Shown here: one piece after another, positions 1 through 64,000 of the stretch
How the letters are laid out: the number at the start of each line of letters is the position of its first letter
How positions within the stretch are numbered: the first letter of the stretch is position 1
Assembly: GCA_902768365.1 (NCBI GenBank)
Contig: CACXKV010000002.1
Span: 53,978 to 117,977 of the forward strand
Direction of reading: 5' to 3'
From: an uncultured Bacteroidia bacterium
GTDB lineage: Bacteria > Bacteroidota > Bacteroidia > Bacteroidales > UBA932
DNA: 64,000 nucleotides
The notes under the pieces: generated by a model
Database searches by the model: none
The model's input: only the letters and a program-made list of their open reading frames with translations
Told to the model about the DNA's origin: nothing
Translations under genes and position numbers: made by a program

Positions 1-468
1 AATCTCGGAATTGAAAAGGTTACCCAGACGGATGAAGCATCCGGCGAACGCCACGGTGATGCACAGATGATCCATTATCCAAAGGAAGTCGAAACCGTTC
101 TGTTTCCCGTATTTGGCTGAGAACCACCACATTCCGAGCAGCAGGGCAATGGCTCCGCCATGGCTCGCCAGGCCGCCCTTCCAGGGCATGAATATCTCCC
201 AGAAGCCCTTCCACGAGCCGAAGTAATAGTCTGGCTGATAGAAGCAACAGTGCCCGAGGCGTGCGCCCACGATGGTGGCTATCAGAAGCGTATAGAGAAG
301 AGGATCCAGGAGTTCTTCCTTAATGCCTTCGCGGCGGAAGAACCAGCGGAAAATGTACCATCCGAGAATGAATCCCGAGATGAACAGCAGGCCGTACCAA
401 CGCACCTGCAGGGGGCCCAGGTGGAACATCACCGGGTCTATGTTCCAATGTATTGCAAGCTGTACCAT
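1..468 (-). CDS. lgt: prolipoprotein diacylglyceryl transferase (5' part; runs off window start)
   Basis: Not in the ORF track. Manual translation from ATG at 468 gives MVQLAIHWNIDPVMFHLGPLQVRWYGLLF...IVGARLGHC...GGLASHGG...FIRLGNLFNSEI, which carries the Lgt signature motifs. Confidence 0.95.
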   Translation of the reverse strand, partial: MVQLAIHWNIDPVMFHLGPLQVRWYGLLFISGFILGWYIFRWFFRREGIKEELLDPLLYTLLIATIVGARLGHCCFYQPDYYFGSWKGFWEIFMPWKGGLASHGGAIALLLGMWWFSAKYGKQNGFDFLWIMDHLCITVAFAGCFIRLGNLFNSEI

Positions 469-544
469 TTATGTTCAATCTGCCCACAATAGGGCGCAAC
501 TTTCAAATATACGCAAAAAAATTTTTTTCTACTGAAAATTTGTG

Positions 545-552
545 TACCTTTG
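545..552 (+). promoter_or_regulatory. Bacteroidetes sigma-70 -7 element for tRNA-Val
   Basis: TACCTTTG matches TAnnTTTG, 10 bp upstream of the tRNA. Confidence 0.7.
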
Positions 553-562
553 CAATCCTTTC

Positions 563-637
563 GAGGGTTTAGCTCAGTTGGTTTAGAGCGCTTGCTTGAC
601 AGGCAAGAGGTCACTGGTTCAAATCCAGTAATCCTCA
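563..637 (+). tRNA. tRNA-Val(GAC)
   Basis: Cloverleaf: acceptor GAGGGTT/AATCCTC, anticodon arm CTTGC-TTGACAG-GCAAG, T-loop GGTTCAAATCC. Confidence 0.96.
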
Positions 638-641
638 CAAC

Positions 642-673
642 AAAGTCCCCCGGCCATTTGGTCGGGGGCTTTT
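642..673. terminator. intrinsic (probably bidirectional) terminator
   Basis: AAAGTCCCCCGGCC-ATTT-GGTCGGGGGCTTTT hairpin between the tRNA and the convergent recombinase. Confidence 0.8.
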
Positions 674-725
674 CGTTAAATACTGGCCTGGCCATCGGTG
701 CCGCAGTAAACAATCTCCGGTAGGG

Positions 726-1640
726 CTAAAGCGTCAGCTGGATGCTGTTGACGCAGGCTTTCTTTTTGTCGAATCCCGGATGGACGTAGAGTTCGAGGGT
801 GGTGTTGATGCTGGAATGGCCGAGCAGCACGCTCACGGTCTTGGCATCGAATCCGGCCTCGATGCAGCGAGTAGCGAAGCTGTGGCGCAGCGCATGGAAA
901 TTCCTGCGCGGGATTCCCAGCTGGTCTTGAAAAACATTGAAGAAGTACCGGTACGCGCGGGGCTCCGTCGGCTTGGGGCTGCCCGTGAGCACAAAATCAT
1001 CTTCTTTCCGGCCGGAGGCCATCCTCGGAATGAGGCCCATGAGGTCGTCGGAGATGGGTATCTCGCGGGATGAACTCGGGGTTTTGGGGGTGCCGATGAT
1101 GATCTCGGTGCCGAGCCCCGCCCTGCCAGGCCGGCAGACCCTTGAAAGGGTGCTCTGCACGCGGATAACCCCGGCCCGAGCGTCTATATCTGCCCACCTC
1201 AGGGCGCATAGTTCCCCTATGCGCATGCCGCTGGCCAGGGCCAGATAGATGCCGAAGGCACGGGGGTTGGGGTTTTCGAGAACTGCCCGCAGAATCAGGC
1301 GCTGATCTTCCAGGCTGAATTGTTTAAGCGGCCGGCCGGCATGGTGGGCAGGATAGCGTATGCACCAGTCGGGCTTTTCGCATAGCCCCTTTTCCGCTCC
1401 GTGGCGCAGCACCATCCTCGCCACCAGCACAATCTGCTGCACCGTGCCCAGGCCATAGCCCATGTCCAGTTTCTCCAACACGAAGTCCTGCAAATCCCCT
1501 TCGGAGATGCTGGTGGCATCCCCGAAGGCAGGAAGGACGTGGGTGTGAAGCAAAGCCTCGTATGTAGCAAAAGAGGCCTTCTTCACGAATCGCTGTTTGT
1601 CGATCTCCCACTGAAGTGCGAGTTCGCTGAATGTGATTAT
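726..1640 (-). CDS. tyrosine site-specific recombinase/integrase
   Basis: Catalytic set intact: GMRIGE (R), TPKT (K), HALRH, LLGH, LELY. The frame stays open 18 codons above the GTG at 1586 (IITFSELALQWEIDKQRFVKK), so the start is uncertain (ATA 1640 or GTG 1586). Confidence 0.9.
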   Translation of the reverse strand: MITFSELALQWEIDKQRFVKKASFATYEALLHTHVLPAFGDATSISEGDLQDFVLEKLDMGYGLGTVQQIVLVARMVLRHGAEKGLCEKPDWCIRYPAHHAGRPLKQFSLEDQRLILRAVLENPNPRAFGIYLALASGMRIGELCALRWADIDARAGVIRVQSTLSRVCRPGRAGLGTEIIIGTPKTPSSSREIPISDDLMGLIPRMASGRKEDDFVLTGSPKPTEPRAYRYFFNVFQDQLGIPRRNFHALRHSFATRCIEAGFDAKTVSVLLGHSSINTTLELYVHPGFDKKKACVNSIQLTL

Positions 1641-1677
1641 ATCGTATTAAAACTAGTTTTCAGTGATCAGCAAAAGG

Positions 1678-4491
1678 CTACGGTGTTGCAGCTGGATCCA
1701 CAAACGTGAGTGCCATTTTATACAGGCCATCAGCCGGGGCGGACGCATTATCGGTGGCACCTGCCTGAAAGTCTTTGGCATGGGCAGCCGTTAAGGCTCC
1801 AACTGATACTTCTGCATACCAGTCGTCCCGCCAGGTATGGCTGCCATCCTCAGGAGCATTGTGCTTACCACTGGTGGAATGGTAGAATCGTAACTTCCAG
1901 GACTCATCGAGTGAAGTGAAGAATGCCGCATGCCTGTATACGCCGATATGGTATCCGGTGTTATTCGCAAACGTGAATCCTTCGTAACTGGCATCCGCAA
2001 CACGATTATCTATTTCCGTGGTTCCGGACGCATTGAAGGCTACTTTACCAGTGTTAGCCGGATCTATTGTCTCAAAGTGTGCCGGGTCGTATATGATACC
2101 GCTCTTGAAACGCTCATTTGAACCAAATGCGGTGGTAAGGTTTGTGGGAGCAAAACTGCCCAAAGGAAGGAACAGATACCTGCGCTCCTGGGTTGCGGAG
2201 CCGCTGATAGTCTGATTGAAAGAGCTGTCGCTGTAACTTACCTCAGCGGTGTAGTCACTTCCTTTAAACGTCTTGGTGAGGAAAGGCACTTTATAGGTAT
2301 AGATTCCTCCGACCGGCCCTGTCCTATCAGTTGCGGATGCAAGACTGTAATTCTGCTTCTGTTGTGTATAAGGCGTTCCGTTATAGGTTTCTGTGAGAGT
2401 GATTGTCACATTTCCTGTAGCACGGCGGGTCTTGAATACAACGTAATTGTAGCTGTTCCCTGCTCCATAATAATCGGAAGCCACAATCTTGACAACGGCA
2501 AGGTCTCCGTCTTCAAACACGGGGTCACCATTTTCAAATGTATCCGATGCCTGCTCAAAATACTCGTTATAAGCATGTATCCTGGTCTTGCTGGATGCAG
2601 TATTGGTCTTGTACCAAACATCCACCAATTTGTATCTGATACCATTAATGACTTTGAATCTGGCAGCCTCATATTCGGAATATGTAATGGTCTTGACAAA
2701 CTGGAACGAGTTATCCGATGCGTGACCGGGCAAAATAGATTTTCCGACATTCACTGGCAACTGGTTCTGCGTGGCATCAGGATAGATCGTCTTGCTTTCC
2801 GGCTCCATCAAAAAGCTGAGGGGGAACAAGTTCTTGCTGATACCGTCGGGCACAAGAAGCTGAGCGTTCAGGGTGGACCCGCTGGTGCTGGGGACTACGT
2901 CGGTGCAGTCTACCCTCAAAGAATAAGGCAATCTGGAGACGACGGTGATATCGCGGAACAATGTCTCATAGGTGGGAGACTCATTGATATATACGCGGAT
3001 AACAGCCGTTTTAGGTGTCGCCGTAGGCGCTGTCAGCGTGAATTTGATAGGGTTGTAATCTTCAGAATCAGGAGATACGCTATAGTCAACATATGGCTCC
3101 ACAGTGAACATGCCATCATCTTCTTCGAGCATCTTAAGCTTCACATCCTGACGGAGTCCATCATAAGTGTAGGCTTTCGTTTTCAGATTCTGCTTGGCAC
3201 CTGCATCGTTGTACATGGCATAAATCTTATTCACGAACAACCTGCGCTTATCATTACCATCGCTGACGTTATTTACTCCTTCTGCAAGAATAGACGCGGA
3301 AATGTTGTTAGCTGCAGGCTTCGTGGCCGCTTCATATGCTGAACTGTATCCTTCGAAGGTAACACCATTGATGTTGATCACATAACTGAAATTACGAAGG
3401 ATGTTGTAGAAAGTTGCAACACCGGCTCCGTTCTCTATTTCTTCATCTGTATAGCCGTATCCCTCGGTTTCCTTATACGTGATATCGATTTTATAGTACG
3501 TATTATTGGCACCACCGTCATATATCCCTCGGATAATCATGAAAGTTTTACCCTTCTCATCTCCATCTGCATTGGGGCTTTCATACATGTAAAACGGCTC
3601 ACTATTATAATGGTCGCCATCCTTTGTCACCGGATTGAAAGTCAGTCCGGAATTCCCCGTCCCTGAAGTCGGAGTAGGCCTGGTCCACTCTACGTCAAGA
3701 GGACGGTAACCCCTGAAGTGCTGGGTGTTAAGGAGATCCTTATATGTAGCCATTGTTGTGTTTAAAGTTCCGTTCTGATTTGTTGTTGTATAGAAGGTTG
3801 CAAAACCTCCGGAATATGTATTGTACGGTGCGACACAACCAGATGAGGGAACATTCAAAATAGTGAAACCATTGGGGACGAATATCGGGTCCTTACAGTT
3901 AACCGTAATCTTTGCAAAGTTACGGAGAAGTGGCACCCGGCGGAAATGACTGCTTTCATCTATGCCGTCAACCAGAATGCGTGCCCAATAGGCATCAACA
4001 CCATTGCTGACAGTCAAACCTTTCATGAAGGTACCTTCCGAGCCGTATGTGTATTGTTGGGTAACCGAGTACGAGTCGTCATCGACGGCGACAAAGTGAA
4101 GACGCCGGGGATTCTTGGAACGGGTGAGTTCAACTGAAAAAACGGTTTCATCTGCAGCTACAGCATCGTCGTCAGGAGGAATGGTGGACGGTTGCGGACT
4201 CAGAACTTCAGCATCGGCGAATTCAGTAAACAAGCCGTACTGGTCGAAAACATAAACGCGCAATTTCAGACGGTCGCGTTTTGTTTTGTCCATCTCGTCA
4301 AAGGCCTTGGTGCTCTTTTCTCCATCCCCCCAGTTATCAGATTCCCTGGAAGCAAAGCCTACACCGAAGGATACCCGCACTTTATCCCCCGACAGTTCGT
4401 TATCGCGGTCAATAGAGCGTATATTCTCTTTCACGCATGATGCGGCAAGCAGCACGAGGCAGGAAAGCAGTATGTATTTCAGACTTTTCAT
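1678..4491 (-). CDS. type V pilus minor/tip pilin lipoprotein (937 aa)
   Basis: Lipobox LAASC, STKA processing-like site, VPLLRNFAKITV and NILRNFSY pilin motifs, position in pilin cluster. Confidence 0.8.
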   Translation of the reverse strand: MKSLKYILLSCLVLLAASCVKENIRSIDRDNELSGDKVRVSFGVGFASRESDNWGDGEKSTKAFDEMDKTKRDRLKLRVYVFDQYGLFTEFADAEVLSPQPSTIPPDDDAVAADETVFSVELTRSKNPRRLHFVAVDDDSYSVTQQYTYGSEGTFMKGLTVSNGVDAYWARILVDGIDESSHFRRVPLLRNFAKITVNCKDPIFVPNGFTILNVPSSGCVAPYNTYSGGFATFYTTTNQNGTLNTTMATYKDLLNTQHFRGYRPLDVEWTRPTPTSGTGNSGLTFNPVTKDGDHYNSEPFYMYESPNADGDEKGKTFMIIRGIYDGGANNTYYKIDITYKETEGYGYTDEEIENGAGVATFYNILRNFSYVININGVTFEGYSSAYEAATKPAANNISASILAEGVNNVSDGNDKRRLFVNKIYAMYNDAGAKQNLKTKAYTYDGLRQDVKLKMLEEDDGMFTVEPYVDYSVSPDSEDYNPIKFTLTAPTATPKTAVIRVYINESPTYETLFRDITVVSRLPYSLRVDCTDVVPSTSGSTLNAQLLVPDGISKNLFPLSFLMEPESKTIYPDATQNQLPVNVGKSILPGHASDNSFQFVKTITYSEYEAARFKVINGIRYKLVDVWYKTNTASSKTRIHAYNEYFEQASDTFENGDPVFEDGDLAVVKIVASDYYGAGNSYNYVVFKTRRATGNVTITLTETYNGTPYTQQKQNYSLASATDRTGPVGGIYTYKVPFLTKTFKGSDYTAEVSYSDSSFNQTISGSATQERRYLFLPLGSFAPTNLTTAFGSNERFKSGIIYDPAHFETIDPANTGKVAFNASGTTEIDNRVADASYEGFTFANNTGYHIGVYRHAAFFTSLDESWKLRFYHSTSGKHNAPEDGSHTWRDDWYAEVSVGALTAAHAKDFQAGATDNASAPADGLYKMALTFVDPAATP

Positions 4492-4503
4492 TTGTTTGCC
4501 GTT

Positions 4504-7230
4504 TTAATCGTTATCACCAAGGTGCCAGGTGTTTGCATATGTGTCGTGCTCCGGGCCCCAATACCAAAGGTCGTAAACGCAGCGAGGGGCGGTAGGAGTA
4601 GTGTTATTGGGTTCCAATTGAACCACATTATTACGAAGAACCACCTTTCCATTTGCACACCAATAACCATCGGTATCAGTCGGTGTCGTCATTAGGAACA
4701 ATGTAGGGATGGTTCCACTCGTCGACAGGCTCATTATAAATTTCACCTCTGAATATGTGGGCAGGCGCCAGCGCCCGGCGGGATAACCGTCCTCTTGATA
4801 GAGGGCGCAACGCATCCTGGCTCTTGCCAACGTCATATCCCTATCTGACCCGTTATTATCATATGAGGTCTTCCCGTATGAAGATGCGATGAGAATCTCG
4901 GGAGCAATCATCGACGAAGTTCCGTTAGGATCCGTGGGGTAATAATTGGAAACTCCCGAAGAAGTAAGTCGATATCGCCGTGAATAAGAGTATCTAGCAC
5001 GATGATAAGTGTAGCCATTTCCTCTTGGAGTACGCCAATAGTAATAGTTATTATAGAAATATGCGTTCTCCTCAGATGGATAATTGGCCCAACTTGGATT
5101 ACCAATGCCAGTATATTGATTGTTCTGAGTATTCTCAGTCCTGGTAACCAAAGAAGGATTTCTCAAATATTCACCATAGTCAACGTAGTAAGTTCCATTC
5201 TCAGTGGTGTACGATCCGAAGGATTGAGCCTCTTCCAAACTATAAGTGTAGAACGTTCCGGTAGACCAACTCGTGTTGGCGTTCCCCAGAAGATTATCAG
5301 CGGTAGAAACCCTTGGATCCCCAAGAACGTATTCGTCGGTGGAGAAAGAAGATATCTTAATGGAATACAACATCGGATTGGTATTGGTCCCGGTCGCTGT
5401 AAGGCTAGCAGCATCGTTCCTTGCATTAATTGAGCCAATCCATTGGTTATTACCTGTATAGACATTAGTTACATCAGCCGTATTAACTGTTCCATTTACA
5501 AACATGACACCATTCGAAAGATTGCCTTCGATTGAGATAGGAGGATACTGGGTGAATATGATTTCCTCGTCGTTCACAACACCATTCGAGACATTCACAT
5601 ATACATTGACGGGTGTGTACTGCGATGCGGGAATTGTATGTGTCAGGGTAATATAACCTTCGTTAGTTGTAGCGTTTGCAACGTAAGAGGCATAAACACC
5701 AGTTGATGTCTCGTAACTCTGATATACATCCCACTCCCCTGTGGTAGCATTTTGGGTATAATAGTAGATTCTGTTTGGCTGATCTGGAGTTATCCTCGCC
5801 ATGCGGACAATCTTATTCTTGTAGTTAAGATACTCGATCTTTTCTACCGTCACGGTTACAGGATGCGAAGAAGCATACTCCACACCATGCGAAGCCACAT
5901 TGTTGAGCGTATCCCGGTGGGTCGCCACTGCAAGATACGATGTCTGGGACATGTTGACATTGGATTCAGAATGAAATGTGTCATCATTCATCGTACTCCA
6001 ATCGAGAACAATGTAGGTGCTGGGATAAAGGTCAACCTTGTCTTCGAGTTCAAAACTGCCGATGATACCCACAGTAACTTCCATGCGGTAGTAACGGTTA
6101 TGCTTGAGCTGGTAGGTCGGGTCGGTGGGATTGACAGCAATGGGAATCTGATAATAGGTATTTGTTACTTTATCCACAGTGCCATCATCATTCAACTTCT
6201 TCCAGGGAAGCACGAGGGTCATATGCGTCTCGTTCGCAGGAGTGTTCTTCCAGTCCAGGGTGGGATATGAGTACATGGGAACCGTGTGCTCGTAAGACTT
6301 GGAAACGGTTTCCTCTCCGGATTTATTCTCGGTTGTCAAGAGCATGCGATGCCCATAATCATCGAGCAAGGTATTTGAAGATTCCTCTGCAAAGTAGTTG
6401 TCGCTTGTATTCGCAAAATCATAGCGATAACTATCGTCCATGGCGCAAACGATTCCTTTCTTAACTCCATGAACAAGCATAGCCTTCATCCCCTCGGGAT
6501 AGGGAACCCAGATAAACCCATTTCCATCCCTGACCCTGAGGTCGTTGCCGTTACCATCATCTTCACAATAAACGCTCTCCGGAATGGTAACTTTCAGCCG
6601 CACCTTGGATGCGGACCTGTAGAGCGGGACAGTCCCGGACACATAATAACGCCCGGCCTGCAAGGTTCTGGTAATTTCAGTACTGCCCTCCATCACAAAG
6701 CTCTCCTGCGCTATGCCGTCCTGGTTGGAATCAACCCGGTTGAAATTGCTCTCCGCAACCAATTGGCGGAGATATACGCGCTTTTCTGTACCAGAGAAAG
6801 TCCCTGTATAGTTAGCAATGACGTATACTATACATCTATCGCCACCGGCAAAGATTCTGTCGAGAACCGTCCTGTCTGCAACATCTGCCAAGGTATAGGT
6901 AGTATTTGCCCCGACGTTATCCTTACGTATATAATGTACCGCAGAGGCAGAAGGAAGCGGATTGTCCAAATAATCAACACCGTCATCATCCGCTGATCCA
7001 TCAAGATAGAAAAAGAAATCAAGCCTCTTGAGGTAGTTCTCATTATAATTTTCCTCTCCGGGAGAACCTGCGGTAATCTGGGTGACGGTGCTTTTTGTGC
7101 CGGTGCCAATGCCGTTAACTGCAACGCCGATGCTGATGTTGGATGCATCCTGTGGAGCATCCATTTCCGCACCTCTGGAACACGCTAGCAGCGTAAAGGC
7201 TATGGCGCAATATGTCAATAACTTCTTCAT
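4504..7230 (-). CDS. type V pilus tip pilin (FimC/D/E-like) with C-terminal CLec-like domain (908 aa)
   Basis: Lipobox LLAC, GTKS site, VYVIANY, PLYRSASKV, LKHNRYY, C-terminal GRWRLPTYSE..YW..RCVYD. Confidence 0.8.
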   Translation of the reverse strand: MKKLLTYCAIAFTLLACSRGAEMDAPQDASNISIGVAVNGIGTGTKSTVTQITAGSPGEENYNENYLKRLDFFFYLDGSADDDGVDYLDNPLPSASAVHYIRKDNVGANTTYTLADVADRTVLDRIFAGGDRCIVYVIANYTGTFSGTEKRVYLRQLVAESNFNRVDSNQDGIAQESFVMEGSTEITRTLQAGRYYVSGTVPLYRSASKVRLKVTIPESVYCEDDGNGNDLRVRDGNGFIWVPYPEGMKAMLVHGVKKGIVCAMDDSYRYDFANTSDNYFAEESSNTLLDDYGHRMLLTTENKSGEETVSKSYEHTVPMYSYPTLDWKNTPANETHMTLVLPWKKLNDDGTVDKVTNTYYQIPIAVNPTDPTYQLKHNRYYRMEVTVGIIGSFELEDKVDLYPSTYIVLDWSTMNDDTFHSESNVNMSQTSYLAVATHRDTLNNVASHGVEYASSHPVTVTVEKIEYLNYKNKIVRMARITPDQPNRIYYYTQNATTGEWDVYQSYETSTGVYASYVANATTNEGYITLTHTIPASQYTPVNVYVNVSNGVVNDEEIIFTQYPPISIEGNLSNGVMFVNGTVNTADVTNVYTGNNQWIGSINARNDAASLTATGTNTNPMLYSIKISSFSTDEYVLGDPRVSTADNLLGNANTSWSTGTFYTYSLEEAQSFGSYTTENGTYYVDYGEYLRNPSLVTRTENTQNNQYTGIGNPSWANYPSEENAYFYNNYYYWRTPRGNGYTYHRARYSYSRRYRLTSSGVSNYYPTDPNGTSSMIAPEILIASSYGKTSYDNNGSDRDMTLARARMRCALYQEDGYPAGRWRLPTYSEVKFIMSLSTSGTIPTLFLMTTPTDTDGYWCANGKVVLRNNVVQLEPNNTTPTAPRCVYDLWYWGPEHDTYANTWHLGDND

Positions 7231-7234
7231 TCCG

Positions 7235-8788
7235 CTAGTTAATGTTTTGCTTTATAACGAACTGACCACCGATACTTATCGGATTCACATAAAGAGACTG
7301 CGAGGAGGAAGGGTTGCTCGGGTCCACGGGTACGGTGCGGCACATAAAACGCAGTATAGCGTACTGGCTTGTGGAGGTATTCCCCTTTGCCTTGATCTCT
7401 ATTCTGGATTCGCTGCCAACCATTCCTTCAACCATTAAGCTATTATTACTGAACACTATAGAGCCATCTTCGCTACCCTGGATGGACTCCAGCATTGCAT
7501 ACCACGTCCCCTGGTATGGCGTGTCAAAAATGAAGCTGCCAACCAGGTTGGTTCCCGGCTTAAGGACAAGAACCTTGTAGGTCCCTTCAACGCCGTCGAT
7601 CGTGAACGTCGCTTCATTAGTGCAGTTCGATCCGGTACCCGCCTCAAATGTATCGGGATCCCAGGTCAGCTGCTTCGTGATGGTAACGCTCTCAGTGTAG
7701 TCACTAGTCCCCAACCAATACTCCCAAGGCTGAACCTGAACGCTGAGGTTGATAGCATCATTGGTGGCTATAGTGAAAGTGTATACATACTTTTTATTCT
7801 GCTGCCATTCATCTATGCCCGGCACACTGTCAAGCTCAATTTCAGCCTGCTTATTGATATTGAACGAGCCGTCTTTCTGGTTGTAATTGATGATTACGGT
7901 AACTTTTCCCGCTCCCGTACCATGATCCATATCCTGGGGTATCAATAAAACAGGATTGGTAGAGCAGGATTTGGCTGTAGCATACTCAAGTTCAACAGCG
8001 CCGGTGAAAGCGACAGCGGCATTTGCATTTTCCCTCTCATTGGAAAGGTCCTCCCAACTTGAATTACCCTGACGGAATACGCCGGAACTATAGTCTTTGA
8101 TTATTTTTACAGAAGTAACCTCAAGTGTCACATCGTCGTAATCCTCAAAGGTCTTTGCCTTGAACTCAATCCAGGAAAGACGGTGGTGGAATTCAAGACC
8201 GACGACTCCGTCCACGGGGTCGCAATTGGCATAGGTCTTATCGGTAACAAGAGCGGAAGTCATAAAATCATCTCGCCCAGTTGTGGCATTGAATTTTATG
8301 TCCGGAAGATCCTGCGATGTTTTGGTATAAGTATTTGTAGTATTCTTTTCGTAAAGAACAGCGGAAGCATTATATGGACTGTATGCCCAGAAAGAAATTG
8401 TATTCTCTTCATTTGATGGCCAATAACGGAGAGGACTGTATGTATAGGCGCCCCCATTCTTTTCCACCTGCTGATTGAACATGAAGTTGGGCTGGCGGGT
8501 GGCAGACCAATGAGCTACAGTGCCGTTTTCAACATCACCCTCCTGGAAGAAAGCGAAAACGCCAAAGGTGGAGCCATCTACAAGTTCGGTTGTAGCCTTG
8601 GTTTCAGAGACGGAAGAGCCGAATCTCAGCGGTTTGTCGCCGCAGAGGTCTGCCCAGTAGTCCTCTTCGTTGAAACGCGGGTGCTCCTTGGCGCAGCCAA
8701 TGGCCGCCAGCGCTATGAGAAGCATCGCGCCGGTTTCCTTTAACCGCCCCTTAAAGGAAGAAATGTATGTTGTGCGTTTTTGAAACAT
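7235..8788 (-). CDS. fimbrillin-family lipoprotein (minor pilin)
   Basis: Lipobox AIGC, ETKA, FGVFAF, YSPLRYWP, SFWAYSPY, FHHRLS fimbrillin motifs; start codon uncertain. Confidence 0.85.
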   Translation of the reverse strand: MFQKRTTYISSFKGRLKETGAMLLIALAAIGCAKEHPRFNEEDYWADLCGDKPLRFGSSVSETKATTELVDGSTFGVFAFFQEGDVENGTVAHWSATRQPNFMFNQQVEKNGGAYTYSPLRYWPSNEENTISFWAYSPYNASAVLYEKNTTNTYTKTSQDLPDIKFNATTGRDDFMTSALVTDKTYANCDPVDGVVGLEFHHRLSWIEFKAKTFEDYDDVTLEVTSVKIIKDYSSGVFRQGNSSWEDLSNERENANAAVAFTGAVELEYATAKSCSTNPVLLIPQDMDHGTGAGKVTVIINYNQKDGSFNINKQAEIELDSVPGIDEWQQNKKYVYTFTIATNDAINLSVQVQPWEYWLGTSDYTESVTITKQLTWDPDTFEAGTGSNCTNEATFTIDGVEGTYKVLVLKPGTNLVGSFIFDTPYQGTWYAMLESIQGSEDGSIVFSNNSLMVEGMVGSESRIEIKAKGNTSTSQYAILRFMCRTVPVDPSNPSSSQSLYVNPISIGGQFVIKQNIN

Positions 8789-8813
8789 TCTTTAAATCTC
8801 GTTACATTGGGAC

Positions 8814-8840
8814 CTCTCCGCCCGGTCAGGGGCGGGGAGG
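8814..8840 (-). terminator. stem-loop after major pilin 2
   Basis: CTCTCCGCCC-GGTCAG-GGGCGGGGAG inverted repeat. Confidence 0.55.
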
Positions 8841-8853
8841 CAAAAAGCAAATT

Positions 8854-10002
8854 TTAGATAGTAAGAGTACCAGTACCAGCATCAACCCAGTTGGCAACAC
8901 TGCCGGTGAACTTGATTTCCTTCAAACCAATTACGAAGGAATAAGTGTACCACTTGTTGATTTCCCAAGAAGTAAGAGCGGCAGCAGGGCTTCCGAACTC
9001 AATGATATTGAGCTTCTTCTCAACAGTGTTGTGTGTGGTTTTTCCACCCTGAATGATGTCATAGTTAATGGTGATAACAACTTCATCCGCAATAGTCTGA
9101 GGAATGAACAGGAAATCAGTATCAGCGCTTGTAGCGTTGCCATCAGAACCATTGTTGAGCTTTGGAGTATCCTTAACAAGTTCCTGGCCACCGTCACCTT
9201 CATCAAAAACAGGAATAACATGGGCAGCAGGAGTGTTTGCAGTAGTACCCCAACTGAAAGTTGTAGTTCCAAGATTTCCAGGAGTTCCAGGGACGGCATA
9301 GGAAGGAGTAAGAGTACCTTTGGTGTTCACATCTGCAAGGCTGACGGAAGTAAGAATGATCTTGTCTCCGGAAGCAAGTTCCACATTGTGGCTGAACTTG
9401 AAGTTCACTTTTGAAAGCATGTGATTGAAGGTGAGGGGAACCACACCGTTAACAGCCTTAACACCATTAGTGTTCTCAGCATCGCCACTTTCCCAATAAT
9501 ACTGATCGTTTGCAACATCAGAAACCATGAAGTCTACCATGTTAGCAACAGCAGTAGGCTGAGTGAAACCGAAAGTTCCAAGGCCTGCAGTTGCAGAAGA
9601 AGGCTTAGAAGTAATTGCAGCATTGTTATACGGATAGTAGCCGTAGAATGACAAAACATTAGTCGTCGTTTTAGGCCAGTAACGAACAGGATCCGTTGCA
9701 GTAGCAGTTTCAGAAGTGTTGGCATCATAATCAACAAGAGCATTATCCATAAACTCAGGCTTCACTGCTCCTGCATTATTTGCAAGAGAATTAGTTCCAT
9801 TCGAATAGCCATAGATACCGATTTTAGAACCGGCAGGAAGAGCACCATTGTTCACGAGAGTAGCGTCAGCTTTACTCTGGGTACGGGGAGCATAGTTACT
9901 GAAACCGATAGGGGTTTCCTCAGTAACCTGGTAGGATTCAACCTTGGCGCAAGAGGCCAGGGCGAGCGCAGCAGCAGCTGCGATGATCAAATACTTTTTC
10001 AT
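8854..10002 (-). CDS. fimbrillin-family major pilin
   Basis: Lipobox LASC, PIGF..QSKA, RYWP, SFYGYYPY, FNHMLSKV, C-terminal donor-strand-like VANW. Confidence 0.88.
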   Translation of the reverse strand: MKKYLIIAAAAALALASCAKVESYQVTEETPIGFSNYAPRTQSKADATLVNNGALPAGSKIGIYGYSNGTNSLANNAGAVKPEFMDNALVDYDANTSETATATDPVRYWPKTTTNVLSFYGYYPYNNAAITSKPSSATAGLGTFGFTQPTAVANMVDFMVSDVANDQYYWESGDAENTNGVKAVNGVVPLTFNHMLSKVNFKFSHNVELASGDKIILTSVSLADVNTKGTLTPSYAVPGTPGNLGTTTFSWGTTANTPAAHVIPVFDEGDGGQELVKDTPKLNNGSDGNATSADTDFLFIPQTIADEVVITINYDIIQGGKTTHNTVEKKLNIIEFGSPAAALTSWEINKWYTYSFVIGLKEIKFTGSVANWVDAGTGTLTI

Positions 10003-10099
10003 AACGCGTTTGAAATTTAATAAATTGTTTTTAATAATTATAATTTTTTATCATTTGGACCCTGACGCACTGTCAGGTTCGCCAGGGCAAAAAGTATTA

Positions 10100-11251
10100 T
10101 TAGTTAATATCGATTGTTCCAGCGCTTTCAGTATCCCAGCCGGTAACAGCTGCGGTGAAGTAGATGGGCTTAGGACCAACGGTGATGGTGTATGACACCT
10201 GGAGGTTCTTGTTCCAGGTAATCCTTGCATCGCCATTCTTGATATCATAAAGGTCGATAGTCTTCGTGTTGGTCACGACGGCACCAGTTCCAGTCTGGAC
10301 AGTCCAGGTAACTGTAATCTTCTGAGTACCAGCGGCAATGGTCTGAGGAACCATCAAGAAGTTATCGCCGAGAGTACAAGCGGTAGCAGTGGTGCTAAGA
10401 GGAATCTCATTCGTTGAAGGAGCAGGAGTAGCACCATTGATATACACATCAAATGTGGCAGGAGTGGTAGCTGTGCCCCAATCATACGAGAAAGAACCGG
10501 CATTAGCAGTTGCACCCGCAGTATAAGCAGTAGTAAGGGTGTTGGTCTTGTTAACTCCGCTGAGCTGTGCACCAACAAGCTTAACAGTTGTATTTGCATC
10601 GGTATTGTCGGTCTTGAAATAGAAACGGACCTTGGTCAGCGTGTGCTTGAAAGTAAAGTCCACAGTACCCTCAGCACCAGATTTGTATGAACTGTTAGTG
10701 TGTCCATAATACTGATCTGCTACAACGGGAGCAACCATGAAATCGATCTGATTTGCAGCTACAGTCTGCGCAGTGAATGTAGTCTCACCAAGACCATTGG
10801 TGGGCATGGTAATGCCGGTTCCATTTGCAGGATAGTATGCAAAGAAGGACAATCCGGAAGGTGTGTCACCAGAAGGCCAGTACTGAACAGGGTTACCGTC
10901 AGAATAATACCCCTTGGCAGAGACATTTGCAGAACCGTCTGCTCCAGCAGTTGCGCCCTTGAAAGTAACAGGAACGTTATTCATGAAGTTGGGAGCGCCA
11001 GTACCATTAAAGAGGGTGTTGTTCGCAACCATCCATGAGTATACGCCAAAAGTGGTATTGTTGACAAGGTTAGTGGCAGTAGTACCATCAACATAATAAC
11101 CAGTATTTGCCTTCGTGATAGCACGAGGGGTATAGGAGCTGAATCCGATAGGCATGTTCCCATCGTTTTCGCTAACCGTAGAGGTTTCGAACTTGGCGCA
11201 GGAGACCAGAGCGAGTGCAGCTGCTGCTGCGAGGATCATGTACTTTTTCAT
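10100..11251 (-). CDS. fimbrillin-family major pilin (paralog)
   Basis: Lipobox LVSC, PIGF..ITKA, QYWP, SFFAYYP, FKHTLTKV, C-terminal VTGW. Confidence 0.88.
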   Translation of the reverse strand: MKKYMILAAAAALALVSCAKFETSTVSENDGNMPIGFSSYTPRAITKANTGYYVDGTTATNLVNNTTFGVYSWMVANNTLFNGTGAPNFMNNVPVTFKGATAGADGSANVSAKGYYSDGNPVQYWPSGDTPSGLSFFAYYPANGTGITMPTNGLGETTFTAQTVAANQIDFMVAPVVADQYYGHTNSSYKSGAEGTVDFTFKHTLTKVRFYFKTDNTDANTTVKLVGAQLSGVNKTNTLTTAYTAGATANAGSFSYDWGTATTPATFDVYINGATPAPSTNEIPLSTTATACTLGDNFLMVPQTIAAGTQKITVTWTVQTGTGAVVTNTKTIDLYDIKNGDARITWNKNLQVSYTITVGPKPIYFTAAVTGWDTESAGTIDIN

Positions 11252-11332
11252 AATACTTTTTTGTGTTTTTATTTGTTAATATCTTTTTTGCTTTTTCTTT
11301 TCTTCTGTTTTGCCGACCATTCGGCCTATATA

Positions 11333-12463
11333 TTAAATTGGTATGTCAACTTCAACTTCATCTTCCCAGTCTTCTACCGCTGCAAGGAATCCTCCTCCGC
11401 CTCCTCCACTTGGCTTCACATCCGGCAGCACAATCACAGGTTCCTCGGCGCTACCGAATATCAGCCTGTACATTGCGCGGTAGCCAACATTAGGAGGCAG
11501 CAGTTTAATCTTGTCGCCGGTGTTGAACACATAGTCGGCGGTTGTCTTGTCGTCTATCAGCAGGGCGCTCACATTGAGAGTGGAGTCGCGCTTTGCGCTG
11601 GGCACCTCGCCATTCGGCAGGCCGAAGGTGGTGATGATGCCGTCCACGTGGCCGATGCGGTTGGCTTCGTCGTCAATGGTGAGGGTCCACTGGTTGATGA
11701 TCTGGATGGCTTCCTCACTGCCGGTCACACCCTGGGTGAGCTCGAAGGTGCGGGCCATACCGCTGTTGGATGCACGCACGGCCTTCAGCACATCGGCATT
11801 CTTGGCGTAGATGGACACCCACATCTGGCTCACGATGCTCTTCGGGTGGACCGGGATGCGGATGGTATAGTATTCAACCCTCTCTTCGTAGTAGGCGAGA
11901 TCGTCGTCATCGTCCTCGGTCTTATTCGTCACGGCCTTGGTCTTGGTCTTCCCGGAGGCGGCGGCCATCTTCTTGAGGTATGAATAGTAGTACTGGTAAT
12001 CCTCAGTCATCTTGGTGGTGATCTCGAACTCGTCGGACACGCCGGCGCACATCACCTCAGGGTTCTCAACCACTTCCTCTTCGGATCCGCGGGTGGCCCA
12101 GGTGGCTACCGTGGAGCGGAGGGTGGTGGCGGCATTGTAGAAGTCGGTCATGTGATCGAACTGCTGACGCCAGTATTCCTCAGGGCTCTGGGAGATCATG
12201 AACATCTTGTAGTGGCCTTCGGGGAGCTGCACTGTGCAGGAGTCCACGTTGGCAGTGGTGATGGAAGTGTAGTACTCGCCATCGCGGAAGAAGTACATGG
12301 TGACACCGCTGGGCTTGATTCCCTCGGGATAAGCCTCGACTGTCCAGAGGACCTTCACAATAACACGCACGGTGCTGCTGTAAATATTCTCGAGCGGGCG
12401 GCGCTGGCATCCCACGAGAACCGCAATGGCGGCAAGCACGATTATCCACAGTTTCTTTCTCAT
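11333..12463 (-). CDS. DUF5119-type pilus-associated lipoprotein
   Basis: LVGCQRRPL lipobox, PSGVTMYFF, ITTFG, C-terminal GGGF..VEDWEDE; located next to DUF3575. Confidence 0.8.
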   Translation of the reverse strand: MRKKLWIIVLAAIAVLVGCQRRPLENIYSSTVRVIVKVLWTVEAYPEGIKPSGVTMYFFRDGEYYTSITTANVDSCTVQLPEGHYKMFMISQSPEEYWRQQFDHMTDFYNAATTLRSTVATWATRGSEEEVVENPEVMCAGVSDEFEITTKMTEDYQYYYSYLKKMAAASGKTKTKAVTNKTEDDDDDLAYYEERVEYYTIRIPVHPKSIVSQMWVSIYAKNADVLKAVRASNSGMARTFELTQGVTGSEEAIQIINQWTLTIDDEANRIGHVDGIITTFGLPNGEVPSAKRDSTLNVSALLIDDKTTADYVFNTGDKIKLLPPNVGYRAMYRLIFGSAEEPVIVLPDVKPSGGGGGGFLAAVEDWEDEVEVDIPI

Positions 12464-15288
12464 CGTCCGTTCCTCCTTTCTGTGTTGAAAATGTACTTGA
12501 TGCTGATTCCAGCCTTGGTGGGGCCGAGCCAGGTCATCTTACCGTGATTGCGATAGAGAAGGTGCTGGTCGGTGGAGTCGCCAACGTAGTAGCGGTAGTG
12601 AGTTCCGAGCCAACCTGCGCCCACATAGGCGTCGAGCCTCCAGGCCTGACCGAGCTTCCATGCGTAGCCGTATTCAATGCCCACGGTTTGGAATTCACCC
12701 TGCCAACCCTTGTGCTTAGGCTCGATATCGTAGTATCCGGCGCCCAGGTCAATACCGACAAAGTGGCCGGAAAGGATATCCATGGGAACCTTGGAATTGT
12801 GACGGGACAGCCAGTAACGGGAACCGATGTCCCACTTGAGGATCTGCCATGCCTGGTTGTTGCCTTTGGTAACCCACCAGGGGAAGGCGTAATCTATAAA
12901 TGTGCTCCACTTGTTGCCGATGGGGAATTCCAACGACACGTTGGGAGTAAAGCGGAATCCGTCCGTTACACCAAAGAGGTCGTAAACCAGATTGGTGGAA
13001 ACGGCAAAGCGAGGATACTTGACGGCGGGTGCCGGAGTAATATTGAGTACATCCTCGGTGAGCCTCAGGGTGGTGTCTGCAACCACGATGGGTTCGTCAT
13101 CAACAGTAATGTCTGCCGGCTGAGCGGTGGGCATGGCCGGTTCTGCAGGTGCCTCTTTGTGTTTGACTTCGGCACGGGCATTGCGCAGGCTGGGGAAGAC
13201 CTCGTTGAGGAGGTGTTCCCACTCAGGGAGTTCACGCATCCTAGCTTCCTTTTCATCAGGATCAGCGGGGGAAACGATAATAGAGAGAATTTTGCTGCGG
13301 GATGAATCCGAAAGCTCTTCGTCACTCTCAACGGCGGCTTTGAGGTCTTCCCAGGCCTCGCCGGCAGAACGTACTGTTATTTTGTTTTTAAGCTCAGGAT
13401 ACCTGGCTACTATATAATCGTAGACGGCCTGTCCACGCTGCTTTGCGCAACGCTCGTTAACGGTGACAGTGCCGTCGGGAGATGTCTTTGCAAGAATTTC
13501 GATGGACTCGATCTCATCGGTGCCGCGGCTTTCGATAAGAGAGATGAGCTCGTCGAGGGCCTCTCCGTTGGTGCCGTAGTTCCTGTCGACAGAAACAGAG
13601 TTGAGATCGAAGAAGACAGCCTCAGTGGAGGTGGGGATTGCCCTCTTGACGGTGTCCTTTGCAGGCTGATCGCTTGCAGGCTGCACACCATCCTCTGCCT
13701 TTCCGGCCTTCTTGATAGAAACGCTTGCCCTGTGCAGGCCGGGGAAGATATCCTCAGAGAGGTGCTTCCACTCGGGGCGATTGCGAAGAGCAGCCTCTTT
13801 TTCGTCTGCAGAAGCGGTGGAATCGATGATGGAAAGGATTTCACTGCGTGATTCTGAGGAAAGAGTGACGTCTTCCTTAACTGCGGCCTTGAGTTCATCC
13901 CAAGCTTCACCGGCGGAACGCATGGTGATCTTGCTTTCAAGCTCTGGATACCTGGCCACGATATAATCATAGGCAGCCTGCGCGCGCTTGGCGGCAAGGA
14001 TGTCGTTTTCAGTTACAGGGCCCTCAGGAGAGGCCATAGCAACGATTTCGATGGACTCGATGCCTTCCACGCCTAGTTTCTCGATTGTTGCAGCAAGATT
14101 GTCAAGGGCCTGGGCATTAGTGCTGAAGTCCCTATCGACCTCAGAAGAGGTAAGATCGAACAGGATATCCTCTTCAGAAGCAGGAACCACCTTCATAGCA
14201 GAACCTTCACTCTTATTAACACACACGCGCGCTTGATGCAGACCGGGAAAGATGTCCTCAGAGATGTGCTTCCACTCAGGGAGATTGCGAAGAGCAGCCT
14301 CTTTTTCGTCTGCAGAAGTGGTGGAATCAATGATGGAAAGGATTTCACTGCGGGATTCTGCGGAGAGAGTGGCATCTTCCTTAACTGCGGACTTGAGGCC
14401 ATCCCAAGTTTCGCCGATAGAACGTACGGTGATCTTGCCTTCGAGTTCAGGGAACCTTGCAACAATATATTCACGTGCGGCTTGCGCGCGCTTGGAAGCA
14501 AGGATATCATTTTCTGCCACAGAGCCCTCAGGAGAGGCCATAGCAACGATTTCGATGGAATCGATGCCGTCTGCGCCGAGGCTCTGGATGGTGGCTGCAA
14601 GATTGTCGAGGAACTGGGCGTTGGTGCCGAAGTTCCTGTCAACTTCTACAGAGTTGATGTCGAAGAGGATGGCGTCCAGAGCAGCAACATCTGCCTTATC
14701 AGTACCCTCTGCAGCGAAACCGGTGAATCGGATTTCAGCATAGCGGAGGGTGCGGAAGTAGTTGGAGTAGAGGTACTTCCAAGACTGAAGAGCACCAAGC
14801 TTCTTTTCCTTAGCATCGGCAGAGTCATTGGAATCAATGATCTGGAGCATTGCAGCCTTGGCGCTCTCTGAAAGGCGAGAGTCTGCCACAACTGCTGCAC
14901 GAAGTGCCTCCCAGGCCTCCGCATTGGGGTTAACGCTGATTTTTCCATCGAGCTGAGGATAGCGGGCAACAAGGTACTTGGCGATAGCTTTTGCACGACG
15001 GGTGGAGAGGTTGAGATTGTAGTTAAAGTTACCCTCAGGAGAGGAGAAAGTGGCAATCTCAAGGGCCTCGGAATGACCACCGGCGAAGACAGCGTCGATG
15101 GCGCTAAAAGCCTCAGCATTAGAGAGATAGGCGGGATCCACAACGGCGTTGTCGAATCTATAATAGATACGCTGAGTGGACTCCTGCGCGCGTATAAAAA
15201 AAGACTGACCGAACATCAACGCAACCACCAGGGCAGCTTTCAGGCCTGCCTTGGTGACTGTTACGAGAGTGTTCGTCAAAAAATTCAT
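12460..15288 (-). CDS. DUF3575 outer-membrane barrel protein with four N-terminal OmpA-like domains
   Basis: Four repeats of F..S.VD..N..SPEG..N..L..RA..E.W, followed by AVSTNLVYD..TPNVSLEFPIG..WLGPTKAGISI (DUF3575). Confidence 0.85.
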   Translation of the reverse strand: MNFLTNTLVTVTKAGLKAALVVALMFGQSFFIRAQESTQRIYYRFDNAVVDPAYLSNAEAFSAIDAVFAGGHSEALEIATFSSPEGNFNYNLNLSTRRAKAIAKYLVARYPQLDGKISVNPNAEAWEALRAAVVADSRLSESAKAAMLQIIDSNDSADAKEKKLGALQSWKYLYSNYFRTLRYAEIRFTGFAAEGTDKADVAALDAILFDINSVEVDRNFGTNAQFLDNLAATIQSLGADGIDSIEIVAMASPEGSVAENDILASKRAQAAREYIVARFPELEGKITVRSIGETWDGLKSAVKEDATLSAESRSEILSIIDSTTSADEKEAALRNLPEWKHISEDIFPGLHQARVCVNKSEGSAMKVVPASEEDILFDLTSSEVDRDFSTNAQALDNLAATIEKLGVEGIESIEIVAMASPEGPVTENDILAAKRAQAAYDYIVARYPELESKITMRSAGEAWDELKAAVKEDVTLSSESRSEILSIIDSTASADEKEAALRNRPEWKHLSEDIFPGLHRASVSIKKAGKAEDGVQPASDQPAKDTVKRAIPTSTEAVFFDLNSVSVDRNYGTNGEALDELISLIESRGTDEIESIEILAKTSPDGTVTVNERCAKQRGQAVYDYIVARYPELKNKITVRSAGEAWEDLKAAVESDEELSDSSRSKILSIIVSPADPDEKEARMRELPEWEHLLNEVFPSLRNARAEVKHKEAPAEPAMPTAQPADITVDDEPIVVADTTLRLTEDVLNITPAPAVKYPRFAVSTNLVYDLFGVTDGFRFTPNVSLEFPIGNKWSTFIDYAFPWWVTKGNNQAWQILKWDIGSRYWLSRHNSKVPMDILSGHFVGIDLGAGYYDIEPKHKGWQGEFQTVGIEYGYAWKLGQAWRLDAYVGAGWLGTHYRYYVGDSTDQHLLYRNHGKMTWLGPTKAGISIKYIFNTERRNGR
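13165..15170. repeat. intragenic tandem repeat, ~500-550 bp unit x4
   Basis: For example the 36-bp identity GATTGCGAAGAGCAGCCTCTTTTTCGTCTGCAGAAG at 13779 and 14283 (period 504 bp). Confidence 0.9.
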
Positions 15289-15376
15289 TACTCTGTAGAT
15301 GCGGGGTGTTTTGCCAACGTTGCGTACAAATGCAACAATTATTCAAACACACATCGCGTTTTATCGTTTCCGAGGA

Positions 15377-15407
15377 CAAAGGTATAACAAATATTTTTAT
15401 TCTCCAA
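15377..15407 (-). promoter_or_regulatory. probable pilus operon promoter
   Basis: TACCTTTG (-7) at 15384-15377 with TTG about 20 bp upstream. Confidence 0.6.
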
Positions 15408-15631
15408 CAAAAATTTGATTTTTTTTCAAAATTTTTTCGGATTCTTGCTTTTTTAATAGTTTTTAAAAATTTTTAAAATGTTGCCTTATCAGAGTAAAAA
15501 TCCTTATTCTAAGCACGTGTACGCAGGTTATACCCCCCCCCATGCCTTTAAAAAAGCTCCTAAATCGGTTCAAATTAACCATTTAGGGCAAATTTCTATT
15601 TTGAAAATAATTCGAAATAAGTTGAAAATTA

Positions 15632-15662
15632 TTTGGATTTCGGAAAAATATAGTTAATTTTG
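15632..15662 (+). promoter_or_regulatory. probable promoter of AraC genes
   Basis: TTTG-N19-TAATTTTG, the canonical Bacteroidetes -33/-7 pair. Confidence 0.7.
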
Positions 15663-15689
15663 CAAAAGAAAGCCTATTATATATAAGGT

Positions 15690-16973
15690 ATGGCATATAC
15701 TTTATTCATATTTCTTCCCGTAGCTACCTGCCTCCTTTGGCTGGTAATACACTACGTGCTGGCTTCGAGGATGGAGACATTCCCCCAAATGATGCTCCTC
15801 TGCATAAGTTGTGCAATATATCTGTTTTCGGACGCATGCCATGCCACACAGCCCAAAGGCAGCCTGCTGGACACCGGAGCGCTCATAGCCGCATTGTTTG
15901 CCGGGCCCTGCATCATCCCCCTTATTATTACATATATCAAAAAAATCTCCCACCAGTGGCACAGGCATACGCTATCGCTAATGTGGATCATGATCCCCAC
16001 AATGCTGTTTACAGCCGGCCTCCTTACGTTTTTATTGAACTTTGAGGAGCGTATAGGCCTTGCCTTTGATTATATTGCCGGTCCTGCGCTTCACAGCGTA
16101 CTTGCTATAGAATTGCTCGTTTTGATCATTTTCTCCATCAGAACCCTTCGCAATAACCGCCTTCTCCCCGGGAATGTGTTTTCTTTTATATTTAAAGGGA
16201 AGCCAATAAGCCTCGCCCGCCTGCAGATAGACTCGATTATCCCTCCTCTGCTGGTTATGGTTCTGCGAATAGTCATCTCGGACAACCTCTATACAGTTCA
16301 ATCCTGGGTTGCCATAGCTTCAGCGGCCATAATTACTTCCAGCCTGTTCATTTTTGCCACAAATGCACTGTTTGGAACCAAAACAGTAGTATCCTGGAAA
16401 GATTTCCGGGATCTAATCAGGTTCAACTACAGCACAGATGAACAAAGACATGAGACTGTAGACAGAATTCTGAACGAATTGCTGGAAGAAGCCGAGGATG
16501 ATACCCTTGAAAGAATATATAATAATCTGAAGGGCCGCTTCATCAATAACGAGTGGCAGCCCGGAGAATACGAAGGGGAGCCCATGTCGCAGCTTGCAGG
16601 TCAAAAGATTGCAATAGACACAGAAGACCTGGAAGAAGACAGCCTGATATCCCGCTTCCAAACTCTGATGACCGAGAAAAAACTCTTCCTGCAACCGAAG
16701 TTAACCTTGGATGACGTGGCTTACGAGCTGGCCTCGAACAAGACCTACGTCTCCAAGATGGTGAACAACTTCTACGGTATAGGATTCCCGGAAGTAATCA
16801 ATACCATGAGAGTCGACTATGCCGAGCAGTACATCCTTCTGCATCGCGATGCCAAGCAGAGCGAAATCGCCAAGAACTGCGGATTCATCAGTGCTTCATC
16901 GTTCAACACGGTGTTCAAGAAAGTGACCGGAATGACGCCAAAAGTCTGGGTTGCTTCTGTGGGCATAAAATAG
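15690..16973 (+). CDS. membrane-anchored AraC-family regulator
   Basis: About 6 hydrophobic N-terminal segments; C-terminal LFLQPKLTLDDVA..NKTYVS..CGF..SSFNTVFKKVTGMTP. Confidence 0.92.
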   Translation: MAYTLFIFLPVATCLLWLVIHYVLASRMETFPQMMLLCISCAIYLFSDACHATQPKGSLLDTGALIAALFAGPCIIPLIITYIKKISHQWHRHTLSLMWIMIPTMLFTAGLLTFLLNFEERIGLAFDYIAGPALHSVLAIELLVLIIFSIRTLRNNRLLPGNVFSFIFKGKPISLARLQIDSIIPPLLVMVLRIVISDNLYTVQSWVAIASAAIITSSLFIFATNALFGTKTVVSWKDFRDLIRFNYSTDEQRHETVDRILNELLEEAEDDTLERIYNNLKGRFINNEWQPGEYEGEPMSQLAGQKIAIDTEDLEEDSLISRFQTLMTEKKLFLQPKLTLDDVAYELASNKTYVSKMVNNFYGIGFPEVINTMRVDYAEQYILLHRDAKQSEIAKNCGFISASSFNTVFKKVTGMTPKVWVASVGIK

Positions 16974-17030
16974 AAATTGTAACATTAGGATTTGCAACAA
17001 GACGCGCCCTGAATACAGTAGAACCACGAA

Positions 17031-18188
17031 ATGCTTCTAACCATTTATTATTTCCTGCCTGTTATCACGTGCCTTCTTTGGGTGCTGATCCATCTGTTGA
17101 TTGCATCCAAGACAGATACTTTCCGCGTGTTTATAGCCCTGTTCCTGGCCTGCGGTTTTTACATCTTTGCCGAAGCATGTCATGCCCTGAGTGAACACGG
17201 TTCCACCTTATATGTAGTATCAACACTCATTGGTATGCTGGCGGGGCCAAGCATAGTTCCCCTGCTTATAAGGTATTTGCACCGGCTGATGCACAACACC
17301 AGGAGCGACTCCCCTATTGGCGCAATCTGGCTCATCATCCCAGCAGCGCTATTCTCGGGTGGGACCATCCTTTATATATTAGGATTTGAGGCGCAGGCAA
17401 CAGACAAAATCCACAAGATTTTCCATCTGATTACGGAGGATATCTACAACGTAGTGCTGGCAGCAGAACTCATATATCTGCTAATATTCGTAGCAATAAT
17501 ATTACGGCAAAAACGGATGATTCCGGGCACATTCTTCAGCTTCCTATTCAAAGGGAGAAGAATTGGCTTATCCCGCCTTCAGTTGGGAGTAGGCATGATT
17601 CCTATGGCCGTAATGGCAGTCAGGATAGGCTTTGGTGATAACCTTTACAGCCAAAGTACAACGGTGGCAGTTATATCAGCGACTCTTCTGTTCCTTTCGG
17701 CCTTCTTCTTCGGCTTCAACGCCCTGCTGGGGAATCATCCAATAGTAAGTATGAAGGATTTCGGCAGCCTGAACAGTTTCAACTATAACAGTGCAAAGAG
17801 AATAGAAGCCCCAGAAAGCCCCGTACAGAGCGATCAAAACCCCACGGAAGATGATGCCCTATCAGCAGACTTCAAACGCCTCATGAACGATAAGAAACTG
17901 TTCCTGCAGCCTAATCTCACCCTGGAAGACGTGGCAGATATACTGCACTCCAATAAGACCTATGTTTCGAGGATGGTGAACAACAGCTACGGCCAAGGTT
18001 TCTCCGAACTCATGAACAGAATGAGAGTGGATTACGCGAAGGAGTATATACTCTCGCATCGTTCAGCCAGACAGAGCGAAATTGCCAGGAACTGCGGGTT
18101 CCTAAGCGCCTCATCGTTCAACACGGTATTCAAGAAAGTGACCGGAACAACACCTAAGATCTGGCTCGCATCCACCGACAACGCATAA
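17031..18188 (+). CDS. membrane-anchored AraC-family regulator (paralog)
   Basis: Same architecture and a near-identical HTH to the preceding gene. Confidence 0.92.
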   Translation: MLLTIYYFLPVITCLLWVLIHLLIASKTDTFRVFIALFLACGFYIFAEACHALSEHGSTLYVVSTLIGMLAGPSIVPLLIRYLHRLMHNTRSDSPIGAIWLIIPAALFSGGTILYILGFEAQATDKIHKIFHLITEDIYNVVLAAELIYLLIFVAIILRQKRMIPGTFFSFLFKGRRIGLSRLQLGVGMIPMAVMAVRIGFGDNLYSQSTTVAVISATLLFLSAFFFGFNALLGNHPIVSMKDFGSLNSFNYNSAKRIEAPESPVQSDQNPTEDDALSADFKRLMNDKKLFLQPNLTLEDVADILHSNKTYVSRMVNNSYGQGFSELMNRMRVDYAKEYILSHRSARQSEIARNCGFLSASSFNTVFKKVTGTTPKIWLASTDNA

Positions 18189-18234
18189 GAATTTGCAACA
18201 TGAGGTTTTGAAACAAACCCCATTACAGATGCTT

Positions 18235-19290
18235 CTATTGAGCTTCTACGCAGGCTGCACGCAAAGCCTTCATCTTAGATTCTACCAGGCTCCGCCACGT
18301 GACACCTCCATCCAGAGCACGGATGGCAGCCTTCTTACCAGGCCCGGACAGACTCTCATCTGAAAGAATCTTAACGAGCTCATCGCGATTGTCTCCGGTG
18401 TAATCCGCCTCAACTTCGCGAGCCAAGCCAGCCCAATCTTCGCCCCTGCAAACCACCGAGATCCGGCTTTCGGGAACAGCAAATTTCTCTGCCAGGAAGG
18501 AGCGGACACAGTTCGCCCTGTTCTTCGCAAGAGTGGCATTCGCAGCGGGCGCTCCTTCGGGCGAAGAGAATGCCTCAATCTTCAGGCTCTTCCCTTCCGC
18601 CAACAGTTTCCCTATGGCTTCTATGACAGCAGCGTTATTCTCGTATTTGGGATCAACATATCGCATGCCCGCCGAAAACAGAATTCTCGGCGCAGCATCA
18701 TTTACCTCAAGTGTTGCTTTAGATGCAGGCTTTTCTTCCTCAGAAACGGATGTTTCGGTTTCAGCATCGGCATAGACCACTGTAACCTTAACGCTCCGAA
18801 GAGCAGGGAAAACACTGCGCATCATATCGTCCCAGGCTTCTCCGGCATACAGGTCCTGCAGCTTCTCTTCCCTCTCGGATGCTTTCGCCTCAGTCACAAT
18901 CTTCAGGGCCTCATCTTTCCATGCCTTCCCGGAACGGCGGAGCCATCTGGCCACGCCCGACCAATCTTCGGCAACTACCGTGCTCTTCACCGCATCTTCG
19001 CCGAGCGAAGGGCAAAGCTCCTTTACCTTATTTATAATAAAGGTGGCACGATTCTCGGCCAGGGTCTTGTTTACCCAGTAGGGGCCGTCCGGCGATGAAC
19101 TGGCGCGAACTTCCACTCCCACGATGCGGGAAGAGTCCGGACCGGCGAGCAACTGCTCAAGTGCGCTGGCATCTGCCTCTGCCTTGCCGAAACGGAAACG
19201 CACGGACGTGCTCCTGGATTCGGCCGACAGACTCACCGCCCCTGCTACAAGCAGGAGGGATGATGCCAGTATTTTCCTGAACAGTTTCAT
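18235..19290 (-). CDS. periplasmic protein with two OmpA-like domains
   Basis: Signal peptide; two SSP(D/E)G..N.TLA.NRA..EDW units homologous to the DUF3575 repeats. Confidence 0.8.
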   Translation of the reverse strand: MKLFRKILASSLLLVAGAVSLSAESRSTSVRFRFGKAEADASALEQLLAGPDSSRIVGVEVRASSSPDGPYWVNKTLAENRATFIINKVKELCPSLGEDAVKSTVVAEDWSGVARWLRRSGKAWKDEALKIVTEAKASEREEKLQDLYAGEAWDDMMRSVFPALRSVKVTVVYADAETETSVSEEEKPASKATLEVNDAAPRILFSAGMRYVDPKYENNAAVIEAIGKLLAEGKSLKIEAFSSPEGAPAANATLAKNRANCVRSFLAEKFAVPESRISVVCRGEDWAGLAREVEADYTGDNRDELVKILSDESLSGPGKKAAIRALDGGVTWRSLVESKMKALRAACVEAQ

Positions 19291-19296
19291 AACTCG

Positions 19297-19370
19297 TCGG
19301 GGTAATAGGACTCGAACCTACGACCCTCTGCTCCCAAAGCAGATGCGCTAGCCAACTGCGCCACACCCCG
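19297..19370 (-). tRNA. tRNA-Pro(TGG)
   Basis: CGGGGTGTGGCGCAGTTGGCTAGCGCATCTGCTTTGGGAGCAGAGGGTCGTAGGTTCGAGTCCTATTACCCCGA folds into a cloverleaf. Confidence 0.96.
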
Positions 19371-19379
19371 TAGGTCTTA

Positions 19380-19407
19380 CAAATATAGTAAAAAGTTCCT
19401 ATATTTG
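19380..19407. promoter_or_regulatory. back-to-back divergent -7 elements (tRNA-Pro / lolD)
   Basis: TATATTTG on the minus strand (19387-19380) and the plus strand (19400-19407). Confidence 0.7.
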
Positions 19408-19432
19408 CGTAGATTCTTTCGCTTCGCTCAGA

Positions 19433-20098
19433 ATGACAGGCAACACAATCATACAAGCCAGCGGCATTACAAAATCTTTCGGAGACCTTCAGGTGCTGCG
19501 CGGAGTCGACTTCAGCGCCGCCAAAGGCGAGGTGGTGGCCATAACCGGCGCATCCGGCGCAGGCAAAACCACCCTCCTGCAGATACTCGGAACCCTTTCC
19601 ACCCCGGACGGAGGCAGCCTCATGATCGACGGAGAAAACCCGCTCGCACTCAGCAGCCGCACCCTTTCGTCGTTCCGCGGCCGCAAGATTGGATTCGTAT
19701 TCCAATTCCACCATCTTCTGCCCGAATTCACCGCCCTGGAGAATGTGATGATTCCCGCGCTGATTGCCGGGCGGAGTGCGAAAGAGGCCGCCGAGGCCGC
19801 CAGAGGCCTGCTACAGGAGGTCGGCCTTGCAGAAAGGGCCGGTCACAAGCCCTCCGAGCTTTCCGGAGGGGAAGCGCAGCGCGTGGCCATCGCCCGGGCC
19901 CTCATCAACCGCCCGGCTGTGCTCTTTGCCGACGAACCCACGGGCAACCTCGACTCCGTCACCAAGGAAGAAATCCACCGCCTCTTCTTCTCACTCCGCG
20001 ACCGCCTGGGCCAGACCATCATCATCGTCACTCACGACCCGGCCCTCGCTGCCCTCTGCGACCGTTCCCTCACCATGAAAGACGGGCAGTTCGTATGA
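19433..20098 (+). CDS. lolD: LolD-like ABC transporter ATP-binding protein
   Basis: [50 protein letters not shown]. Confidence 0.85.
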
Positions 20099-20712
20099 AC
20101 GCAGATCTCCGGAACTACGTAGAATCGGAAATCATCCCGCGCTACGCATCTTTCGACGAGGCGCACCGGGAAGACCACGCCCGCACGGTGATAGAGCAGT
20201 CGATGGCGCTGGCGGAGCATTATGATGTGGACCGCGACATGGTCTATGCCATCGCGGCTTTCCACGACACGGGCCTCTGCGAAGGGCGCGAGCGGCATCA
20301 TCTGGTATCCGGCCAGATCATCCGGCAGGATGCCCGACTCAAAGAATGGTTCAGCCCTGCTCAGATAGAAACCATGGCGCAGGCCGCGGAAGACCACCGG
20401 GCATCGTCCGACCACGAACCTCGCAGCATCTACGGCCGCATCGTGGCCGAGGCCGACCGCATCATCGACGGCGAAACCATAGTGCGGCGCACCATACAGT
20501 ACGGCCTCTCGCACTATCCGGAACTGGACCGTAAGGGCCACTGGGAGCGCATGTGCGCCCATCTCAAAGAGAAATATGATTACGGTGGATACCTGAAGCT
20601 GTGGATTCCCCAGTCTCCCAATGCCGCCCGCCTGGAGGACTTCCGCCAGAATCTGCGGAAACCAGGCTGGCTCCACGAACTGTTTGACCGGTACTACTGC
20701 GCTGACAGGTAG
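20095..20712 (+). CDS. HD-domain phosphohydrolase
   Basis: AHREDH..FHDTGL..HH..EDHRAS..AEADR; true start MNADL overlaps the lolD stop (ATGA). Confidence 0.88.
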
Positions 20713-20784
20713 CGGTTTACGTAGTTTTTTGAGTGGGCCTTGTGCGTGGCGGTAGCGGATGTAAACCGCTACCTGTCAGCGCAG
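20697..20784. repeat. palindromic element family A (intergenic copy)
   Basis: Perfect 24-bp arms CTGCGCTGACAGGTAGCGGTTTAC around a loop AGTTTTTTGAGTGGGCCTTGTGCGTGGCGGTAGCGGA. Confidence 0.9.
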
Positions 20785-23493
20785 CATGGCTTCCGCAACA
20801 TTCCACCCCTCCACATGCACCACCGGCTTAGCCGGCGCATCGCCACGCGCAACCTCCAGGATTACAGTCTTGGAGGCACCCGGCAGCAGGGTGAAATAAT
20901 TATCGGTATAGAAGGTGTACGGCACCGGCAGACCGTCATCGCCCAGCAGCAGCACCTCGTTGAAGAAGGCGATCTTGCCCGAAGTATTCTTCAGCGTTAC
21001 ATCGAAATAGAAATTCTCCTCATCTGAACGCTTCTTCACGCTGCTCTTCACCTTGGCCTTGGGCATGGATGCAAGCGACTCGAAGCCCGAAGCGCAAGGC
21101 CCGGTCAGCGTGCCCTCTTTATATCTGGCGGTGGACCTCCAATAGAAATTCTCGCTCAGAAGCTTGCCCTTCGCGTCCCTCACTTCGAGCGCCAGGAAGT
21201 GCACAGGGGTGAGTTTTTCCGGCAGGCGCAAGCTGATGGCATCACAGGCCACCCCATCTGCCTTCACATTCACTCCCCTCACCGTCCAGGTGGCCAGGTT
21301 GTTGCTGTTCAGGTCGTAGAGCCGCGCCACCACCTTCAGGTCTGTCAGGGCGGTCAGCATATCGTTATACACCGACACCGTATTCTTCTCGTAGTCGAAC
21401 ATCACGTGCACGGGCTCCAGCGCGTGCATGGTATGGAACAGGGAGGCAGTGGGGATCAGGTACCAGTCCCACATGTGGTTCTTTATCATGGGGATGGGGC
21501 TGGCGTGGCTCCAGAAGAGGGTGCCTGAGCAGAAGCGGTCGCCATATCCCAGCTTGTTGTAGTTCCAAACATCCCAGATGGCCTTCGAATTCATCGCGCT
21601 CAGCAGCTGGGTCTTCCAGCCGTATTCCTTGATGGAGTGCGACTCGCCATAGTTGTCCGCCAGGGCCTTCACGGTGGTGGTCACCTTGCCGAAGCCGCTG
21701 CCGTCCAGGTAGTCCCACACATACTGGTTCATCGGCCAGATCTCTTCCGGGCGAAGGAAGCGCTGCAGGGAGGTCCAGTGCGGCATTCCGGTGAAGCCGT
21801 ATTCGGGGTTGAAGCCGTTCACGCGGCTGCCGCGGGGGGATGCCTTGTCGAGATAGTGGAGCATGGGGTTCACCTGCACGTAAGGGCTTCCGTCGTGGAT
21901 GCCGTCGCATTCGCTCTGCTGCTGCCAGGGGCGCGTGCCGTCCAGTTTCTCGATCAGCTCGCGCGTGCCGCTCACCTCGGTACTCTCGTTGGATGCCACG
22001 TAGAACATCACGCAGGGGTGATTCCTCACCCGCTTGACGCTGGATTCCACGTTGGCAAAGTAGGTCGCCACGTCGTGAGGATGGCGGGTATCTCCGGTCA
22101 TGAAGAACTCCTCCCACACCATGAATCCGTACTCGTCGCAGAGCTGATGGAAGTAGTCGCTTTCCACTATGCCGCCGCCCCAGAGGCGGAGGAGGTTGAA
22201 TCCGCACTGCGCGCTCATACGGAGCACCGCCGCCATGCGCTTGTCGTTGTCTTTCAGCATCGCCTCCGGGATCCAGTTGCTGCCGCGGACGAAGATGGGC
22301 TTGCCGTTCACCACGAAGAGCTTGCTCTCGTCCGGGGTTTCGCGCGTGGCCACGACCTCGCGTATGCCGAAGGTGGTTGTGAGAGAATCGCTCAGCACGT
22401 CATCATCTTCGAACACGCTGATTTTCAGGGAGTAAAGAGGATGCTCACCCTTGCCGAGAGGCCACCAGAGCTGGGGGTTGTCGATGTGCAGGCTGCGGAA
22501 GCTCTTGGGCGAGAAGACCACTTCCTGCACCTCCTCGCGGTAGAGCTCCACCGTCTTTTCGAAGCGGGCGAAGGGCTTGTCGGCGCCGGGCGCGCAGATC
22601 TCTCCCAACACCCTGGCCTTGTGGGTCTTGGGGCTGTCTACATAGCGGCTGCCCACCTCCACGCTCACGGTCAGGTCGGCCGCATCGTAGTCCGGATGCG
22701 CCAGTTTTGTGCGCACGAAGGGATGCCTCACGGTGACTCCACCCGTGGAGTAGAGGGAGATGCTGCGCCAGATGCCGGTGTTGCGGTCGCGCACAGCATC
22801 CCAGAAGGTGAAGTCCCAGCCCACGCTCATCAGCATGGTGGAGTTCAGGCCAATGTTGCCGTCTCCTCCGTTATTGTATTCGCCGGGCGCGCCCCAGGTC
22901 TTCTTGCCGGGCCTGCCGGGGAAATCTACCGGATACACCAGCACCGCCAGCGCATTGCGTCCGCCGATGTTAGCGAATTCGGTGATGTCGATGTCGTCGT
23001 CCCGGAACATGCCGGTGAGGGTGCTGAACAGATGCCCGTTCACCCAGAACTCCGCGCGGTAGTTGATGCCCTCCGGGTGCAGCCAGACCTTCTTGCCCGC
23101 GTAGTCCGCGGGGATGTCGAACTCGGTGCGGAACCAGTAAGTGTAGAAACCGCGGCCGACCTCGTTGATGTCCGGGATGAGGCCCTTGGAGAGGCGGTTG
23201 TTATCGGAGAAATACGGGTCCGGGACAAGGCCGTTTTCCACCATGTTCGTGAGCACCGTGGCTGGCACCCGGGCCTTCATCCATGCGCTGTCGTCGAATC
23301 CGGGCTGGGAGATCTTCTCGGCCTGGCCGGCCTCGGAGATGTTGCACATGCGCCAGCTCTGCCCCTCGGCAGTGTCGAAGTAGATGCGGTCTTTCAGCCG
23401 GGCGTTGTTAGGGGAAGGGGCTGCGTTTAGGGTGATGGCCGCCAAAAGCAGGCCTGCGGTTAACAACAAACTGCGGAAAACGGTCTTTTTCAT
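20776..23493 (-). CDS. glycoside hydrolase family 2 (beta-mannosidase / exo-beta-glucosaminidase-like)
   Basis: Signal peptide, EGINYRAEFWVNG, NPQLWWPLG, FGIREV, NLLRLWGGG, RVRNHP..SNE. Confidence 0.88.
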   Translation of the reverse strand: MKKTVFRSLLLTAGLLLAAITLNAAPSPNNARLKDRIYFDTAEGQSWRMCNISEAGQAEKISQPGFDDSAWMKARVPATVLTNMVENGLVPDPYFSDNNRLSKGLIPDINEVGRGFYTYWFRTEFDIPADYAGKKVWLHPEGINYRAEFWVNGHLFSTLTGMFRDDDIDITEFANIGGRNALAVLVYPVDFPGRPGKKTWGAPGEYNNGGDGNIGLNSTMLMSVGWDFTFWDAVRDRNTGIWRSISLYSTGGVTVRHPFVRTKLAHPDYDAADLTVSVEVGSRYVDSPKTHKARVLGEICAPGADKPFARFEKTVELYREEVQEVVFSPKSFRSLHIDNPQLWWPLGKGEHPLYSLKISVFEDDDVLSDSLTTTFGIREVVATRETPDESKLFVVNGKPIFVRGSNWIPEAMLKDNDKRMAAVLRMSAQCGFNLLRLWGGGIVESDYFHQLCDEYGFMVWEEFFMTGDTRHPHDVATYFANVESSVKRVRNHPCVMFYVASNESTEVSGTRELIEKLDGTRPWQQQSECDGIHDGSPYVQVNPMLHYLDKASPRGSRVNGFNPEYGFTGMPHWTSLQRFLRPEEIWPMNQYVWDYLDGSGFGKVTTTVKALADNYGESHSIKEYGWKTQLLSAMNSKAIWDVWNYNKLGYGDRFCSGTLFWSHASPIPMIKNHMWDWYLIPTASLFHTMHALEPVHVMFDYEKNTVSVYNDMLTALTDLKVVARLYDLNSNNLATWTVRGVNVKADGVACDAISLRLPEKLTPVHFLALEVRDAKGKLLSENFYWRSTARYKEGTLTGPCASGFESLASMPKAKVKSSVKKRSDEENFYFDVTLKNTSGKIAFFNEVLLLGDDGLPVPYTFYTDNYFTLLPGASKTVILEVARGDAPAKPVVHVEGWNVAEAMLR

Positions 23494-23546
23494 ATTTTTG
23501 TTTTATTTTTGCAAGGTTAATGTCAGTGTTTTACAAATATAAGAAA

Positions 23547-24209
23547 ATGAAAGCGAAATTCCTTGCAGCTGCCTTGCTGATTATTGTCGCCTGCTCGCCT
23601 AAAGCCGGATGGACCCCGGCTGAACTAGATATTATTGCCAATCCTATTGCCGGCACCGCCCCGGCTCTTGCTGCGGATAGTACTGCAGCCGGTTCCGTCG
23701 CTGCCGCTCCTGAGATTCTGCGTGTGCTGACCATTGAAGATGAGGCCGATTCGCTGATACTGCGTACGCCCTGCGCAGACTTCACGCCGGAAATGCTGAG
23801 CTCGCCGGAATACGCTAGTTTGGCCAGGCTGATGATGGCCACTGTTACCGACCCTTCGGAAGATGGTGTAGGCATCGCAGGGCCCCAGGTGGGGATTTCG
23901 CGGCGAGTCGTGGCCGTGCAGCGCTTCGACAAGCCAGGCGAGCCCTTTGAGGTGTATCCAAATGTGCGTATCGTTGACCGGCGCGGCGATCTTTGCTCCG
24001 GCCCCGAAGGCTGCCTTTCTGTGCCCGGGCGCCGTGGTAACGTGCTGCGCTACAGGGATATAGACATACAGTATTCGTTAGTAGATCGCGACACCACCGA
24101 ACGCATCCATGGCTTCACCGCCGTCATCTTCCAACACGAATGCGACCACCTCGACGGTGTGCTGTATATAGATAAGGTTATACCAGGATCTTTGCAGGAG
24201 CGCAACTAA
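23547..24209 (+). CDS. def: peptide deformylase with N-terminal lipoprotein signal
   Basis: GVGIAGPQ, EGCLS, QHECDH motifs; signal MKAKFLAAALLIIVAC. Confidence 0.88.
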   Translation: MKAKFLAAALLIIVACSPKAGWTPAELDIIANPIAGTAPALAADSTAAGSVAAAPEILRVLTIEDEADSLILRTPCADFTPEMLSSPEYASLARLMMATVTDPSEDGVGIAGPQVGISRRVVAVQRFDKPGEPFEVYPNVRIVDRRGDLCSGPEGCLSVPGRRGNVLRYRDIDIQYSLVDRDTTERIHGFTAVIFQHECDHLDGVLYIDKVIPGSLQERN

Positions 24210-24228
24210 GTAAGTCAAGGCGGCATCT

Positions 24229-24360
24229 GCCGTTCCCTGCAACAATCTGGCAATCAACAGGTTACACCATAAGGGATGCCGAATATTCAGCATCCCTTTT
24301 TATTTAACCATTTACAAATCAGTTACTTATAAGGAACAGCCAAATAAGCGGGTTTATGGG
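24229..24360. repeat. 132-bp cruciform repeat, left of RAYT-1
   Basis: Imperfect direct repeat of 25411-25542; inner hairpin AAGGGATGCCGAATATTCAGCATCCCTT. Confidence 0.9.
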
Positions 24361-24364
24361 GACC

Positions 24365-25288
24365 TTACCGGGGAACTGCCGAATGAGCAAGTTTATGGGT
24401 GGGCCTACTGGGGTCTGGCAAATGGAGGAATTTTCGCATCTGGTCGGCAGAAGCATCCACCTTCGCATACAGTTTCCTGCTTATCTTAGGAATCAGTTCC
24501 GGAGGGAGCAAATCGTAATTGGGCCCTTCGTATCCTATTGCCCTGCTGTGTTTTATCAACTTATTATAAACTGAGTGATCGCCACAGTCATCATCCAGAT
24601 CATATTCATTTCCAGCAATATTCTCCACTACATCCAAAGCCTTGTCAAAAGAACCGAATATTTCCTCCAACTCATCGTAGCTCAAGAAGTTATACTTACA
24701 GACAATATAATCGATCACTTGCTGTTTTTCTTCAGGAGTCAGGCCGGTAAAGATTCTTCTCAAAGTCGCATAGCCCAGGTATTTCCCCTCTCTAAAAAAG
24801 ATATCGACAACCTTTAGGGCATCCCTTACTATATGCCGGCTGCGGCGCTTCACAAGTTTGTGCGAAAAAGGATTCGGATTATCCTTGTATGCAAGCAGAG
24901 TCCATCTGTTTTGTATCGCCAGCCTGCACATTTTTCCTGCCACTGGATTATTGAAGATATATGCAATACATGCAATTATCTTCTTCACCGCATGCTTCCC
25001 TGCCCGCCCGAATCTCCGATTGAAAACCGGCCCGGTTCGGTCGTATTCCGTATTGTACTCCCGGCTGAATATAGTAGCCAAGCGTATCTGAAATTTCTTT
25101 AGATCTGGCTCCGATATATCTTTGAACAAGGAGTGAATGTGATTGAACATGATGGAGAAAGCAAGGACGCATAATCCCATTTCCTTTACCAACACACTGT
25201 AAACAGTAAAAAACACCAGGCAATCCTCAACTCTGTAGAACAGCCCCCAGCCATTCCGGCCCTTCATGTACACATGTTTCGCTTTCAT
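24365..25288 (-). CDS. HUH/Y1 transposase-like nuclease (RAYT-like) 1
   Basis: KHVY..G..LF..ED, AFSIMFNHIH (HUH), AYIFNNPV (catalytic Tyr); AT-rich relative to its neighbours. Confidence 0.82.
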   Translation of the reverse strand: MKAKHVYMKGRNGWGLFYRVEDCLVFFTVYSVLVKEMGLCVLAFSIMFNHIHSLFKDISEPDLKKFQIRLATIFSREYNTEYDRTGPVFNRRFGRAGKHAVKKIIACIAYIFNNPVAGKMCRLAIQNRWTLLAYKDNPNPFSHKLVKRRSRHIVRDALKVVDIFFREGKYLGYATLRRIFTGLTPEEKQQVIDYIVCKYNFLSYDELEEIFGSFDKALDVVENIAGNEYDLDDDCGDHSVYNKLIKHSRAIGYEGPNYDLLPPELIPKISRKLYAKVDASADQMRKFLHLPDPSRPTHKLAHSAVPR

Positions 25289-25410
25289 GTTTTTTTTCCA
25301 CAAAAGAAGAAAATGCCGAAGTCAATGTCAATCAAATTTATGCATAGTGGATTTATTTTTAAGTTTGCGTATAGGGATAAATCTTTTGGCCGGCATAATA
25401 TCAAAAGGTG

Positions 25411-25542
25411 GCCGTTCCTGGCAACAGCCTGGCAGCCAGCAGATTACGCCATAAGGGATGCCGAAAATTCAGCATCCCTTATTATCTAACAATCTACAAA
25501 TCAGCTACTTACCGGGAATGGCCGGATGGGCAGGTTTCTGGT
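25411..25542. repeat. 132-bp cruciform repeat, right of RAYT-1
   Basis: Direct copy of 24229-24360 with hairpin TAAGGGATGCCGAAAATTCAGCATCCCTTA. Confidence 0.9.
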
Positions 25543-25551
25543 ATGCTTGCT

Positions 25552-25591
25552 GGAAACGGGAAACGGGAAACGGAGAACGGGGAACGGGGAA
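25552..25591. repeat. heptamer tandem repeat (GGAAACG)n, about 5.5 copies
   Basis: ggaaacg ggaaacg ggaaacg gagaacg gggaacg ggga. Confidence 0.85.
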
Positions 25592-25592
25592 T

Positions 25593-26231
25593 CTACGCGA
25601 TCCACACCAGCACGTGGCGGTCGAAAGTGATGTACTCCAGATCGAACTCCTCTTCGAAGCCATCCTTATTGATAAAAGTAGCCTCAAGTTCGCCCTCGCC
25701 CTTCAGGCGGAAGGCATCCACTTCGATCTGCTCGGCGAAGTCCACCTTGTACTGGCTCATCTTCTTATAGACGGCCTCTTTGGCGCACCAGTAAATGGCG
25801 AGCTGCTCGTTACGGTGATCGTCGTCCAGGTCGTCGATTTCATCTTCGGAAAGAGCCTTCTTTTCCACCGCGGAGAAATCGCGGTCCAGGCTCTCGCAGT
25901 CGATGCCCACATCGTCCAGGTCGTTCAGGATAACTGCGACATACTTTTCGGTATGGGTGATCGAGATATTGGTGGCGTTGTTTTCGATATAGGGTTTGCC
26001 GTTGTCGTGGTGCGAAAGATACACCTTTTCTTCGAACATGGCGTCCAGGAGGGCGCGCACGGCCAGTTTCTGCTTGCGCAGAGATTCACTTTTAATGAAT
26101 GAGATTTCTTCCAGTTCGTCGGAAGGGATGGAGGATAATGCTTTTAATTCTGCCTCAGTTTCAGTGATATGCCAAACACCGAGACGCGAGTGCGCGTCGT
26201 CGTCGAGGTCTTTTGTAAGAAATAGTGCCAT
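25593..26231 (-). CDS. 4'-phosphopantetheinyl transferase (Sfp-like)
   Basis: NGKP, ISITHT, VGIDCE, YWCAKEAVYK. Confidence 0.9.
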   Translation of the reverse strand: MALFLTKDLDDDAHSRLGVWHITETEAELKALSSIPSDELEEISFIKSESLRKQKLAVRALLDAMFEEKVYLSHHDNGKPYIENNATNISITHTEKYVAVILNDLDDVGIDCESLDRDFSAVEKKALSEDEIDDLDDDHRNEQLAIYWCAKEAVYKKMSQYKVDFAEQIEVDAFRLKGEGELEATFINKDGFEEEFDLEYITFDRHVLVWIA

Positions 26232-26324
26232 AAATAATTACAACATGCAAATATAATCAATTTTTAGATATCTAAAAAATATGTATCTTTGTGCTGCTTT
26301 AAGCGACTATACTCTTAATTCATC

Positions 26325-27311
26325 ATGAAATATCTAACTAACGAGAAATTGGTCATCGTCGGAGCAGGTGGAATGATAGGCTCCAACATGGCCCAGTCCG
26401 TGCTTATGCTCGGTCTCACCCCCAATGTATGCCTCTACGATATCTACGAGCCCGGCCTCAAGGGCGTGCTCGGAGAGATTGACCACTGCGCATTCGAAGG
26501 TGCAAACGTCACCGCAACCATCGATCCCGCCGAGGCATTCACCAACGCGAAATACATCATCTCATCCGGCGGCGCTCCCCGCAAGGAGGGCATGACCCGC
26601 GAGGATCTTCTCAAGGGCAACTGCCAGATCGCTGCCGAATTCGGCGACAACATCAAGAAGTACTGCCCCGATGTGAAGCACGTGGTGGTTATCTTCAATC
26701 CGGCAGATGTCACTGCCCTCACCGCCCTCATCCACTCCGGCCTGAAACCCGAGCAGCTCACCAGCCTCGCAGCCCTCGACAGCACCCGTCTGCAGGAAGC
26801 TCTCGCGCAGGAATTCGGCGTGCAGCAGTGCAAGGTCACCGGCGCCCACACCTACGGCGGACACGGTGAGGCCATGGCAGTTTTCGCCTCCCAGGTCAAG
26901 ATCGACGGCAAGCCCCTCGCAGAGATGAAGCTCAGCGAAGAGCGCTGGGCAGATATCAAGCTCCGCACCGTCCAGGGCGGTAGCAACATCATCAAGCTCC
27001 GCGGCCGCAGCTCCTTCCAGAGCCCTGCATATCAGGCAGTTAAGATGATCGAGGCCGCGATGGGCGGCGCCAAATTCACTTGGCCTGCAGGATGCTACGT
27101 GAACAACAAGGTGTTCCAGAACGTGATGATGGCAATGCCCACCATTATCGACAAGACCGGCGTTCACTTCACCGCTCCCAAGGGAACCGCAGAAGAGATG
27201 GCAGCCCTCAAGGCTTCCTACGAGCACCTCTGCAAGATGCGCGACGAGATCGTCTCCCTCGGCATCGTTCCTCCGGTGGCTGAATGGAAGAGCCTGAATC
27301 CGAATCTCTAG
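26325..27311 (+). CDS. mdh: malate dehydrogenase
   Basis: GAGGMIG, GGAPRKEGMTREDLLKGN, NPAD, LDSTR, GGHG. Confidence 0.93.
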   Translation: MKYLTNEKLVIVGAGGMIGSNMAQSVLMLGLTPNVCLYDIYEPGLKGVLGEIDHCAFEGANVTATIDPAEAFTNAKYIISSGGAPRKEGMTREDLLKGNCQIAAEFGDNIKKYCPDVKHVVVIFNPADVTALTALIHSGLKPEQLTSLAALDSTRLQEALAQEFGVQQCKVTGAHTYGGHGEAMAVFASQVKIDGKPLAEMKLSEERWADIKLRTVQGGSNIIKLRGRSSFQSPAYQAVKMIEAAMGGAKFTWPAGCYVNNKVFQNVMMAMPTIIDKTGVHFTAPKGTAEEMAALKASYEHLCKMRDEIVSLGIVPPVAEWKSLNPNL

Positions 27312-27314
27312 TCG

Positions 27315-27429
27315 CTCATGGCGGCTAAAGCTCTGTAAATCAGGGCAATAAATATAAGTCTCCCCTCTGAAAACAGAGGGGAGACTTATATTTAACTATC
27401 TGGAAATCAGGCCATTAGCCGCCATGGGC
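27315..27429. repeat. cruciform element / bidirectional terminator
   Basis: Outer stem CATGGCGGCTAA/TTAGCCGCCATG, 20-bp inner stem AAATATAAGTCTCCCCTCTG, two TAA-N5-TG-N3-ATCA boxes. Confidence 0.85.
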
Positions 27430-27438
27430 TGCCGACGG

Positions 27439-28065
27439 CTAGATATTCTCCGGCTGCTGCACCGGCTTTTCTTTCGGCTGGCCTTTTCCATAGCCGGGCC
27501 TTCCCTTCCCATTGTTCTGCTGGCGATTGCCCTGAGGGCGCATGCCGGGCTGCTGCTGTCCCCTGCCGCCGGTCAGATTGTGGATCTGGCGGGTGCGGAA
27601 ACTGTCTTCGGCCACATAGAGCTTGGCGGTCTTAACCACACCGATGATCTTGATGAAGTCTTTCTGGTAGTCTGCCAGCACATTGCGCTGCCCGTCCTTC
27701 GCCTTGTTGTAGGCCTCGAGAGCGGCCTTCACTTCAGACTCTTCCTTGCCCTCTTTTAAAACCAGCTTCAGATCCTTCAGGGCCTTGCGGTACTCCTGAT
27801 TGTTCTCCATCTGCTCCTTGTGAGCCTTGTTGTACACGGGCCAGAACTTCTCGGCCTCTTCGGGGGTAAGTTCAAGTTCGGAGGTCAAGTAGGCGATGTG
27901 CTCGCTCTGGATGCGGTCTCTTGCACCCTGGCGGAATTGTTCTATGTCTTCCTTGGAAAACTTGTACTGCTGGGGCTTTTTGCCTTCCTGATTCTGGGCA
28001 AAAACTGCGACGCCAAGCAAAAGGGTAGCCGCTGCGATCAAAATCTTTCTCATAGTTTTACTCAT
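27439..28065 (-). CDS. periplasmic helical protein (Spy/CpxP-like) of ECF operon
   Basis: Signal peptide; IAYLTSELELTPEEAEKFWPVYN motif. Confidence 0.75.
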   Translation of the reverse strand: MSKTMRKILIAAATLLLGVAVFAQNQEGKKPQQYKFSKEDIEQFRQGARDRIQSEHIAYLTSELELTPEEAEKFWPVYNKAHKEQMENNQEYRKALKDLKLVLKEGKEESEVKAALEAYNKAKDGQRNVLADYQKDFIKIIGVVKTAKLYVAEDSFRTRQIHNLTGGRGQQQPGMRPQGNRQQNNGKGRPGYGKGQPKEKPVQQPENI

Positions 28066-28339
28066 TTACAATCAAATAATCTTCTATTTGCGCGAGCGTG
28101 ATGTCGGAACTGATGAGGTACTCGATAATCTCTTCGTCCGAGGCGGCAGGGATGGCGGTCCGGTTAAGAACCAGATTGCCCACGAGCACCGCAAGCGCGA
28201 AGCACGCTGCAAGCGCGAGGTAAGGAGCGAATTTCTGCATCCGGCCGGGCTGCTTCTCCTGCGCAGGAATTTCCGAGAGTCTCGTGCGGAGATTCTCGAA
28301 GTAGCCGTCCGGAACTTTGTATTGGATTTTCTTACTCAT
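28058..28339 (-). CDS. putative anti-sigma factor (single TM)
   Basis: YKVPDGYFE motif plus a TM helix, downstream of the ECF sigma. Confidence 0.7.
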   Translation of the reverse strand: MSKKIQYKVPDGYFENLRTRLSEIPAQEKQPGRMQKFAPYLALAACFALAVLVGNLVLNRTAIPAASDEEIIEYLISSDITLAQIEDYLIVNE

Positions 28340-28373
28340 ACCGATTAATTAGATGTAAAACCGTTGCAAAAGT

Positions 28374-28874
28374 TTAATCTTCTTCCGTCACCATCACCTT
28401 CACCTTCTCCGCTGCCTGATGGTAAGAAGCCTTCAAAGCGCCCACGGAGGTGCCTGTGATGGAGGAAATCTCTTCGTAAGGAAGCTCTTCGAAATAGCGC
28501 ATGCAGAAGACAGCACGCTGCTTGGATGGGAGTCTGGCTATGGCAAGGGCCAGCATGCGCTGTGCCGCGTCACCGTCGAACCAGGGGTCGGAATCTATCA
28601 CGCGCTCGGCCTCGGCATCCAGCGACACGAAGCTCAGCGCCGCCCGAACCTTCTGCTTGCGAAGGAAGCTCAGGGCCTCGTTGGTGGCAATCCTCCAAAG
28701 CCAGGTTTGGATGGAAGAATCCCCGCGGAAACCCGGCAGCGCCTTCCAGACCTTCACGAAAACATCCTGGAGGATGTCGTCGGTGTCCTCGTGGGAACCC
28801 ACCAAGGCGCGGATATGCCAGTACAGCGGTTCACTGTACTTCTCCACCAACTCCCGGAATTGTTGTTCGTACAT
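28374..28874 (-). CDS. ECF-type RNA polymerase sigma-70 factor
   Basis: DDILQDVFVKVW, TWLWRIATNE, LPYEEIS..GALKASYH. Confidence 0.92.
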   Translation of the reverse strand: MYEQQFRELVEKYSEPLYWHIRALVGSHEDTDDILQDVFVKVWKALPGFRGDSSIQTWLWRIATNEALSFLRKQKVRAALSFVSLDAEAERVIDSDPWFDGDAAQRMLALAIARLPSKQRAVFCMRYFEELPYEEISSITGTSVGALKASYHQAAEKVKVMVTEED

Positions 28875-28916
28875 ATATATTATAGACGCACCAACCTGTC
28901 AATAGATTATTGCAAG

Positions 28917-29118
28917 TGCTCCCGGTGTCCCGAAATCATGGACACCGGGAGCATTTTCATGGGGTTTTTGTCACCGGTGTCCGTAAAAATGGGACACCGG
29001 GAACACCCAGGGTTCACTGCGCCCTGCAGGGCGCACGGCGGAGGCCGGTCCGTAGGACTAAGGCCGAGAGCCGCAGGGTACATTAGGGGCAGCGCCCCTA
29101 ATAAACAGCCGTAGGCTG
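28917..29118. repeat. cluster of REP-like hairpins
   Basis: Two CCGGTGTCC..GGACACCGG hairpins, GCGCCCTGCAGGGCGC, ATTAGGGGC-AGC-GCCCCTAAT, CAGCC-GTA-GGCTG. Confidence 0.8.
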
Positions 29119-29127
29119 CGAAGCAGG

Positions 29128-30081
29128 CTACTTGCGTGCGATTGCCTTCTTCGCCGCTCCGGCGATATGCGCTGCATCCAGCCCGTAGGCAGCCATCAGC
29201 TCGGCAGGAGTGCCGCTCTGGCCGAACTTATCCCCACCGTTGATGAACTCGATGGGAGCGGGCTTGCCGCCGGCAACGACGGATGCGATGGCCTCGGAAA
29301 GGCCTCCGAAGGCATTGTGCTCCTCGGCAACCACCACGGCGCCGGTCTTGCCGACCGACTCCAGGATAGCGGCTGCATCCAGGGGCTTCACGGTCGCCAC
29401 GTTCAGCACCTCGGCGCTGATTCCCTCTGCCTCGAGGGCCTCGGCGGCCTGCAGGGCCTCCCATACCAGATGGCCGGTGGCAACCAGGGTCACGTCCTTA
29501 CCAGGATTCAGGTTGTAGACCTTGCCTATCTCGAAGGGCTCGTCCGGATCGGTGAAATTGGGCACGGAAGGGCGGCCGAAACGAAGATAGACGGGGCCCA
29601 CCATACGCGCTGCGGCCAGAGTGGCCTGCACGGTCTGGTTGTAGTCGCAGGGCACAAGCACGGTCATGCCGGGCAGGGCGCGCATCAGGGCCAGGTCTTC
29701 CATGGTCTGGTGCGTGGCGCCATCTTCACCAAGGGTTATTCCCGCGTGGGAAGAAGCGAGCTTGACGTTGGTGTTGCCGTAGGATACTTCCTGACGCACC
29801 TGGTCGTACACGCGGCCGGTCACGAACTCGGCGAAGGAGCCGCAGAAAGGCACTTTGCCGGTAAGGGCGAGGCCGGCTGCGACGCCTACCATGTTGGCTT
29901 CCGCGATGCCGCACTCAATGAATCTTTCGGGGAATTCCTCGGCAAAGGCATCCATCTTCAAGGAGCCTTTAAGGTCTGCAGCGAGGGCAACCACATCGGG
30001 GTTCTCACGCCCGGCCAGCACGAGGCCTGCGCCGAATCCGCTGCGGGTATCTTTCTTTCCGGAATCTGTATACTTCTTCAT
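29128..30081 (-). CDS. transketolase, C-terminal subunit
   Basis: GIAEANM, GEDGATHQ, PVYLRFGR, EEH. Confidence 0.93.
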   Translation of the reverse strand: MKKYTDSGKKDTRSGFGAGLVLAGRENPDVVALAADLKGSLKMDAFAEEFPERFIECGIAEANMVGVAAGLALTGKVPFCGSFAEFVTGRVYDQVRQEVSYGNTNVKLASSHAGITLGEDGATHQTMEDLALMRALPGMTVLVPCDYNQTVQATLAAARMVGPVYLRFGRPSVPNFTDPDEPFEIGKVYNLNPGKDVTLVATGHLVWEALQAAEALEAEGISAEVLNVATVKPLDAAAILESVGKTGAVVVAEEHNAFGGLSEAIASVVAGGKPAPIEFINGGDKFGQSGTPAELMAAYGLDAAHIAGAAKKAIARK

Positions 30082-30082
30082 A

Positions 30083-30922
30083 CTAGTAATCTCCTAAGGT
30101 TTCTTTGAGCTGCTCCAGCGCCTGTGCGCACTGCTCTGCGCTGGGAGCCTTTCCATGCCATTTGTGACTGCCGGCCATAAAGTCCACTCCGTGGCCCATT
30201 TCGGTCTTGAAGAGGATCATCTTAGGCTTGCCATTAGCCTTGCGGGCAAGCTGGAATGCGTTCAGGATAGACTCGAAGTCGTGTCCGTCGGCCACGATCA
30301 CATCCCATCCGAACGCCAGCCACTTCTCGTTCAGCTCCTCGATGCCGGTAACGGTCTCGATGGGGCCGTCGATCTGCATGCCGTTCCAGTCGGTCATTGC
30401 CACCAGGTTGTCCAGCTTGTGATGGAGGGCGAACATTGCCGCCTCCCATATCTGTCCTTCCTCGCTCTCGCCGTCGCCGCAGAGGACGAAGGCGCGGTTG
30501 GGATCTCCGCTCAGCTTTTTGCCGAGGGCTATGCCCGCAGCGGCGGAAAGGCCCTGTCCGAGGGATCCGGAGGGCTGGAAGATACCCTTGATGTGTCCTA
30601 CGCAGGGATGCCCCTGGAGATTGCTTCCGAACTTGCGGAGGGTGCCCATCTCCTTGGGATCATAGTAGCCGGCGCGGGCCAGGACCGAGTAGTACACCGG
30701 AGCCAGATGCCCGGCGGAGAGGATGAATGCATCCTGCCCCTTGGCGTCGCGCGTCCAGGTCTCGGGATCCTGGTTCATTTCGTTGAAATAGAGGGCAGTA
30801 AGGATGTCGGTACTGCTCATGGATCCTCCCGGATGGCCGGATTTGGCGGCCGTCACCATCCGCACAATGTCTCGGCGGACCTGGGAGGCGATGTCGGTTA
30901 GTTCCTGAATGTTCTTCTTCAT
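30083..30922 (-). CDS. transketolase, N-terminal subunit
   Basis: SGHPGGS, LQGHP, GSLGQG, GDGE..EGQIWEA. Confidence 0.93.
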   Translation of the reverse strand: MKKNIQELTDIASQVRRDIVRMVTAAKSGHPGGSMSSTDILTALYFNEMNQDPETWTRDAKGQDAFILSAGHLAPVYYSVLARAGYYDPKEMGTLRKFGSNLQGHPCVGHIKGIFQPSGSLGQGLSAAAGIALGKKLSGDPNRAFVLCGDGESEEGQIWEAAMFALHHKLDNLVAMTDWNGMQIDGPIETVTGIEELNEKWLAFGWDVIVADGHDFESILNAFQLARKANGKPKMILFKTEMGHGVDFMAGSHKWHGKAPSAEQCAQALEQLKETLGDY

Positions 30923-30947
30923 ATCTTGCTTTGATAGATAATTCCGG

Positions 30948-31844
30948 TTAGCGCTTGGCCTGGGCCTTGACGGCCTTGATGGCCACCTTCTGCATTAGGG
31001 CGGCCTCCTTGTCGGTCACTTCGTTATCGGTGCCGGCATTGCGGAAGCTGTTGCCCTTCACGCTCACGCCCGTGCAGGGCTTGATCAGGGTCTCGAACCA
31101 CACGCATGCGGTGAGATAGCGGCCATACTTGTAGTCCATGTGGAAGCCGTCGCGGGTGAGTTCCTTCTCGGTCTTGAGGGAGGTGCCGCGCATCAGCTGC
31201 ACTGCCGGGCCGCTGGGGATTACCACGGGGATGTTGAACTGCTTCCGGGCCTTGTCTACGCAGATCTGGATGCTGTCGAACATGTACTGCTGGTCGTATG
31301 CGTAGTTGGCGAAATTGCGGTTGGTGTAGGTGCTTGCGTATGCCCAGGTCTGATGCCATACTATGGCCGCCTTGGGGTTGGAGCAGTTGGCGCGCACGAT
31401 CTCTATCAGCTTGCCCAGCCAGGGGTCGTAGCTGTCCCAGCGGCCGCTCTTGGGAGAGCCCTGCTGCATGGTGATGATGTCCCAGGGTTCATCCCCTACG
31501 CCATCCATGAAGGAGCCCTGCTTGTATTTCTTGATGGTCTCCCACTTGTTCTTGGTAGACTTTAGGTAGACGTATTCGTGGCCGTTGGTCTCGAACTCCT
31601 TGCAGTGGCGCTCCAGGGTGCATCCGCCAATGTAGAGGCGGCCCAGGATCACGTTATGGATGCCTGCGGCCTCCAGAAGGTCCGGCAGATACTGGGTGGC
31701 ATCGTCCGAGAAGGAGTTGCCTATTGCGAGGATGCGGAGGGTGTCGGGATTGCTGGGAAGCGGATTGTTGGGATACTTTTCCTGTGCGGAAAGCGCGAAG
31801 GCCGCGGCCAGCAGCACGGCAATAGCGAAGAGGATACGTTTCAT
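30948..31844 (-). CDS. DUF4886 / SGNH-hydrolase-like secreted protein
   Basis: ILAIGNSFS, LYIGGC, WDIITMQQ, HQTWAY, RDGFH. Confidence 0.8.
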   Translation of the reverse strand: MKRILFAIAVLLAAAFALSAQEKYPNNPLPSNPDTLRILAIGNSFSDDATQYLPDLLEAAGIHNVILGRLYIGGCTLERHCKEFETNGHEYVYLKSTKNKWETIKKYKQGSFMDGVGDEPWDIITMQQGSPKSGRWDSYDPWLGKLIEIVRANCSNPKAAIVWHQTWAYASTYTNRNFANYAYDQQYMFDSIQICVDKARKQFNIPVVIPSGPAVQLMRGTSLKTEKELTRDGFHMDYKYGRYLTACVWFETLIKPCTGVSVKGNSFRNAGTDNEVTDKEAALMQKVAIKAVKAQAKR

Positions 31845-31866
31845 AATTCCTATATTTCTTGTAAAG

Positions 31867-32622
31867 TTAGCAAAAAGATGCGGGAACTACAACAATCGAT
31901 AACTCGTAAAGCAGATACAACGGGAGGAACACCACCATCAGGGTGAAAGGGTCCCCCGTAGGAGTGATGAGCGCGGCAAGCACCAGCAGCACCACCACTG
32001 CGTAGCGTCGCCAGCCCCGGAGCATCCCCCGGTTCACCACCCCCAGCTTGCCGAGCAGCCAGCTCAGCGAAGGCAGCTCGAACACCAGCCCCATCACGAA
32101 CACCATGCTCAGCAGAGTGCTCATGTAGCTGTTCAGCGATATCTGGTTCACTATATCCTCGGACACCCGGTAAGAGGTGAGGAACTTGAAGATGATGGGA
32201 AAGACCACCACATAGCCCACCAGGCAGCCCAGATAGAAGAGCCCCGTGCCGCCGAGGAAGGCCCCGCGCACTCCGGGCACCTCGCGCTGATAGAGGGCCG
32301 GGCGCACAAACACCCAGATCTGGTACATCAGATAAGGGAAAACCAACAGCAGGGCCATCCACATGCTCACGCTGATATGGGTCATGAACTGCGAGGCCAC
32401 GTTTATGTTGATTATATTGACGTCCTCCCCCGGGCCATATACGAAACCCAGTGCGCGGTACAGGAAGAAATCCGCATGGGCTGGCCCGAGAATCACGCTA
32501 TCGAAAATATGCGGCAGGGCGATGAAGCACCCCACCAGCATAATCACGAAAGCGATGACCACCCGCAGCAGGCACCAGCGAAGCGCCTCCAGATGATCCC
32601 AGAAGGACATCTCCTCCCCCAT
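31867..32622 (-). CDS. tatC: twin-arginine translocase TatC
   Basis: MSFWDHLEALR, FELP, AALITPTGDPFT. Confidence 0.95.
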   Translation of the reverse strand: MGEEMSFWDHLEALRWCLLRVVIAFVIMLVGCFIALPHIFDSVILGPAHADFFLYRALGFVYGPGEDVNIININVASQFMTHISVSMWMALLLVFPYLMYQIWVFVRPALYQREVPGVRGAFLGGTGLFYLGCLVGYVVVFPIIFKFLTSYRVSEDIVNQISLNSYMSTLLSMVFVMGLVFELPSLSWLLGKLGVVNRGMLRGWRRYAVVVLLVLAALITPTGDPFTLMVVFLPLYLLYELSIVVVPASFC

Positions 32623-32825
32623 TATTCCTCAGACTTTACCTCGTTGTCGATGTCTTTGATTTCCTTCTCCACATCCTTCATCCCTTCCTTGAAGCTCTTG
32701 ACGCCCTTTCCGAGGCCTTTCATGAGTTCGGGAATCTTCTTGCCGCCGAAGAGCAGCAGCACTACGAAGGCGATGATGAGAACTTCCCAAATGCCGAAGT
32801 TCTGGAACAGTAACAGATTCTTCAT
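32622..32825 (-). CDS. tatA: twin-arginine translocase TatA
   Basis: [24 protein letters not shown]. Confidence 0.95.
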
Positions 32826-32858
32826 ATTATAGGGCGCCGGACCGGCCGGCATCAAAAA

Positions 32859-34640
32859 TTAATCCAGTTTCAAAACTGCCATGAAGGCACTCTGGGGCAC
32901 CTGCACCTTGCCTATCTGGCGCATACGCTTCTTGCCCTCCTTCTGCTTCTCGAGCAGCTTGCGCTTGCGGGTCACGTCGCCGCCGTAGCACTTGGCGGTC
33001 ACATCCTTGCGCACCTGCTTCACCGTTTCGCGGGCGATTATCTTGGCCCCGATGGCCGCCTGCACGGGGATGTCGAACTGCTGGCGGGGGATCAGGTCCT
33101 TCAGCTTCACGCACATCTTCCGCCCGAAATCGTAGGCATTGTCCTCGTGGATGAGGGTGGAGAGGGCATCCGCCGGCTCGCCGTTCAGCAGTATATCCAG
33201 CTTCACCAGGCGCGCGCTGCGATAGCCTATAATGTGGTAGTCGAAGGAGGCATAACCCTTCGAGATGCTCTTGAGCTTGTCGTAGAAGTCGAACACTATC
33301 TCCGAAAGGGGCATGTCGTAGTTGAGCTCCACCCGGTCGGAAGTGATGTAGTGCTGGCTCACCAGGGTGCCGCGCTTGTCGAGGCAGAGCTTCATCACCG
33401 GCCCGAAGAATTCGGCCTTGGAGATTATCTGGGCACGGATGAACGGCTCTTCGATGTGGTCGATCAGAGTAGGGGCGGGCAGGCCGGACGGGTTGTGCAC
33501 GTCCAGGCATTCCCCCTGGGTGGTGTAGACCTTGTAGCTCACGTTCGGCACGGTGGTGATCACATCCATGTCGAACTCGCGGAAGAGGCGCTCCTGCACT
33601 ATCTCGAGGTGCAGCAGGCCGAGGAATCCGCAGCGGAAACCGCTTCCCAGTGCGAGGGAACTCTCCGGCTCGTAGACGAAGGACGCGTCGTTCAGCTGGA
33701 ACTTCTCCAGCACGGCCCGCAGCTCTTCGAATTTATCTGCCTGCACGGGGTACATGCCCGCGAACACCATGGGTTTCACCTCCTCGAATCCGGCGATGGC
33801 CTCGGCGCAGGGGTTCTCCTTGTCGGTGATGGTGTCGCCCACCTTCACCTCCGCGGCACTCTTGATGCCGCAGATGACATAGCCCACGTCCCCGCAGCCT
33901 ATCTCCTGGGTGGGCACAAGTTTCATCCTGAGTATCCCCAGCTCCTCCGCAACATAGTCCTGCCCGGTGTTGAAGAACTTCACCTGCTGGCCCCTGCGGA
34001 GGGTGCCGTTCTTGATCTTGAAGTAGGCGATGACCCCGCGGAAGGGGTTGAAGACCGAGTCGAAGATGAGGGCTTGGAGCGGTGCCTCCGGATCCCCTAC
34101 CGGGGCGGGGATGCGCTCGATGATAGCATCCAGGATGGGCTGCACACCTTCGCCGGTGCGGGCGGAGATGCGGAAGATGTCCTCCGGATCGCAGCCGATG
34201 AGGTCCACGATCTGGTCCGCCACCACATCCGGCTGCGCGGAATCCATATCTATCTTATTGAGCACGGGAATGATCTCGAGCCCATGGTCTATGGCCTGAT
34301 AGAGATTCGCAATCGTCTGAGCCTGAACACCTTGCGATGCGTCCACTACCAGCAGCGCGCCTTCGCAAGAGGCGATGGAGCGCGAGACTTCGTAGCTGAA
34401 GTCCACGTGGCCGGGAGTGTCGATCAGGTTGAGGATGTGGCCCTTGTACTGCATCTGGATGGCGTGGCTCTTGATGGTGATGCCCTTCTCGCGCTCCAGG
34501 TCCATGTCGTCCAGCACCTGCGCCTCCATATCCCGCTCACTCAGAGTCTGGGTGAGCTCGAGCAGACGGTCGGCCAGGGTGGATTTACCGTGGTCGATGT
34601 GCGCGATGATGCAGAAATTGCGTATGCGGTCCATTGTCAT
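32859..34640 (-). CDS. lepA: translation elongation factor 4
   Basis: [43 protein letters not shown]. Confidence 0.98.
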
Positions 34641-34725
34641 AGAAAGCAAAGATAGCAATTTCTTGCGAAACTGCTATCTTTGCTTTCCTTATTACCCTCC
34701 CTCGCTCCGCTCGGATACGAACGGA

Positions 34726-34956
34726 CTACGGAACAGGATCATAACCACTTCCACCCCAGGGATGGCAGCGCAGGATGCGCTTGAGCGAGAGCCAGAAGCC
34801 CTTCAGCGGGCCATACTTGCGGAAGGCCTCCAGGGCGTACTGGCTGCAGGTGGGGGTGAAGCGGCAGGTGGGGGGCTTGAGTGGCGAGATGCACAGCTGA
34901 TAGAATTTTATCAGCAGGATGAACGGTGCGGCCAGTATTTTCTTCAGCCACTTCAT
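34726..34956 (-). CDS. yidD: membrane protein insertion efficiency factor
   Basis: [27 protein letters not shown]. Confidence 0.95.
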
Positions 34957-35390
34957 GATTGTACACGTTCGAGTATTGCCGCCACCTCCGCACTTATGGT
35001 CGCGAAATCCGCAATCTCCGGAGAATTATACTGGAATAGAATATCCACCCCCGCAATCTTCCGCACCCGGTACGCCTCGCGGATCCGCCGCTTCAGCAGA
35101 TTCCGCTTCACCGCCCGCTTGAAAAACCTCTTCGGCACAGATATCAGTATCCGGCCTGCCCGCTCGCTGCCGGATACAGCAGCCTGGTCGGCAGTGCCGT
35201 TCACGGAAGTTTTTTGAGTGGGCTGGTGCTGAGCAGGAGGCGTGCAACCCTCCTGCGAACCCCCGGCAGCAAGCCAGCAGTAGCGGAAATGCCCCAACGC
35301 CCCCCATCGGCCATCGGCGAGAAGGGCAGCAATCGACTTCTTGCCGGACAGCCGCTCGGATTTACCCAGCGTGTTGCCCACCGAAGCCAT
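34953..35390 (-). CDS. rnpA: ribonuclease P protein component (with in-frame repeat insertion)
   Basis: [33 protein letters not shown]; adjacent to yidD. Confidence 0.9.
35190..35229. repeat. palindromic element family A (partial, inside rnpA)
   Basis: AGTGCCGTTCACGGAAGTTTTTTGAGTG identical to 40758-40785. Confidence 0.85.
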
Positions 35391-35392
35391 AA

Positions 35393-36127
35393 CTATTTGT
35401 TCTGCTGAAGATAAAGCTCAATAGCCCTGGCCACCGAAGGAGCCTCCGGAGTAGGACCTTTGATATCGATGGAAAGCCCGGCCTCCTCCATGGCAGGCAC
35501 GATACTCTTCCCCCATCCGGCGAACTTGATGCCCCCCTGCTTGAAAGAAGGGAAATTCTCCAACAGGCTCTTGACATCCGCCTGATTGTAAAGGGCGATG
35601 ATATCGTAGCTGGAGAGATCCAGATCGTGAAGGTCCTGCGTAACGCTCTTGACGAGTTCGGCCTCACTGTAATCCAGACCTGCCTTCGCCAGAAGGGAGG
35701 TCATGGCATCGGCACTGGCGCCTGCAGACTTGGTGACAAGGAACTTCTCCCCCTTATGCTTGGGGCCTATCAGCGCAACAACCGAAGAAGGGGTGCCGTC
35801 GCCGAAGAAAATTTTACGTTTGCGGTAAACTATGTGCTTCTGCAGATAGTTAGCCACCAGTTCGGTGGAGCAGAAATATTTCATGGTCTCGGGGACCTTG
35901 AAACGGAGCTCTTCTGCAAGTTTGAAGTAAGCGTCTATGGCATGGCGAGAAGAGAAAATAACGGCGGTATAGTCCGGGAGATTGATTCTCTGGTCGCGGA
36001 ACTCGCGGGAACTGAGCGCTTCTATCTTAAAGAAAGGACGGAACTCCAGTTCTGCTTCATATGCACCCTGCAGGGTTTCGTAGGCAGTCATCTTTGAAGG
36101 CGCCTGCTGTGATATAAGAATCCTCAT
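35393..36127 (-). CDS. hemD: uroporphyrinogen-III synthase family
   Basis: ILISQ, FRPF, YTAVIFSSRHAID, YLQKHIVYRKRKIF; located in the DUF4271-hemD-rnpA-yidD block. Confidence 0.8.
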   Translation of the reverse strand: MRILISQQAPSKMTAYETLQGAYEAELEFRPFFKIEALSSREFRDQRINLPDYTAVIFSSRHAIDAYFKLAEELRFKVPETMKYFCSTELVANYLQKHIVYRKRKIFFGDGTPSSVVALIGPKHKGEKFLVTKSAGASADAMTSLLAKAGLDYSEAELVKSVTQDLHDLDLSSYDIIALYNQADVKSLLENFPSFKQGGIKFAGWGKSIVPAMEEAGLSIDIKGPTPEAPSVARAIELYLQQNK

Positions 36128-36144
36128 AAATGTCAAATTCGCTT

Positions 36145-36846
36145 CTACAAAATCAACGCGGAAGCGACTAGCGCTCCGGCCGGTAGAAATTCAAGCCCGC
36201 AAAGGTACAAAAAAGTTGTGAATCCACCGCATTTTTGTTGTAAAATCTGCCCTTCACGAACGGCGGACAGCAACCACAAAGCGGCAAGTTCCACACTGAT
36301 TACCAGGCGGATAGCCTCGTCGGAGGCCTTGAACATATAGAGGATGCTGATGCTGAGCATCATCAGGATGGCGAAGCAGATAAAATAGTTGAGAATCCCG
36401 CGTGTGAGGGCACGCGTGGAATCCGAATCCAGCCTCAACCTGCGTCCCGGCAGGAGGGCATGCATGATGCGCCGGAAGATGAGGAAAGCCAGCACCACTC
36501 CGGCGAGTTCCCCGAAGTGCAGCCACGGCTCGGCCCATCCGGCCAGGAAGGCCGCATCATAGAGGCAATAACGGTCCGCCGCCACCAGGAAGGGCACGGC
36601 CAGCACGCGTGCGCAGAGATTCCGGGAGCGGGCGGTGCTCACACTGTGCTCAACCTCTATGTTTCCCCTGCTGCGGACCAGGCATCCCATCATGGCCGGC
36701 ATGAGTTTATATAGTTCGGGAAGGATAATAAGAATGAGGGCGGCACAGGCTATGAGCATCCAGGCATGCACCGGGGCATCCGCCCAGGCCGCAGGCAGTG
36801 CCGCGGCCGGACGCTCCAAACTCAGGTGCAGTGTGCCGAAATCCAT
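36145..36846 (-). CDS. DUF4271-like membrane protein
   Basis: Multiple TM segments, FLYLCGLEFLP C-terminal motif, gene context. Confidence 0.7.
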   Translation of the reverse strand: MDFGTLHLSLERPAAALPAAWADAPVHAWMLIACAALILIILPELYKLMPAMMGCLVRSRGNIEVEHSVSTARSRNLCARVLAVPFLVAADRYCLYDAAFLAGWAEPWLHFGELAGVVLAFLIFRRIMHALLPGRRLRLDSDSTRALTRGILNYFICFAILMMLSISILYMFKASDEAIRLVISVELAALWLLSAVREGQILQQKCGGFTTFLYLCGLEFLPAGALVASALIL

Positions 36847-36847
36847 C

Positions 36848-37195
36848 TCAGTTACCGCGTTTGGCGTTATATCCCATCGTGGTGAGGAGAGCTACAAGCT
36901 TGTCCCTCAGATCCCCCTGTATGGTTATTTCTCCGTCTTTGGCCGTGCCGCCTACCCCGCATTTTGTCTTGAGGGCCTTGGCCAGGGCGGCAAGATCCTC
37001 GTTTTTGCCCACGAAGCCCTTCACCAGCGTCACCTGCTTGCCGGCACGCTGGCGGCGGTCGATGGCCACTATGAGGCGCTGCTTGGCGGGCGGAAGGGTG
37101 TCCGGCTCAACCGTTGCCGCGGTCTGGTATTGAAAGTCCGGATTGGTGGAATAAACCACCCCCAGACGCTGCTTCCAGTCGTTGTCGTTCTTCAT
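36848..37195 (-). CDS. SUI1/YciH translation initiation factor
   Basis: VVYSTNPDF, RAGKQVT, LKTKCGVGG, IQGD. Confidence 0.92.
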   Translation of the reverse strand: MKNDNDWKQRLGVVYSTNPDFQYQTAATVEPDTLPPAKQRLIVAIDRRQRAGKQVTLVKGFVGKNEDLAALAKALKTKCGVGGTAKDGEITIQGDLRDKLVALLTTMGYNAKRGN

Positions 37196-37242
37196 AAATG
37201 CAAATATAGTCATTTCGCGGGAAATGACTATATTTGTAAGCT

Positions 37243-40200
37243 ATGACAGAAAAGAAGTTCAAACTGTGGAACAGGATAGCCGCGGCTTTCGCTTTCGTGG
37301 TATCCGCGTTCACATACCTCAGCACCATAGAGCCCACCGCATCCTTCTGGGACTGCGGCGAGTTCATCGCATCTTCATATAAACTCGAAGTCGGGCATCC
37401 TCCGGGAAACCCCACCTTCCAGGTGCTCGCGCGCATTTTCACCCTCTTCGGGGACAATATGCACGCCGCGGTGCTGGTGAACGCCATGAGCGCACTGTGC
37501 TCGGCCCTTACCATCCTATTCCTCTACCTTACCATAGTCTGGTTCGCAAAGAGGATGACTAAACGGCTGTCTGTTGCCGTGATCGGCTCCGGCCTCGTGG
37601 GAGCCCTCGCCTACTGCTTCTCAGACACATTCTGGTTCTCCGCAGTCGAAGGCGAAGTCTACGCCATGAGCTCGCTCGTCACCGCCCTCGTCTTCTGGAT
37701 TATGACCCTCTGGTACGACAGGGCCGACGAGCCTCACGCCAACCGCTGGATCGTGCTGATAGCCTTCATCATGGGCCTCAGCATAGGCATCCATCTGCTT
37801 AACCTGCTCATGATCCCCGCCCTGGTGTTCATGTTCTACTACCGCCGGCGCGAAGACGGCCCCTTCACCGTCAAGGAGCTCTTCAAGATCCTTCTCATCG
37901 GCGGAGCCATCCTCGGGATCATGGTGTTCATGGTCATCCCCTGGCTGCCCAAGATAGCCGCATACGTGGATCTCTTCTTCGTGAACGTGCTCGGCCTGCC
38001 CTACAACAGCGGTGCCGCCTTCTTCCTGGTGGCGGTGCTGGGTCTCTGCTTCTGGGGCCTCTTCCGCACCCTGGACAAGGGAAAGGTGTTCTGGAACACC
38101 GCCCTGCTGTGCCTCACCACCATCATCGTGGGCTTCTCCATCTTCAGCGTGGATATCATCCGCTCCTGCGCCAAGACCCCTACGAACGAGTACCAGCCGG
38201 ACAATGCCTTCACTTTGGTGCGCTACCTCACCCGTGAGCAGTACGGCAGCACCCCGCTCGTCTACGGGCAGTACTACGACGCGCCCTTCCAGGTGAAGGA
38301 AAACAAGTACTGGACCCCTCTGGACGGCAAGTACAAGAAGGTGGACGGCCCCGGCGAGGCTAAGTACGATGCCTCCGGCAAGATGCTCTTCCCCCGCATG
38401 TGGAGCGGTGTGGATCCCCAGAGCAAGGATATTTACAAGATATACACCCGCGGCAAGGGAAAGAAGATCAAGGGGGCCTCATCGCCCAAGCCTAGCATGG
38501 GCGCGAACCTCGCCTACTTCTTCGACTTCCAGCTGGGATGGATGTACTGGCGCTACTTCATGTGGAACTTCGCAGGGCGCCAGAACGATGTGCACAGCCC
38601 CTCCCCGGGCAACATCTTCCACGGCAACTGGGAGAGCGGCATCAAGGTCCTGGACGACTGGAGGCTGGGAGACCAGAGCAATGCTCCCTCCGTGCTCGCC
38701 GACAATAAAGGCAAGAACCACTACTATCTCCTCCCCTTCCTCCTGGGCCTGATAGGGCTTTTCTTCCAGTTCGGGAAGGATAAGCGTGGATGCTGGCTGA
38801 ACTTCTTGATGTTCTTCATGACCGGCATAGCGGTGGTTATCTACCTCAACATGCCCCCGTTCCAGGTGCGCGAGAGGGATTATGCCTTCGCGGGATCCTT
38901 CTACTTCTTTACCGTGTGGATAGGCCTCGGCGTGCTCGGCCTCTACGACCTCGTGGACGAGACCCTCAACAGGAAATTCAGCACTTCGCTGGGCGCTTTC
39001 CTCACCGCGGTCTGCCTCTGCGTGCCCGCACTGATGGCAGCCGAGAACTGGGACGACCACGACCGTTCCGGCCGCCGTACCGCACCCGAACTCGGAGCCA
39101 ACTACCTCAAGTCCGTCGGCCCCCAGGGCGTGCTCGTGACCCATGGCGACAACGACACCTTCCCTCTCTGGTATGCCCAGGAGGTGGAGAATGTGCGCAC
39201 AGACGTGCGCATCGCCAACACATCGCTTCTCGGCACCGACTGGCACATAGACCAGATGAAGTGGGCCTGCAACGAGAGCAAGCCCCTGCCTCTGACGGTG
39301 GGCCCGGAGCAGTATCTCTACGGCACCAACGAATACATCCCCATCTACGATCAGCGCGGCCGCGTGATGAGTATCGCAGATGTGATGACCCTCTTCAAGC
39401 ACCCTCAGGTGAAGGTGCAGATGAGTTCCGGCCGCAGGTACGATTACATCGCTTCCCGCAAGATATCGGTTCCCGTGAACAAGGAGAACGCTCTGGCGAG
39501 CGGGATAGTGCCTCCGGCGATGGCCGGCCGCATAGCAGATACCATAGTCCTGGAGATTCCTGCCAACAAAGACTACCTCACCAAGCCCGAGCTCTTCGTG
39601 CTGGACTTCCTTTCCAACTATCAGTGGGACAGGCCCTTCAACGTGCTCAGTAACGGTGGAGACATTAATATAGGCATCAAGGACTATCTGATGAGCGACG
39701 GCTTCTCGGCCAAGCTGGTGCCGTTCAAGAACCGGCCTTCCTCCAGTTCCTTCGGACTGGTGGATCCGGACGAGCTCTGGCACTACATGACCGAAGTCTA
39801 CTCTTTCGATGCCCTGAAGGCTCCGGGCTGGTTCGTGGACTACCAGAACTGCTATACTTTCCTGGCAGTGATGGGAATACGCAGCCTGCACGTGAACTGC
39901 GCCAGTTCCTTCCTGGGATGCGGCCAGCCTGAGCGTGCCCTGGCGATGCTGGACCAGAGCGAGGCTGCCATGGTCAACTTCCCCGTCTGCTCCATCCCTC
40001 TTGGATTCAGCGGCAACGACTACATGGTGGTGAAGACCGTGGATCTGTACTATAAACTGGGGCATGGCGAGAAGGGTCGCGAGCTGGCCGTGAAGTATGC
40101 CGACGAGGTGCTTGCCGCCGCCGCTTTCTATCTTCAGTTCTATGCCTTTGCCGAGGATGAATTCGAGCTCTGCGGCAACTATATCTACTATCTGTCCGAC

Positions 40201-40287
40201 GTGCTGGAGCAGGGTGGAGAGAAGGAGCTTGGAAAGCAGATAGAGAAGAGATTCTCGGATTTGGTTGAATCCGCAACCGCCAAGTAA
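37243..40287 (+). CDS. DUF2723 (TMEM260-like GT-C glycosyltransferase) membrane protein
   Basis: SFWDCGEFI, VGHPPG, AVEGEVYA, RERDYA, GDNDTFPLWY. Confidence 0.9.
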   Translation: MTEKKFKLWNRIAAAFAFVVSAFTYLSTIEPTASFWDCGEFIASSYKLEVGHPPGNPTFQVLARIFTLFGDNMHAAVLVNAMSALCSALTILFLYLTIVWFAKRMTKRLSVAVIGSGLVGALAYCFSDTFWFSAVEGEVYAMSSLVTALVFWIMTLWYDRADEPHANRWIVLIAFIMGLSIGIHLLNLLMIPALVFMFYYRRREDGPFTVKELFKILLIGGAILGIMVFMVIPWLPKIAAYVDLFFVNVLGLPYNSGAAFFLVAVLGLCFWGLFRTLDKGKVFWNTALLCLTTIIVGFSIFSVDIIRSCAKTPTNEYQPDNAFTLVRYLTREQYGSTPLVYGQYYDAPFQVKENKYWTPLDGKYKKVDGPGEAKYDASGKMLFPRMWSGVDPQSKDIYKIYTRGKGKKIKGASSPKPSMGANLAYFFDFQLGWMYWRYFMWNFAGRQNDVHSPSPGNIFHGNWESGIKVLDDWRLGDQSNAPSVLADNKGKNHYYLLPFLLGLIGLFFQFGKDKRGCWLNFLMFFMTGIAVVIYLNMPPFQVRERDYAFAGSFYFFTVWIGLGVLGLYDLVDETLNRKFSTSLGAFLTAVCLCVPALMAAENWDDHDRSGRRTAPELGANYLKSVGPQGVLVTHGDNDTFPLWYAQEVENVRTDVRIANTSLLGTDWHIDQMKWACNESKPLPLTVGPEQYLYGTNEYIPIYDQRGRVMSIADVMTLFKHPQVKVQMSSGRRYDYIASRKISVPVNKENALASGIVPPAMAGRIADTIVLEIPANKDYLTKPELFVLDFLSNYQWDRPFNVLSNGGDINIGIKDYLMSDGFSAKLVPFKNRPSSSSFGLVDPDELWHYMTEVYSFDALKAPGWFVDYQNCYTFLAVMGIRSLHVNCASSFLGCGQPERALAMLDQSEAAMVNFPVCSIPLGFSGNDYMVVKTVDLYYKLGHGEKGRELAVKYADEVLAAAAFYLQFYAFAEDEFELCGNYIYYLSDVLEQGGEKELGKQIEKRFSDLVESATAK

Positions 40288-41132
40288 TGAGACTGATACG
40301 GAATTTGGCTCTGCTGCTGGCCGGGATGCTTGTCCTGGCCGGCTGCAAGGGTAGCGCACCCCTGATTGGCATTTCCTGCGGATGGGACGGTGGGCGCATC
40401 GACGTGAGTGATGCCTATGCCTTATCCGTTCGTGCCGCCGGCGGGATTCCGGTAGTGCTGCCTCCGGTGCTTTCTATGGAGGAGGCCGCTTCTGTTCTGG
40501 GCAAAGTGGATGCACTGATTCTCACCGGGGGTGAGGATGTGGATCCGGCCCGCTATGGCGAGGCGGTGCTGAATGCCACGGTCGAGGTGAACGGCGCGCG
40601 GGACACTTCAGATTTCTATCTGGCAACCGAGGCACTGCGCATGGGATTGCCGATTCTCGGCATCTGCCGCGGCGGGCAGCTGATGAACGTGGTGCTGGGA
40701 GGGTCGCTTTATCAGGATTTGCCGACTTGCATCGGCAGCGAGGCAGATGGCGGCAGTAGTGCCGTTCACGGAAGTTTTTTGAGTGAGCCCGTGCGTGGCG
40801 GTAGCGGAGTGAACGGCACCACTGCCGCCATCGCCCACCGGCAAAGCGAGCCGGACGGAGTGGGAACACATATGATCTACATTGAAGCCGGCTCGCGGCT
40901 CCATGAAATCCTGGGCGCCGACTCGCTGATGGTCAACTCCTTCCATCACCAGGCGGTCAAAGACCCCGGGGCCGGCGTGCGTGTAGTCGCCCGCGCGGCC
41001 GACGGAGTGGTCGAAGCCTGGGAATACGACAGCATCCTCTGCGTCCAGTTCCACCCCGAACTCCTCTACGCCCGCGGCGGCAACTCCACCTTCCTTCCTA
41101 TCTTCGAAGACCTCGTTGCTCGCGCACGGTAG
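40287..41132 (+). CDS. gamma-glutamyl-GABA hydrolase / peptidase C26 family, lipoprotein signal
   Basis: LTGGEDVDP, GICRG.Q, VNSFHHQAV, VQFHPE; lipobox LAGC. Confidence 0.9.
   Translation: MRLIRNLALLLAGMLVLAGCKGSAPLIGISCGWDGGRIDVSDAYALSVRAAGGIPVVLPPVLSMEEAASVLGKVDALILTGGEDVDPARYGEAVLNATVEVNGARDTSDFYLATEALRMGLPILGICRGGQLMNVVLGGSLYQDLPTCIGSEADGGSSAVHGSFLSEPVRGGSGVNGTTAAIAHRQSEPDGVGTHMIYIEAGSRLHEILGADSLMVNSFHHQAVKDPGAGVRVVARAADGVVEAWEYDSILCVQFHPELLYARGGNSTFLPIFEDLVARAR
40746..40832. repeat. palindromic element family A (87 bp, in-frame in C26 gene)
   Basis: 24-bp arms GATGGCGGCAGTAGTGCCGTTCAC / GTGAACGGCACCACTGCCGCCATC around the family A loop. Confidence 0.9.
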
Positions 41133-41142
41133 TCCCTATTTA

Positions 41143-41335
41143 TCCACTGGCGGCGGCGCAATGCTCAAGGCCATCGAAGGCAAGGACCTCCCCGACATCT
41201 CCGCGGTTCGCGACTAAACGTTTTAATCGTTTAACCAGAAAACGGCAATACAGCGCAATAAATGGTAAAAAACCGCCAAAACAGGGCGGTTTTTTACCAA
41301 AATATGCCATTTCAAGGCGGTTAGTGGTAACGAAT
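41143..41335 (+). repeat. 193-bp inverted repeat arm (copy of pgk 3' end plus downstream hairpin)
   Basis: About 90% identical (about 20 mismatches by eye) to the reverse complement of 43534-43726; translates [24 protein letters not shown]. Confidence 0.95.
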
Positions 41336-41338
41336 CGT

Positions 41339-42202
41339 TCAAGCCAGCACCGATTCCAATAATCCAATCTTAACATCCAAGACCCTGGCCAACTGTTTGA
41401 TCCCGGCACCGCGTGAACTCTTGAGTTTCTGCGCCAAAGCAATCCTCCTCGCCAGATCCATATTTGCAATCGTCACATCTTCCTCCTTCCTGGCCATCCG
41501 CCTCGCAACCACCCTCAGCTCATCGTCCGACAGGGCTTCGAAATTCGCCCGTGCACAGCTCTTATTCAAATCCAGAATCCGGTCCTTCTTCATATACATA
41601 AACGCAATATATGCTTTGATGCCTCCGAATATTTTCATAGCATCCTGCCACGCAACATAATGCTTTGCCAAAATCGCCCCGTCTTCGGAATACGTCCATA
41701 GCCCGGGCACTTCATAATGCATTCCCAAAGTGGCAACTCTGGACCTGCGGGACAATTTTCCTACCACGCCTATTCCAAAAGACTCCGGTGCAAAAAAGAG
41801 CGACGCTGAACTCCATTTGTAGAACCTGGGATCAAACTTAAATCCGGCTTCTATAGGATTACGATGTACATAGGCAATCACACTCATTACATCTTCCTTG
41901 CTCTCCAGCAAATCTGCAGATACGGCCACCTTTCGAATCTCATATGGCCTTTCGCGTACCCTATTGATTCGATGGAGTATCAGTTTCATCAGCTGCATAC
42001 CAAATTGCCGGCATTCATCCTCTGTTCCGTATAAAACAAGATGGAAATGCGAATTCATAAAAACAAACGCGATAATGCTACAAGCCAGTAATTGACTGCA
42101 ATAGGCCAGCAGGTTGATGGCCATTACAAACTCTTTGTCCGAAATCAAAAGTTTCGGAGTGTCTTCTCCAAACGAATAGACATGATAATATCCCTTATTC
42201 AT
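41339..42202 (-). CDS. HUH/Y1 transposase-like nuclease (RAYT-like) 2
   Basis: GYYHVY, AFVFMNSHFH (HUH), AYVHRNP, YKWSS, C-terminal HTH-like GIKQLARVL; AT-rich. Confidence 0.88.
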   Translation of the reverse strand: MNKGYYHVYSFGEDTPKLLISDKEFVMAINLLAYCSQLLACSIIAFVFMNSHFHLVLYGTEDECRQFGMQLMKLILHRINRVRERPYEIRKVAVSADLLESKEDVMSVIAYVHRNPIEAGFKFDPRFYKWSSASLFFAPESFGIGVVGKLSRRSRVATLGMHYEVPGLWTYSEDGAILAKHYVAWQDAMKIFGGIKAYIAFMYMKKDRILDLNKSCARANFEALSDDELRVVARRMARKEEDVTIANMDLARRIALAQKLKSSRGAGIKQLARVLDVKIGLLESVLA

Positions 42203-42414
42203 ATACTTAATGGCTATTGACCAGGCGGCTAATATGGGACTAAACATCGGAGCCAGCAAATAATCACGTCAAACATTTGCTTTAATATATGTTTCTGCTG
42301 ATGATTGCGTGTTTTAACACCACCATAAGAAAAATCTTATGCTTTGCCTAAACTTAAATCATATATGTTTCCATAGTGTGTTTTTTCTTATCTTTGTTGA
42401 CAAATGGCTGGATT

Positions 42415-43530
42415 ATGGTAGAATTTCCGGATAATAATTGGAAAGATTACGAGCTGCTGGATAGCGGCTGCGGCGAGAAACTTGAGAGGTTCGGCTCTGT
42501 CGTGACCGTCCGTCCTGAGCCTAAAGCGCTGTGGGACAGGAGTATGCCGGAAACGGAATGGCGGCGTCTCGCGCATTTTTCCTTCAAGCTGGCCAGCACC
42601 CAGAATGCCGGCCGCGATGCCGGAAAGGGCGGGAAGAATGCCGGTTCCGGAGCCATCGAGGACCGCGGCACCTGGGAGCGCCACAAGAAGGCGGATGACC
42701 AGTGGTATATACGCTACGCCAGCGCAACGGCCGGAACCAGCGCCGCGGTCGGGGCAGGCGCTGCCACCGGCCAACCCGACGGCCCGCAGTTCCGCCTGCG
42801 CCTGGGCCTCACCGCCTTCAAGCACGTAGGAGTCTTCCCCGAGCAAGCCCCGAACTGGGAGTTTATCTACCGGCAGGTGAAGAGGATAACAAAAGACACT
42901 CGGCCAAAGGTCCTTAATCTATTTGCATACACCGGGGGTGCATCGCTTGCAGCCAAGGCGGCCGGCGCAGACGTCACCCATCTCGACAGTATCAAGCAGG
43001 TGGTTACCTGGGCACGCGGGAATATGGAAGCCAGCGGCCTGGACGGCATACGCTGGATTGTGGAGGATGCGATGAAGTTTGTGCAGCGCGAGGAACGCCG
43101 CGGCAACCTCTATGACGGCATAATCCTGGATCCGCCAGCCTATGGGCACGGCCCGAATGGGGAGAAATGGAAGCTGGACGATAGCCTATTTGGCCTGCTC
43201 AGGAGCGTTTCACACATTCTTAAGCCGCAGAATTCCTTTATGGTGCTGAACCTCTATTCGAACGGCTATTCCGCCGCCTTGGGAGAAACTCTGGTGCGCG
43301 AAGCCTTCGGTTTGGGGACTAACGGACGGGCAATGCCCGTACTGTCGGCCCCTTGCGGGACAGCTTCCGGGGCCCCCGAAAAACTGCCGTTTTTGGGGGT
43401 GGACAGACGGGCCTCCCTGCCCGTCGCGGACGGACTTGGCGCGGACGGCCTGACGAGCGGCGAACTGGCCTTGAACGACCGTTTCGGCAAAGTCTTGCCT
43501 TTAAGTATTTACGTCCGGCTGGAACGATGA
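42415..43530 (+). CDS. class I SAM-dependent methyltransferase (RlmI/YwbD-like)
   Basis: DYELLDSG..EKLERFG, FKHVGVFPEQA, LNLFAYTGG, IILDPPAY. Confidence 0.9.
   Translation: MVEFPDNNWKDYELLDSGCGEKLERFGSVVTVRPEPKALWDRSMPETEWRRLAHFSFKLASTQNAGRDAGKGGKNAGSGAIEDRGTWERHKKADDQWYIRYASATAGTSAAVGAGAATGQPDGPQFRLRLGLTAFKHVGVFPEQAPNWEFIYRQVKRITKDTRPKVLNLFAYTGGASLAAKAAGADVTHLDSIKQVVTWARGNMEASGLDGIRWIVEDAMKFVQREERRGNLYDGIILDPPAYGHGPNGEKWKLDDSLFGLLRSVSHILKPQNSFMVLNLYSNGYSAALGETLVREAFGLGTNGRAMPVLSAPCGTASGAPEKLPFLGVDRRASLPVADGLGADGLTSGELALNDRFGKVLPLSIYVRLER
43323..43430. repeat. palindromic element family B with nested hairpin (in-frame in methyltransferase)
   Basis: CGGACGGGCAATGCCCGTACTG..CCCCTTGCGGGAC[~42 bp]AGACGGGCC..TGCCCGTCGCGGA. 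Confidence 0.88.
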
Positions 43531-43533
43531 TTT

Positions 43534-43726
43534 ATTCGTTACCACTAACCGGCTTGAAACGGCATATTATGGGAAAAAACCACCCAAATAGGGCGGTTTT
43601 TTACCATTTCTTGCGCTGTATTGCCGTTTTCTGGTTAAACGATTAAAACGTTTAGTCGCGGATAGCTGCGATGCCGGGGAGGTCTTTGCCTTCGATGGCC
43701 TCGAGCATTGCGCCGCCGCCGGTGGA
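43534..43726 (-). repeat. 193-bp inverted repeat arm (native pgk 3' end plus hairpin)
   Basis: Partner of 41143-41335. Confidence 0.95.
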
Positions 43727-44902
43727 AACGTAGCTGACCTTATCGGCATAACCCATCTTGGTAACGGCTGCAACGGAGTCGCCGCCGCCCACGAGGGTGT
43801 AAGCGCCATTAGCGGTGGCCTCTGCAAGATATTCTGCTATCTGCAGGGTTCCCTTTGCGAAGGTATCCATCTCGAACACACCCACGGGGCCGTTCCAGAG
43901 GATGGTCTTGGAACCAAGGATGATATCTTTCCAGACCTTGAGCGAAGCGGCGCCGGCATCCATACCTTCCCATCCTTCAGGGATCTCCATGGAAGGAACG
44001 GTCTTGTGTGCGGCATCGTTGCTGAATTCCTGGGCAACCACGGTCTCCACAGAAAAGGAGAGGTTCACGCCGAGTTCCTTGGCGCGGGCCATGATGTCGA
44101 GAGCCTGAGGGATGAGGTCGTCCTCATGCAGGGAGTTGCCTATGGATCCACCCATCGCCTTGATGAAGGTGTATCCCATTCCGCCGCCGATGATGAGGTT
44201 ATCTACCTTGGGGAGAAGGTTCTCCAGAACTGCGAGCTTGGAGGAAACCTTGCTGCCGCCGATGATGGCTGTGAAGGGGCGCTTGGCGTTCTTGAGCACG
44301 TTGTCGATGGCCTTGATCTCGCCTTCCATCAGGTAACCGAACATCTTGTCGTTGGGGAAGTACTCGGCGATCAGGGCGGTGGAGGCATGTGCGCGGTGTG
44401 CGGTGCCGAATGCATCGTTGATGTAGCAGTCTGCGTAGGATGCGAGCTTCTTGGTGAACTCCTTCTGGGAAGCCTTCACGGCCTTCTTGGCCTCGGCTTT
44501 CTCCTCGTCGGTGGCATCCTCTGCGAGCCCGCGGGGTTTGCCTTCTTCCTCGGCGTAGAAGCGGAGGTTTTCGAGAAGCAGGGCCTCGCCCGGTTTGAGG
44601 GCAGCAGCCTGCGCGTCGGCGGTCTGGCAGTCATCTGCAAACTGCACGGGAACTCCGAGGCATTCGCTCACATGGGCGACGATGTGCTTGAGGGAGAACT
44701 TTGGGTCAACCTTCTTGGGGCGTCCGAGGTGGCTCATGATAATCAGCGAGCCGCCGCCGGCGAGCACCTTTTTAAGAGTAGGGATTGCGCGACGGATGCG
44801 GGTGTCGTCGGTAATCTCGAAGTTTTCGTTAAGGGGAACATTGAAATCAACGCGGACAATAGCTTTTTTGCCGGTGAAATCATAAGAATCAATGTGTTGC
44901 AT
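43652..44902 (-). CDS. pgk: phosphoglycerate kinase
   Basis: [48 protein letters not shown]. Confidence 0.98.
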
Positions 44903-44976
44903 AATATTTTGTTGTGTCGAATTTTCCGGACGCAAAGTTAGCAAAAATATGGCAAATCCTTATTAACTTTGCGAGT

Positions 44977-45528
44977 ATGAGAACGCATATTATCGCATTA
45001 ATTGCATTAGTCTGCACGCTTGCCTCCTGCGGCAAGAAACAGGAAGATCCGGTGAAAGCGGCTATTTCCAATAAGATTTCAGAACAGATAGGGGAAACAA
45101 GCAACATTTATTTCAGCTCTTTGGCCCTGGTGGATTCCACCACTTTCGGCGAAGAGATCGCCCGCCGACGCACCACTCTGGAAATCAGGCGTAAGCAGAA
45201 CCTGAAACTGGCCGGCCAGTACGAGGCGGCCGGGAAGGTAAAGAACGAAGCCGCCAAGAGGTCCGATGCCGCCAACGACCTCAAGCGCCTCGAAGGCCTT
45301 TCCGCCATCGAATCCCGCCTCGCCGCCAACGACTCCCTCGACGTGGTGGAAGCCTATATCTACAAGTTCTCTGGCAGCGCCCGCACCTACAAAGGCACCG
45401 TCAACTTCACCGACATGTTCGTAGCCATCACTCCCCAACACGAGGTGGTGGGGATGGATTATAAAAAGGAAGGCGCCCTGAAATCTGCAGGCCGCCTTAT
45501 CCCCGGTTACTCAACCCTCTTCGAATAG
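44977..45528 (+). CDS. hypothetical lipoprotein
   Basis: MRTHIIALIALVCTLASC lipobox; TAACTTTG promoter-like element just upstream. Confidence 0.75.
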   Translation: MRTHIIALIALVCTLASCGKKQEDPVKAAISNKISEQIGETSNIYFSSLALVDSTTFGEEIARRRTTLEIRRKQNLKLAGQYEAAGKVKNEAAKRSDAANDLKRLEGLSAIESRLAANDSLDVVEAYIYKFSGSARTYKGTVNFTDMFVAITPQHEVVGMDYKKEGALKSAGRLIPGYSTLFE

Positions 45529-46902
45529 GGCTGGAGCGGCGGAGGCACCCACTACCCGAACCGGCCGGCCGGCTGTGCGCACCAGCTTGGAAAGGTCATC
45601 CGCCTCAACATTCTCCAAGCGGACCACCGTAGTATCGTAAACCATCCCCTCCGTATCCAGCGCATGCAGCATGCGGATCTCGCTGCTGCCGATGCGCGAG
45701 TCGCGCAGGATGATACTGTCCACCGGCGTGCGGCTCTGGATGAGCGCGGGAATCTCGTTCAGCACCTGCACCCTCTCGAACACGATGTTGCTCTGCACGG
45801 GTATCTCCGCGTAAGGGTAGAAGCTGCGCGAGTACTGGTCGTGGTCGAAGTGCAGGCAGAGGGCCACCTTGCGCTTCTCCTCCAGCCGGATGTCCCGGAA
45901 GACCACGTTGCGCACGCCGCAGCTGTGGCAGATGTTCCGGTCCTGGCTCATGGTCCAGGTGATGCCGTCGGGGTACGTCACGGTGCCTTCGGTGTGCTCC
46001 GGGCGGCAGGTCGAGACGTAATTCACCTTCACCTTGGGGCCGTTGGAACGGTAGATGCGCCCACCGCACACAACCGCATCTCCCGAAGACTGGATGTCCA
46101 TCCCGGATTCCCAGTCACGCCAGCCGCCTGCCAGGATGCGGGCGAAAAAGCCGGTAGTGCCGTTGGCGGGGTCATCCAGGTCGACGCAGTCCTCGATGAG
46201 GCCGTTCTCTATCCAGCCGAGTTCCGGGTTGGAGGTGGTGTAGTCGTGGGCATTGAGGGCGATGGGATCGTCGTAGGTCTTGAAAACGCCATGCCTCACC
46301 ACAAAATCGCGCCCGGGCCCGAAGTGAACGGCGTCCTTAAGTCCCTCTATATGAACATTTTCCACCACTACGTTCTCGAAGGTGCAGATCTGGATGGCGA
46401 AGTCGTTCGGGGGCAGATCCAGGAAGGTGTAGCCATCCAGCACAAGGTTCCGCACATAGAAGAACCCCGTGTGGCAGCACATGCCCACGATCGTGGGGAT
46501 GTCTACCGGCCTGCCCTTGCCTGCATCAATGCCGTTGGCCTTCAGCTGAAGGCCGCGTATGCAGATGTTTTCGTCATACTCCCGGGTGAGGGCGCCGCGG
46601 TTCAGGAGGATGAATCGAGCCGCCACCCCCTCGGAATCCTCGGCACGGCTCAGAACGGCGCCCGGGACGAATTCGAGGTCGGTATCCGAATCCAGGTAGA
46701 TGGTGCGGCAGAGTTTGTACTCGCCCGGTTTACGCACCTTGATGCGCCCGCCGCCGTCCAGGCAGCGCTGGAAGGCCTCTGAGTTGGTTATTGCGTCATT
46801 CTCGGGAAGGAAGCCGAAGCTATCGGCGTACTTGGTGCGGGTGCAGGATGACAGGATGGCCATCAAAGTCGCTACAGCAATTATTATATAGAATCGTTTC
46901 AT
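45511..46902 (-). CDS. parallel beta-helix (pectin-lyase-like) lipoprotein
   Basis: Lipobox LSSC, NSEAFQRCLD, KDAVHFGPG..TYDDPIALN. Confidence 0.7.
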   Translation of the reverse strand: MKRFYIIIAVATLMAILSSCTRTKYADSFGFLPENDAITNSEAFQRCLDGGGRIKVRKPGEYKLCRTIYLDSDTDLEFVPGAVLSRAEDSEGVAARFILLNRGALTREYDENICIRGLQLKANGIDAGKGRPVDIPTIVGMCCHTGFFYVRNLVLDGYTFLDLPPNDFAIQICTFENVVVENVHIEGLKDAVHFGPGRDFVVRHGVFKTYDDPIALNAHDYTTSNPELGWIENGLIEDCVDLDDPANGTTGFFARILAGGWRDWESGMDIQSSGDAVVCGGRIYRSNGPKVKVNYVSTCRPEHTEGTVTYPDGITWTMSQDRNICHSCGVRNVVFRDIRLEEKRKVALCLHFDHDQYSRSFYPYAEIPVQSNIVFERVQVLNEIPALIQSRTPVDSIILRDSRIGSSEIRMLHALDTEGMVYDTTVVRLENVEADDLSKLVRTAGRPVRVVGASAAPALFEEG

Positions 46903-46906
46903 ATTA

Positions 46907-48058
46907 TCAGACTTCGCATTCCATTTCTATGAGCCAGCCGGGGCGGCAGACGCGGGCTTCGAGGATGATGCGGGGCGTGTCGGGGAAGCGGGATTGCATG
47001 TAGGCGTCCACCCGGGCATAATCGGAAATATCCCGCAGGTACACCACCCAGTACGGCACCCCGGCCGGGACGGTTTGCCATCCGCGAAAAGCAAAGGGCC
47101 CGTCCGTGTCCCGCAAGGGGAGCCCGGTACGGGCATTGCTTTTCCGCGTAATGCCTACGCACCCGTCCTGGCCGGATTCGGCGAGCAGGGCGGCGATGTT
47201 TTCCAACAGGCGGTCCGCCTGGGCGATCACATCTCCCTCGTGGAGGATGTGCCCGAGATGGTCGATGCTGGCTGTGCCGCTGATGTAGATGTGATCGGCA
47301 GAAGGACCCGCTACCTTGACCCCACGCTCAAACGCAACGCCATAATCGTGCGTCGGACTCAAATGCGAGAGGGCCTTGAGATAGGTCTTGTCTTCTTCGC
47401 GGATGCCTGGCTGAGTAAGGAAATCTATCGCCACCACGGCAGACCTGCATTCGTTGGCCCCGCCGATGCCTGTGCTGGCAATGTAGTGAGTATCAAAGCT
47501 TAAGCCCTCTTCGGCAAACACATCGTTACGCGCCTTCACCAGGCCGGCGTAGTTGGAATCGATGTCACGCACGTATATCCAGGTGCGGACGCAGTGGGTC
47601 TTGAGTTCAAGGCCCAGGGGCCTGATGATACCCAGATACTTATCGAACAGGAGCCGGCTCTGCTCATAGCTGGTCTTGCCGGCGGCTTCCTCTTCGGTCA
47701 GGCGCAGGCTGTGGAACAAATATTGGTCTGCTTCGGAAGATGTGCGCACGAGTGCAGCGATGCGGTTGCCATCCAGCGGCGGCTGTTCGACTATAGAAAC
47801 GCTGTCCCCTCCGCGACGGGCAAAGGGCCCGTCTGTGACCCACAAGGGGCCGCCAGTACGGGCATTGCCCGTCCGTAAGGCCTCCCGCAGTGCGACGGCC
47901 TGGTTCTGCGCATCGCTGAGGAAGAATCGCACATACACCGGACTGCGCCCGGCCACCTTTTCCGCGGCCAGGAACTCCCCCATCTGCCTGACAACACTCT
48001 CCGACGCCCCGGCAAAATCACCCGCCGCCTCCGGCTTAATAATCTTGTAATTATCCAT
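46907..48058 (-). CDS. Rid/YjgF-fold, chorismatase (FkbO/Hyg5)-like protein
   Basis: RTWIYV, ASTGIG, VAFERG, ISGTASID, VCRPGWLIEME. Confidence 0.75.
   Translation of the reverse strand: MDNYKIIKPEAAGDFAGASESVVRQMGEFLAAEKVAGRSPVYVRFFLSDAQNQAVALREALRTGNARTGGPLWVTDGPFARRGGDSVSIVEQPPLDGNRIAALVRTSSEADQYLFHSLRLTEEEAAGKTSYEQSRLLFDKYLGIIRPLGLELKTHCVRTWIYVRDIDSNYAGLVKARNDVFAEEGLSFDTHYIASTGIGGANECRSAVVAIDFLTQPGIREEDKTYLKALSHLSPTHDYGVAFERGVKVAGPSADHIYISGTASIDHLGHILHEGDVIAQADRLLENIAALLAESGQDGCVGITRKSNARTGLPLRDTDGPFAFRGWQTVPAGVPYWVVYLRDISDYARVDAYMQSRFPDTPRIILEARVCRPGWLIEMECEV
47081..47146. repeat. palindromic element family B (66 bp, in-frame)
   Basis: GAAAAGCAAAGGGCCCGT..ACGGGCATTGCTTTTC. Confidence 0.9.
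47810..47875. repeat. palindromic element family B (66 bp, in-frame)
   Basis: GACGGGCAAAGGGCCCGT..ACGGGCATTGCCCGTC. Confidence 0.9.
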
Positions 48059-48113
48059 TTCTACAAAGATACACAAATCCCCAAACTCTGTCAATCCTCA
48101 ATAATTATGAAAT

Positions 48114-48225
48114 GCCGTGGGTGGCTATATGCTTAGCTATCAATGATTTACCAAAAACAGGTCGGTTAAATTTGCCGACCTGTTTTCGATAAAGTATTAT
48201 AAATCAATATGTTAACTACAACGGC
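48114..48225. repeat. cruciform element / terminator
   Basis: GCCGT..ACGGC outer stem, AAAACAGGTCGG..CCGACCTGTTTT inner stem, two ..ATCA-N5-TTA boxes. Confidence 0.75.
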
Positions 48226-48246
48226 GCCCCGAGCGCACCCTTATGC

Positions 48247-49650
48247 CTATTTACTCCGCAGATACTCGTCGATAGCGGCAGCGGCTTTGCGGCCGGCGCC
48301 CATAGCGAGGATCACGGTAGCGGCACCGGTGACGGCATCACCGCCGGCAAACACGCCGGGACGGGTGGTGGCGCCGGCCTCATCGGCCACAAGGCAGCCA
48401 CGCTTGGTAACGTCGATACCGGGGGTAGTGCGGGCGATCAGCGGGTTGGGCGAGGTGCCCAGAGCCATAATCACGGTCTCGGTAGGAATCTCGAATTCGG
48501 AACCGGGAACCACCACAGGGCTGCGGCGGCCGCTTTCGTCGGGCTCGCCGAGCTCCATGCGCACGCACTTCAGAGCGCGCACCCAGCCCTTCTCATCTCC
48601 CAGGATCTCCACGGGATTGGTGAGCATCTGGAAGTCAATACCTTCTTCCTTGGCGTGGTGCACTTCCTCCTTACGGGCGGGAAGTTCCACCTCGGTGCGG
48701 CGATATACTATGGTAGTATCAGCGCCCAGGCGCAGGGCCGTACGGGCGGCATCCATCGCGACGTTTCCGCCACCGACCACGCAGACCTTGCTGCCGGCAT
48801 GGATGGGGGTGCGATAATCGTCGCGGAAGGCCTTCATCAGGTTGTTGCGGGTGAGGAACTCGTTGGCAGAGAAGACTCCGTTGAGATTCTCTCCGGGGAT
48901 GCCCATGAACTTGGGAAGACCAGCTCCTGTGCCCACGAACACGGCTTCGAAGCCCTCCTGATCCATCAGGGTGTCGATGGTCACGGTGCGGCCGATGATT
49001 ACGTCGGTCTCGATCTTCACACCGGCGGCTATCACATCCTGAAGCTCGCGTTTGAGCACCTTCTCCTTGGGGAGACGGAACTCGGGAATGCCATACTCCA
49101 GCACACCGCCCGCCTTGTGCAGGGCCTCGAAGATGGTTACGTCGTAGCCCATCTTGGCCAGGTCGTACGAGCATGCGAGGCCGGCAGGGCCGGAGCCGAT
49201 AATGGCAACCTTGCGCTTGCAGGCGGGAGGGGCCGTCAGGCCGGCTTGAGAAGCGGATGCCTCAGCCGACTGTGCAAACGTCCAGTCTGCTACAAACCTC
49301 TCCAACTTGCCGATAGAAACCGGCTCGAACTTGACGCCGAGAACGCAGCTACCCTCGCACTGGGTCTCCTGGGGGCACACACGGCCGCAAACTGCAGGAA
49401 GCGAAGAATCTTCCGCAATCTTGGCGGCAGCACCGGCAAAATCTCCGGCAGCCACAAGCTCGATAAAATCGGGAATCTTCACGCCCACAGGGCAGGCCTG
49501 TACGCAGCGGGGATTCTTGCAATGCAGGCAGCGGGAAGCCTCCAGCATCGCCTCTTCTTTGTTATAGCCATAGCACACCTCTTCGAAGTTGTGTGCACGC
49601 ACTTTGGGATCCTGCTCACGCACAGGAACACGGGGAATTCTATTTGCCAT
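48247..49650 (-). CDS. NfnB / glutamate synthase small-subunit-like oxidoreductase
   Basis: EASRCLHC..C..CP, CGRVCPQETQCE, GSGPAG, YGIPEFRLPK, GGGNVAMD. Confidence 0.9.
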   Translation of the reverse strand: MANRIPRVPVREQDPKVRAHNFEEVCYGYNKEEAMLEASRCLHCKNPRCVQACPVGVKIPDFIELVAAGDFAGAAAKIAEDSSLPAVCGRVCPQETQCEGSCVLGVKFEPVSIGKLERFVADWTFAQSAEASASQAGLTAPPACKRKVAIIGSGPAGLACSYDLAKMGYDVTIFEALHKAGGVLEYGIPEFRLPKEKVLKRELQDVIAAGVKIETDVIIGRTVTIDTLMDQEGFEAVFVGTGAGLPKFMGIPGENLNGVFSANEFLTRNNLMKAFRDDYRTPIHAGSKVCVVGGGNVAMDAARTALRLGADTTIVYRRTEVELPARKEEVHHAKEEGIDFQMLTNPVEILGDEKGWVRALKCVRMELGEPDESGRRSPVVVPGSEFEIPTETVIMALGTSPNPLIARTTPGIDVTKRGCLVADEAGATTRPGVFAGGDAVTGAATVILAMGAGRKAAAAIDEYLRSK

Positions 49651-50476
49651 TTGCGAGGCCCTCCTCGGCCTTATACTGGGCTGAACGCCTCATAGCTTCG
49701 TCAAAATCAACAAGATAACCGTCGAACTCAGGGCCATCCACGCAAGCGAACTTGGTGACTCCGCCAACGCTGAGGCGGCAGGCGCCGCACATGCCGGTGC
49801 CGTCCACCATCAGGGTGTTCATGCTGACCCAGATGGGAATGTTCAGCTTCTTGCAGGTGAGAACCGAGAACTTCATCATGATCATGGGACCGATAGCCAC
49901 CGCCTGGGTGTAGGTCTTGCCCTCGGCCACCAGGGCCTCAAGACGGGCGGTGCCCACTCCCTTGAAGCCGTAGGAACCATCGTCGGTGCACATGTAGAGG
50001 TTGTCCACCACAGGTTTGAACTCATCCTCGTAGATCAGCAGGTCCTTGGTGCGGGCGCCGATGATCACATCTACGCTCACTCCATGCTCATGCAGCCACT
50101 TGGCCTGGGGATACACAGGCGCGGTGCCGAGGCCTCCGGCGATGAAGACAACCTTCTGCTTTGCAAGCTCGTCTGGGCTCATCTTCACGAATTCGGAGGG
50201 ATTTCCCAGAGGGCCTGCCACATCGGCGAAGCTGTCCCCTGCCTCGAAATCGTTCACCATGCTGCGCGTAGAAGCGCCGATGGGCTGGATAACGATGGTA
50301 ACGGTGCCCTTTTCGCGGTCGTAATCACTGATGGTAAGGGGAATTCGCTCCCCGGGCTCATCTGCGCGCACAATCAGGAACTGCCCGGGAAGGGCGGCCT
50401 TGGCGATGCGCGGAGCTTCCACCACCATCTTGCAGATGGTAGGGTTTAGCATCTTCTTTTCAAGAATCTTGAACAT
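49640..50476 (-). CDS. NfnA / ferredoxin-NADP reductase subunit
   Basis: GERIPLTI, GPLG, GGLGTAP, DGTGMCGACR..FACVDGPEF. Confidence 0.9.
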   Translation of the reverse strand: MFKILEKKMLNPTICKMVVEAPRIAKAALPGQFLIVRADEPGERIPLTISDYDREKGTVTIVIQPIGASTRSMVNDFEAGDSFADVAGPLGNPSEFVKMSPDELAKQKVVFIAGGLGTAPVYPQAKWLHEHGVSVDVIIGARTKDLLIYEDEFKPVVDNLYMCTDDGSYGFKGVGTARLEALVAEGKTYTQAVAIGPMIMMKFSVLTCKKLNIPIWVSMNTLMVDGTGMCGACRLSVGGVTKFACVDGPEFDGYLVDFDEAMRRSAQYKAEEGLANGK

Positions 50477-50515
50477 GATGAAGGGTTATTGTTTTACGGA
50501 GGTAAAGTTACAAAA

Positions 50516-50551
50516 AAATACAGTACGCAAAACCCTTTGCGTACTGTATTT
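50516..50551. terminator. intrinsic terminator
   Basis: AAATACAGTACGCAAA-ACCC-TTTGCGTACTGTATTT. Confidence 0.8.
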
Positions 50552-50575
50552 GAATCAGTTCAACCGCTTTCTCTG

Positions 50576-51004
50576 CTAGAACATGTAGCGGATGCCGAGG
50601 CCAACACCCTGCCAGCCAAATGCAGTAGCAGGAACAATGTTGAAGATCGGACGCCAGTCAAGGGAGATCTGCAAAGGAATGGCATCGAAAATGTATTCGA
50701 GACCGACCTGTGCACCAACACCAAGACCGATTCCACCGCCGTCCACGAGGAACACGTCAGCAGCAGGGCCGGCATAGAATCCGAAAGGACCTACGGGTGC
50801 GATCTGGAAGTTGTAGGCAGCTGCGAAATTAACAGCATTAACAGTCCAACCTGCATCAACTTCGAGGAAATTCTCACCACCCATGGTGTGCTGATAGGAA
50901 ACTTCACCACCCCATCCTGCACGGATACCGAGTGCGCGAGGCTGTGCGCTTGCAAGTGCCACGAGGGCGAACATTGCAATGATAACAGTCAAAATCTTTT
51001 TCAT
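50576..51004 (-). CDS. small outer-membrane beta-barrel protein
   Basis: Signal peptide, RALGIRAG, VGLEY, ISLDWRP, C-terminal RYMF. Confidence 0.8.
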   Translation of the reverse strand: MKKILTVIIAMFALVALASAQPRALGIRAGWGGEVSYQHTMGGENFLEVDAGWTVNAVNFAAAYNFQIAPVGPFGFYAGPAADVFLVDGGGIGLGVGAQVGLEYIFDAIPLQISLDWRPIFNIVPATAFGWQGVGLGIRYMF

Positions 51005-51034
51005 AAACAATAAGGTTTTAGTTGGGCAAATATA

Positions 51035-51634
51035 TTAAACAATTCCTGAAAATCCAAGAAATGCCAGAGCCATGATTCCCACGGAAATCAGGGCGATAGG
51101 CAGGCCCCTGAAGGCCTTGGGAACCTCGTTCATGGCCAGATGCTCGCGTATGCCCGCGAAGAGCACCATGGCAAGGCCATAGCCGAGCGATGTGGCAAAG
51201 GCATAGACGGTGGCTTCTCCCAGCCCCAGCATGTGGGCCTCTCCCCCGAAGGTAAACTCCTTGGTAACCACGTTGATGGCCACACCGAGCACGGCGCAGT
51301 TGGTGGTAATGAGGGGAAGGAAGATGCCGAGGGCCTGATAGAGCGAAGGGGAAACCTTCTTGAGCACAATCTCCACCATCTGCACCAGCGCCGCGATTAC
51401 GAGGATGAAGGCGATGGTCTGCAGGAAAGTGAGCCCGAAGGGCACCAGCAGATACTGGTTGATGAGATACGTGACCACTGTTGCCAGGGTTATCACGAAG
51501 CACACCGCCAGGCTCATGCCGGATGCGGTGGACAGCTTGTTCGACACTCCCAGGAAGGGGCAGATGCCGAGAAACTGCGCCAGGACGATATTGTTGACGA
51601 AGATCGCCGAGATGATTATAAGCAGATATTCCAT
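51035..51634 (-). CDS. rnfA: Rnf complex subunit A
   Basis: VNNIVLAQFLGICPFLG, LPLITTNCAVLG. Confidence 0.95.
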   Translation of the reverse strand: MEYLLIIISAIFVNNIVLAQFLGICPFLGVSNKLSTASGMSLAVCFVITLATVVTYLINQYLLVPFGLTFLQTIAFILVIAALVQMVEIVLKKVSPSLYQALGIFLPLITTNCAVLGVAINVVTKEFTFGGEAHMLGLGEATVYAFATSLGYGLAMVLFAGIREHLAMNEVPKAFRGLPIALISVGIMALAFLGFSGIV

Positions 51635-51640
51635 AACGTC

Positions 51641-52222
51641 CTATTTTTTAGCGAGTTTGTTGAAAAGAACCATGAGGTAGCCCAGCACGATGAATGCGCC
51701 CGGAGCCATCACGAAGGCCAGCATGCCGTCGCCGCTGATGAACTTCCATCCGAACACGGCACCGCTTCCGAGAATCTCACGCACAATGCCGATCACGGTG
51801 AGCGACAGGGTGAAGCCCAGGCCTATGCCAATGCCGTCCAGTGCGGAATCCCACACGGTGTTCTTGTTTGCGAAGGCCTCGGCGCGGCCGAGGATGATGC
51901 AGTTCACCACGATCAGCGGGATGAACAGGCCCAGAGTCTTGTAGACATCCGGCACGAACGCCTGCATGAGGAGCTGCAGCACCGTCACGAAGGTAGCGAT
52001 TACCACAATATATACGGGGATGTGCACCTTGTCCGGCACCACGGGGGCTATCAGGGATATCACAATATTGGAGAGGATGAGCACGAACATGGTCGCCAGA
52101 CCCATCTCCAGGCCGTTCATGGCCGAAGTGGTTGTGGCCAGGGTGGGGCACATGCCCAGCACCAGCACGAAGGTCGGGTTTTCCTTCAGCAGGCCTTTGG
52201 TAATCAATGAAAACTTACTCAT
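51641..52222 (-). CDS. rnfE: Rnf complex subunit E
   Basis: ENPTFVLVLGMCPTLA, IPLIVVNCIILGRAEAFA. Confidence 0.95.
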   Translation of the reverse strand: MSKFSLITKGLLKENPTFVLVLGMCPTLATTTSAMNGLEMGLATMFVLILSNIVISLIAPVVPDKVHIPVYIVVIATFVTVLQLLMQAFVPDVYKTLGLFIPLIVVNCIILGRAEAFANKNTVWDSALDGIGIGLGFTLSLTVIGIVREILGSGAVFGWKFISGDGMLAFVMAPGAFIVLGYLMVLFNKLAKK

Positions 52223-52225
52223 AGC

Positions 52226-52780
52226 TTAGTCCTCCATAGATTTCACAAGCGCTACCGCCTGGGCGACAGCCTTGGTGTAAGCGCGGGAAGTGATGGTAGA
52301 GGCCGTGATGGCATCCACATCGCCTCCGTCCTTCTTCACGGAAAGTGCGCCGGAAAAGCCCTTCCACTGCTCGCGGAATGAGGAATTCTCTTCGCTGCAC
52401 TTGGCACCGAGACCGGGAGTCTCGGAGTGCGAAAGCACGGAAGTATTGAAAACGGTGCCGTCCGGAAGCACGCCCACCATCAGGGTGATGGGGCCTCCGA
52501 AACCACCGGTAGTGGTCTTGACCGCATATGCGGTGACAGCGCCTTCGCCGTCGGTCTGCACGAAGTAACCCTCTATGCCTTCAGCTTCGCTGGAGATCTC
52601 TTCCGAAATCTCCCCGCCGGCAGGCAGAACCTTTGCAATCGATGCCTGGGCCTCGGCGGCGGCAGCGGCCTGGATAGGTTCCTCGGTCGCCACGAACACA
52701 AAGCCCAGCAGGGCTGCGCAGACGAGGCATACCGCCGTCAGGCAGAGCGCCATGTTGATAAGGGATGATTTTGCTGCCAT
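52226..52780 (-). CDS. rnfG: Rnf complex subunit G
   Basis: HSETPGLG, VDAITASTITS FMN site. Confidence 0.95.
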   Translation of the reverse strand: MAAKSSLINMALCLTAVCLVCAALLGFVFVATEEPIQAAAAAEAQASIAKVLPAGGEISEEISSEAEGIEGYFVQTDGEGAVTAYAVKTTTGGFGGPITLMVGVLPDGTVFNTSVLSHSETPGLGAKCSEENSSFREQWKGFSGALSVKKDGGDVDAITASTITSRAYTKAVAQAVALVKSMED

Positions 52781-52782
52781 AT

Positions 52783-53742
52783 CTACTTCCTCCCGTATTT
52801 ACGATGATGGAACTTCATATCCAGCAGAGGCACCGCGGTGTTCATCAGCAGGATGGCGAACGACATACCCTCCGGATAGGACCCGAAGTAGCGTATCATC
52901 ATCACTATGAAACCTATGCCTATGCCGTAGATGACGCCTCCCCAGGTGCTCATGGGCGAGGTGACATAATCGGTTGCCATGAAGCAGGCACCGAGGATGA
53001 CACCGCCGGTGAGAAGGTTGAAGAGGGGCCCTGTGTACTGTGCGGGATCCGCCATGTGGAACACGAACGCGACCAGAGCCACGGTGGCGAAGATGCTGAG
53101 GGTGATCCAGGGCTTGATGACCTTGCGCACCAGCAGGTAGACCCAGCCGGCGAGAAGCGCCAGGGCGGAAATTTCACCTGCGGAACCTCCCACATTGTGG
53201 AAGAGGGTCTGCAGGGAAACGAGCTTATCGGCCTCCAGGGCGCCCAGGATGGGCACCTGGCCCAACAGGGTGGCTCCGGAGAAGGCATCCACATTGGAGA
53301 TGAATCCTGCGGGAACCGTCCAGTCGGTCATATAGGTGGGGAAGGACACGAGCAGGAACACGCGGCCCACCAGGGCGGGGTTCCAGATGTTCTGCCCAAT
53401 GCCTCCGAAGGTCATCTTGGCAACCGCGATGGCGATGACAGCGCCTATAAACACCACCCACAGGGGGCAGGTCGGAGGGAGGTTCATGGCCAGCAGCATG
53501 CCGGTGACTATTGCAGAAAGATCGCCCGTGGTAGAGGGCTTCTTGAGCATGTACTTGGTGATGGCCCATTCCAGCACGACGCAGGACGCCACGCTGAACG
53601 CCATGATGGCGATTTCGCTCAGCCCGTAGAAGAGGAACGACACGATGGCCGCAGGGCAGAGGGCGATTATCACATCCAGCATCAGCCTCTTGGTGCTGAC
53701 AGCCGCATGTATGTGGGGATTAGGTGATACTATATATGCCAT
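52783..53742 (-). CDS. rnfD: Rnf complex subunit D
   Basis: FGGIGQNIWNPALVGR, SGAT, FMATDYVTSP. Confidence 0.95.
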   Translation of the reverse strand: MAYIVSPNPHIHAAVSTKRLMLDVIIALCPAAIVSFLFYGLSEIAIMAFSVASCVVLEWAITKYMLKKPSTTGDLSAIVTGMLLAMNLPPTCPLWVVFIGAVIAIAVAKMTFGGIGQNIWNPALVGRVFLLVSFPTYMTDWTVPAGFISNVDAFSGATLLGQVPILGALEADKLVSLQTLFHNVGGSAGEISALALLAGWVYLLVRKVIKPWITLSIFATVALVAFVFHMADPAQYTGPLFNLLTGGVILGACFMATDYVTSPMSTWGGVIYGIGIGFIVMMIRYFGSYPEGMSFAILLMNTAVPLLDMKFHHRKYGRK

Positions 53743-53747
53743 GATTC

Positions 53748-55103
53748 TTACTTTTTAGCTGCCGCTGCACGGGCGCGGATGGCGGCCATGGCCATGCCTT
53801 TGGCCTGGCGGACGTGGTCCAGAAGAGGGATGTATGCAGGGCAGCTGTAGAGGCAGCAGCCGCATTCGATGCAGTCCTGGGCGGCATTTGCCTCGAGGCC
53901 CTCGACATCTCCCGCAAAATAGAGCTTGCGGAGGAGGAAGGGCTCCAGGCCCATGGGGCAGGCCTGCGAGCAGCGCCCGCAACGTATGCACATGGATTCC
54001 TGTCCGCGCTTGGTGGATTCTTCTGTGAGATAGAGTATGGATGATGACCCCTTGACGGTGGCGGCATCCAGATTGGCGATGGCGCGACCCATCATGGGGC
54101 CGCCGCTGATAAGCTTCGCAGCTCCATCGGGCACTCCCCCGGCATACGCGGCTATGTAGCTGAGCGGCATGCCGATGCGGAAGAGGTAGTTGTGCATCTT
54201 TTCCACAGGCAGGCAGTTGCCGGTGATGGTCAGAGTGTTGGTGATGAGAGGCTTGTTCTTCTGCACGGCCTCATAGACGGCAAGCGAGGTGGCCACGTTC
54301 TGAACCACGGCGCCCACGCTGATGGGCAGGCCGCCGGAACCGACCTCGCGGTGCATCACAGCCTGTATCAGCTGCTTCTCGCCGCCCTGCGGATACTTCT
54401 TCTTGAGAGGAAGCACCTCGATGTTGTAGGGCAGCTCGGAAACGGCCTTGCGCATGGCCTCGATGGCCTCGGGCTTGTTCTCCTCGATGCCGATGACGGT
54501 GCGGCATCCGCCCAGCACCTTCTGCATGATTGCCGCGCCCACCACTATCTCTTTGGTGCGCTCCAGCATGATGCGGTAGTCGCTGGTGAGGTAGGGTTCG
54601 CACTCCGCGCCGTTCAGGATCAGGCACTCGGCCTTGCTGCCGGGGGCGGGGTTAAGTTTCACATGGGTGGGGAAGGTTGCTCCGCCGAGCCCCACCACGC
54701 CGCAGGCCTTGATCCGGTCGAGGATGGCCTGGCGGTCTTCGGGAATGCCGAGAACCAGGGTTTCGGAAAGATCCACGCCCTCTACCCATTCATCTCCCTC
54801 GACGGCGATTTCGATATGGGTTACGTTGTTTCCTGCCAGATCCTTGCGGGGGCCTATGGATTTCACCGTGCCGGCCGCAGGTGAATGCACGAAGGCGGAG
54901 ATGAATCCGCCGGGTTCGGCGAGCACCTGCCCGGTCTTCACCTTGTCGCCTACTGCCACTATGGGTTTGGCAGGCGCTCCAAGATGCTGGGCCATAGATA
55001 CATACAAGGTCTCAGGCAGAGGCAATACCTCGATAGCGCATCCACGCGCCAATTTAGCATCGTCCGGATGGACTCCGCCGATCGAAAACGTTATCTTACT
55101 CAT
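53748..55103 (-). CDS. rnfC: Rnf complex subunit C
   Basis: GLGGATFPTHVK, NGAECEPYLT, YPQGGEKQLI, two 4Fe-4S motifs. Confidence 0.95.
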   Translation of the reverse strand: MSKITFSIGGVHPDDAKLARGCAIEVLPLPETLYVSMAQHLGAPAKPIVAVGDKVKTGQVLAEPGGFISAFVHSPAAGTVKSIGPRKDLAGNNVTHIEIAVEGDEWVEGVDLSETLVLGIPEDRQAILDRIKACGVVGLGGATFPTHVKLNPAPGSKAECLILNGAECEPYLTSDYRIMLERTKEIVVGAAIMQKVLGGCRTVIGIEENKPEAIEAMRKAVSELPYNIEVLPLKKKYPQGGEKQLIQAVMHREVGSGGLPISVGAVVQNVATSLAVYEAVQKNKPLITNTLTITGNCLPVEKMHNYLFRIGMPLSYIAAYAGGVPDGAAKLISGGPMMGRAIANLDAATVKGSSSILYLTEESTKRGQESMCIRCGRCSQACPMGLEPFLLRKLYFAGDVEGLEANAAQDCIECGCCLYSCPAYIPLLDHVRQAKGMAMAAIRARAAAAKK

Positions 55104-55977
55104 TACCTACCTCCTTTCTTTTTGCAATGCGTTCCTTAACGGCCGCCTTGTCGAGCTCCTTAGGGAAATTCACACCGTGGATGGCTCCGGTCGGGCACAT
55201 CGCCTCGCATTCGCGGCAAAGCTTGCACTTGGCAGGATCTATATACGCTATATTGTTCTCCAGGGTTATGGCGTCGTGGGTGCAGGTCTTCACGCAAATA
55301 CCGCAGCCTATGCAAGCATTCGCGCACGCCTTCTTTGCCACGGGGCCCTTGTCGGTATTGCGGCAAAGGACCGCCTCGCGCATACCACGGGGGCCTTTCG
55401 GGCGCAGCTCGATCAGAGCCTTGGGGCAAGCCTTCACGCACTTGCCGCAGGCTACGCACTTTGCCTCATCCACCACCGGAAGGCCGGTTTCGGGATCCAT
55501 GCTGAGCGCGCCGAATTCGCAGGCTCCTACGCAGTCGCCGCATCCAAGGCAGCCAAAGGGGCAGCCGGTGTCGCCGCTGTAAAGGGCGGCCTTCACACGG
55601 CAGCTGGCAGCACCATCATAAACATTTGTCTTGGGGCGCACGGCGCAAGAGCCATTGCAACGCAGCACGGCCACCTGCGGGGCCTTCTCCACCATCTCGA
55701 TGCCGAGGATGGCAGCCACCTGCTTCATCACGTCGTTGCCACCCACAGGGCAGAAATGCGCACTCAGGTCGGCGGCCTTCACGGCCGTATCGGCGAAGGC
55801 GTGGCATCCGGCATAGCCGCATCCGCCACAGTTAGCGCCCGGCAGAGTCTTCTCTATCTGCTCGATGCGGGGATCCTCCTCAACCTTGAACCTGGAGGCC
55901 ACAAGAAAGAGGACCACAGCAAGCACGAGACCGAGCCCTGCCAGAATAACGATAGTCCAGATAACGATAGAAATCAT
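55096..55977 (-). CDS. rnfB: Rnf complex subunit B
   Basis: LPGANCGGCGYAGC, multiple ferredoxin motifs. Confidence 0.95.
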   Translation of the reverse strand: MISIVIWTIVILAGLGLVLAVVLFLVASRFKVEEDPRIEQIEKTLPGANCGGCGYAGCHAFADTAVKAADLSAHFCPVGGNDVMKQVAAILGIEMVEKAPQVAVLRCNGSCAVRPKTNVYDGAASCRVKAALYSGDTGCPFGCLGCGDCVGACEFGALSMDPETGLPVVDEAKCVACGKCVKACPKALIELRPKGPRGMREAVLCRNTDKGPVAKKACANACIGCGICVKTCTHDAITLENNIAYIDPAKCKLCRECEAMCPTGAIHGVNFPKELDKAAVKERIAKRKEVGNE

Positions 55978-55982
55978 AAAAT

Positions 55983-56519
55983 TTAAATAACTACAAATCT
56001 TGTGAAGATAAAATGATACATATTATCATCTGTACAAATAAAGACTTCTATTCTGCCCTCAACACTATCTCCATGCAACACACGAGAATCTATCTTTCCA
56101 ACATATCTAACCACTCCAGAATAGTTATCTCGCCAGCAATCATCATCCTCCACTTTATCATATGAACGATCAAACAACGTTATTGTAGTATTCTGCCATT
56201 CACTTTGGACAACCAATGAGCTATTTTCCTCTTTATAATCGATGTTATTGAATGGTATTTCTATAAAAAAAATCCTTTTCTTATTTCCTATACTTTCTAC
56301 ACTTCGTGAAACCATCTTTCCTGAAAGCCTATTATTTGTGCAATCATTAATACTCATCGTCACATCATAAGGAAAAACAATTGTTCGCTGCCCCAAAACT
56401 GGCAATTCAACGGCATTAACCGCTATCTCGTCCCATACATCATCGTTATTTTTATTAAAACAAGACACAAGACCTGTCAATAGAGGTAACCCTAATAGTA
56501 TTCTAAAAATCAATCTCAT
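55983..56519 (-). CDS. AT-rich hypothetical lipoprotein
   Basis: Lipobox LVSC; start overlaps the upstream gene's stop (ATGA). Confidence 0.7.
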   Translation of the reverse strand: MRLIFRILLGLPLLTGLVSCFNKNNDDVWDEIAVNAVELPVLGQRTIVFPYDVTMSINDCTNNRLSGKMVSRSVESIGNKKRIFFIEIPFNNIDYKEENSSLVVQSEWQNTTITLFDRSYDKVEDDDCWRDNYSGVVRYVGKIDSRVLHGDSVEGRIEVFICTDDNMYHFIFTRFVVI

Positions 56520-58063
56520 AAAAAGGCATTTTTATAAGTAAGCAACTCACTAGAAGTATAGTAAACTCCTATATAATCATCAAGATGATCGAAAACATCT
56601 TCTACTGTATTATCTTGTTTAACCATGGTGTCTACTATTAGCGGCGGCACCGAGGATAGTTGATCAAAAGGGTATATTGAATCATAATACCCTTGATTGT
56701 AACTGTCAATTAAATCAACAAATAAAGGCGAATAATTACTGCTATTTGAATACCAAAACTGCCTTCCTTGTCTGTTTATTAGATATCCATCATATGGCTT
56801 TACAAAACCTTTGGATAGATAATAATCCTCTCCAACCATCCACCCCACATAAGATGCATAAGATTCCTTTATTAATTTTGTTATCCCACCATAATAATAG
56901 AAATAATAATCATTAATTTTAAAATAGTGGCGTAAATGACCGAGTTCGTGGCAAACGGTTCCTATTGTATAATTCTGAGACTGACCAGCATTATAAACTA
57001 TGATATTGCGTTGAGAAGAGTAAGAAACGGCATAATTGTATATATAATTGGATGTGCTATGAATAATAACATTTGACTCCAATGCATTTGTAGAATCTCG
57101 AAGTGGGTGGTTGCTATAATGATAATGAGAAACAGCACGGTGACATTCCAATTCGTTGTAAAGTGATGCTATCGTGTCACAATATGTAAAGGTTGTTGTC
57201 TCATAAAAAGGCCATAATTCACTTACTGATCCCAAAACAATATGTAAGGGAGTCGTTGAAGTAGAATCTCTATTGATGATCCATTTAGGACTTTCAAGTA
57301 TAAGTGATATTGTTATATCACCTATTTGTGTATTTGTCAAACCATAAAAATATGGGTTAATAAATGTATGTCCTAAAGAATCCAAATAACGATCACTTTT
57401 CAAATTCCCATATTCCGCCCTTACTTTAACTTTTTCTAAAGGGACGTCCTCCCCAAGAAGGTTATCATGTGTCTTTATTTCTAATGGTAAAACAATCAGA
57501 TGCTCAGGGCGAGCTCTTTTGGAGAGAGTCAATCCATAACAAACATCATAATCAATACCTTGAGGGAACTGCATTCCTTTAGGACATATGGCATACATAA
57601 CTGGAAGACTAAGTTCACGATTAACCCATTGATTACCTTCTTCGTACTTTTCTGAAAATGATAATTTATGGTTATTAATTTCAGTAAATGTTGGGAAAAA
57701 CGAGCCCTTAAAATCCTGTTGTATTCTTGTAGAAATAGGTTTATAACCAAATGGAATGTATGAAACATTAACACCTTCTAATTGGTTAATAAAGAACTGT
57801 TCCTCAGTATTTTTGGGATAAAACTTAACTGCAATATGAGTAGCCCTTTCATCATCACTATCAAGACAATCATCTTCACACCCACCAACCATGGGTTCAA
57901 GTAGCAACCCCGTTTCTTTATGAAAAACGAGATTACTATAGCTTTTAGTATCAAAAGAGCTACACTTTACATCTGTAATATCTCCTATTTCAACGCTAGT
58001 ACACCCCTCCAAAAGAGCTACCAACAAAGAAAAGAAAACATTATAAACTAGTTGTTTCTTCAT
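56516..58063 (-). CDS. AT-rich lipoprotein with HEXXH zincin motif
   Basis: Lipobox LEGC; TVCHELGHLRH followed by IKESYA (candidate third ligand E). Confidence 0.7.
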   Translation of the reverse strand: MKKQLVYNVFFSLLVALLEGCTSVEIGDITDVKCSSFDTKSYSNLVFHKETGLLLEPMVGGCEDDCLDSDDERATHIAVKFYPKNTEEQFFINQLEGVNVSYIPFGYKPISTRIQQDFKGSFFPTFTEINNHKLSFSEKYEEGNQWVNRELSLPVMYAICPKGMQFPQGIDYDVCYGLTLSKRARPEHLIVLPLEIKTHDNLLGEDVPLEKVKVRAEYGNLKSDRYLDSLGHTFINPYFYGLTNTQIGDITISLILESPKWIINRDSTSTTPLHIVLGSVSELWPFYETTTFTYCDTIASLYNELECHRAVSHYHYSNHPLRDSTNALESNVIIHSTSNYIYNYAVSYSSQRNIIVYNAGQSQNYTIGTVCHELGHLRHYFKINDYYFYYYGGITKLIKESYASYVGWMVGEDYYLSKGFVKPYDGYLINRQGRQFWYSNSSNYSPLFVDLIDSYNQGYYDSIYPFDQLSSVPPLIVDTMVKQDNTVEDVFDHLDDYIGVYYTSSELLTYKNAFL

Positions 58064-58478
58064 AAAAGTACTTTATGTAAAAAGAATATTCATTGCGGAG
58101 CCTGTCCCTGAAAAGCAGGAGGACAAGATAGTAGAGGCCCACGGCGCCGATGGCTATCAGGCCGGAAGCCAGTTCGGACAAGTCGGCGGCATTCAGTCCC
58201 AGCAGCACTGCAAGCAGCACCGCCAGCGGAATGGCATAGGCGAGCCACACGGCCTTGAAGCCCATGGAACGTTTGAGAAACACTTTCACCTCCTGGCCTA
58301 CCTGCCAGTTCCCGACCGTAGCAGGAACCGAGATAGCCTTGTGGGTGGCGTCTGCCGTGCCGCACAAACCGGCAGCATGGCAAGTAGCGCAAGCGGACTC
58401 CGCCACGATTTCTACCGTGATGAAGTCCGCATCGATTGCAACTATTTTCCCTATATGGGATATCTCCGGCATGGCCAT
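58041..58478 (-). CDS. rseC: SoxR-reducing system RseC family
   Basis: ISHIGKI, SACATCHAAGLC, AVWLAYAIP; start uncertain (58478/58472). Confidence 0.88.
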   Translation of the reverse strand: MAMPEISHIGKIVAIDADFITVEIVAESACATCHAAGLCGTADATHKAISVPATVGNWQVGQEVKVFLKRSMGFKAVWLAYAIPLAVLLAVLLGLNAADLSELASGLIAIGAVGLYYLVLLLFRDRLRNEYSFYIKYFYEETTSL

Positions 58479-58482
58479 GGCA

Positions 58483-59928
58483 CTACTGTTCAAATTCGTT
58501 GTTCATGGCTGATGCGACCGGGCCCTGCTGCGCGTAGAGCACATCATCCAGCTCCAGGAACTTGACACGCTCGCTCTTGAAGACCATGTCGATATCCCTG
58601 GTTTCACCATTACGGTGCTTGGCGATGATGATCTGGGTCTTCTCCTTGTCTTCCGGATTCTCGCTAAGGCCGACATAGTCCGGTCGGTGGATGAAGATGA
58701 CCATATCCGCATCCTGCTCGATGGAGCCGGACTCGCGGAGGTCGCTCAACTGGGGCTTGCCGGCACCGCCCGTGCGCTGTACGGCCTGGCGGGAGAGCTG
58801 GGACAGTGCGATGATGGGCACGTTCAGCTCCTTCGCCGTGGCTTTCAGGGTACGGGAGATGGAAGCAACTTCCTGCTCACGCATGCCACGCAGCTCCGCG
58901 GGGCCCTGCATCAGCTGCAGGTAGTCCACCACGATAAGCCTCACACCCTTGTTCTTCACCAGGTTCTTGGCCTTGGTTCGGAACTCCATCAGGGGCAGGC
59001 CGGGGGTATCGTCGATATAGAGAGGAGCCTTTGCAAGGTCTTTGATCTTGTATTCAAGCTGCTCCCACTCATACGGCTCCAGGCGGATGGCTCCCTTGAT
59101 CTTGTCTGCACTCAGGCCGGTCTCGCTGATGGCAAGACGCTTGGCCAGCTGGGTGGCGGACATTTCCAGGGAAAAGAACGCCACGGGCATGTGATGGTCC
59201 ACGGCGGCGTTGCGGGCGATGTTGAGCGAGAAGGCGGTCTTACCCACGGAAGGACGGGCGGCGAGGATGATAAGGTCGCTCGGCTGCCATCCCTGGGTAA
59301 TCTGGTCCAGGGTGGGGAAACCGGAGGGAACCCCGCTCAGACCGGTGGAATCCTGGCGCTCCTGGATGTCGGAAATGACATCGTTGAGCACAGATCCGAT
59401 CTCCTGCACATCCTTGCGGACATTGTTCTGCACGGCATCGTACACCTTCGACTGGGCCATGTCGATGAGGTCGTCCACATCGGTAGAGTCGTCGAAGGCA
59501 TCCTTGAGGATGGCGTAGGATGCGGTGATAAGGTCCCGCTGGATGGTTTTCTGCTTGAGAATCTTGATGTAGTACTCGATGTGCGCGGCGGAACCTACCC
59601 TCTCGGAGTAGTTCGCCAGCACCACGGATCCGCCCACGGCCTCCAGGTTGCCCAGGGCCTTGAGCTTTTCGCTCACCGTGATGATATCCAGCGATGTGTG
59701 CTCGGTGACGAGCTTGCTCATCGCCTCGAATATCATCTGGTTCTTCTTGTCGTAGAAGCAATCCTTGGTGAGTTCAGCCATCGAGGCATCCACCACCGAA
59801 GGCTCGAGCAGCATCGCACCGAGCACAGCCTCCTCCGCCTCCAGGGCCTGAGGGGGTTTGTTCCCTATCTCGAGCCCGAGGGTATCGATGTTCGGCTGCG
59901 CCTTGCGGCGTGTCTTCTGCTCTGCCAT
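58483..59928 (-). CDS. dnaB: replicative DNA helicase
   Basis: PPQALEAEEAVLGA, AARPSVGKT, FSLEMS, DYLQL, LSDLRESGSIEQDAD. Confidence 0.97.
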   Translation of the reverse strand: MAEQKTRRKAQPNIDTLGLEIGNKPPQALEAEEAVLGAMLLEPSVVDASMAELTKDCFYDKKNQMIFEAMSKLVTEHTSLDIITVSEKLKALGNLEAVGGSVVLANYSERVGSAAHIEYYIKILKQKTIQRDLITASYAILKDAFDDSTDVDDLIDMAQSKVYDAVQNNVRKDVQEIGSVLNDVISDIQERQDSTGLSGVPSGFPTLDQITQGWQPSDLIILAARPSVGKTAFSLNIARNAAVDHHMPVAFFSLEMSATQLAKRLAISETGLSADKIKGAIRLEPYEWEQLEYKIKDLAKAPLYIDDTPGLPLMEFRTKAKNLVKNKGVRLIVVDYLQLMQGPAELRGMREQEVASISRTLKATAKELNVPIIALSQLSRQAVQRTGGAGKPQLSDLRESGSIEQDADMVIFIHRPDYVGLSENPEDKEKTQIIIAKHRNGETRDIDMVFKSERVKFLELDDVLYAQQGPVASAMNNEFEQ

Positions 59929-59940
59929 TGGTGCCGGATC

Positions 59941-60753
59941 TTAGATTTCAGAATTCACGATGATGCGTCCGCAATGCTCGCAGATAACCAGCTTGGTGCC
60001 GGATGCGATGTCTACCAGGCGCTGGGGAGTGATGGTGTTGAAGCATCCTCCGCAAGCCTCTCCATTGTAGACGGGAACTACTGCGAGGTGATTGTGAACG
60101 CTGTTCTTGATGCGCTCGTAGGCGCTCATGGTGCGGGCGTCCAGCTTTGCTGCGAGGGCGTCACGCTTTTCGGTGTAGGTTTTTTCTTCGTCTGCGGTCG
60201 AGTTGACGATTGCAGCAAGCTCCTCGTTCTTTGCGGCGAGGTCTTCTTCACGCACGGAGATGCGCTCTCCGAGCTCTTCGATCTGCTTCTTGTCTTCTAC
60301 GATGCGTTCCTTTGCTTCGCCGATGAATTTGTCGGCAATGCGGAGCAGGAGGTTTTCGTTCTCCAGCTCTTTGCTGATCGAGTCGTATTCGCGGCTGTTG
60401 GCGATATTCTCGAGCTGTGCCTTGTACTTCTCGATATCCCCTTCATGCTCGACGATCTTGGCCTTGTTGACCTCGATGGCGGCCTCTTCGCCCTTGATGG
60501 CTTCATTCAGGCGCTCGATCCTGGCCTTGAAACCCTCGATCTCGCTCTCGAGTGCTGCCACCTCTGCGGGAAGTTCTCCCCTGAGCTGAACCAGCTTGCC
60601 GATTTCGTTGTCGGCGGCCTGGAGCTGATAGAGGACTTTAAGCTTCTCGGTTACGCTGAGGTCGGAGTCTGCGAACGTCTTCTGCAGGCTGACAAAAGTC
60701 TCGCGCGAATCGTTCGGGGTTTCGACTTTCTTTACTGTTTTCTTGGTTGCCAT
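59941..60753 (-). CDS. coiled-coil protein with C4 zinc ribbon
   Basis: ACGGCF..CEHCGRI; next to Nif3. Confidence 0.88.
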   Translation of the reverse strand: MATKKTVKKVETPNDSRETFVSLQKTFADSDLSVTEKLKVLYQLQAADNEIGKLVQLRGELPAEVAALESEIEGFKARIERLNEAIKGEEAAIEVNKAKIVEHEGDIEKYKAQLENIANSREYDSISKELENENLLLRIADKFIGEAKERIVEDKKQIEELGERISVREEDLAAKNEELAAIVNSTADEEKTYTEKRDALAAKLDARTMSAYERIKNSVHNHLAVVPVYNGEACGGCFNTITPQRLVDIASGTKLVICEHCGRIIVNSEI

Positions 60754-60760
60754 ATTGTAA

Positions 60761-61540
60761 TTACAAATAATTTACCGGATTTGCCTTCCCGATATTTTCG
60801 GATAAAAGGGATACAAAGGTAGGAAAATTTTTCCGTATAACGGAAAGCAGGACCTTCGTTATTTCAACTTCTGTCTCAAAATGCCCCGCATCCACCACCA
60901 TAAAGCCCTCCGGCTGGAAGAAATAGTGGTAGGAGATGTCGCCGCAGACATACATCTGGGCGCCCTCGCGGATGGCGGCAGGGATGAGCGAGGTGCCGGA
61001 CCCTCCGCACACGGCAATCCTGCCCACAGGCCCTTCTATGGGCGCAGAGCAGCGCACTACCGGGGTTCCGAGGGCCTTCTTCACGAGGGCCACGGCCTCA
61101 ACGGCCGGAAGGGCGGAAGGCAGGTCCCCGACTGCGCCGAAACCGTTCACCCCGTCTTCGGGGGCAAGCACCTTCACATTCTGCAGCCCGAGCTTTCCGG
61201 CCAGCGTCCAGCTCACTCCGCCGGGGGTTTTGTCCACACTTGTGTGGCATCCGTACACCGCAACCCCGTTCTTCACGGCGGCGATCACCGCGGCCGCTCC
61301 CGGATCCTCGGGATAGAGGTTACGCATGGGATGGTAGATGAGGGGATGATGGGTGAGGATCATGTCGCAGCCCCTGCGCACAGCCTCTTCCACCAGGGCG
61401 GCTGTGCAGTCGAAGCCGATCAGCAGGCCGTGCACTTCCTGTTCCGGAGACCCTACCTGCAGGCCCGTGTTGTCGTATTCGGCCTGGATGCGTGCGGGAG
61501 CGAACTCCTCTATCACGGCAATGATATCCTTCACTCTCAT
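60761..61540 (-). CDS. Nif3-like dinuclear metal centre protein
   Basis: DNTGLQVG, THHPLIY, AVCGGSG, DAGHFETE. Confidence 0.92.
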   Translation of the reverse strand: MRVKDIIAVIEEFAPARIQAEYDNTGLQVGSPEQEVHGLLIGFDCTAALVEEAVRRGCDMILTHHPLIYHPMRNLYPEDPGAAAVIAAVKNGVAVYGCHTSVDKTPGGVSWTLAGKLGLQNVKVLAPEDGVNGFGAVGDLPSALPAVEAVALVKKALGTPVVRCSAPIEGPVGRIAVCGGSGTSLIPAAIREGAQMYVCGDISYHYFFQPEGFMVVDAGHFETEVEITKVLLSVIRKNFPTFVSLLSENIGKANPVNYL

Positions 61541-61854
61541 AGGCTCTTGCGTATCTCGGCGAGCTGCTCGCGTATGTTCTTGAGGGATTCCAGCGCACGG
61601 ACGCGCTTGTCTACCGACGCCCTGTCGGCGGCAAGCTGCTTTGCGGCCCCTTCGAGGGTAAGCCCCTTCTCTTTAAGGAGGAAGTGGATCTGCTTGAAGG
61701 TATCTATGTCCTCGGGGGTGAAGCGGCGGTCGCCGCGGGTGGTGCGCGAGGTCTTCAGGAACTTCTCGAAGTATCCCGACCAGTAGCGCACTGCAGAGAC
61801 ATTCTCTCCGAGCATCTCCGCAGTCTCTCCGATTGTGTAGAACAGTTTACTCAT
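61537..61854 (-). CDS. MerR-family regulator
   Basis: KLFYTIGETAEMLG..VRYW..RGDRRFT..GLTLEGA. Confidence 0.9.
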   Translation of the reverse strand: MSKLFYTIGETAEMLGENVSAVRYWSGYFEKFLKTSRTTRGDRRFTPEDIDTFKQIHFLLKEKGLTLEGAAKQLAADRASVDKRVRALESLKNIREQLAEIRKSL

Positions 61855-61857
61855 ATG

Positions 61858-62811
61858 CTAGTCCATTGATTGTCTTGTGTTTATAGACATGAAGAGGAAG
61901 TTGGGGTACTCCTCCGGGCTCACCGAACCGAAAAGGTAGTTCACCGGATCCCTGAAGGCTCCACTCAGCATCACCTCATAGTGCAGGTGCGGGGCATAGG
62001 CGTTGCCGGACATGCCCACGGTAGCTATCTTCCCTCCCCTGCGCACACGCTGCCCCTGGGAGACGAAAATCTCGTCCAGATGCAGGTAACGGGTGACGTA
62101 TCCTCCTGTGTGCCTGATGCTTACGGTGTTCCCGTCGCCTTTCGAGCTGCGCACCACGCTCTCCACCGTGCCCTCTGCCGGAGAGAACACCGGCGAGCCC
62201 TGCGGCACAATGAAATCCAGCCCGTGATGGGCCACCTCGGTCTTGTAGAACGGGTTCAGCCGCGAGCCGGTCGACGCTCCTATCTGCGGATAGGATACCT
62301 CCTTCACGGGGATGGCCATGGGCGGCATCACAAAGCCTTTCTTCCCCATGGTCCTGTATATCTTTTCGAACGCGGCATCCACCTCCGAGGCCGTCTGCAG
62401 GAGGGCATCGGCCTTGCGGGTGGTGTAGGTCACGATCTTGGTATCCGGGATGGTATCCGCCCCGAAGAGGAAATCCAGGGCACCCACCGGGTCCACCGCA
62501 GGGGCGTTGGTGTGGAAGACCTCTTCGTAGATGCGTGCGTCCTTGGTGGAAAGGATGTCGATGGATTCCGAGAGGAGTTCCTGCCGCTCGGGGATGGTGG
62601 CGAACACCTTCTCGTACTGGCGGTTCTCGCGGCGCAGACGCTTCTCCACATCGGTGCTGAGCACCAGGGAGAGTATGAGATAGAGCACGATGAACAGCGA
62701 CACCGACACGAGCACCACCCGCACCACAGACCACACCGTGGTCCACACCGAACGGGTGAACTTGCGCACTTTCATGGCCGCTGCATCGAATACGTAAAGC
62801 TTCTTACTCAT
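61858..62811 (-). CDS. M23 family metallopeptidase
   Basis: HHGLDF, TRYLHL, PHLHYEV. Confidence 0.92.
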   Translation of the reverse strand: MSKKLYVFDAAAMKVRKFTRSVWTTVWSVVRVVLVSVSLFIVLYLILSLVLSTDVEKRLRRENRQYEKVFATIPERQELLSESIDILSTKDARIYEEVFHTNAPAVDPVGALDFLFGADTIPDTKIVTYTTRKADALLQTASEVDAAFEKIYRTMGKKGFVMPPMAIPVKEVSYPQIGASTGSRLNPFYKTEVAHHGLDFIVPQGSPVFSPAEGTVESVVRSSKGDGNTVSIRHTGGYVTRYLHLDEIFVSQGQRVRRGGKIATVGMSGNAYAPHLHYEVMLSGAFRDPVNYLFGSVSPEEYPNFLFMSINTRQSMD

Positions 62812-63776
62812 CGCCCGTGCCCTTTAAGCAGCTCCAGGGTGGATTTGGTCCTGGGACCGGACTCCTCCCTGCGCCTGGTTATCATCGCTATGTATTCCTC
62901 AATCGTCATGTCGAGGTTCATATAGCTGTATGGATTGATTGCGTTGCCCTTGTAGATCACTTCGTAGTGCAGGTGGGGGCCGGTCGCCTTGCCGGTCTTG
63001 CCCACGGCGCCTATCTGGTCGCCGCGTGTCACCTTCATTCCCTTGGCTACGTCGATGCGGCTCAGGTGGGCATAGCGCGTGCGATATCCGAATCCATGGT
63101 CTATGATTATCTCGTTGCCATAGCCGGTAAAACCGTACTCAACCTTCTCCACCACCCCGTCGCCGGTCACGTAGACCGGGTAGCCCACATCGGCCGCAAA
63201 GTCCTGCCCGGCATGGAAGCGGGTGCCTCCGTACACGGGATCCGTGCGGTATCCGAAGGGGCTGGCCATGCGGTAGGAGCCCTTCTTGGGAAGGATGGGA
63301 GGCACTGCCGGGATATGGGACACCATGTCGCCTGCATTCACAGCTATGCCATACACCTCATCGAGGGCCATACTCTGCACGTAAGCCCTCTTGGTGAGGG
63401 AATTGATGCGGGCGGTGAGAGGATCGGCCTGGGGATCCGGCTTTGCGGCCTTCACCTCCTCGGGGATCACGTTCATGCCGAAGATGGAACGGTACACATG
63501 GTCGTCACGCTCTTCGATTCCCTGGAGGGTCTCCTCGCATATGTCGAGCTGGCGCTCTGCGAGGGCAATCCTCGACTGCCACACGGCGTTTTCTTTCTTC
63601 AGCCGGGCAGTTTTGGGGAGGTCCCATCCGAGGACGGATGTATAGAGCCAGAAGTACAGGAAACACAGCCCTCCGGCCACGATGATGCTCAAGCCCGTGC
63701 GGATATACTTCGTGTAGCGGGGTTCCTCGCGGACCTCGTACTGAAGTGTGATGGGATTGAACACATAATTCGCCAT
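62808..63776 (-). CDS. M23 family metallopeptidase
   Basis: HAGQDF, TRYAHL, TGPHLHYEV. Confidence 0.92.
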   Translation of the reverse strand: MANYVFNPITLQYEVREEPRYTKYIRTGLSIIVAGGLCFLYFWLYTSVLGWDLPKTARLKKENAVWQSRIALAERQLDICEETLQGIEERDDHVYRSIFGMNVIPEEVKAAKPDPQADPLTARINSLTKRAYVQSMALDEVYGIAVNAGDMVSHIPAVPPILPKKGSYRMASPFGYRTDPVYGGTRFHAGQDFAADVGYPVYVTGDGVVEKVEYGFTGYGNEIIIDHGFGYRTRYAHLSRIDVAKGMKVTRGDQIGAVGKTGKATGPHLHYEVIYKGNAINPYSYMNLDMTIEEYIAMITRRREESGPRTKSTLELLKGHGR

Positions 63777-63777
63777 T

Positions 63778-64000
63778 CTACACGAACTTGTAACTCTCTG
63801 CCTCCCGGAATCCTCTCAGGAATGCATCTGCGCTCATCCGCTTCTTGCCCGCCATCTGCAACTCCTTAATTTCCAGCCAGTTGTCGCCGGCGGATACATA
63901 CAGACGGTCTCCATCAACCTTGATCTCTCCGGCATTAGCGGCTGCGGTTGCGGTATCCGCTGCGGACGCCATATCCGCCCACGGATGTAGTGGGAGGGGC
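63778..64000 (-). CDS. fmt: methionyl-tRNA formyltransferase, C-terminal part (runs off window end)
   Basis: GEIKVDG..LYV..LEIKELQMAGKKRMSADAFLRGFR. Confidence 0.8.
   Translation of the reverse strand, partial: PLPLHPWADMASAADTATAAANAGEIKVDGDRLYVSAGDNWLEIKELQMAGKKRMSADAFLRGFREAESYKFV

Follow-up and report, generated by a model that had tools for sequence, protein, structure and literature searches.

A translated hairpin repeat of about 87 nt, in frame in housekeeping genes of one rumen Bacteroidales group

Family A copies in the window and their host genes

The window, a stretch of 64,000 nt of DNA from an uncultured Bacteroidales bacterium, contains two full copies (20697-20784 and 40746-40832) and one truncated copy (35190-35223) of a hairpin repeat that we call family A. 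The first full copy provides the stop codons of an HD-domain gene and of a GH2 glycosidase gene, the second is translated within a gene for a Peptidase_C26/class-I glutamine amidotransferase, and the truncated copy lies in rnpA. The features are as follows.

19405-20712, plus strand: HD-domain gene, its final codons and stop inside the left arm of copy 1
20697-20720, plus strand: copy 1, left arm, 24 nt, holding the TAG stop of the HD-domain gene
20721-20760, plus strand: copy 1, loop, 40 nt, with the box 1 core (AGTTTTTTGAG) at 20723-20733 and box 2 (GCGTGGCGGTAGCGGA) at 20744-20759
20761-20784, plus strand: copy 1, right arm, holding the TGA stop of the GH2 gene, which is on the minus strand
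20776-23493, minus strand: GH2 glycosidase gene, its final codons and stop inside the right arm of copy 1
34953-35390, minus strand: rnpA (RNase P protein), host gene of the truncated copy
35190-35223, plus strand: truncated copy, with the left arm at 35190-35204, box 1 at 35205-35218 and the beginning of the loop centre
40287-41132, plus strand: Peptidase_C26/class-I glutamine amidotransferase gene, host of copy 2, the insert being residues 154-182
40746-40769, plus strand: copy 2, left arm, read as DGGSSAVH within the C26 peptidase
40770-40808, plus strand: copy 2, loop, 39 nt, with box 1 at 40770-40783 and box 2 at 40793-40808; sense-frame peptide GSFLSEPVRGGSG
40809-40832, plus strand: copy 2, right arm, read as VNGTTAAI

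The initial annotation had reported a loop repeated at 20721-20760 and 40770-40808, and this repetition is far above expectation: the first half of the loop (17 nt) has three matches in the window against none in 100 shuffles, and the second half (18 nt) two exact matches against a shuffle mean of 0.04. The 24-bp arms, described there as perfectly complementary in one copy and with a single mismatch in the other, indeed show a complementarity of 100% in copy 1 (20697-20720 with 20761-20784) and of 96%, with one A/C mismatch, in copy 2 (40746-40769 with 40809-40832). Both full copies fold into structures much more stable than those of shuffled sequences (z-scores of -6.5 to -9.4). When folding was used to look for structure within the loop, the result was not better than that of shuffled sequence.

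The copy at 40746-40832 is 87 nt long and in frame, and it encodes exactly the peptide that had been quoted. Its 29 residues are missing from 11 orthologues, and in the AlphaFold model of the C26 protein the only segment with a pLDDT below 50 corresponds to it (residues 151-182). The partial copy announced in rnpA is also present, as a left arm and box 1 translated antisense; box 2 and the right arm are absent, and an unrelated small hairpin comes next. The RnpA region that carries it is different in each close relative.

Distribution of family A across genomes

Family A is a translated hairpin repeat family of about 87 nt, found in frame in housekeeping genes of one rumen Bacteroidales group. 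The 2-Mb genome (G000) holds seven full copies, of which five are in frame, in ileS, truA, tldD and the genes of the C26 peptidase and a PBP4-type peptidase. The host identities were assigned by Pfam (ileS, truA, C26, S13/PBP4 and TldD), and the host ORFs continue through the copies. About 50 further copies were found in ∼14 related rumen MAGs. The dispersed hairpin family with a conserved loop that had been proposed from the window is thus real: it occupies ∼23 distinct sites in ∼14 species, with 3-14 copies per genome, and is present in 3 of the 151 sampled genomes of the genus. Its tolerance in frame in essential genes was confirmed as well, for ileS and rnpA, with empty sites in orthologues. 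The core genes affected include ileS, rnpA, tldD and miaA.

A search for phage or viral carriage gave no match to family A in viral contigs, and no boxes were found in the genome outside family A elements. A CRISPR-like array was considered for G016 (core-32 nt-core) and rejected, the arrangement being a 72-nt tandem duplication with identical 'spacers'.

Two loop boxes are near-invariant

The conserved part of the loop consists of the two boxes only and not of the whole 40 nt, so that the conserved loop of the initial annotation holds for the boxes but not for the loop centre, which is as variable as the flanks. Over 12 orthologous sites, variable columns amount to 35/112 in the loop centre, 84/288 in the arms and 1753/6124 in the flanks (each ∼30%). 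The corresponding values are 6/168 for box 1 and 3/192 for box 2 (9/360 together), which puts box variability 10-15 times below that of the adjoining coding DNA at sites predating the species split, with 20 of the 30 box positions predetermined by the search pattern behind most copies; the remaining 10 positions per site (120 columns) contain all nine variable columns, that is ∼7.5% versus 29% in the flanks. In terms of information content, the boxes reach 2.0 bits and the arm positions 0.1-1.1 bits.

This conservation holds whichever way the element lies, extends over several reading frames and includes intergenic copies. The boxes thus appear to be constrained at the DNA level, by a putative factor; this is partly shown by the data. 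The term 'recognition sequence' stays interpretative; no partner protein was found. In truncated copies the remaining box letters are still intact, which selection on a complete two-box site would leave unexplained.

Arms remain paired through two-sided changes

At least two Watson-Crick pair types occur in 29 of the 132 inner arm pairs compared within orthologous sites, and 88.7% of the cells are paired. Orthologous copies differ through mirrored indels and symmetric arm extensions. The arms had been called co-evolving and exchangeable. They do stay complementary through two-sided changes, but these, given the mirrored indels and the flips of whole elements, need not reflect selection on structure; the two latter features suggest that the palindrome undergoes internal template switching or conversion. 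Selection on RNA pairing was set aside since the arm mismatches, judged by eye and hence in a weak test, have no G-T enrichment on either strand. 'Exchangeable' was an overstatement: the arms at different sites share a weak consensus, roughly GGCGGCAGTGCCGTTCAC / GTGAACGGCAC.., and judged from these sequences they descend from a common ancestral arm and are not arbitrary. The outer arm parts appear to have been remodelled locally.

Empty sites and insertion footprint

Besides the C26 orthologues, an empty site was found for tldD in three relatives, and at the L045 site G093 has a copy where G000 has none. In C26 and tldD the insertion added a clean 87 nt with both arms; the possibility that arms are copied from the target on insertion was accordingly rejected for these two sites, where both arms are extra sequence. 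The ileS gene has a net gain of only ∼57 nt, and there the element's outer right arm agrees with native sequence, which suggests that these arms may later have grown into the flanks. The 'empty' ileS site of G170 is, on our reading of the alignment, itself a quasi-palindrome. Neither a target-site duplication nor a target motif could be defined by comparing filled with empty sites.

Every genic copy has a length that is a multiple of three and lacks stops in the host frame, in either orientation, and the 40-nt loop variant is used precisely where a 39-nt loop would create a stop. Sites have been gained, lost and truncated between close relatives. Flank identity at orthologous sites does not increase towards the element, making recent transfer unlikely; recent horizontal spread together with the flanks was rejected on the same ground. 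No near-identical pair of copies was seen at different sites, and current mobility is thus unsupported.

Some shared sites are occupied by family B and others by nothing. In ileS, miaA and a third gene, the same position carries family A or family B depending on the species, and at the third the outer arms are homologous while the centres differ between the two families. The sharing of sites with family B and the flipping in place described below were absent from the initial annotation. The PBP4 copy of G093 has a 41-nt hairpin nested in its loop.

Flipping in place

Of the 13 shared sites, 5 carry the element in one orientation in some species and in the other orientation in others, and flipped or not it leaves the host frame open. 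In tldD both orientations are open and encode unrelated peptides. On the tree of the tldD flanks the two orientations are intermixed, with one empty site nested among filled ones, and about 2-3 flips have occurred per roughly one substitution per site. The tldD copies of both orientations have common, site-specific loop ends (CGAAG..GCGAG), with variation in the loop centres that broadly follows the tree, and when the loop turns, so does an asymmetric mismatch located 12-17 nt inside the arms. Two near-identical genomes agree in orientation (L071/L073/L117). An assembly error behind the flips is unlikely, since sister species agree, the asymmetric mismatch turns together with the loop and the ORF is open both ways.

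Search for a partner enzyme

No transposase or other partner protein was found for family A. RAYT-like genes, recognized through weak matches to NF047646, are present in 113/151 genomes of the genus versus 3/151 for family A. None was flanked by family A in a REPtron-like arrangement, and the element-rich genomes G172 and G173 yielded no match for the RAYT-like paralogue adjoining the C26 gene. A specific RAYT-like partner was rejected by co-occurrence, for which both paralogues of the window fail. We also looked in five genomes for a long autonomous form with a gene between box 1 and box 2, and saw none: box 1 and box 2 were separated by ∼23 nt or occurred unpaired, and on no contig did they lie kilobases apart. 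Those unpaired boxes that were inspected proved to be chance matches or truncated copies; some others carry box 1 variants. In Rfam 15, the only matches at the gathering score were the tRNAs of the window, with no ribozyme or other family for the element, which has generic hairpin (miRNA-precursor) matches far under the threshold.

Comparison with known palindromic repeats

The Rickettsia palindromic elements RPE-1 to RPE-10 (Ogata et al., summarised in PMC10969869) are short dispersed palindromes, many of them in frame in unrelated housekeeping genes, where read-through adds a peptide stretch that the protein fold accommodates; the rest lie between genes. In-frame insertion is known for RPEs and for intragenic REPs (PMC10969869, PMC3733652). 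Family A resembles the RPEs as a dispersed palindrome, in frame in protein-coding genes (5 of the 7 full copies of G000), with orthologues that lack the insert. However, it belongs to another phylum, the Bacteroidota, and to the rumen, and it is 87 nt long with a low copy number, whereas RPEs have about 100-150 nt. Moreover, each RPE family is described as having a conserved peptide in one frame, whereas family A copies vary in the strand and frame in which they are read, the tldD orientations giving unrelated peptides, and what is conserved are two DNA boxes in the loop. The relation would accordingly be one of analogous behaviour and not of membership.

REPs and REPINs (PMC3733652, PMC3337134, PMC2817692) are likewise hairpin-forming repeats that are sometimes intragenic and encode 20-30 residues; the family A genomes are rich in distant RAYT-like HUH genes, and box 2 includes a GTAG tetranucleotide. 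Nevertheless, REP/REPIN stems are conserved and the loop or spacer varies, which is the reverse of family A. Their GTAG or CGTC tag stands at the foot of a 20-40 bp hairpin, the GTAG of family A within the loop, 4 nt ahead of the 3′ arm, and their copies number tens to hundreds as opposed to 3-14, with no RAYT gene flanked. MITEs, as derivatives of TIR transposons, have conserved terminal inverted repeats, a target-site duplication and a related full-length IS; in family A the arms are unconserved, no duplication is definable and no long version was seen in five genomes. Site-specific invertible segments combine conserved inverted repeats, bound by a dedicated recombinase, with frequent switching; family A does flip, but its repeats differ by site and the flips are rare on the tree.

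In the origins and nick sites of HUH enzymes (rolling-circle Rep, relaxase), a conserved single-stranded loop sits on a variable but paired stem. Family A would share this architecture by analogy; however, the HUH origin loops have about 9-12 nt and lie beside a rep gene or on a replicon, whereas that of family A has 39-40 nt and is within chromosomal coding sequence, with no linked enzyme gene. Finally, template switching produces multi-base compensatory changes and loop inversions (PMC8794818) and also homogenises and expands the arms of inverted repeats (PMC13100816). Such quasi-palindrome mutation with small loop inversions (PMC8794818, PMC13100816, PMC5453318) could account for two-sided stem changes, mirrored indels, arm growth and inversion in place. 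It is, however, a process and not an element family, and leaves the dispersal to ∼23 sites and the invariance of the boxes unexplained.

Discussion

Taken together, family A is probably an old, low-copy, non-autonomous palindromic insertion element of the RPE/REPIN-like kind, confined to one rumen Bacteroidales clade. The unit would comprise ∼87 nt, as a 24-nt arm, a 39- or 40-nt loop and a second 24-nt arm, and since 87 nt equal 29 codons the reading frame is kept on insertion. Surviving copies would be those in tolerant places, such as disordered surface loops of housekeeping proteins, gene ends and spacers, the genic ones presumably being translated through. Once resident, the arms may act as a short inverted repeat within which template switching or conversion during replication transfers changes from one arm to the other. 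This arm-to-arm copying would yield double 'compensatory' substitutions and mirrored indels, and the same process could extend the arms into the flanks and, now and then, flip or delete the whole element. The boxes GGAAGTTTTTTGAG and GCGTGGCGGTAGCGGA appear near-invariant in DNA whichever strand or frame is read, which is partly shown, and most likely represent the binding or cleavage site of a putative trans-acting DNA enzyme. The numerous RAYT-like HUH nucleases of these genomes are obvious, unproven candidates.

A point against a purely selfish reading is that there is no obvious reason for box conservation in copies resident since before the species split. If a host protein, involved for instance in replication, repair or the organisation of the nucleoid, recognised the boxes as DNA on a hairpin or cruciform, host selection would keep each resident copy intact. 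Low box variability at sites older than the split, maintained across orientations, reading frames and intergenic copies, would then be expected, and recent spread is indeed unsupported by flank identity. We consider such a host function unlikely nonetheless: a genome has merely 3-14 copies and no boxes outside them, sites are gained, lost and truncated among close relatives, family B or nothing can take the same positions, and the family is limited to ∼14 species and 3/151 sampled genomes of the genus. A further reading, tentative and less likely than not, sees in the hairpins not passive junk but translated, frame-neutral DNA cassettes whose boxes are under purifying selection in every resident copy. 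The agent of this selection would act on the hairpin once extruded and could be either a host factor or a DNA enzyme specific for the structure; the positions in essential genes would then persist as 'landing pads', with flips, losses and re-occupation by family A or B over evolutionary time.

The mobile unit could also be the loop, a 40-nt cassette entering the apex of pre-existing hairpins in either orientation and overwriting older centres, so that loops would look young and arms old and site-specific. The positions shared by families A and B in ileS, miaA and the third gene, with homologous outer arms at the last, agree with this, as do the hairpin nested in the PBP4 loop of G093, the occurrence of both orientations at a single site and the quasi-palindromic 'empty' ileS site of G170, as the alignment reads. 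However, the site-specific loop ends and tree-like centres of tldD fit evolution in place, the asymmetric arm mismatch turns with the loop, the arms of different sites have a common consensus and the C26 and tldD inserts are clean 87-nt units with both arms; we regard a mobile loop as quite improbable. Removal of the insert during expression, whether the RNA is processed and re-ligated or the ribosome bypasses it as in T4 gene 60 and the mitochondrial byp elements, is very improbable indeed. The host gene's reliance on removal would keep the boxes conserved, as they are in essential genes, GGA codons stand at both loop ends (read from the copy 2 sequence), and the long stem draws the insert ends together. 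Nevertheless, the frame-keeping of all genic copies, stop-free in either orientation and with a 40-nt variant that avoids a stop, would be superfluous if the insert were removed. Moreover, flipped copies would give the reverse-complement RNA, the boxes are kept in intergenic copies as well, and an Rfam match to a ribozyme or other family is absent.

'Selfish DNA inside proteins' of the RPE type has so far mainly been viewed as a Rickettsia oddity, and our literature search found no description of RPE-type in-protein elements for Bacteroidota. Family A affects core genes of abundant rumen bacteria, and its inserts distort marker-gene alignments and can mimic frameshifts or misassemblies in MAGs. 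Its unusual features are two near-invariant loop boxes, which can be read on either strand, and in-place flips that spare the host frame. The family thus offers a natural system for the evolution of palindromes by template switching and for the absorption of arbitrary 29-residue loops by proteins.

Family A in the window and its genome

Our analysis bore out the initial annotation for two full copies of the hairpin repeat (family A), in arm coordinates, complementarity and loop lengths. In copy 1, fully complementary 24-bp arms (20697-20720 and 20761-20784) enclose a 40-nt loop, and in copy 2 the arms (40746-40769 and 40809-40832) have a single A/C mismatch and enclose a 39-nt loop. The loop halves have three and two matches in the window versus essentially 0 in shuffled sequence. 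The full copies fold into one long hairpin from either strand (z-scores -6.5 to -9.4), and the loop folded alone shows no more structure than chance. The partial third copy is indeed present in rnpA, but extends only over 35190-35223, with the left arm and the first box and nothing else. The genome containing the window (G000; 1.97 Mb, 55% G+C, 28 contigs, 88% complete) holds seven full copies besides this fragment.

Full family A copies in G000 (C numbers are contigs)
C1:46795-46881, ileS, antisense reading
C2:24228-24328, truA, antisense reading
window 40746-40832, C26 peptidase, sense reading
C17:6418-6518, S13/PBP4 peptidase, antisense reading
C19:17748-17848, tldD/pmbA, antisense reading
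C7:39854-39953, upstream of uvrB, intergenic
window 20697-20784, between convergent HD-domain and GH2 genes, intergenic

With all genomes taken together, about two-thirds of the ~23 distinct sites, as judged by a crude longest-ORF criterion, lie inside long open frames that continue through the element. At copy 1, the stop codons of the HD-domain and GH2 genes both fall within the arms, one gene ending per arm. In the two relatives compared (loci L108 and L179), both genes stop before the element, which lies between the native stops; this indicates that the G000 palindrome replaced the last codons and stops of both genes. A subfamily with TTTAC-type inner arms also carries stop codons in the arms and is located at gene ends or in spacers.

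Host range

Of 151 genomes sampled from the genus, a covariance model trained on eight copies detected family A in 3. An exact-pattern scan with one genome per species found ~48 copies in ~14 MAGs; eleven further matches elsewhere lacked arms and were discarded as chance matches. The MAG titles are Bacteroidales or Bacteroidia with a single exception, and most samples come from the rumen or reticulum of cattle, buffalo, yak or sheep. The exception, L090 (LVAP01000154.1), is 1.7 kb long and was assigned to 'Clostridiales bacterium Firm_10'. Its family A flanks match Bacteroidales locus L066, and the contig is probably mis-binned. No family A was found in the viral contigs and phage records scanned, and no Rfam family matches it. 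One copy (L002 1456-1617, G016:C39) lies in a tandem duplication with a 72-nt period and 2.2 units, and neighbouring tandem or partial copies also occur in L104, L113, L115 and L069.

Empty sites and tolerance of the insert

Alignment of the C26 peptidase delimited its insert as proposed, 11 orthologues (43-51% identical) lacking exactly the 29 residues. In the AlphaFold model built with that alignment (mean pLDDT 83.9), the sole segment predicted below 50 is a coil at residues 151-182, coincident with the insert. The tldD insert, a clean gain of ~87 nt, is missing from the outgroups and from the related genome G170. For RnpA, each of five relatives has a different sequence at the insert site, making it a hot spot; the G000 copy there is truncated. 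Other truncated family A copies were also seen. The RnpA variable region (window 35150-35290; loci L172-L176) falls between GHFRYCWL and RILISVPKR. A PSSQKNAHQ-like peptide recurs among the RnpA inserts and at RnpA C-termini; its source is a separate repeat that carries a box 1-like box, GTTTTTCTG, in its DNA.

Conservation of the boxes and in-place flipping

The loop is repeated as the initial annotation had it, but its conservation is confined to two boxes, GGAAGTTTTTTGAG and GCGTGGCGGTAGCGGA, 9-10 variable bases apart. The boxes carry 2.0 bits/position versus 0.1-1.1 bits/position in the arms. The arms had been thought exchangeable; their weak shared consensus shows instead that they are diverged descendants of a single arm, not arbitrary sequences.

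Variable columns summed over 12 orthologous sites
Box 1: 6/168
Box 2: 3/192
Loop centre: 35/112
Arms: 84/288
Flanks (mostly coding): 1753/6124

A caveat is that the search pattern fixed 20 of the 30 box positions beforehand; all nine variable box columns lie in the 10 unfixed positions per site (120 columns), i.e. ~7.5% versus 29% in the flanks. Flank identity is ~75-92% and does not increase toward the element, making recent transfer unlikely. Within the tldD ingroup no mutated boxes were seen (eight species intact, one empty, one unreadable at a contig end). The boxes are conserved whichever strand is read, across several frames and also in copies between genes, and peptide selection therefore does not account for them; judged from these alignments, they appear to be constrained at the DNA level.

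Comparison of flanks for all copies revealed opposite orientations at 5 of 13 sites common to different species: tldD (4 versus 4), miaA, a third gene, the L103/L121 site, and the copy 1 site versus L108. An asymmetric mismatch, conserved 12-17 nt inside the arms, is inverted together with the loop, and thus the inverted segment takes in the inner arms. In the tldD flank tree, orientations are intermixed and the empty G170 site is nested among filled ones (support 100/97), a pattern that takes no fewer than two flips and one loss, or else several gains. The tldD frame stays open in both orientations, giving unrelated peptides. The 39-nt loop has no stop in frame 0 of either strand; in tldD, the copies carry the 40-nt variant and so avoid a TAG that would arise in their frame from a 39-nt loop.

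Probable origin of arm covariation and apparent re-use of hairpin positions

In the eight-copy alignment, 20 of 24 arm pairs show both-sided changes, and the covariation score (0.54 versus 0.25 shuffled) drops when the pairing is slid. Same-site inherited copies, a stronger test, have at least two Watson-Crick pair types at 29 of 132 inner pair positions, with 88.7% of cells paired; the arms thus co-evolve, as had been claimed, keeping their complementarity through changes at fixed sites. Relative to the related genome G093, the G000 C26 copy carries 3 extra nt in each arm, inserted at mirrored positions, and orthologous PBP4 and C26 copies differ by symmetric arm extensions of 9-21 nt. The ileS copy adds a net ~57 nt to the empty site and its outer right arm matches native sequence, as though the palindrome had extended into the flanks. 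According to published work, template switching can yield loop inversions and compensatory changes of several bases (PMC8794818), and can homogenise and expand inverted-repeat arms (PMC13100816). From the mirrored indels, the extensions and these published effects, we infer that template switching, rather than selection on an RNA stem, would drive the arm covariation, giving a plausible explanation for both covariation and flipping.

A different hairpin family, family B (core GCAAAGGGCCCGTC..GGTACGGGCATTGC), occupies exactly the positions that family A holds in other species in ileS, miaA and a third gene.

Family B hairpins
G000:C1 ~13970-14070
G000:C1 258595-258694
window 47070-47146
window 47799-47875
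ileS locus L183 (G174)
ileS locus L186 (G093)

The ileS site has family A in some species (in G171 with a variant box 1), family B in G174 and G093 in opposite orientations, and neither in G170 and G167. At miaA and the third site, G093 has family A versus family B in G000. Hairpin positions thus seem to be re-used, which keeps in play a less likely alternative to a whole hairpin arriving as one element, namely that the 40-nt loop is itself a mobile unit inserting into pre-existing hairpins. This exchange between families speaks for it, as do the third site, where the outer arms are homologous and the centres differ, and the G093 orthologue of the G000 PBP4 copy (L054/L062, G093:C26:12500-12639), where a 41-nt GC-rich hairpin is nested mid-loop with both boxes intact. 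At the 'empty' ileS site of G170 (L184), imperfect arms of ~12 nt flank TCC and form a quasi-palindrome, which may be what was left when an element lost its centre, or a hairpin predating any insertion.

Mobilising partner and relation to known repeats

Two window ORFs, 24365-25303 (-) and 41339-42259 (-), weakly match the REP-associated tyrosine transposase (RAYT) model (E = 4.6e-8 and 3.7e-5, below the curated cut-off) and have no Pfam match. About nine such distant RAYT-like (HUH tyrosine transposase-like) genes occur in the 2 Mb of G000, on contigs C1, C4, C7, C9 and C16 as well as in the window; within the genus, 113 of 151 genomes have the family, with several copies each and in-frame stops in some copies. 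None flanks a family A copy, two genomes with 8-14 family A copies yielded no match to the paralogue that lies next to the C26 gene, and we found no long form of the element in the five genomes searched for it.

Literature searches found no published description of such an element in Bacteroidota. Family A lacks the defining features of REP/REPIN and of MITE families. Its behaviour matches that of Rickettsia palindromic elements (PMC10969869), a likeness of behaviour only, and that of intragenic REPs (PMC3733652).

Follow-up and report, generated by a model that had tools for sequence, protein, structure and literature searches.

A probable REPtron/TIRtron-type segment with a RAYT-like nuclease gene and a passenger methyltransferase gene beside pgk in an uncultured Bacteroidales bacterium

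Introduction

A REPtron consists of a RAYT (TnpA-REP) gene flanked by inverted REP or REPIN sequences (Nunvar 2010; Bertels and Rainey 2011, PMC3116915; Ton-Hoang 2012; Quentin 2018, PMC6006769). TIRYT genes are flanked by long, partly self-complementary TIRs that are unrelated to GTAG REPs (Di Nocera et al. 2013, PMC3733652), and most TIRYTs belong to subclass 2.1, with C-terminal HTH or DnaA_C-like domains (Quentin 2018, PMC6006769). A different precedent for inverted repeats comes from chromosomal rearrangement: inversions made through staggered breaks leave inverted duplications, a model established in Drosophila (Ranz et al. 2007, PMC1885836).

Here we describe a locus in a window of 64,000 nucleotides from an uncultured Bacteroidia bacterium of the order Bacteroidales (assembly GCA_902768365.1, contig CACXKV010000002.1, positions 53,978 to 117,977). 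The window holds a 200-bp inverted repeat that is most readily understood as a pair of hairpin-repeat ends, belonging to a domesticated transposase-like cassette of RAYT/TIRYT type, together with the decaying pgk-tail leftover of an old local inversion; we consider this reading probable rather than secure. The locus would be a Bacteroidales (rumen and gut) case of the REPtron/TIRtron, in which a RAYT-like gene lies with a passenger methyltransferase gene inside palindromic ends.

Results and Discussion

Organization of the locus

The arms of the repeat lie at 41136-41335 and 43534-43733, and an inverted-repeat search gives them a length of 200 nt, 89% complementarity and a spacing of 2198 nt. 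The pair is not a chance match, because whole-genome BLAST recovers it at E=4.5e-70. Between the arms are a Y1-HUH nuclease gene and a SAM methyltransferase gene, and the locus is laid out as follows.

40287-41132, plus strand: glutamine amidotransferase (GATase)/Peptidase C26 gene (Pfam PF07722, E=1e-53)
41136-41217, plus strand: orphan pgk tail (final ~26 codons with the stop), a pseudogene fragment that makes up the left arm's outer portion
41218-41335, no strand: left 12-nt spacer (ACGTTTTAATCG) and ~106-nt palindromic T element (about 41230-41335)
41339-42202, minus strand: nuclease gene of the Y1-HUH type (RAYT/TIRYT-like), start codon ATG at 42202, product 287 aa
42257-42370, no strand: divergent intergenic region with a ~114-nt recurring element (BLAST)
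42415-43530, plus strand: SAM-dependent methyltransferase gene, group I paralogue (Pfam PF10672)
43334-43417, no strand: 84-nt in-frame, GC-rich palindromic insertion within the methyltransferase gene
43534-43651, no strand: right T element (about 43534-43639) and spacer, from the methyltransferase stop to the pgk stop
43652-44905, minus strand: intact pgk (Pfam PGK, E=1e-145), whose 26 final codons (43652-43733) make up the right arm's outer portion

The genes are closely packed against the repeats: the GATase stop (41130-41132) ends 4 nt short of the left arm, the left T abuts the stop of the nuclease gene, and 3 nt separate the methyltransferase stop from the right arm. On the plus strand, the left arm reads as a pgk tail in an unbroken frame with its stop (ending at 41217), followed by the hairpin. 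A preliminary description of the locus had claimed a 193-bp inverted repeat of ~90% identity with a ~50-bp core, a copy of the pgk tail free of frameshifts, and a RAYT-like nuclease with a methyltransferase inside the repeats. All three claims are borne out: the repeat is slightly longer (200 nt, 89%, with a core of 50 nt), the left arm carries the last 24-26 codons and stop, and the enclosed genes are identified by profile searches, motifs and predicted fold.

The two arms mismatch at 23 of 200 positions: the 82-nt stretch derived from pgk contributes 12 and the 118 nt of non-coding sequence 11. They pair without a mismatch for up to 50 nt (41209-41258 in left-arm coordinates), a core that takes in the stop, the spacer and T's outer portion; in the coding part upstream of it, the longest perfect runs are 18 and 16 nt. 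Passive decay alone is no explanation for a perfect core of this length in arms that are otherwise ~12% different. An Rfam search of 39000-46000 identified no known RNA family within the arms or cassette, the only match there being a sub-threshold, partial one of the hairpin to IS128 RNA.

The nuclease and its paralogues

The HUH motif of the nuclease is at residues 52-54 (SHFH) and its catalytic Tyr at residue 111 (YVHRNP); H52, H54, Y111 and N115 are invariant among 18 homologues. An AlphaFold2 model (pLDDT 83) has helices at residues 226-286, forming a predicted helical C-terminal domain. The best Foldseek match to the model is 4ER8_A, the E. coli TnpA-REP (E=3e-4, probability 1.00, TM 0.63 on the target), and the matches that follow are IS200/IS608/ISDra2 transposases. 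The NCBIfam model REP_Tyr_transpos (NF047646) matches the protein at E=4.6e-8 and 33.1 bits, under its cut-off of 80. Pfam Y1_Tnp (PF01797) does not match the window nuclease and matches only three distant homologues, and Pfam HTH_23 matches a single distant homologue (E=0.005). The enzyme is probably a domesticated RAYT-like Y1-HUH protein.

The protein is REPtron-like in its HUH and Tyr motifs and in a predicted fold closest to 4ER8, and related lineages carry the ortholog in single copy at a conserved spot in the chromosome. Among 400 species sampled in the genus, only 4 hold the ortholog. The protein differs from the REPtron enzymes in its length of 287 aa, in the added helical C-terminal domain and in scoring below the curated RAYT model. 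A longer RAYT-like protein whose C-terminal helical domain may be HTH-like recalls the TIRtrons, a likeness that is drawn from their published description.

There are 10 Y1-HUH genes in the genome in all. None of the five paralogues that tblastn recovers exceeds 30% identity to the window nuclease, and at the DNA level the other Y1-HUH genes do not match its gene beyond short upstream or repeat stretches. The locus does not have the makeup of an IS200/IS605 insertion sequence, there being no near-identical copies and no tnpB gene. Three of the five tblastn paralogues (C9, C7b and C4) have flanking inverted repeats of their own, and GTAG-bearing REP-like repeats lie beside two paralogues (C9 and C7a). 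This is a further likeness to TIRtrons: repeat families are small or absent, and there are several paralogues per genome, each with its own repeats. The ~114-nt intergenic element recurs at C9:59143, C7:33978, C7:105085 and C6:54819 (78-84% identity by BLAST), and two of these four other copies sit upstream of Y1-HUH paralogues.

The T element

As delimited by cross-species alignment of its copies, T is a ~106-nt palindromic repeat that closes the inner end of each arm. The left copy has a central hairpin with a 15-bp stem at 41263-41299, folds as DNA at -27.5 kcal/mol (z=-6.1) and carries a terminator-like site on the minus strand. In at least four lineages, T copies are inverted around the methyltransferase-nuclease module in one shared architecture. 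The arms are 200 nt (89%) at the window locus, 108 nt (93%) in L034 and 114 nt (85%) in G089; in L036/L037 they are 72 nt (81%) and are devoid of any pgk coding part.

A genome search for further hairpin copies, a check that the preliminary description had proposed, turned up one beyond the arms, at C3:13770-13885. The count is thus three in the window genome, which is 88% complete, versus ~11 dispersed loci in G089, where the dispersed copies lack the spacer and the pgk tail. No GTAG tag was found at the T stems; in this genome the tag is seen instead at the repeats beside the two paralogues named above. Classic REP families have tens to hundreds of copies. With three copies here and no GTAG, T is therefore not a typical proliferating REP.

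The ends of the module can be compared with both described systems. REPtron-like are the inverted, imperfect palindromes of ~106 nt, which are REPIN-sized and belong to a family dispersed in at least one relative. The differences from a REPtron are a T without a GTAG (or CGTC) tag in only three copies, a passenger methyltransferase gene inside the repeats and a piece of a housekeeping gene in one arm. Resembling TIRtrons, the inverted repeats are long (200 nt here, 72-114 nt in related lineages), partly self-complementary and unrelated to GTAG REPs; unlike TIRtrons, they lack the GGGGWSAS motif of many TIRs, the host phylum is Bacteroidota, and two genes are enclosed.

The T hairpin core was not found in 18 same-genus and 12 same-order relatives, all of which also lack a nuclease ortholog. 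This strict co-occurrence of T and the nuclease gene could reflect simple linkage; in our reading the nuclease would act on T. Copies of T sit directly at the stop codons of unrelated genes, namely pgk and the gene at C3:13885.

The orphan pgk tail

The orphan differs from Pgk by E to K, G to D and A to S changes at positions that are invariant in the Pgk of 16 relatives. It is frameshifted by a 1-nt deletion in the conspecific strain L024, has a 3-nt deletion in runs X2, X7 and X14, and is degenerate in L034 and G089, which are other species. The Pgk of the window is 99% identical in amino acids to that of L024, and 81-87% identical to those of 12 same-genus relatives with a complete gene. 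The orphan thus looks like a relic, judging from these comparisons. The pgk stop and spacer motif (ACTAAACGTTT..AAACGTTT) is kept on the nuclease-3' side in the window locus, L024, L038 and G089.

Two other sources of the orphan were rejected. It is not a translated extension of the GATase, since it lies in another frame, downstream of the GATase stop. Nor does it come from an inverted duplication of pgk and the methyltransferase gene that was later split by the nuclease gene, because orphan and nuclease gene are on opposite sides of T.

Gene order and strain variation

In L036/L037 the module is inverted relative to pgk, so that the nuclease gene abuts T and the true pgk stop; the T arms keep their polarity. 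Because the orientation of the module relative to pgk is opposite in this one lineage, the segment has flipped at least once in evolution. Positions 2353-2643 of L037 (nuclease 3' end, T, spacer, pgk tail) are colinear with 41405-41143 of the window, and for this reason the left arm looks like the nuclease's original neighbour and not like a newly inserted copy. The left neighbour in L037 is not the GATase gene. Elsewhere, the nuclease 3' end faces the GATase or a TMEM260-like gene: this is so in the window locus, the P0006-type contigs that extend to this neighbour (L024-L031), L034, L038, G089, G290 and G375, and orientation relative to the TMEM260-like and GATase genes is identical in every contig that extends to them.

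The order in outgroups is TMEM260-like gene, methyltransferase gene (opposite strand), then pgk and gene A on the strand of the TMEM260-like gene. A single inversion from this genus-wide order to the present one was rejected by reasoning from the outgroup order; at least two or three events are needed. Gene order in G014 departs from the genus majority, the pgk of the window is 43 kb from its ancestral downstream genes, and to the right of pgk, conspecific strains differ by inversion and shuffling. As far as gene order tells, the locus is repeatedly rearranged in the genus.

Conspecific strains differ strongly within the cassette: the nucleases are only 61% identical, while the TMEM260-like protein and Pgk are 99% identical in amino acids, and identity between the alleles breaks off at the two copies of the pgk stop. 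Strains also differ by a flip of the left arm's hairpin loop. Logan contigs from four runs of four studies all break in the perfect core (41229-41238, 43631-43640), for which reason orientation cannot be phased in them; they showed no joint that changes strand, and no lineage was seen to have a second orientation.

Origin of the segment

There are several possible scenarios for this organization. The one that we favor, and hold with moderate confidence, is that the segment is a REPtron/TIRtron-type unit bounded by inverted T copies, with the pgk tail as an inversion relic. In it, a resident RAYT-like nuclease gene and a linked methyltransferase gene are bounded by two inverted, REPIN-like T copies, and T would also serve as the terminator hairpin for two convergent pairs, GATase/nuclease and methyltransferase/pgk. 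Originally, the nuclease gene may have stood tail-to-tail with pgk, with only T and the 12-nt spacer between them, as is still the case in L036/L037. A later local inversion of the module would have taken T, the spacer and the pgk tail with it, leaving them in duplicate. Since then the orphan would have decayed, while the T parts may have been kept similar by constraint or by gene conversion from arm to arm.

The exact path of rearrangement is a reconstruction, in which inversion might have proceeded through (i) staggered breaks, (ii) template switching at the hairpin, or (iii) recombination between T copies with a conversion tract into the flank. The Drosophila model is matched in that the pgk tail, spacer and T occur at both ends of the segment in opposite orientation, with pgk intact. 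It differs in that staggered breaks are only inferred here, and homologous recombination of T copies with gene conversion would look alike. We infer the direction, from an L037-like to a window-like state, from colinearity only. The need for more than one rearrangement counts against the proposed reconstruction.

An alternative, along the lines of the HUH-mediated copying proposed in the preliminary description, is that the nuclease copied the pgk-side hairpin and 82 nt of upstream flank to its own 3' end by imprecise, one-ended mobilization of a REP-like element. The kind of element was rightly seen, with a RAYT-like enzyme and a flanking and dispersed T family; T is dispersed in G089, its position at unrelated stop codons suggests targeted insertion, and the perfect core spans the stop, spacer and outer T. 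However, a fresh nuclease-made copy is unlikely, and the pgk flank is better taken as the relic of an older adjacency, given the colinear nuclease-T-pgk junction of L036/L037. The dispersed T copies of G089 also lack the spacer and pgk tail, and we know of no case of flank transduction by RAYTs.

It is also conceivable, although doubtful, that the repeat is purely a rearrangement scar: one of several inversions at a fragile locus would have doubled both the pgk tail and T, itself no more than a strong terminator working in both directions, and the nuclease gene would be a bystander. The repeated rearrangement in the genus (the G014 order, the 43-kb displacement of pgk and the shuffled region to its right) and the resemblance of T to an intrinsic terminator are consistent with this. 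Yet T is on both sides of the module even where no pgk sequence is duplicated (L036/L037, L034, G089), it forms a dispersed family of ~11 loci in G089, and three of the five tblastn paralogues show a like layout with unrelated repeats.

A more speculative extension, to which we likewise give little weight, is that the cassette is an active recombination module. The nuclease would nick T hairpins at the pgk terminator, homogenize the arms, occasionally flip the cassette and promote its replacement by divergent alleles. Homogenization of the arms would explain the 50-nt perfect core, and cassette replacement would explain the 61% nuclease identity beside 99% flanks, with breaks at the pgk stop copies. 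If true, a domesticated HUH enzyme would here drive 'cassette exchange' at a chromosomal site.

Very improbable is an actively invertible 2.2-kb segment, whose phase variation would exchange the C-terminus of Pgk or change the context in which the enclosed genes are expressed. Bacteroidales invertons and shufflons are invertible promoters or segments served by a dedicated recombinase; like them, the segment lies between inverted repeats in the genome of a gut member of that order, and a 200-nt repeat with a 50-nt core suffices for occasional RecA-dependent inversion; the opposite module orientation in L036/L037 with unchanged T-arm polarity, and the flipped hairpin loop between strains, also fit. 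However, the repeats are ten times the typical inverton length, Pfam and NCBIfam profiles found no serine or tyrosine recombinase (invertase) gene nearby, either in the window or on the annotated L024 and L025 contigs, and the nuclease 3' end faces the GATase or TMEM260-like gene in all the contigs listed above. The switch of the Pgk C-terminus put forward in the preliminary description is mostly unsupported: the orphan is altered at invariant residues, frameshifted in L024 and 3 nt short in three runs, and the four amino-acid differences are all found before the perfect core begins, so that a crossover in the core, where it is likely, leaves Pgk unchanged. The finding thus gives no pointer to a new way of diversifying Pgk.

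Under the favored reading of a REPtron/TIRtron-type unit, we propose that the palindromic ends took over terminator duty for housekeeping genes, and the decaying pgk tail would record the history of one inversion. The case illustrates how such elements may remodel the sequence just 3' of core genes. Between conspecific strains, rearrangement and allele replacement are concentrated at this locus, a local hotspot that could serve in testing whether domesticated HUH nucleases drive local recombination.

The methyltransferase and GATase genes

The methyltransferase genes fall into two groups of paralogues: members of group I adjoin the nuclease gene (five lineages), and group II comprises the ancestral gene, oriented divergently to pgk. 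The window gene was rejected as the ancestral pgk neighbour; it is the distinct, nuclease-linked group I paralogue, and L036 carries both groups. No inverted repeats were found around the methyltransferase gene of ten outgroup relatives.

At E<=1e-20, the GATase gene is unmatched in 16 of the 18 same-genus relatives, and it adjoins the nuclease gene in L024-L029, L038, G089 and G290. By this distribution it is an accessory gene that co-occurs with the cassette.

Finally, we note that the 84-nt insertion in the methyltransferase gene varies among strains, some of which lack it; in runs X2 and X14, contigs join 43333 directly to 43418, skipping 84 nt, and related copies of the insertion are found at other places in the genome.

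Organization of the locus

The inverted repeat reported in the preliminary description is real. A repeat search places its arms at 41136-41335 and 43534-43733, each 200 nt long, 89% complementary and separated by 2198 nt (E=4.5e-70 by BLAST against the whole 1.97-Mb assembly), with a longest perfect run of 50 nt (41209-41258). The genes of the locus are:

37243-40287, + strand, TMEM260-like gene
40287-41132, + strand, Peptidase C26/GATase gene
41339-42202, - strand, Y1-HUH nuclease gene
42415-43530, + strand, SAM methyltransferase gene
43652-44905, - strand, pgk

The right arm is the genuine 3′ end of pgk. The left arm, read on the + strand, consists of the last ~26 pgk codons and stop (the orphan, 41136-41217), followed by a spacer of 12 nt and a strong hairpin whose stem measures 15 bp. 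The 23 mismatches between the arms are divided between the 82-nt pgk-derived part (12) and the 118-nt non-coding part (11). The latter is a ~106-nt imperfect palindrome with fold z-scores of -5 to -6, here called the T element. Each of the two enclosed, divergent genes has its stop codon 3 nt away from an arm's inner end. In the left-arm hairpin, the loop (41278-41283) is flipped between this sequence and three other metagenomes (AAAACA versus CTGTTT) with the stems unchanged, which is a small stem-mediated loop inversion.

A nuclease module flanked by T elements

The Y1-HUH protein has no Pfam match, and its score against the NCBIfam model REP_Tyr_transpos is 33 bits, below the cut-off of 80. 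Residues H52, H54, Y111 and N115 are invariant among 18 homologues. The closest structure to its AlphaFold2 model (pLDDT 83) is E. coli TnpA-REP with bound REP hairpin (4ER8), followed by the IS200, IS608 and ISDra2 transposases; the model predicts an additional helical C-terminal domain. Orthologues with 57-99% amino acid identity are encoded by metagenomic contigs and by 4 of the 400 species of the genus that were sampled.

The genome has a third T element, 70% identical, directly 3′ of another gene's stop codon (C3:13770-13885). Inverted T-like copies also flank the methyltransferase-nuclease module in contig L034 (108 nt, 93%), in related genome G089 (114 nt, 85%), where the T-like element is dispersed over ~11 loci, and in contigs L036/L037 (72 nt, 81%), whose arms contain no pgk coding sequence. 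All T copies share an outer stem, an inner stem of A/T runs and conserved flanks. Among 18 relatives of the same genus and 12 of the same order, all of them without the nuclease orthologue, no match to the hairpin core pattern was found.

A nuclease gene between inverted palindromic repeats has been termed a REPtron (PMC6006769), and the terms TIRtron and TIRYT are used for RAYT-like genes whose inverted repeats are long and partly self-complementary (PMC3733652). The structure is a variant of this known arrangement, differing in its passenger gene and in the relic tail of a housekeeping gene. With an HMM made from the aligned homologues, 10 Y1-HUH genes are detected in the source assembly (1.97 Mb). 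The five paralogues that tblastn recovers share no more than 30% identity with the locus nuclease, and three of these (C9, C7b and C4) are flanked by inverted repeats of their own, unrelated to T, with different passenger genes inside. As in classic REPs, GTAG tags are present in the repeats beside paralogues C9 and C7a. The paralogue loci are at C9:56088-59368, C7:16236-18725, C4:71305-73291 and C7:110200-111300, and the passengers encode a ComF-like phosphoribosyltransferase, a C45-type hydrolase-like protein and a lipoprotein.

Origin of the orphan pgk tail

In at least nine same-genus relatives, a TMEM260-like gene is followed by an opposite-strand methyltransferase gene, and then by pgk and two more genes, all three on the strand of the TMEM260-like gene; in the source genome those two genes are 43 kb to the left. 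The TMEM260-like–pgk locus of these RAYT-less relatives contains neither the nuclease gene nor the inverted repeat. Their methyltransferase belongs to another paralogue group (group II) and shares 54-65% identity with the locus copy (group I), which always adjoins the nuclease gene. Both paralogues are present in L036.

In L036/L037 the module has the opposite orientation with respect to pgk. Its methyltransferase gene faces away, and its nuclease gene is tail-to-tail with T, spacer and the real pgk stop. Positions 2353-2643 of L037 are colinear with 41405-41143 of the window (the 3′ end of the nuclease gene followed by the left T, the spacer and the orphan), and L024, L038 and G089 retain a recognisable pgk-stop and spacer motif 3′ of the nuclease gene. 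From these features, we infer that the orphan marks the nuclease gene's original neighbour. The module would then have inverted, carrying the orphan along and duplicating the stretch at the breakpoint so that pgk was left intact. The duplication could have arisen through staggered breaks, a known source of inverted duplications of this kind (PMC1885836), or through recombination between the two T copies in which the conversion tract reached into the flank. The polarity of the T arms is identical in both module orientations. The earlier proposal of HUH-mediated copying of a REP-like hairpin with its flank was right in kind, given the TnpA-REP-like predicted fold and the T repeats flanking the module, but the orphan is better read as an original neighbour than as a copied flank.

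The orphan is in decay. It differs from Pgk by E to K, G to D and A to S changes at positions invariant among the Pgk proteins of 16 relatives, has a 1-nt deletion and a 30-nt insertion in L024, lacks 3 nt in three other metagenomes and is hardly recognisable in L034 and G089.

Is the segment an active switch?

The nuclease 3′ end is directed toward the GATase or TMEM260-like gene in the source, in the P0006-type contigs L024-L031 that reach that side, and in L034, L038, G089, G290 and G375; the sole exception, relative to pgk, is L036/L037. No recombinase gene is found among the locus neighbours in the window or the annotated L024/L025 contigs. Contigs from the sequencing runs all break inside the perfect core, which leaves room for low-frequency inversion of the segment. 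The retention of such a core, where the rest of the arms is 88% identical, suggests ongoing sequence exchange between them. The preliminary idea that inversion provides Pgk with an alternative C-terminus is unsupported: all four amino acid differences between orphan and Pgk lie upstream of the core, where the longest perfect runs are only 18 and 16 nt, so homologous recombination would most likely cross over downstream of them and leave Pgk unaltered.

Strain variation and rearrangement

Contigs L024/L025 are considered conspecific with the source because their flanks are 94-98% identical in nucleotides and their TMEM260-like and Pgk proteins 99% identical. This high identity stops at the orphan's stop (41217) and the pgk stop (43652). 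Between such flanks, identity falls to 61% for the nuclease and ~73% for the cassette DNA, so divergent cassette alleles either segregate in one species or were imported into it. L024/L025 also have an extra MORN gene, and just a simple terminator 3′ of pgk.

The locus is a rearrangement hotspot. The region right of pgk (45049-48100) is shuffled between the source and L024/L025, and in related genome G385 a 164-nt, 97% inverted repeat surrounds a 41%-identical nuclease gene, pgk and a group II methyltransferase gene. The G385 arms (L047, G385:C20, 7712-7875 and 11381-11544) contain repeated TTGCAA boxes, and the contig ends within the second. Across 40700-48300, the GATase 3′ part is 80-88% identical in some strains and pgk 96%, and the genes right of pgk (184 aa, 463 aa and Rid/chorismatase-like) are 73-88% identical and inverted or reordered in L024/L025. 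The methyltransferase-nuclease-pgk DNA of L036 and L037 is 98% identical and diverges totally directly after the pgk start, one contig continuing into the ancestral methyltransferase gene and the other into 185-aa, Fer4_20 and Rnf genes; this reflects either a strain-level rearrangement or a chimeric assembly.

Other repeats and habitat

A ~114-nt AT-rich element in the divergent nuclease/methyltransferase promoter region (42257-42370), with no Rfam match, recurs at 78-84% identity at C9:59143-59255, C7:33978-34048, C7:105085-105198 and C6:54819-54911. Two of these four copies are just upstream of further Y1-HUH paralogues, and the element may represent a common promoter, operator or small RNA.

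The source bacterium is probably a rumen member of the Bacteroidales, judging from DUF4271 and DUF4886 genes in the neighbourhood and from sequencing runs of bovine and sheep gut. The GATase coding sequence holds a palindrome with a 24-nt stem (40746-40832), which may be another intragenic palindromic insertion; contigs from several runs have indels or a replacement around 40673-40932. Within the methyltransferase gene, an in-frame, GC-rich palindromic stretch of 84 nt (28 codons; 43334-43417) is skipped exactly by contigs of two other metagenomes (runs X2 and X14). It resembles a small mobile palindrome that the coding sequence tolerates, and the genome has short hairpin units related to it at ~7-12 further places.

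Follow-up and report, generated by a model that had tools for sequence, protein, structure and literature searches.

REPs are extragenic elements of 20-40 nt, tagged with GTAG (or CGTC), that flank a cognate RAYT gene. Bacterial MITEs with intragenic copies include Correia, Nezha and Chunjie. ERIC/RU elements are likewise MITEs of bacteria with intragenic copies (Delihas 2007, PMC2759123). Rickettsia palindromic elements (RPEs; Ogata et al. 2000, 2002), as described in PMC10969869 and PMC3733652, are roughly 100-150 nt long and about half of them are intergenic; a CGTC end tag is reported in PMC3733652. RPEs are named as the exceptional case of in-frame palindromes in a 2024 review (PMC10969869).

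Here, a family of palindromic repeats, Family B, is described from a 64-kb stretch of DNA, referred to as the window, of a 2-Mb Bacteroidales genome (G000). An initial annotation of the window had proposed a non-autonomous, RPE-like hairpin element that inserts extra loops into the proteins of a Bacteroidales lineage. The core of that reading is supported: with a probability of roughly 0.8, Family B is selfish DNA, a non-autonomous palindromic element comparable in kind to RPEs. Literature searches retrieved no description of such an element in Bacteroidota.

Results

Three copies of Family B were found in the window upon re-checking of the sequence, at the positions given by the initial annotation. 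The copies, their host genes and an unoccupied site are as follows.

42376..43530, plus strand: host gene 2, SAM-dependent methyltransferase (PF10672), carrying copy C
43323..43436, minus strand: Family B copy C, a composite of 114 nt
43358..43406, unstranded: nested 48-nt hairpin, core CCCCCAAAAACGGCAGTTTTTCGGGGG, within the loop of copy C
46907..48094, minus strand: host gene 1, Rid/L-PSP plus FkbO-N-like protein (Pfam), carrying copies A and B
47061..47175, unstranded: extended unit of copy A, outer arms around spacer, core and tail
47081..47146, plus strand: Family B copy A, 66-nt palindromic core with AAAAG-type outer stem
47810..47875, plus strand: Family B copy B, 66-nt core with ACGGG-type stem
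53733..53755, unstranded: unoccupied Family B site in the source genome, at the C-terminus of gene 53748-55103 (minus strand); filled in MAG RUG257 (L111)

Coordinates and length of copies A and B, both within the Rid-like open reading frame, were confirmed. The third copy is indeed present in the methyltransferase gene, but its end had been placed at 43430 and its true extent is 43323-43436. Both copies in the Rid-like protein are read on the minus strand: copy A gives RKSNARTGLPLRDTDGPFAFRG close to its C-terminus and copy B gives RTGNARTGGPLWVTDGPFARRG between helix 62-75 and strand 99-103. In the methyltransferase, copy C is read on the plus strand as GRAMPVLSAPCG...DRRASLPVADG and lies in the C-terminal region. 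The outer arms of copy A are 13 nt each, CCGGCCGGGACGG (47061-47073) and CCGTCCTGGCCGG (47163-47175). Copy C is made up of a 66-nt core and the 48-nt hairpin nested in the loop of that core; the same composite was found at two further, unrelated sites, so core and nested hairpin move together. The 15-nt core pattern gave 6 matches against 0.17 expected from shuffles, and the hairpin fold of each window copy had z = -3.3 to -3.8.

A core length of exactly 66 nt (22 codons) is nearly invariant, being found for instance in 84 of 86 metagenome copies. The 66 bp reported earlier correspond to this core and not to the whole element, of which about 80 nt are conserved (flanks GCC[A/C] 5' and [A/C]AGGCCnnCG 3'), often with a copy-specific outer stem. 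Outer stem variants GAAAAGCAA/TTGCTTTTC and GACGGGCAA/TTGCCCGTC had been quoted correctly as covarying. Among 15 genomic copies, changes on both sides were found in 13 of 22 stem pairs, 98.2% of cells were paired and only 3 cells were G.U; the observed covariation values were reached by 0 of 500 shuffles. Judging from these alignments, in which covariation is almost only Watson-Crick, Family B is kept as a DNA palindrome. The GTAG tag is not in the consensus. CGTC is present only in copies with the ACGGG-type stem and is replaced in the AAAAG, AGAAG and AGGAG types.

Five of the six frame and orientation combinations are used by Family B genome-wide, in agreement with the earlier claim that the hairpin, not the peptide, is conserved. 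NARTG..DGPFA and GRAMPVLSAPCG, for instance, are two phases of one element strand. A repeat at the peptide level was ruled out, as one DNA element read in five frames yields unrelated peptides. Among 57 unique-site copies, 77% were stop-free in all six frames, versus 10%, 31% and 3% in three nulls.

Host gene 1 has an open frame of 395 aa (383 aa from the called start), and the baseline of its family is 310-335 aa. Overall, hosts include PurL, MiaA, MsrA, MetRS, GH3, AtpG (ATP synthase gamma), Mur ligases, MurB, radical SAM, RsmE, TruA, MFS and MetK. These are intact core genes, functionally unrelated to each other, which speaks against the possibility, named in the initial annotation, that the hosts are pseudogenes. 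Loop placement was checked with an AlphaFold2 model of the Rid-like host (pTM 0.82), as the initial annotation had proposed; both inserts had pLDDT below 50-70 and formed coil between confident secondary-structure elements. The MetRS copy sits in an interdomain linker. The one modelled host, the Rid-like protein, suggests that Family B inserts occupy tolerated loop positions. All interior copies tested fall in long ORFs; 97% of random positions also pass this lenient open-frame test (P = 0.13), and thus no targeting of genes is shown for Family B.

In the source genome, which is 88% complete, 16 full or near-full Family B copies, 3 fragments and 2 sister-family copies were found (17 matches by nhmmer, 16 strong matches by CM). 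All genomes compared are MAGs. A scan of all GTDB yielded 77 loci in about 15 MAGs of related rumen Bacteroidales, a further 92 copies were counted in such MAGs, and at least 99 copies were found on metagenome contigs (at least 120 metagenome stretches), so that the proposed search for further copies, genome-wide and in relatives, gave many. A CM search of 24+16 relatives and a pattern search of 400 family genomes (55 same-genus) returned no Family B because those samples missed the bearer subclade; with about 15 other bearers in the all-GTDB scan, a species-specific element was ruled out. The Rfam search gave only a sub-threshold chance match. A MetRS tree places the bearers in a single clade (support 100/100). 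As far as these assemblies tell, copies of Family B have accumulated within a single tight group of rumen Bacteroidales and lie inside intact housekeeping genes, where each would be read through in the frame set by its landing position. The tree has no resolution within the bearer clade and therefore does not separate the order of gain and loss, or re-insertion from in-situ change.

In close relatives, Family B sites were found empty, filled, trimmed, nested and flipped. The MetK site is empty in G000 and 5 outgroups and carries 26 additional aa in 4 MAGs. At MetRS, the site is empty in G440 and G445 and 24-nt remnants were also seen; sampled congeners had given no clean empty sites for MetRS and AtpG, with other variable sequence there, and both were settled with closer MAGs. 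The Rid C-terminal site (copy A) is empty in the G440 orthologue and the segment is not in distant homologues; five sampled congeners had no orthologue of the Rid-like host. At the site of copy B, an RTGNA footprint was found in P0014 and P0047 and nothing in P0082 and P0105, and P0014 has 63-nt deletions between direct repeats. Six close relatives have an empty methyltransferase site (copy C), and in three others this site holds 1-3 copies in tandem. G000 itself lacks the element at 8 or more further sites, and some sites are occupied in several species. Alignment of orthologues, suggested earlier as a way to find empty alleles, thus gave outgroup and distant homologues without Family B segments. 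Variation at shared sites between empty, filled, trimmed, nested and flipped states points to Family B as DNA with present or recent mobility, as opposed to a protein motif, mobility being read here from presence and absence among species-level relatives.

Junctions vary, with filled/empty length differences of 57-114 nt, and are inexact, with host bases replaced. Target-site duplication was not detected, direct repeats at the junctions being no longer than in mismatched-pair controls. A GCC/GGCC-like motif was the only one recurring on both junction sides.

About half of the Family B copies have a copy-specific outer stem that is partly host coding sequence. The outer arms lie at fixed offsets, and their best inverted repeat averages 10 nt (6.8 and 7.1 for controls). 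Evidence for copying of arms comes from three sites: at C1:299727 and at the Rid C-terminal site, host sequence makes up one arm and a new inverted copy the other, and at MetK the outer stem was perfected. In the close relative P0005, the extended unit of copy A (~116 nt) is inverted in place; identity over the 116-nt segment is 89.7% when it is reverse-complemented, and its flanks align directly at 96-97%. Pre-existing target hairpins were rejected as a general rule, empty G000 sites having a mean best inverted repeat of 7.5 nt versus 7.0 nt for random sites. Documented features of Family B thus comprise a six-frame stop-free core, host-derived copy-specific arms, in-place inversion and nested composites.

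Discussion

Ten divergent HUH/Y1-like genes, encoding about 300 aa, are present in G000. The two in the window had been put forward as possible mobilisers of the element.

24368..25288, minus strand: HUH/Y1-like (RAYT-like) gene 1, with its own hairpin repeat on both sides, unrelated to Family B
41342..42259, minus strand: HUH/Y1-like gene 2, lying about 1.1 kb from copy C and bearing the motifs NSHFHLV and YVHRNP

Both genes are real, the second being recognised only via its paralogues (no match to PF01797), but flank and proximity evidence does not support their role as mobilisers. It is improbable that Family B is a REP/REPIN-like or IS200/IS605-type palindrome moved as ssDNA by an HUH/Y1 nuclease in trans, even though a 2-Mb genome with ten such genes, the strong hairpin, the 5' GCC[A/C] and the lack of a clear target duplication, as in IS200/IS605-type insertion, would fit. 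Two copies lie 1.1-1.3 kb from Y1-like genes, versus 0.38 expected (P = 0.054, not significant), and Y1-like genes occur near copies at a few other loci; these neighbouring genes, however, collapse to about three orthologous neighbourhoods, close to chance. Flanks were read for eight of the genes, and each of these is flanked by different hairpins of its own; gene 2 has no Family B sequence in its flanks, and the surrounding ~1 kb is free of Family B copies at all ten loci. A REPtron-like arrangement would make up a few percent of loci, and a Y1 gene bracketed by Family B was found at none of about 190 copies in ~1.1 Mb of MAG and metagenome loci. The missing GTAG tag also counts against such a nuclease, and inexact, host-base-replacing junctions are unlike the precise peel-and-paste reaction. 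Derivation from an IS by internal deletion, with movement by an IS transposase that binds the terminal inverted repeats, is unlikely as well. The size, terminal inverted symmetry, dispersed multi-copy pattern and lineage restriction of Family B are those of a classical MITE, and a parent IS might be absent or unassembled, assembled IS copies being commonly missing from MAGs such as the 88% complete G000. Against this, no longer element with the same ends was found among about 210 copies and their 8-15-kb surroundings, and partial matches were truncated copies inside genes, not IS ends. The junctions have neither direct repeats beyond control length nor a constant length, and, where a MITE would have filler between two TIRs, Family B is palindromic and structured throughout, its inner and outer stems both covarying.

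Retention of the inserts for some benefit to the host, whether from the protein loops or from DNA/RNA hairpins tuning transcription, translation or mRNA stability, is very unlikely. Core length and sequence are strongly conserved while the host genes diverge, several species can share an occupied site, and different element families are found at the same protein sites, all of which would fit a beneficial insert. Yet the peptides from the five frames are unrelated, close relatives whose genes are intact freely show the sites empty, trimmed or flipped, the hosts have no function in common and the inserts are predicted to be disordered. Covariation restricted to Watson-Crick pairs, with almost no G.U, likewise argues for DNA and not for a selected RNA structure.

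A selfish palindromic DNA element is thus the preferred reading. Its persistence within genes may follow from a master sequence that is stop-free in six frames and a multiple of three in length, and from the Gly/Pro/Ala-rich, flexible peptide that it encodes, with survival only in loops and linkers. As to its spread, our best guess, held tentatively and at somewhat less than even odds, is template switching at the hairpin during replication or repair, with no dedicated transposase. Template switching would give inexact junctions with short GCC/GGCC homologies and few host bases replaced, outer arms copied in inverted orientation from the host flank, and in-place inversion; a mutation in one arm would automatically be mirrored to the other. 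Such switching would account for the local behaviour (arms, inversion and covariation), seeding at a distant locus being conjecture, and the conserved 5' GCC[A/C] would suit a sequence-specific enzyme equally well. It is possible, though doubtful, that Family B and its sister families form a class of coding-region palindromes that spread through hairpin template switching in this transposase-free manner, taking their outer stem from host codons, flipping in place and mirroring mutations between arms. If so, gut and rumen Bacteroidales would keep gaining new loops in their essential proteins from these elements throughout the lineage.

Selfish palindromes lying in frame within essential genes have been regarded as peculiar to Rickettsia; such behaviour is now documented in abundant, free-living rumen Bacteroidales. 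With hundreds of metagenomic copies, these elements are tractable by population genomics and metaproteomics, and the host-derived outer arms and in-place inversion offer handles for testing a transposase-free mechanism. The findings bear on the acquisition of protein loops and on the survival and evolution of DNA palindromes inside genes. They also raise an issue for annotation, as Family B inserts lengthen core proteins and split homology matches.

Comparison with known systems

IS200/IS605-type elements insert on the 3' side of a short conserved motif, which is not duplicated, and depend on a TnpA (Y1) enzyme. In Family B a conserved GCC[A/C] lies 5' of the core and no duplication is visible, but the junctions are inexact and no cognate Y1 gene was found. 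Like bacterial MITEs, it is a small non-autonomous repeat, and occasional in-frame fusions with host ORFs are known there; intragenic copies, however, are exceptional in MITEs and the rule in Family B, and MITEs have TIRs and target duplications linked to a parent IS, whereas for Family B no duplication was found, nor a parent IS among about 210 copies and their surroundings. REPs and REPINs are also short, GC-rich, multi-copy palindromes, and the source genome has many RAYT-like HUH/Y1 proteins flanked by hairpins; Family B differs in being intragenic, longer and untagged and in flanking no Y1 gene.

The closest likeness is to RPEs. Both are dispersed, hairpin-forming palindromes lying in frame in unrelated, functional and often essential genes, both add a peptide at tolerated positions (predicted for Family B), and both are limited to one lineage and have no known transposase. 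Family B comes from another phylum, from free-living or commensal rumen Bacteroidales, whereas the host of RPEs is an obligate intracellular bacterium. Its core is shorter (66 nt, with ~80 nt conserved, versus roughly 100-150 nt), every interior copy tested sits in a long open frame, compared with an intergenic location for about half of RPEs, and the CGTC end tag is not conserved. Compared by RPE descriptions and the CGTC tag, Family B, which is confined to Bacteroidales MAGs, is an analogue of RPEs and not a member of them.

Copies in the window and their host genes

The initial annotation had described three repeats of a 66-nt palindromic hairpin element, Family B, two inside a Rid-type gene and one inside a methyltransferase gene. 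This observation was confirmed: all three copies were located where they had been placed, except that the methyltransferase copy really measures 114 nt, and Pfam matches and open frames agreed on both hosts.

Copies of Family B in the window and their host genes
42376-43530, plus strand: methyltransferase host, PF10672 SAM-methyltransferase frame
43323-43436: copy C, 114 nt, a 66-nt core whose loop contains a second, nested hairpin of 48 nt
46907-48094, minus strand: Rid-like host, 395-aa open frame with a Ribonuc_L-PSP match and a weak FkbO-N match (Pfam)
47081-47146: copy A, 66 nt, inside the Rid-like open frame
47810-47875: copy B, 66 nt, inside the Rid-like open frame

Hairpin folds of the three copies gave z = −3.3 to −3.8 against their own shuffles, and the 15-nt core word of the family was matched 6 times in the window, versus 0.17 expected.

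Family B in the genome and its structure

The window's own genome, G000 (1.97 Mb in 28 contigs, 55% G+C, 88% complete), was searched with an iterated nhmmer profile, yielding 17 significant Family B matches and two 5′ fragments, and with a covariance model trained on 15 copies, yielding 16 strong matches and two longer ones. The longer matches belong to a sister family that shares the scaffold but differs in its apical module. Its copies (C8:56287-56377 and C1:194907-194998, outside the window; about 86-92 nt) lie within open frames of 449 and 455 aa and share with Family B the CCGCG, the variable outer stem, the AAAGG/CATT boxes and the inner stem.

All Family B copies of the genome were found inside long open frames. 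Hosts identified by Pfam were PurL, MiaA, a PMSR protein, MetRS, a GH3 glycosidase, ATP synthase gamma, a THUMP-like methyltransferase, two Mur ligases, MurB, a radical SAM protein, RsmE (two copies), an MFS transporter (fragment) and TruA (fragment).

RNAalifold placed 22 pairs in the 15-copy alignment, 13 of them with two-sided changes, and 98.2% of cells were paired. Double-change cells numbered 49, versus 14.6 in shuffles (0 of 500 shuffles as high), and sliding the structure along the alignment reduced pairing to 30-50%. Because G·U occurs in just three cells, the symmetry belongs to double-stranded DNA, in which either strand folds, and not to an RNA. No Rfam family matched Family B. Copies face either way and fall in several phases relative to their hosts, and the use of five of the six frame combinations rules out a conserved peptide module. 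Together with the compensatory stem changes, this upholds the earlier claim that DNA and not peptide is kept. The favoured frame (SATGKGPV...GIARP) is used at 24 of 41 unambiguous unique sites; Gly, Pro and Ala make up 45% of the encoded peptides.

Distribution

Family B was not found by the covariance model in 24 same-genus and 16 same-order genomes, nor by an exact pattern of its invariant positions in 400 genomes of the family (55 same-genus). Applied to one genome per GTDB species, the same pattern returned 77 loci, confined, bar one probable chance match, to about 15 MAGs titled Bacteroidales or Bacteroidia. The bearer MAGs originate from the rumen of cattle, yak, buffalo, goat and sheep. 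Their MetRS identity to the window's genome was 91-100% (one 79%), versus 73-83% for sampled congeners, and in the MetRS tree the bearers formed one clade on a long branch with 100/100 support.

A metagenome scan recovered at least 120 stretches with Family B. Two independent samples held further copies, 92 in the MAGs and at least 99 in the metagenome. The exact 66-nt length was kept by 84 of the 86 full copies in the metagenome set and by nearly all full copies overall. Open frames of 150 aa or longer enclose all 69 interior copies of the metagenome set, a lenient test that 97% of random positions also pass, so gene targeting is not claimed, just a full absence of depletion from genes.

Extent, junctions and outer arms

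Information content at 57 unique sites extended conservation past the 66-nt core, with GCC[A/C] at −4 to −1 and [A/C]A[G]GCCnnCG at +1 to +10. Filled-minus-empty differences ranged from 57 to 114 nt, all multiples of three, and equalled 84 nt (28 codons) in two clean cases; junctions were inexact, usually with a few host bases substituted.

Outside the conserved unit, about half of the copies are bordered by inverted repeats of 11-19 nt that differ from copy to copy and are arranged in two fixed geometries. The best inverted repeat averaged 10 nt, versus 6.8 and 7.1 nt in two controls, and truly empty G000 sites were generally without such repeats (7.5 versus 7.0 nt). At C1:299727 and at the C-terminal site of the Rid-like gene, conserved host coding sequence supplies one arm, and the other is a new inverted copy of it; at MetK both arms are host codons, the left one altered from GAT to CAG, which perfects the stem. 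Judged from the sequences of these three sites, outer arms would be formed from host DNA.

Alleles at orthologous sites

Aligning host genes to orthologues revealed empty alleles at the MetK, MetRS, Rid-like and methyltransferase sites. MetK is the cleanest case: G000 and five outgroup congeners are empty (...ADIRH-xxxx-PYLRPD...), and four clade MAGs carry 26 additional residues, element included, at the ADIRH/PYLRPD site. The MetRS linker is empty in two close relatives, holds copies with different, still complementary stems (AAAAG, AGAGG and ACGGG types) in three lineages, and retains 24-nt remnants after internal deletion in two. In one lineage an unrelated second palindrome of 93 nt (GGCAATGGCGGCCAC...GTGGCCGCCATTGAC; MetRS of MAG SRR873598_bin.64) adjoins the Family B copy directly 3′ and in frame. 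Several element families appear to be drawn to the same protein sites.

Other short segments were noted in these genes. MetRS of five congeners outside the clade has in common a linker segment, conserved as peptide over about 45 aa (AGxDHRxGE..NxYKEGEGxALHT), that is absent from the entire bearer clade, empty alleles too. A hairpin encoding VIPSEAKES lies in frame in ATP synthase gamma of G000 and in MetRS of RGIG2770, and looks like another short intragenic repeat family.

The Rid-like C-terminal site has no copy in the relative G440 or in homologues of 310-335 aa, the baseline length of the family. At the N-terminal site, a RTGNA footprint is left in two relatives' alleles (P0014 and P0047), with no copy farther out. 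Six relatives are empty at the methyltransferase site; in three others it is filled by a single copy or by up to three in tandem. G000 itself is empty at no fewer than eight sites that hold a copy in other MAGs, one of them at window 53733-53755. This last site is the C-terminal end of the minus-strand gene 53748-55103, where the copy in MAG RUG257 adds 38 codons to the tail. At G000 C9:7424-7488 an unrelated hairpin (CCGTATGG...CCATACGG) occupies the gene position at which MAG RUG10780 (L072:5547) carries Family B.

The nested-hairpin composite form recurs at three unrelated sites and therefore spreads as a unit. In P0005, a metagenomic Rid-like allele with 93% nucleotide identity over the gene, the C-terminal copy is reversed: a 116-nt segment bounded by a 13-nt inverted repeat aligns as reverse complement (89.7% identity) between directly aligning flanks (96-97%). 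In both orientations the site measures 147 nt between anchors and is in frame. These alleles show Family B to be a DNA palindrome in many copies which, at orthologous sites within intact genes, is gained and lost, shortened, nested and inverted. This supports the core of the initial interpretation, an in-frame hairpin DNA element.

Probable tolerance by host proteins

No stop was present in any of six frames in 44 of 57 unique-site copies (77%), versus 10% of composition shuffles, 31% of palindromic shuffles and 3% of genome windows. The Rid-like host was modelled with AlphaFold2 from a 55-sequence alignment (pTM 0.82). As expected for placement in loops, both inserts were predicted as low-confidence coil (residues 74-95, block means 50-69; residues 312-340, below 50), flanked by confidently predicted helices or strands. 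In MetRS the copy falls between the anticodon-binding domain and the tRNA-binding domain; in PurL it precedes the amidotransferase domain. A frame-restoring insertion is tolerable in a loop because it comprises 22 codons with a flexible, Gly/Pro-rich product. We infer that Family B is selfish DNA that persists through harmlessness in any frame; that it benefits the host is highly improbable.

Mobilisation and proposed mechanism

Mobilisation in trans by RAYT-like HUH nucleases had been suggested. Two such genes, with HUH and tyrosine motifs, are indeed present in the window:

24368-25288, minus strand: HUH/Y1-like gene
41342-42259, minus strand: HUH/Y1-like gene

They are two of ten such genes in G000, all divergent, about 300 aa long and weakly or not matched by PF01797, which detects only some of them. 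In G000, two Family B copies are less than 1.5 kb from a Y1-like gene versus 0.38 expected (P = 0.054), and the first kilobase or so around each of the ten genes is free of Family B. Flanks read for eight of the ten mostly showed a private hairpin repeat on each side and none resembling Family B. MAG and metagenome loci with about 190 copies (roughly 1.1 Mb in all) include no Y1-like gene bracketed by Family B, and the Y1-like genes standing 1-3 kb from a copy there come down to about three orthologous neighbourhoods. The REPtron-type arrangement by which REP/RAYT systems are defined is therefore lacking, and movement in trans by these nucleases is unlikely. An inverted repeat at window 48142-48198 (..AAAACAGGTCGG / CCGACCTGTTTT..) resembles the hairpins flanking the Y1-like gene C1:236872-237786 and may represent this flanking repeat in solo form. 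Mobilisation by an unseen parent IS is equally doubtful, since no longer element with Family B ends was seen among about 210 copies and direct repeats at junctions were at control level.

Spread and change by replication or repair template switching at the hairpin is favoured, at a probability of roughly 40%. Template switching is a known process in quasipalindrome mutagenesis. A change in one arm would be copied to the other, which would account for the Watson-Crick-only covariation. Template switching could likewise extend the stem outward into host sequence, invert the element in place, and explain both deletions between short direct repeats and inexact junctions with GCC/GGCC homology. The weakest step is the arrival of a copy at a distant site, for which template switching alone is insufficient.

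Comparison with known systems

REP/RAYT systems are defined by repeats outside genes that carry a GTAG tag and flank a RAYT gene; Family B has none of these features. Classical MITEs are defined by target duplication and a parent IS; Family B shows no target duplication, and no parent IS was seen among about 210 copies. Full-text literature searches found no description of in-frame palindromic elements in Bacteroidota, in line with the initial annotation. BrickBuilt of P. gingivalis, the sole Bacteroidota MITE named in a 2024 review, is strictly intergenic (PMC10969869). The same review singles out Rickettsia palindromic elements (RPE) as an unusual in-frame case (PMC10969869), and Di Nocera et al. 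treat RPEs together with intragenic REPs. RPEs are the closest analogue, and the likeness proposed at the outset holds for behaviour, as in-frame palindromes in intact genes, but not for family membership: Family B occurs in another phylum, is shorter and has no conserved CGTC tag. It is apparently an undescribed new family and, in its behaviour, a variant within an already known type of element.
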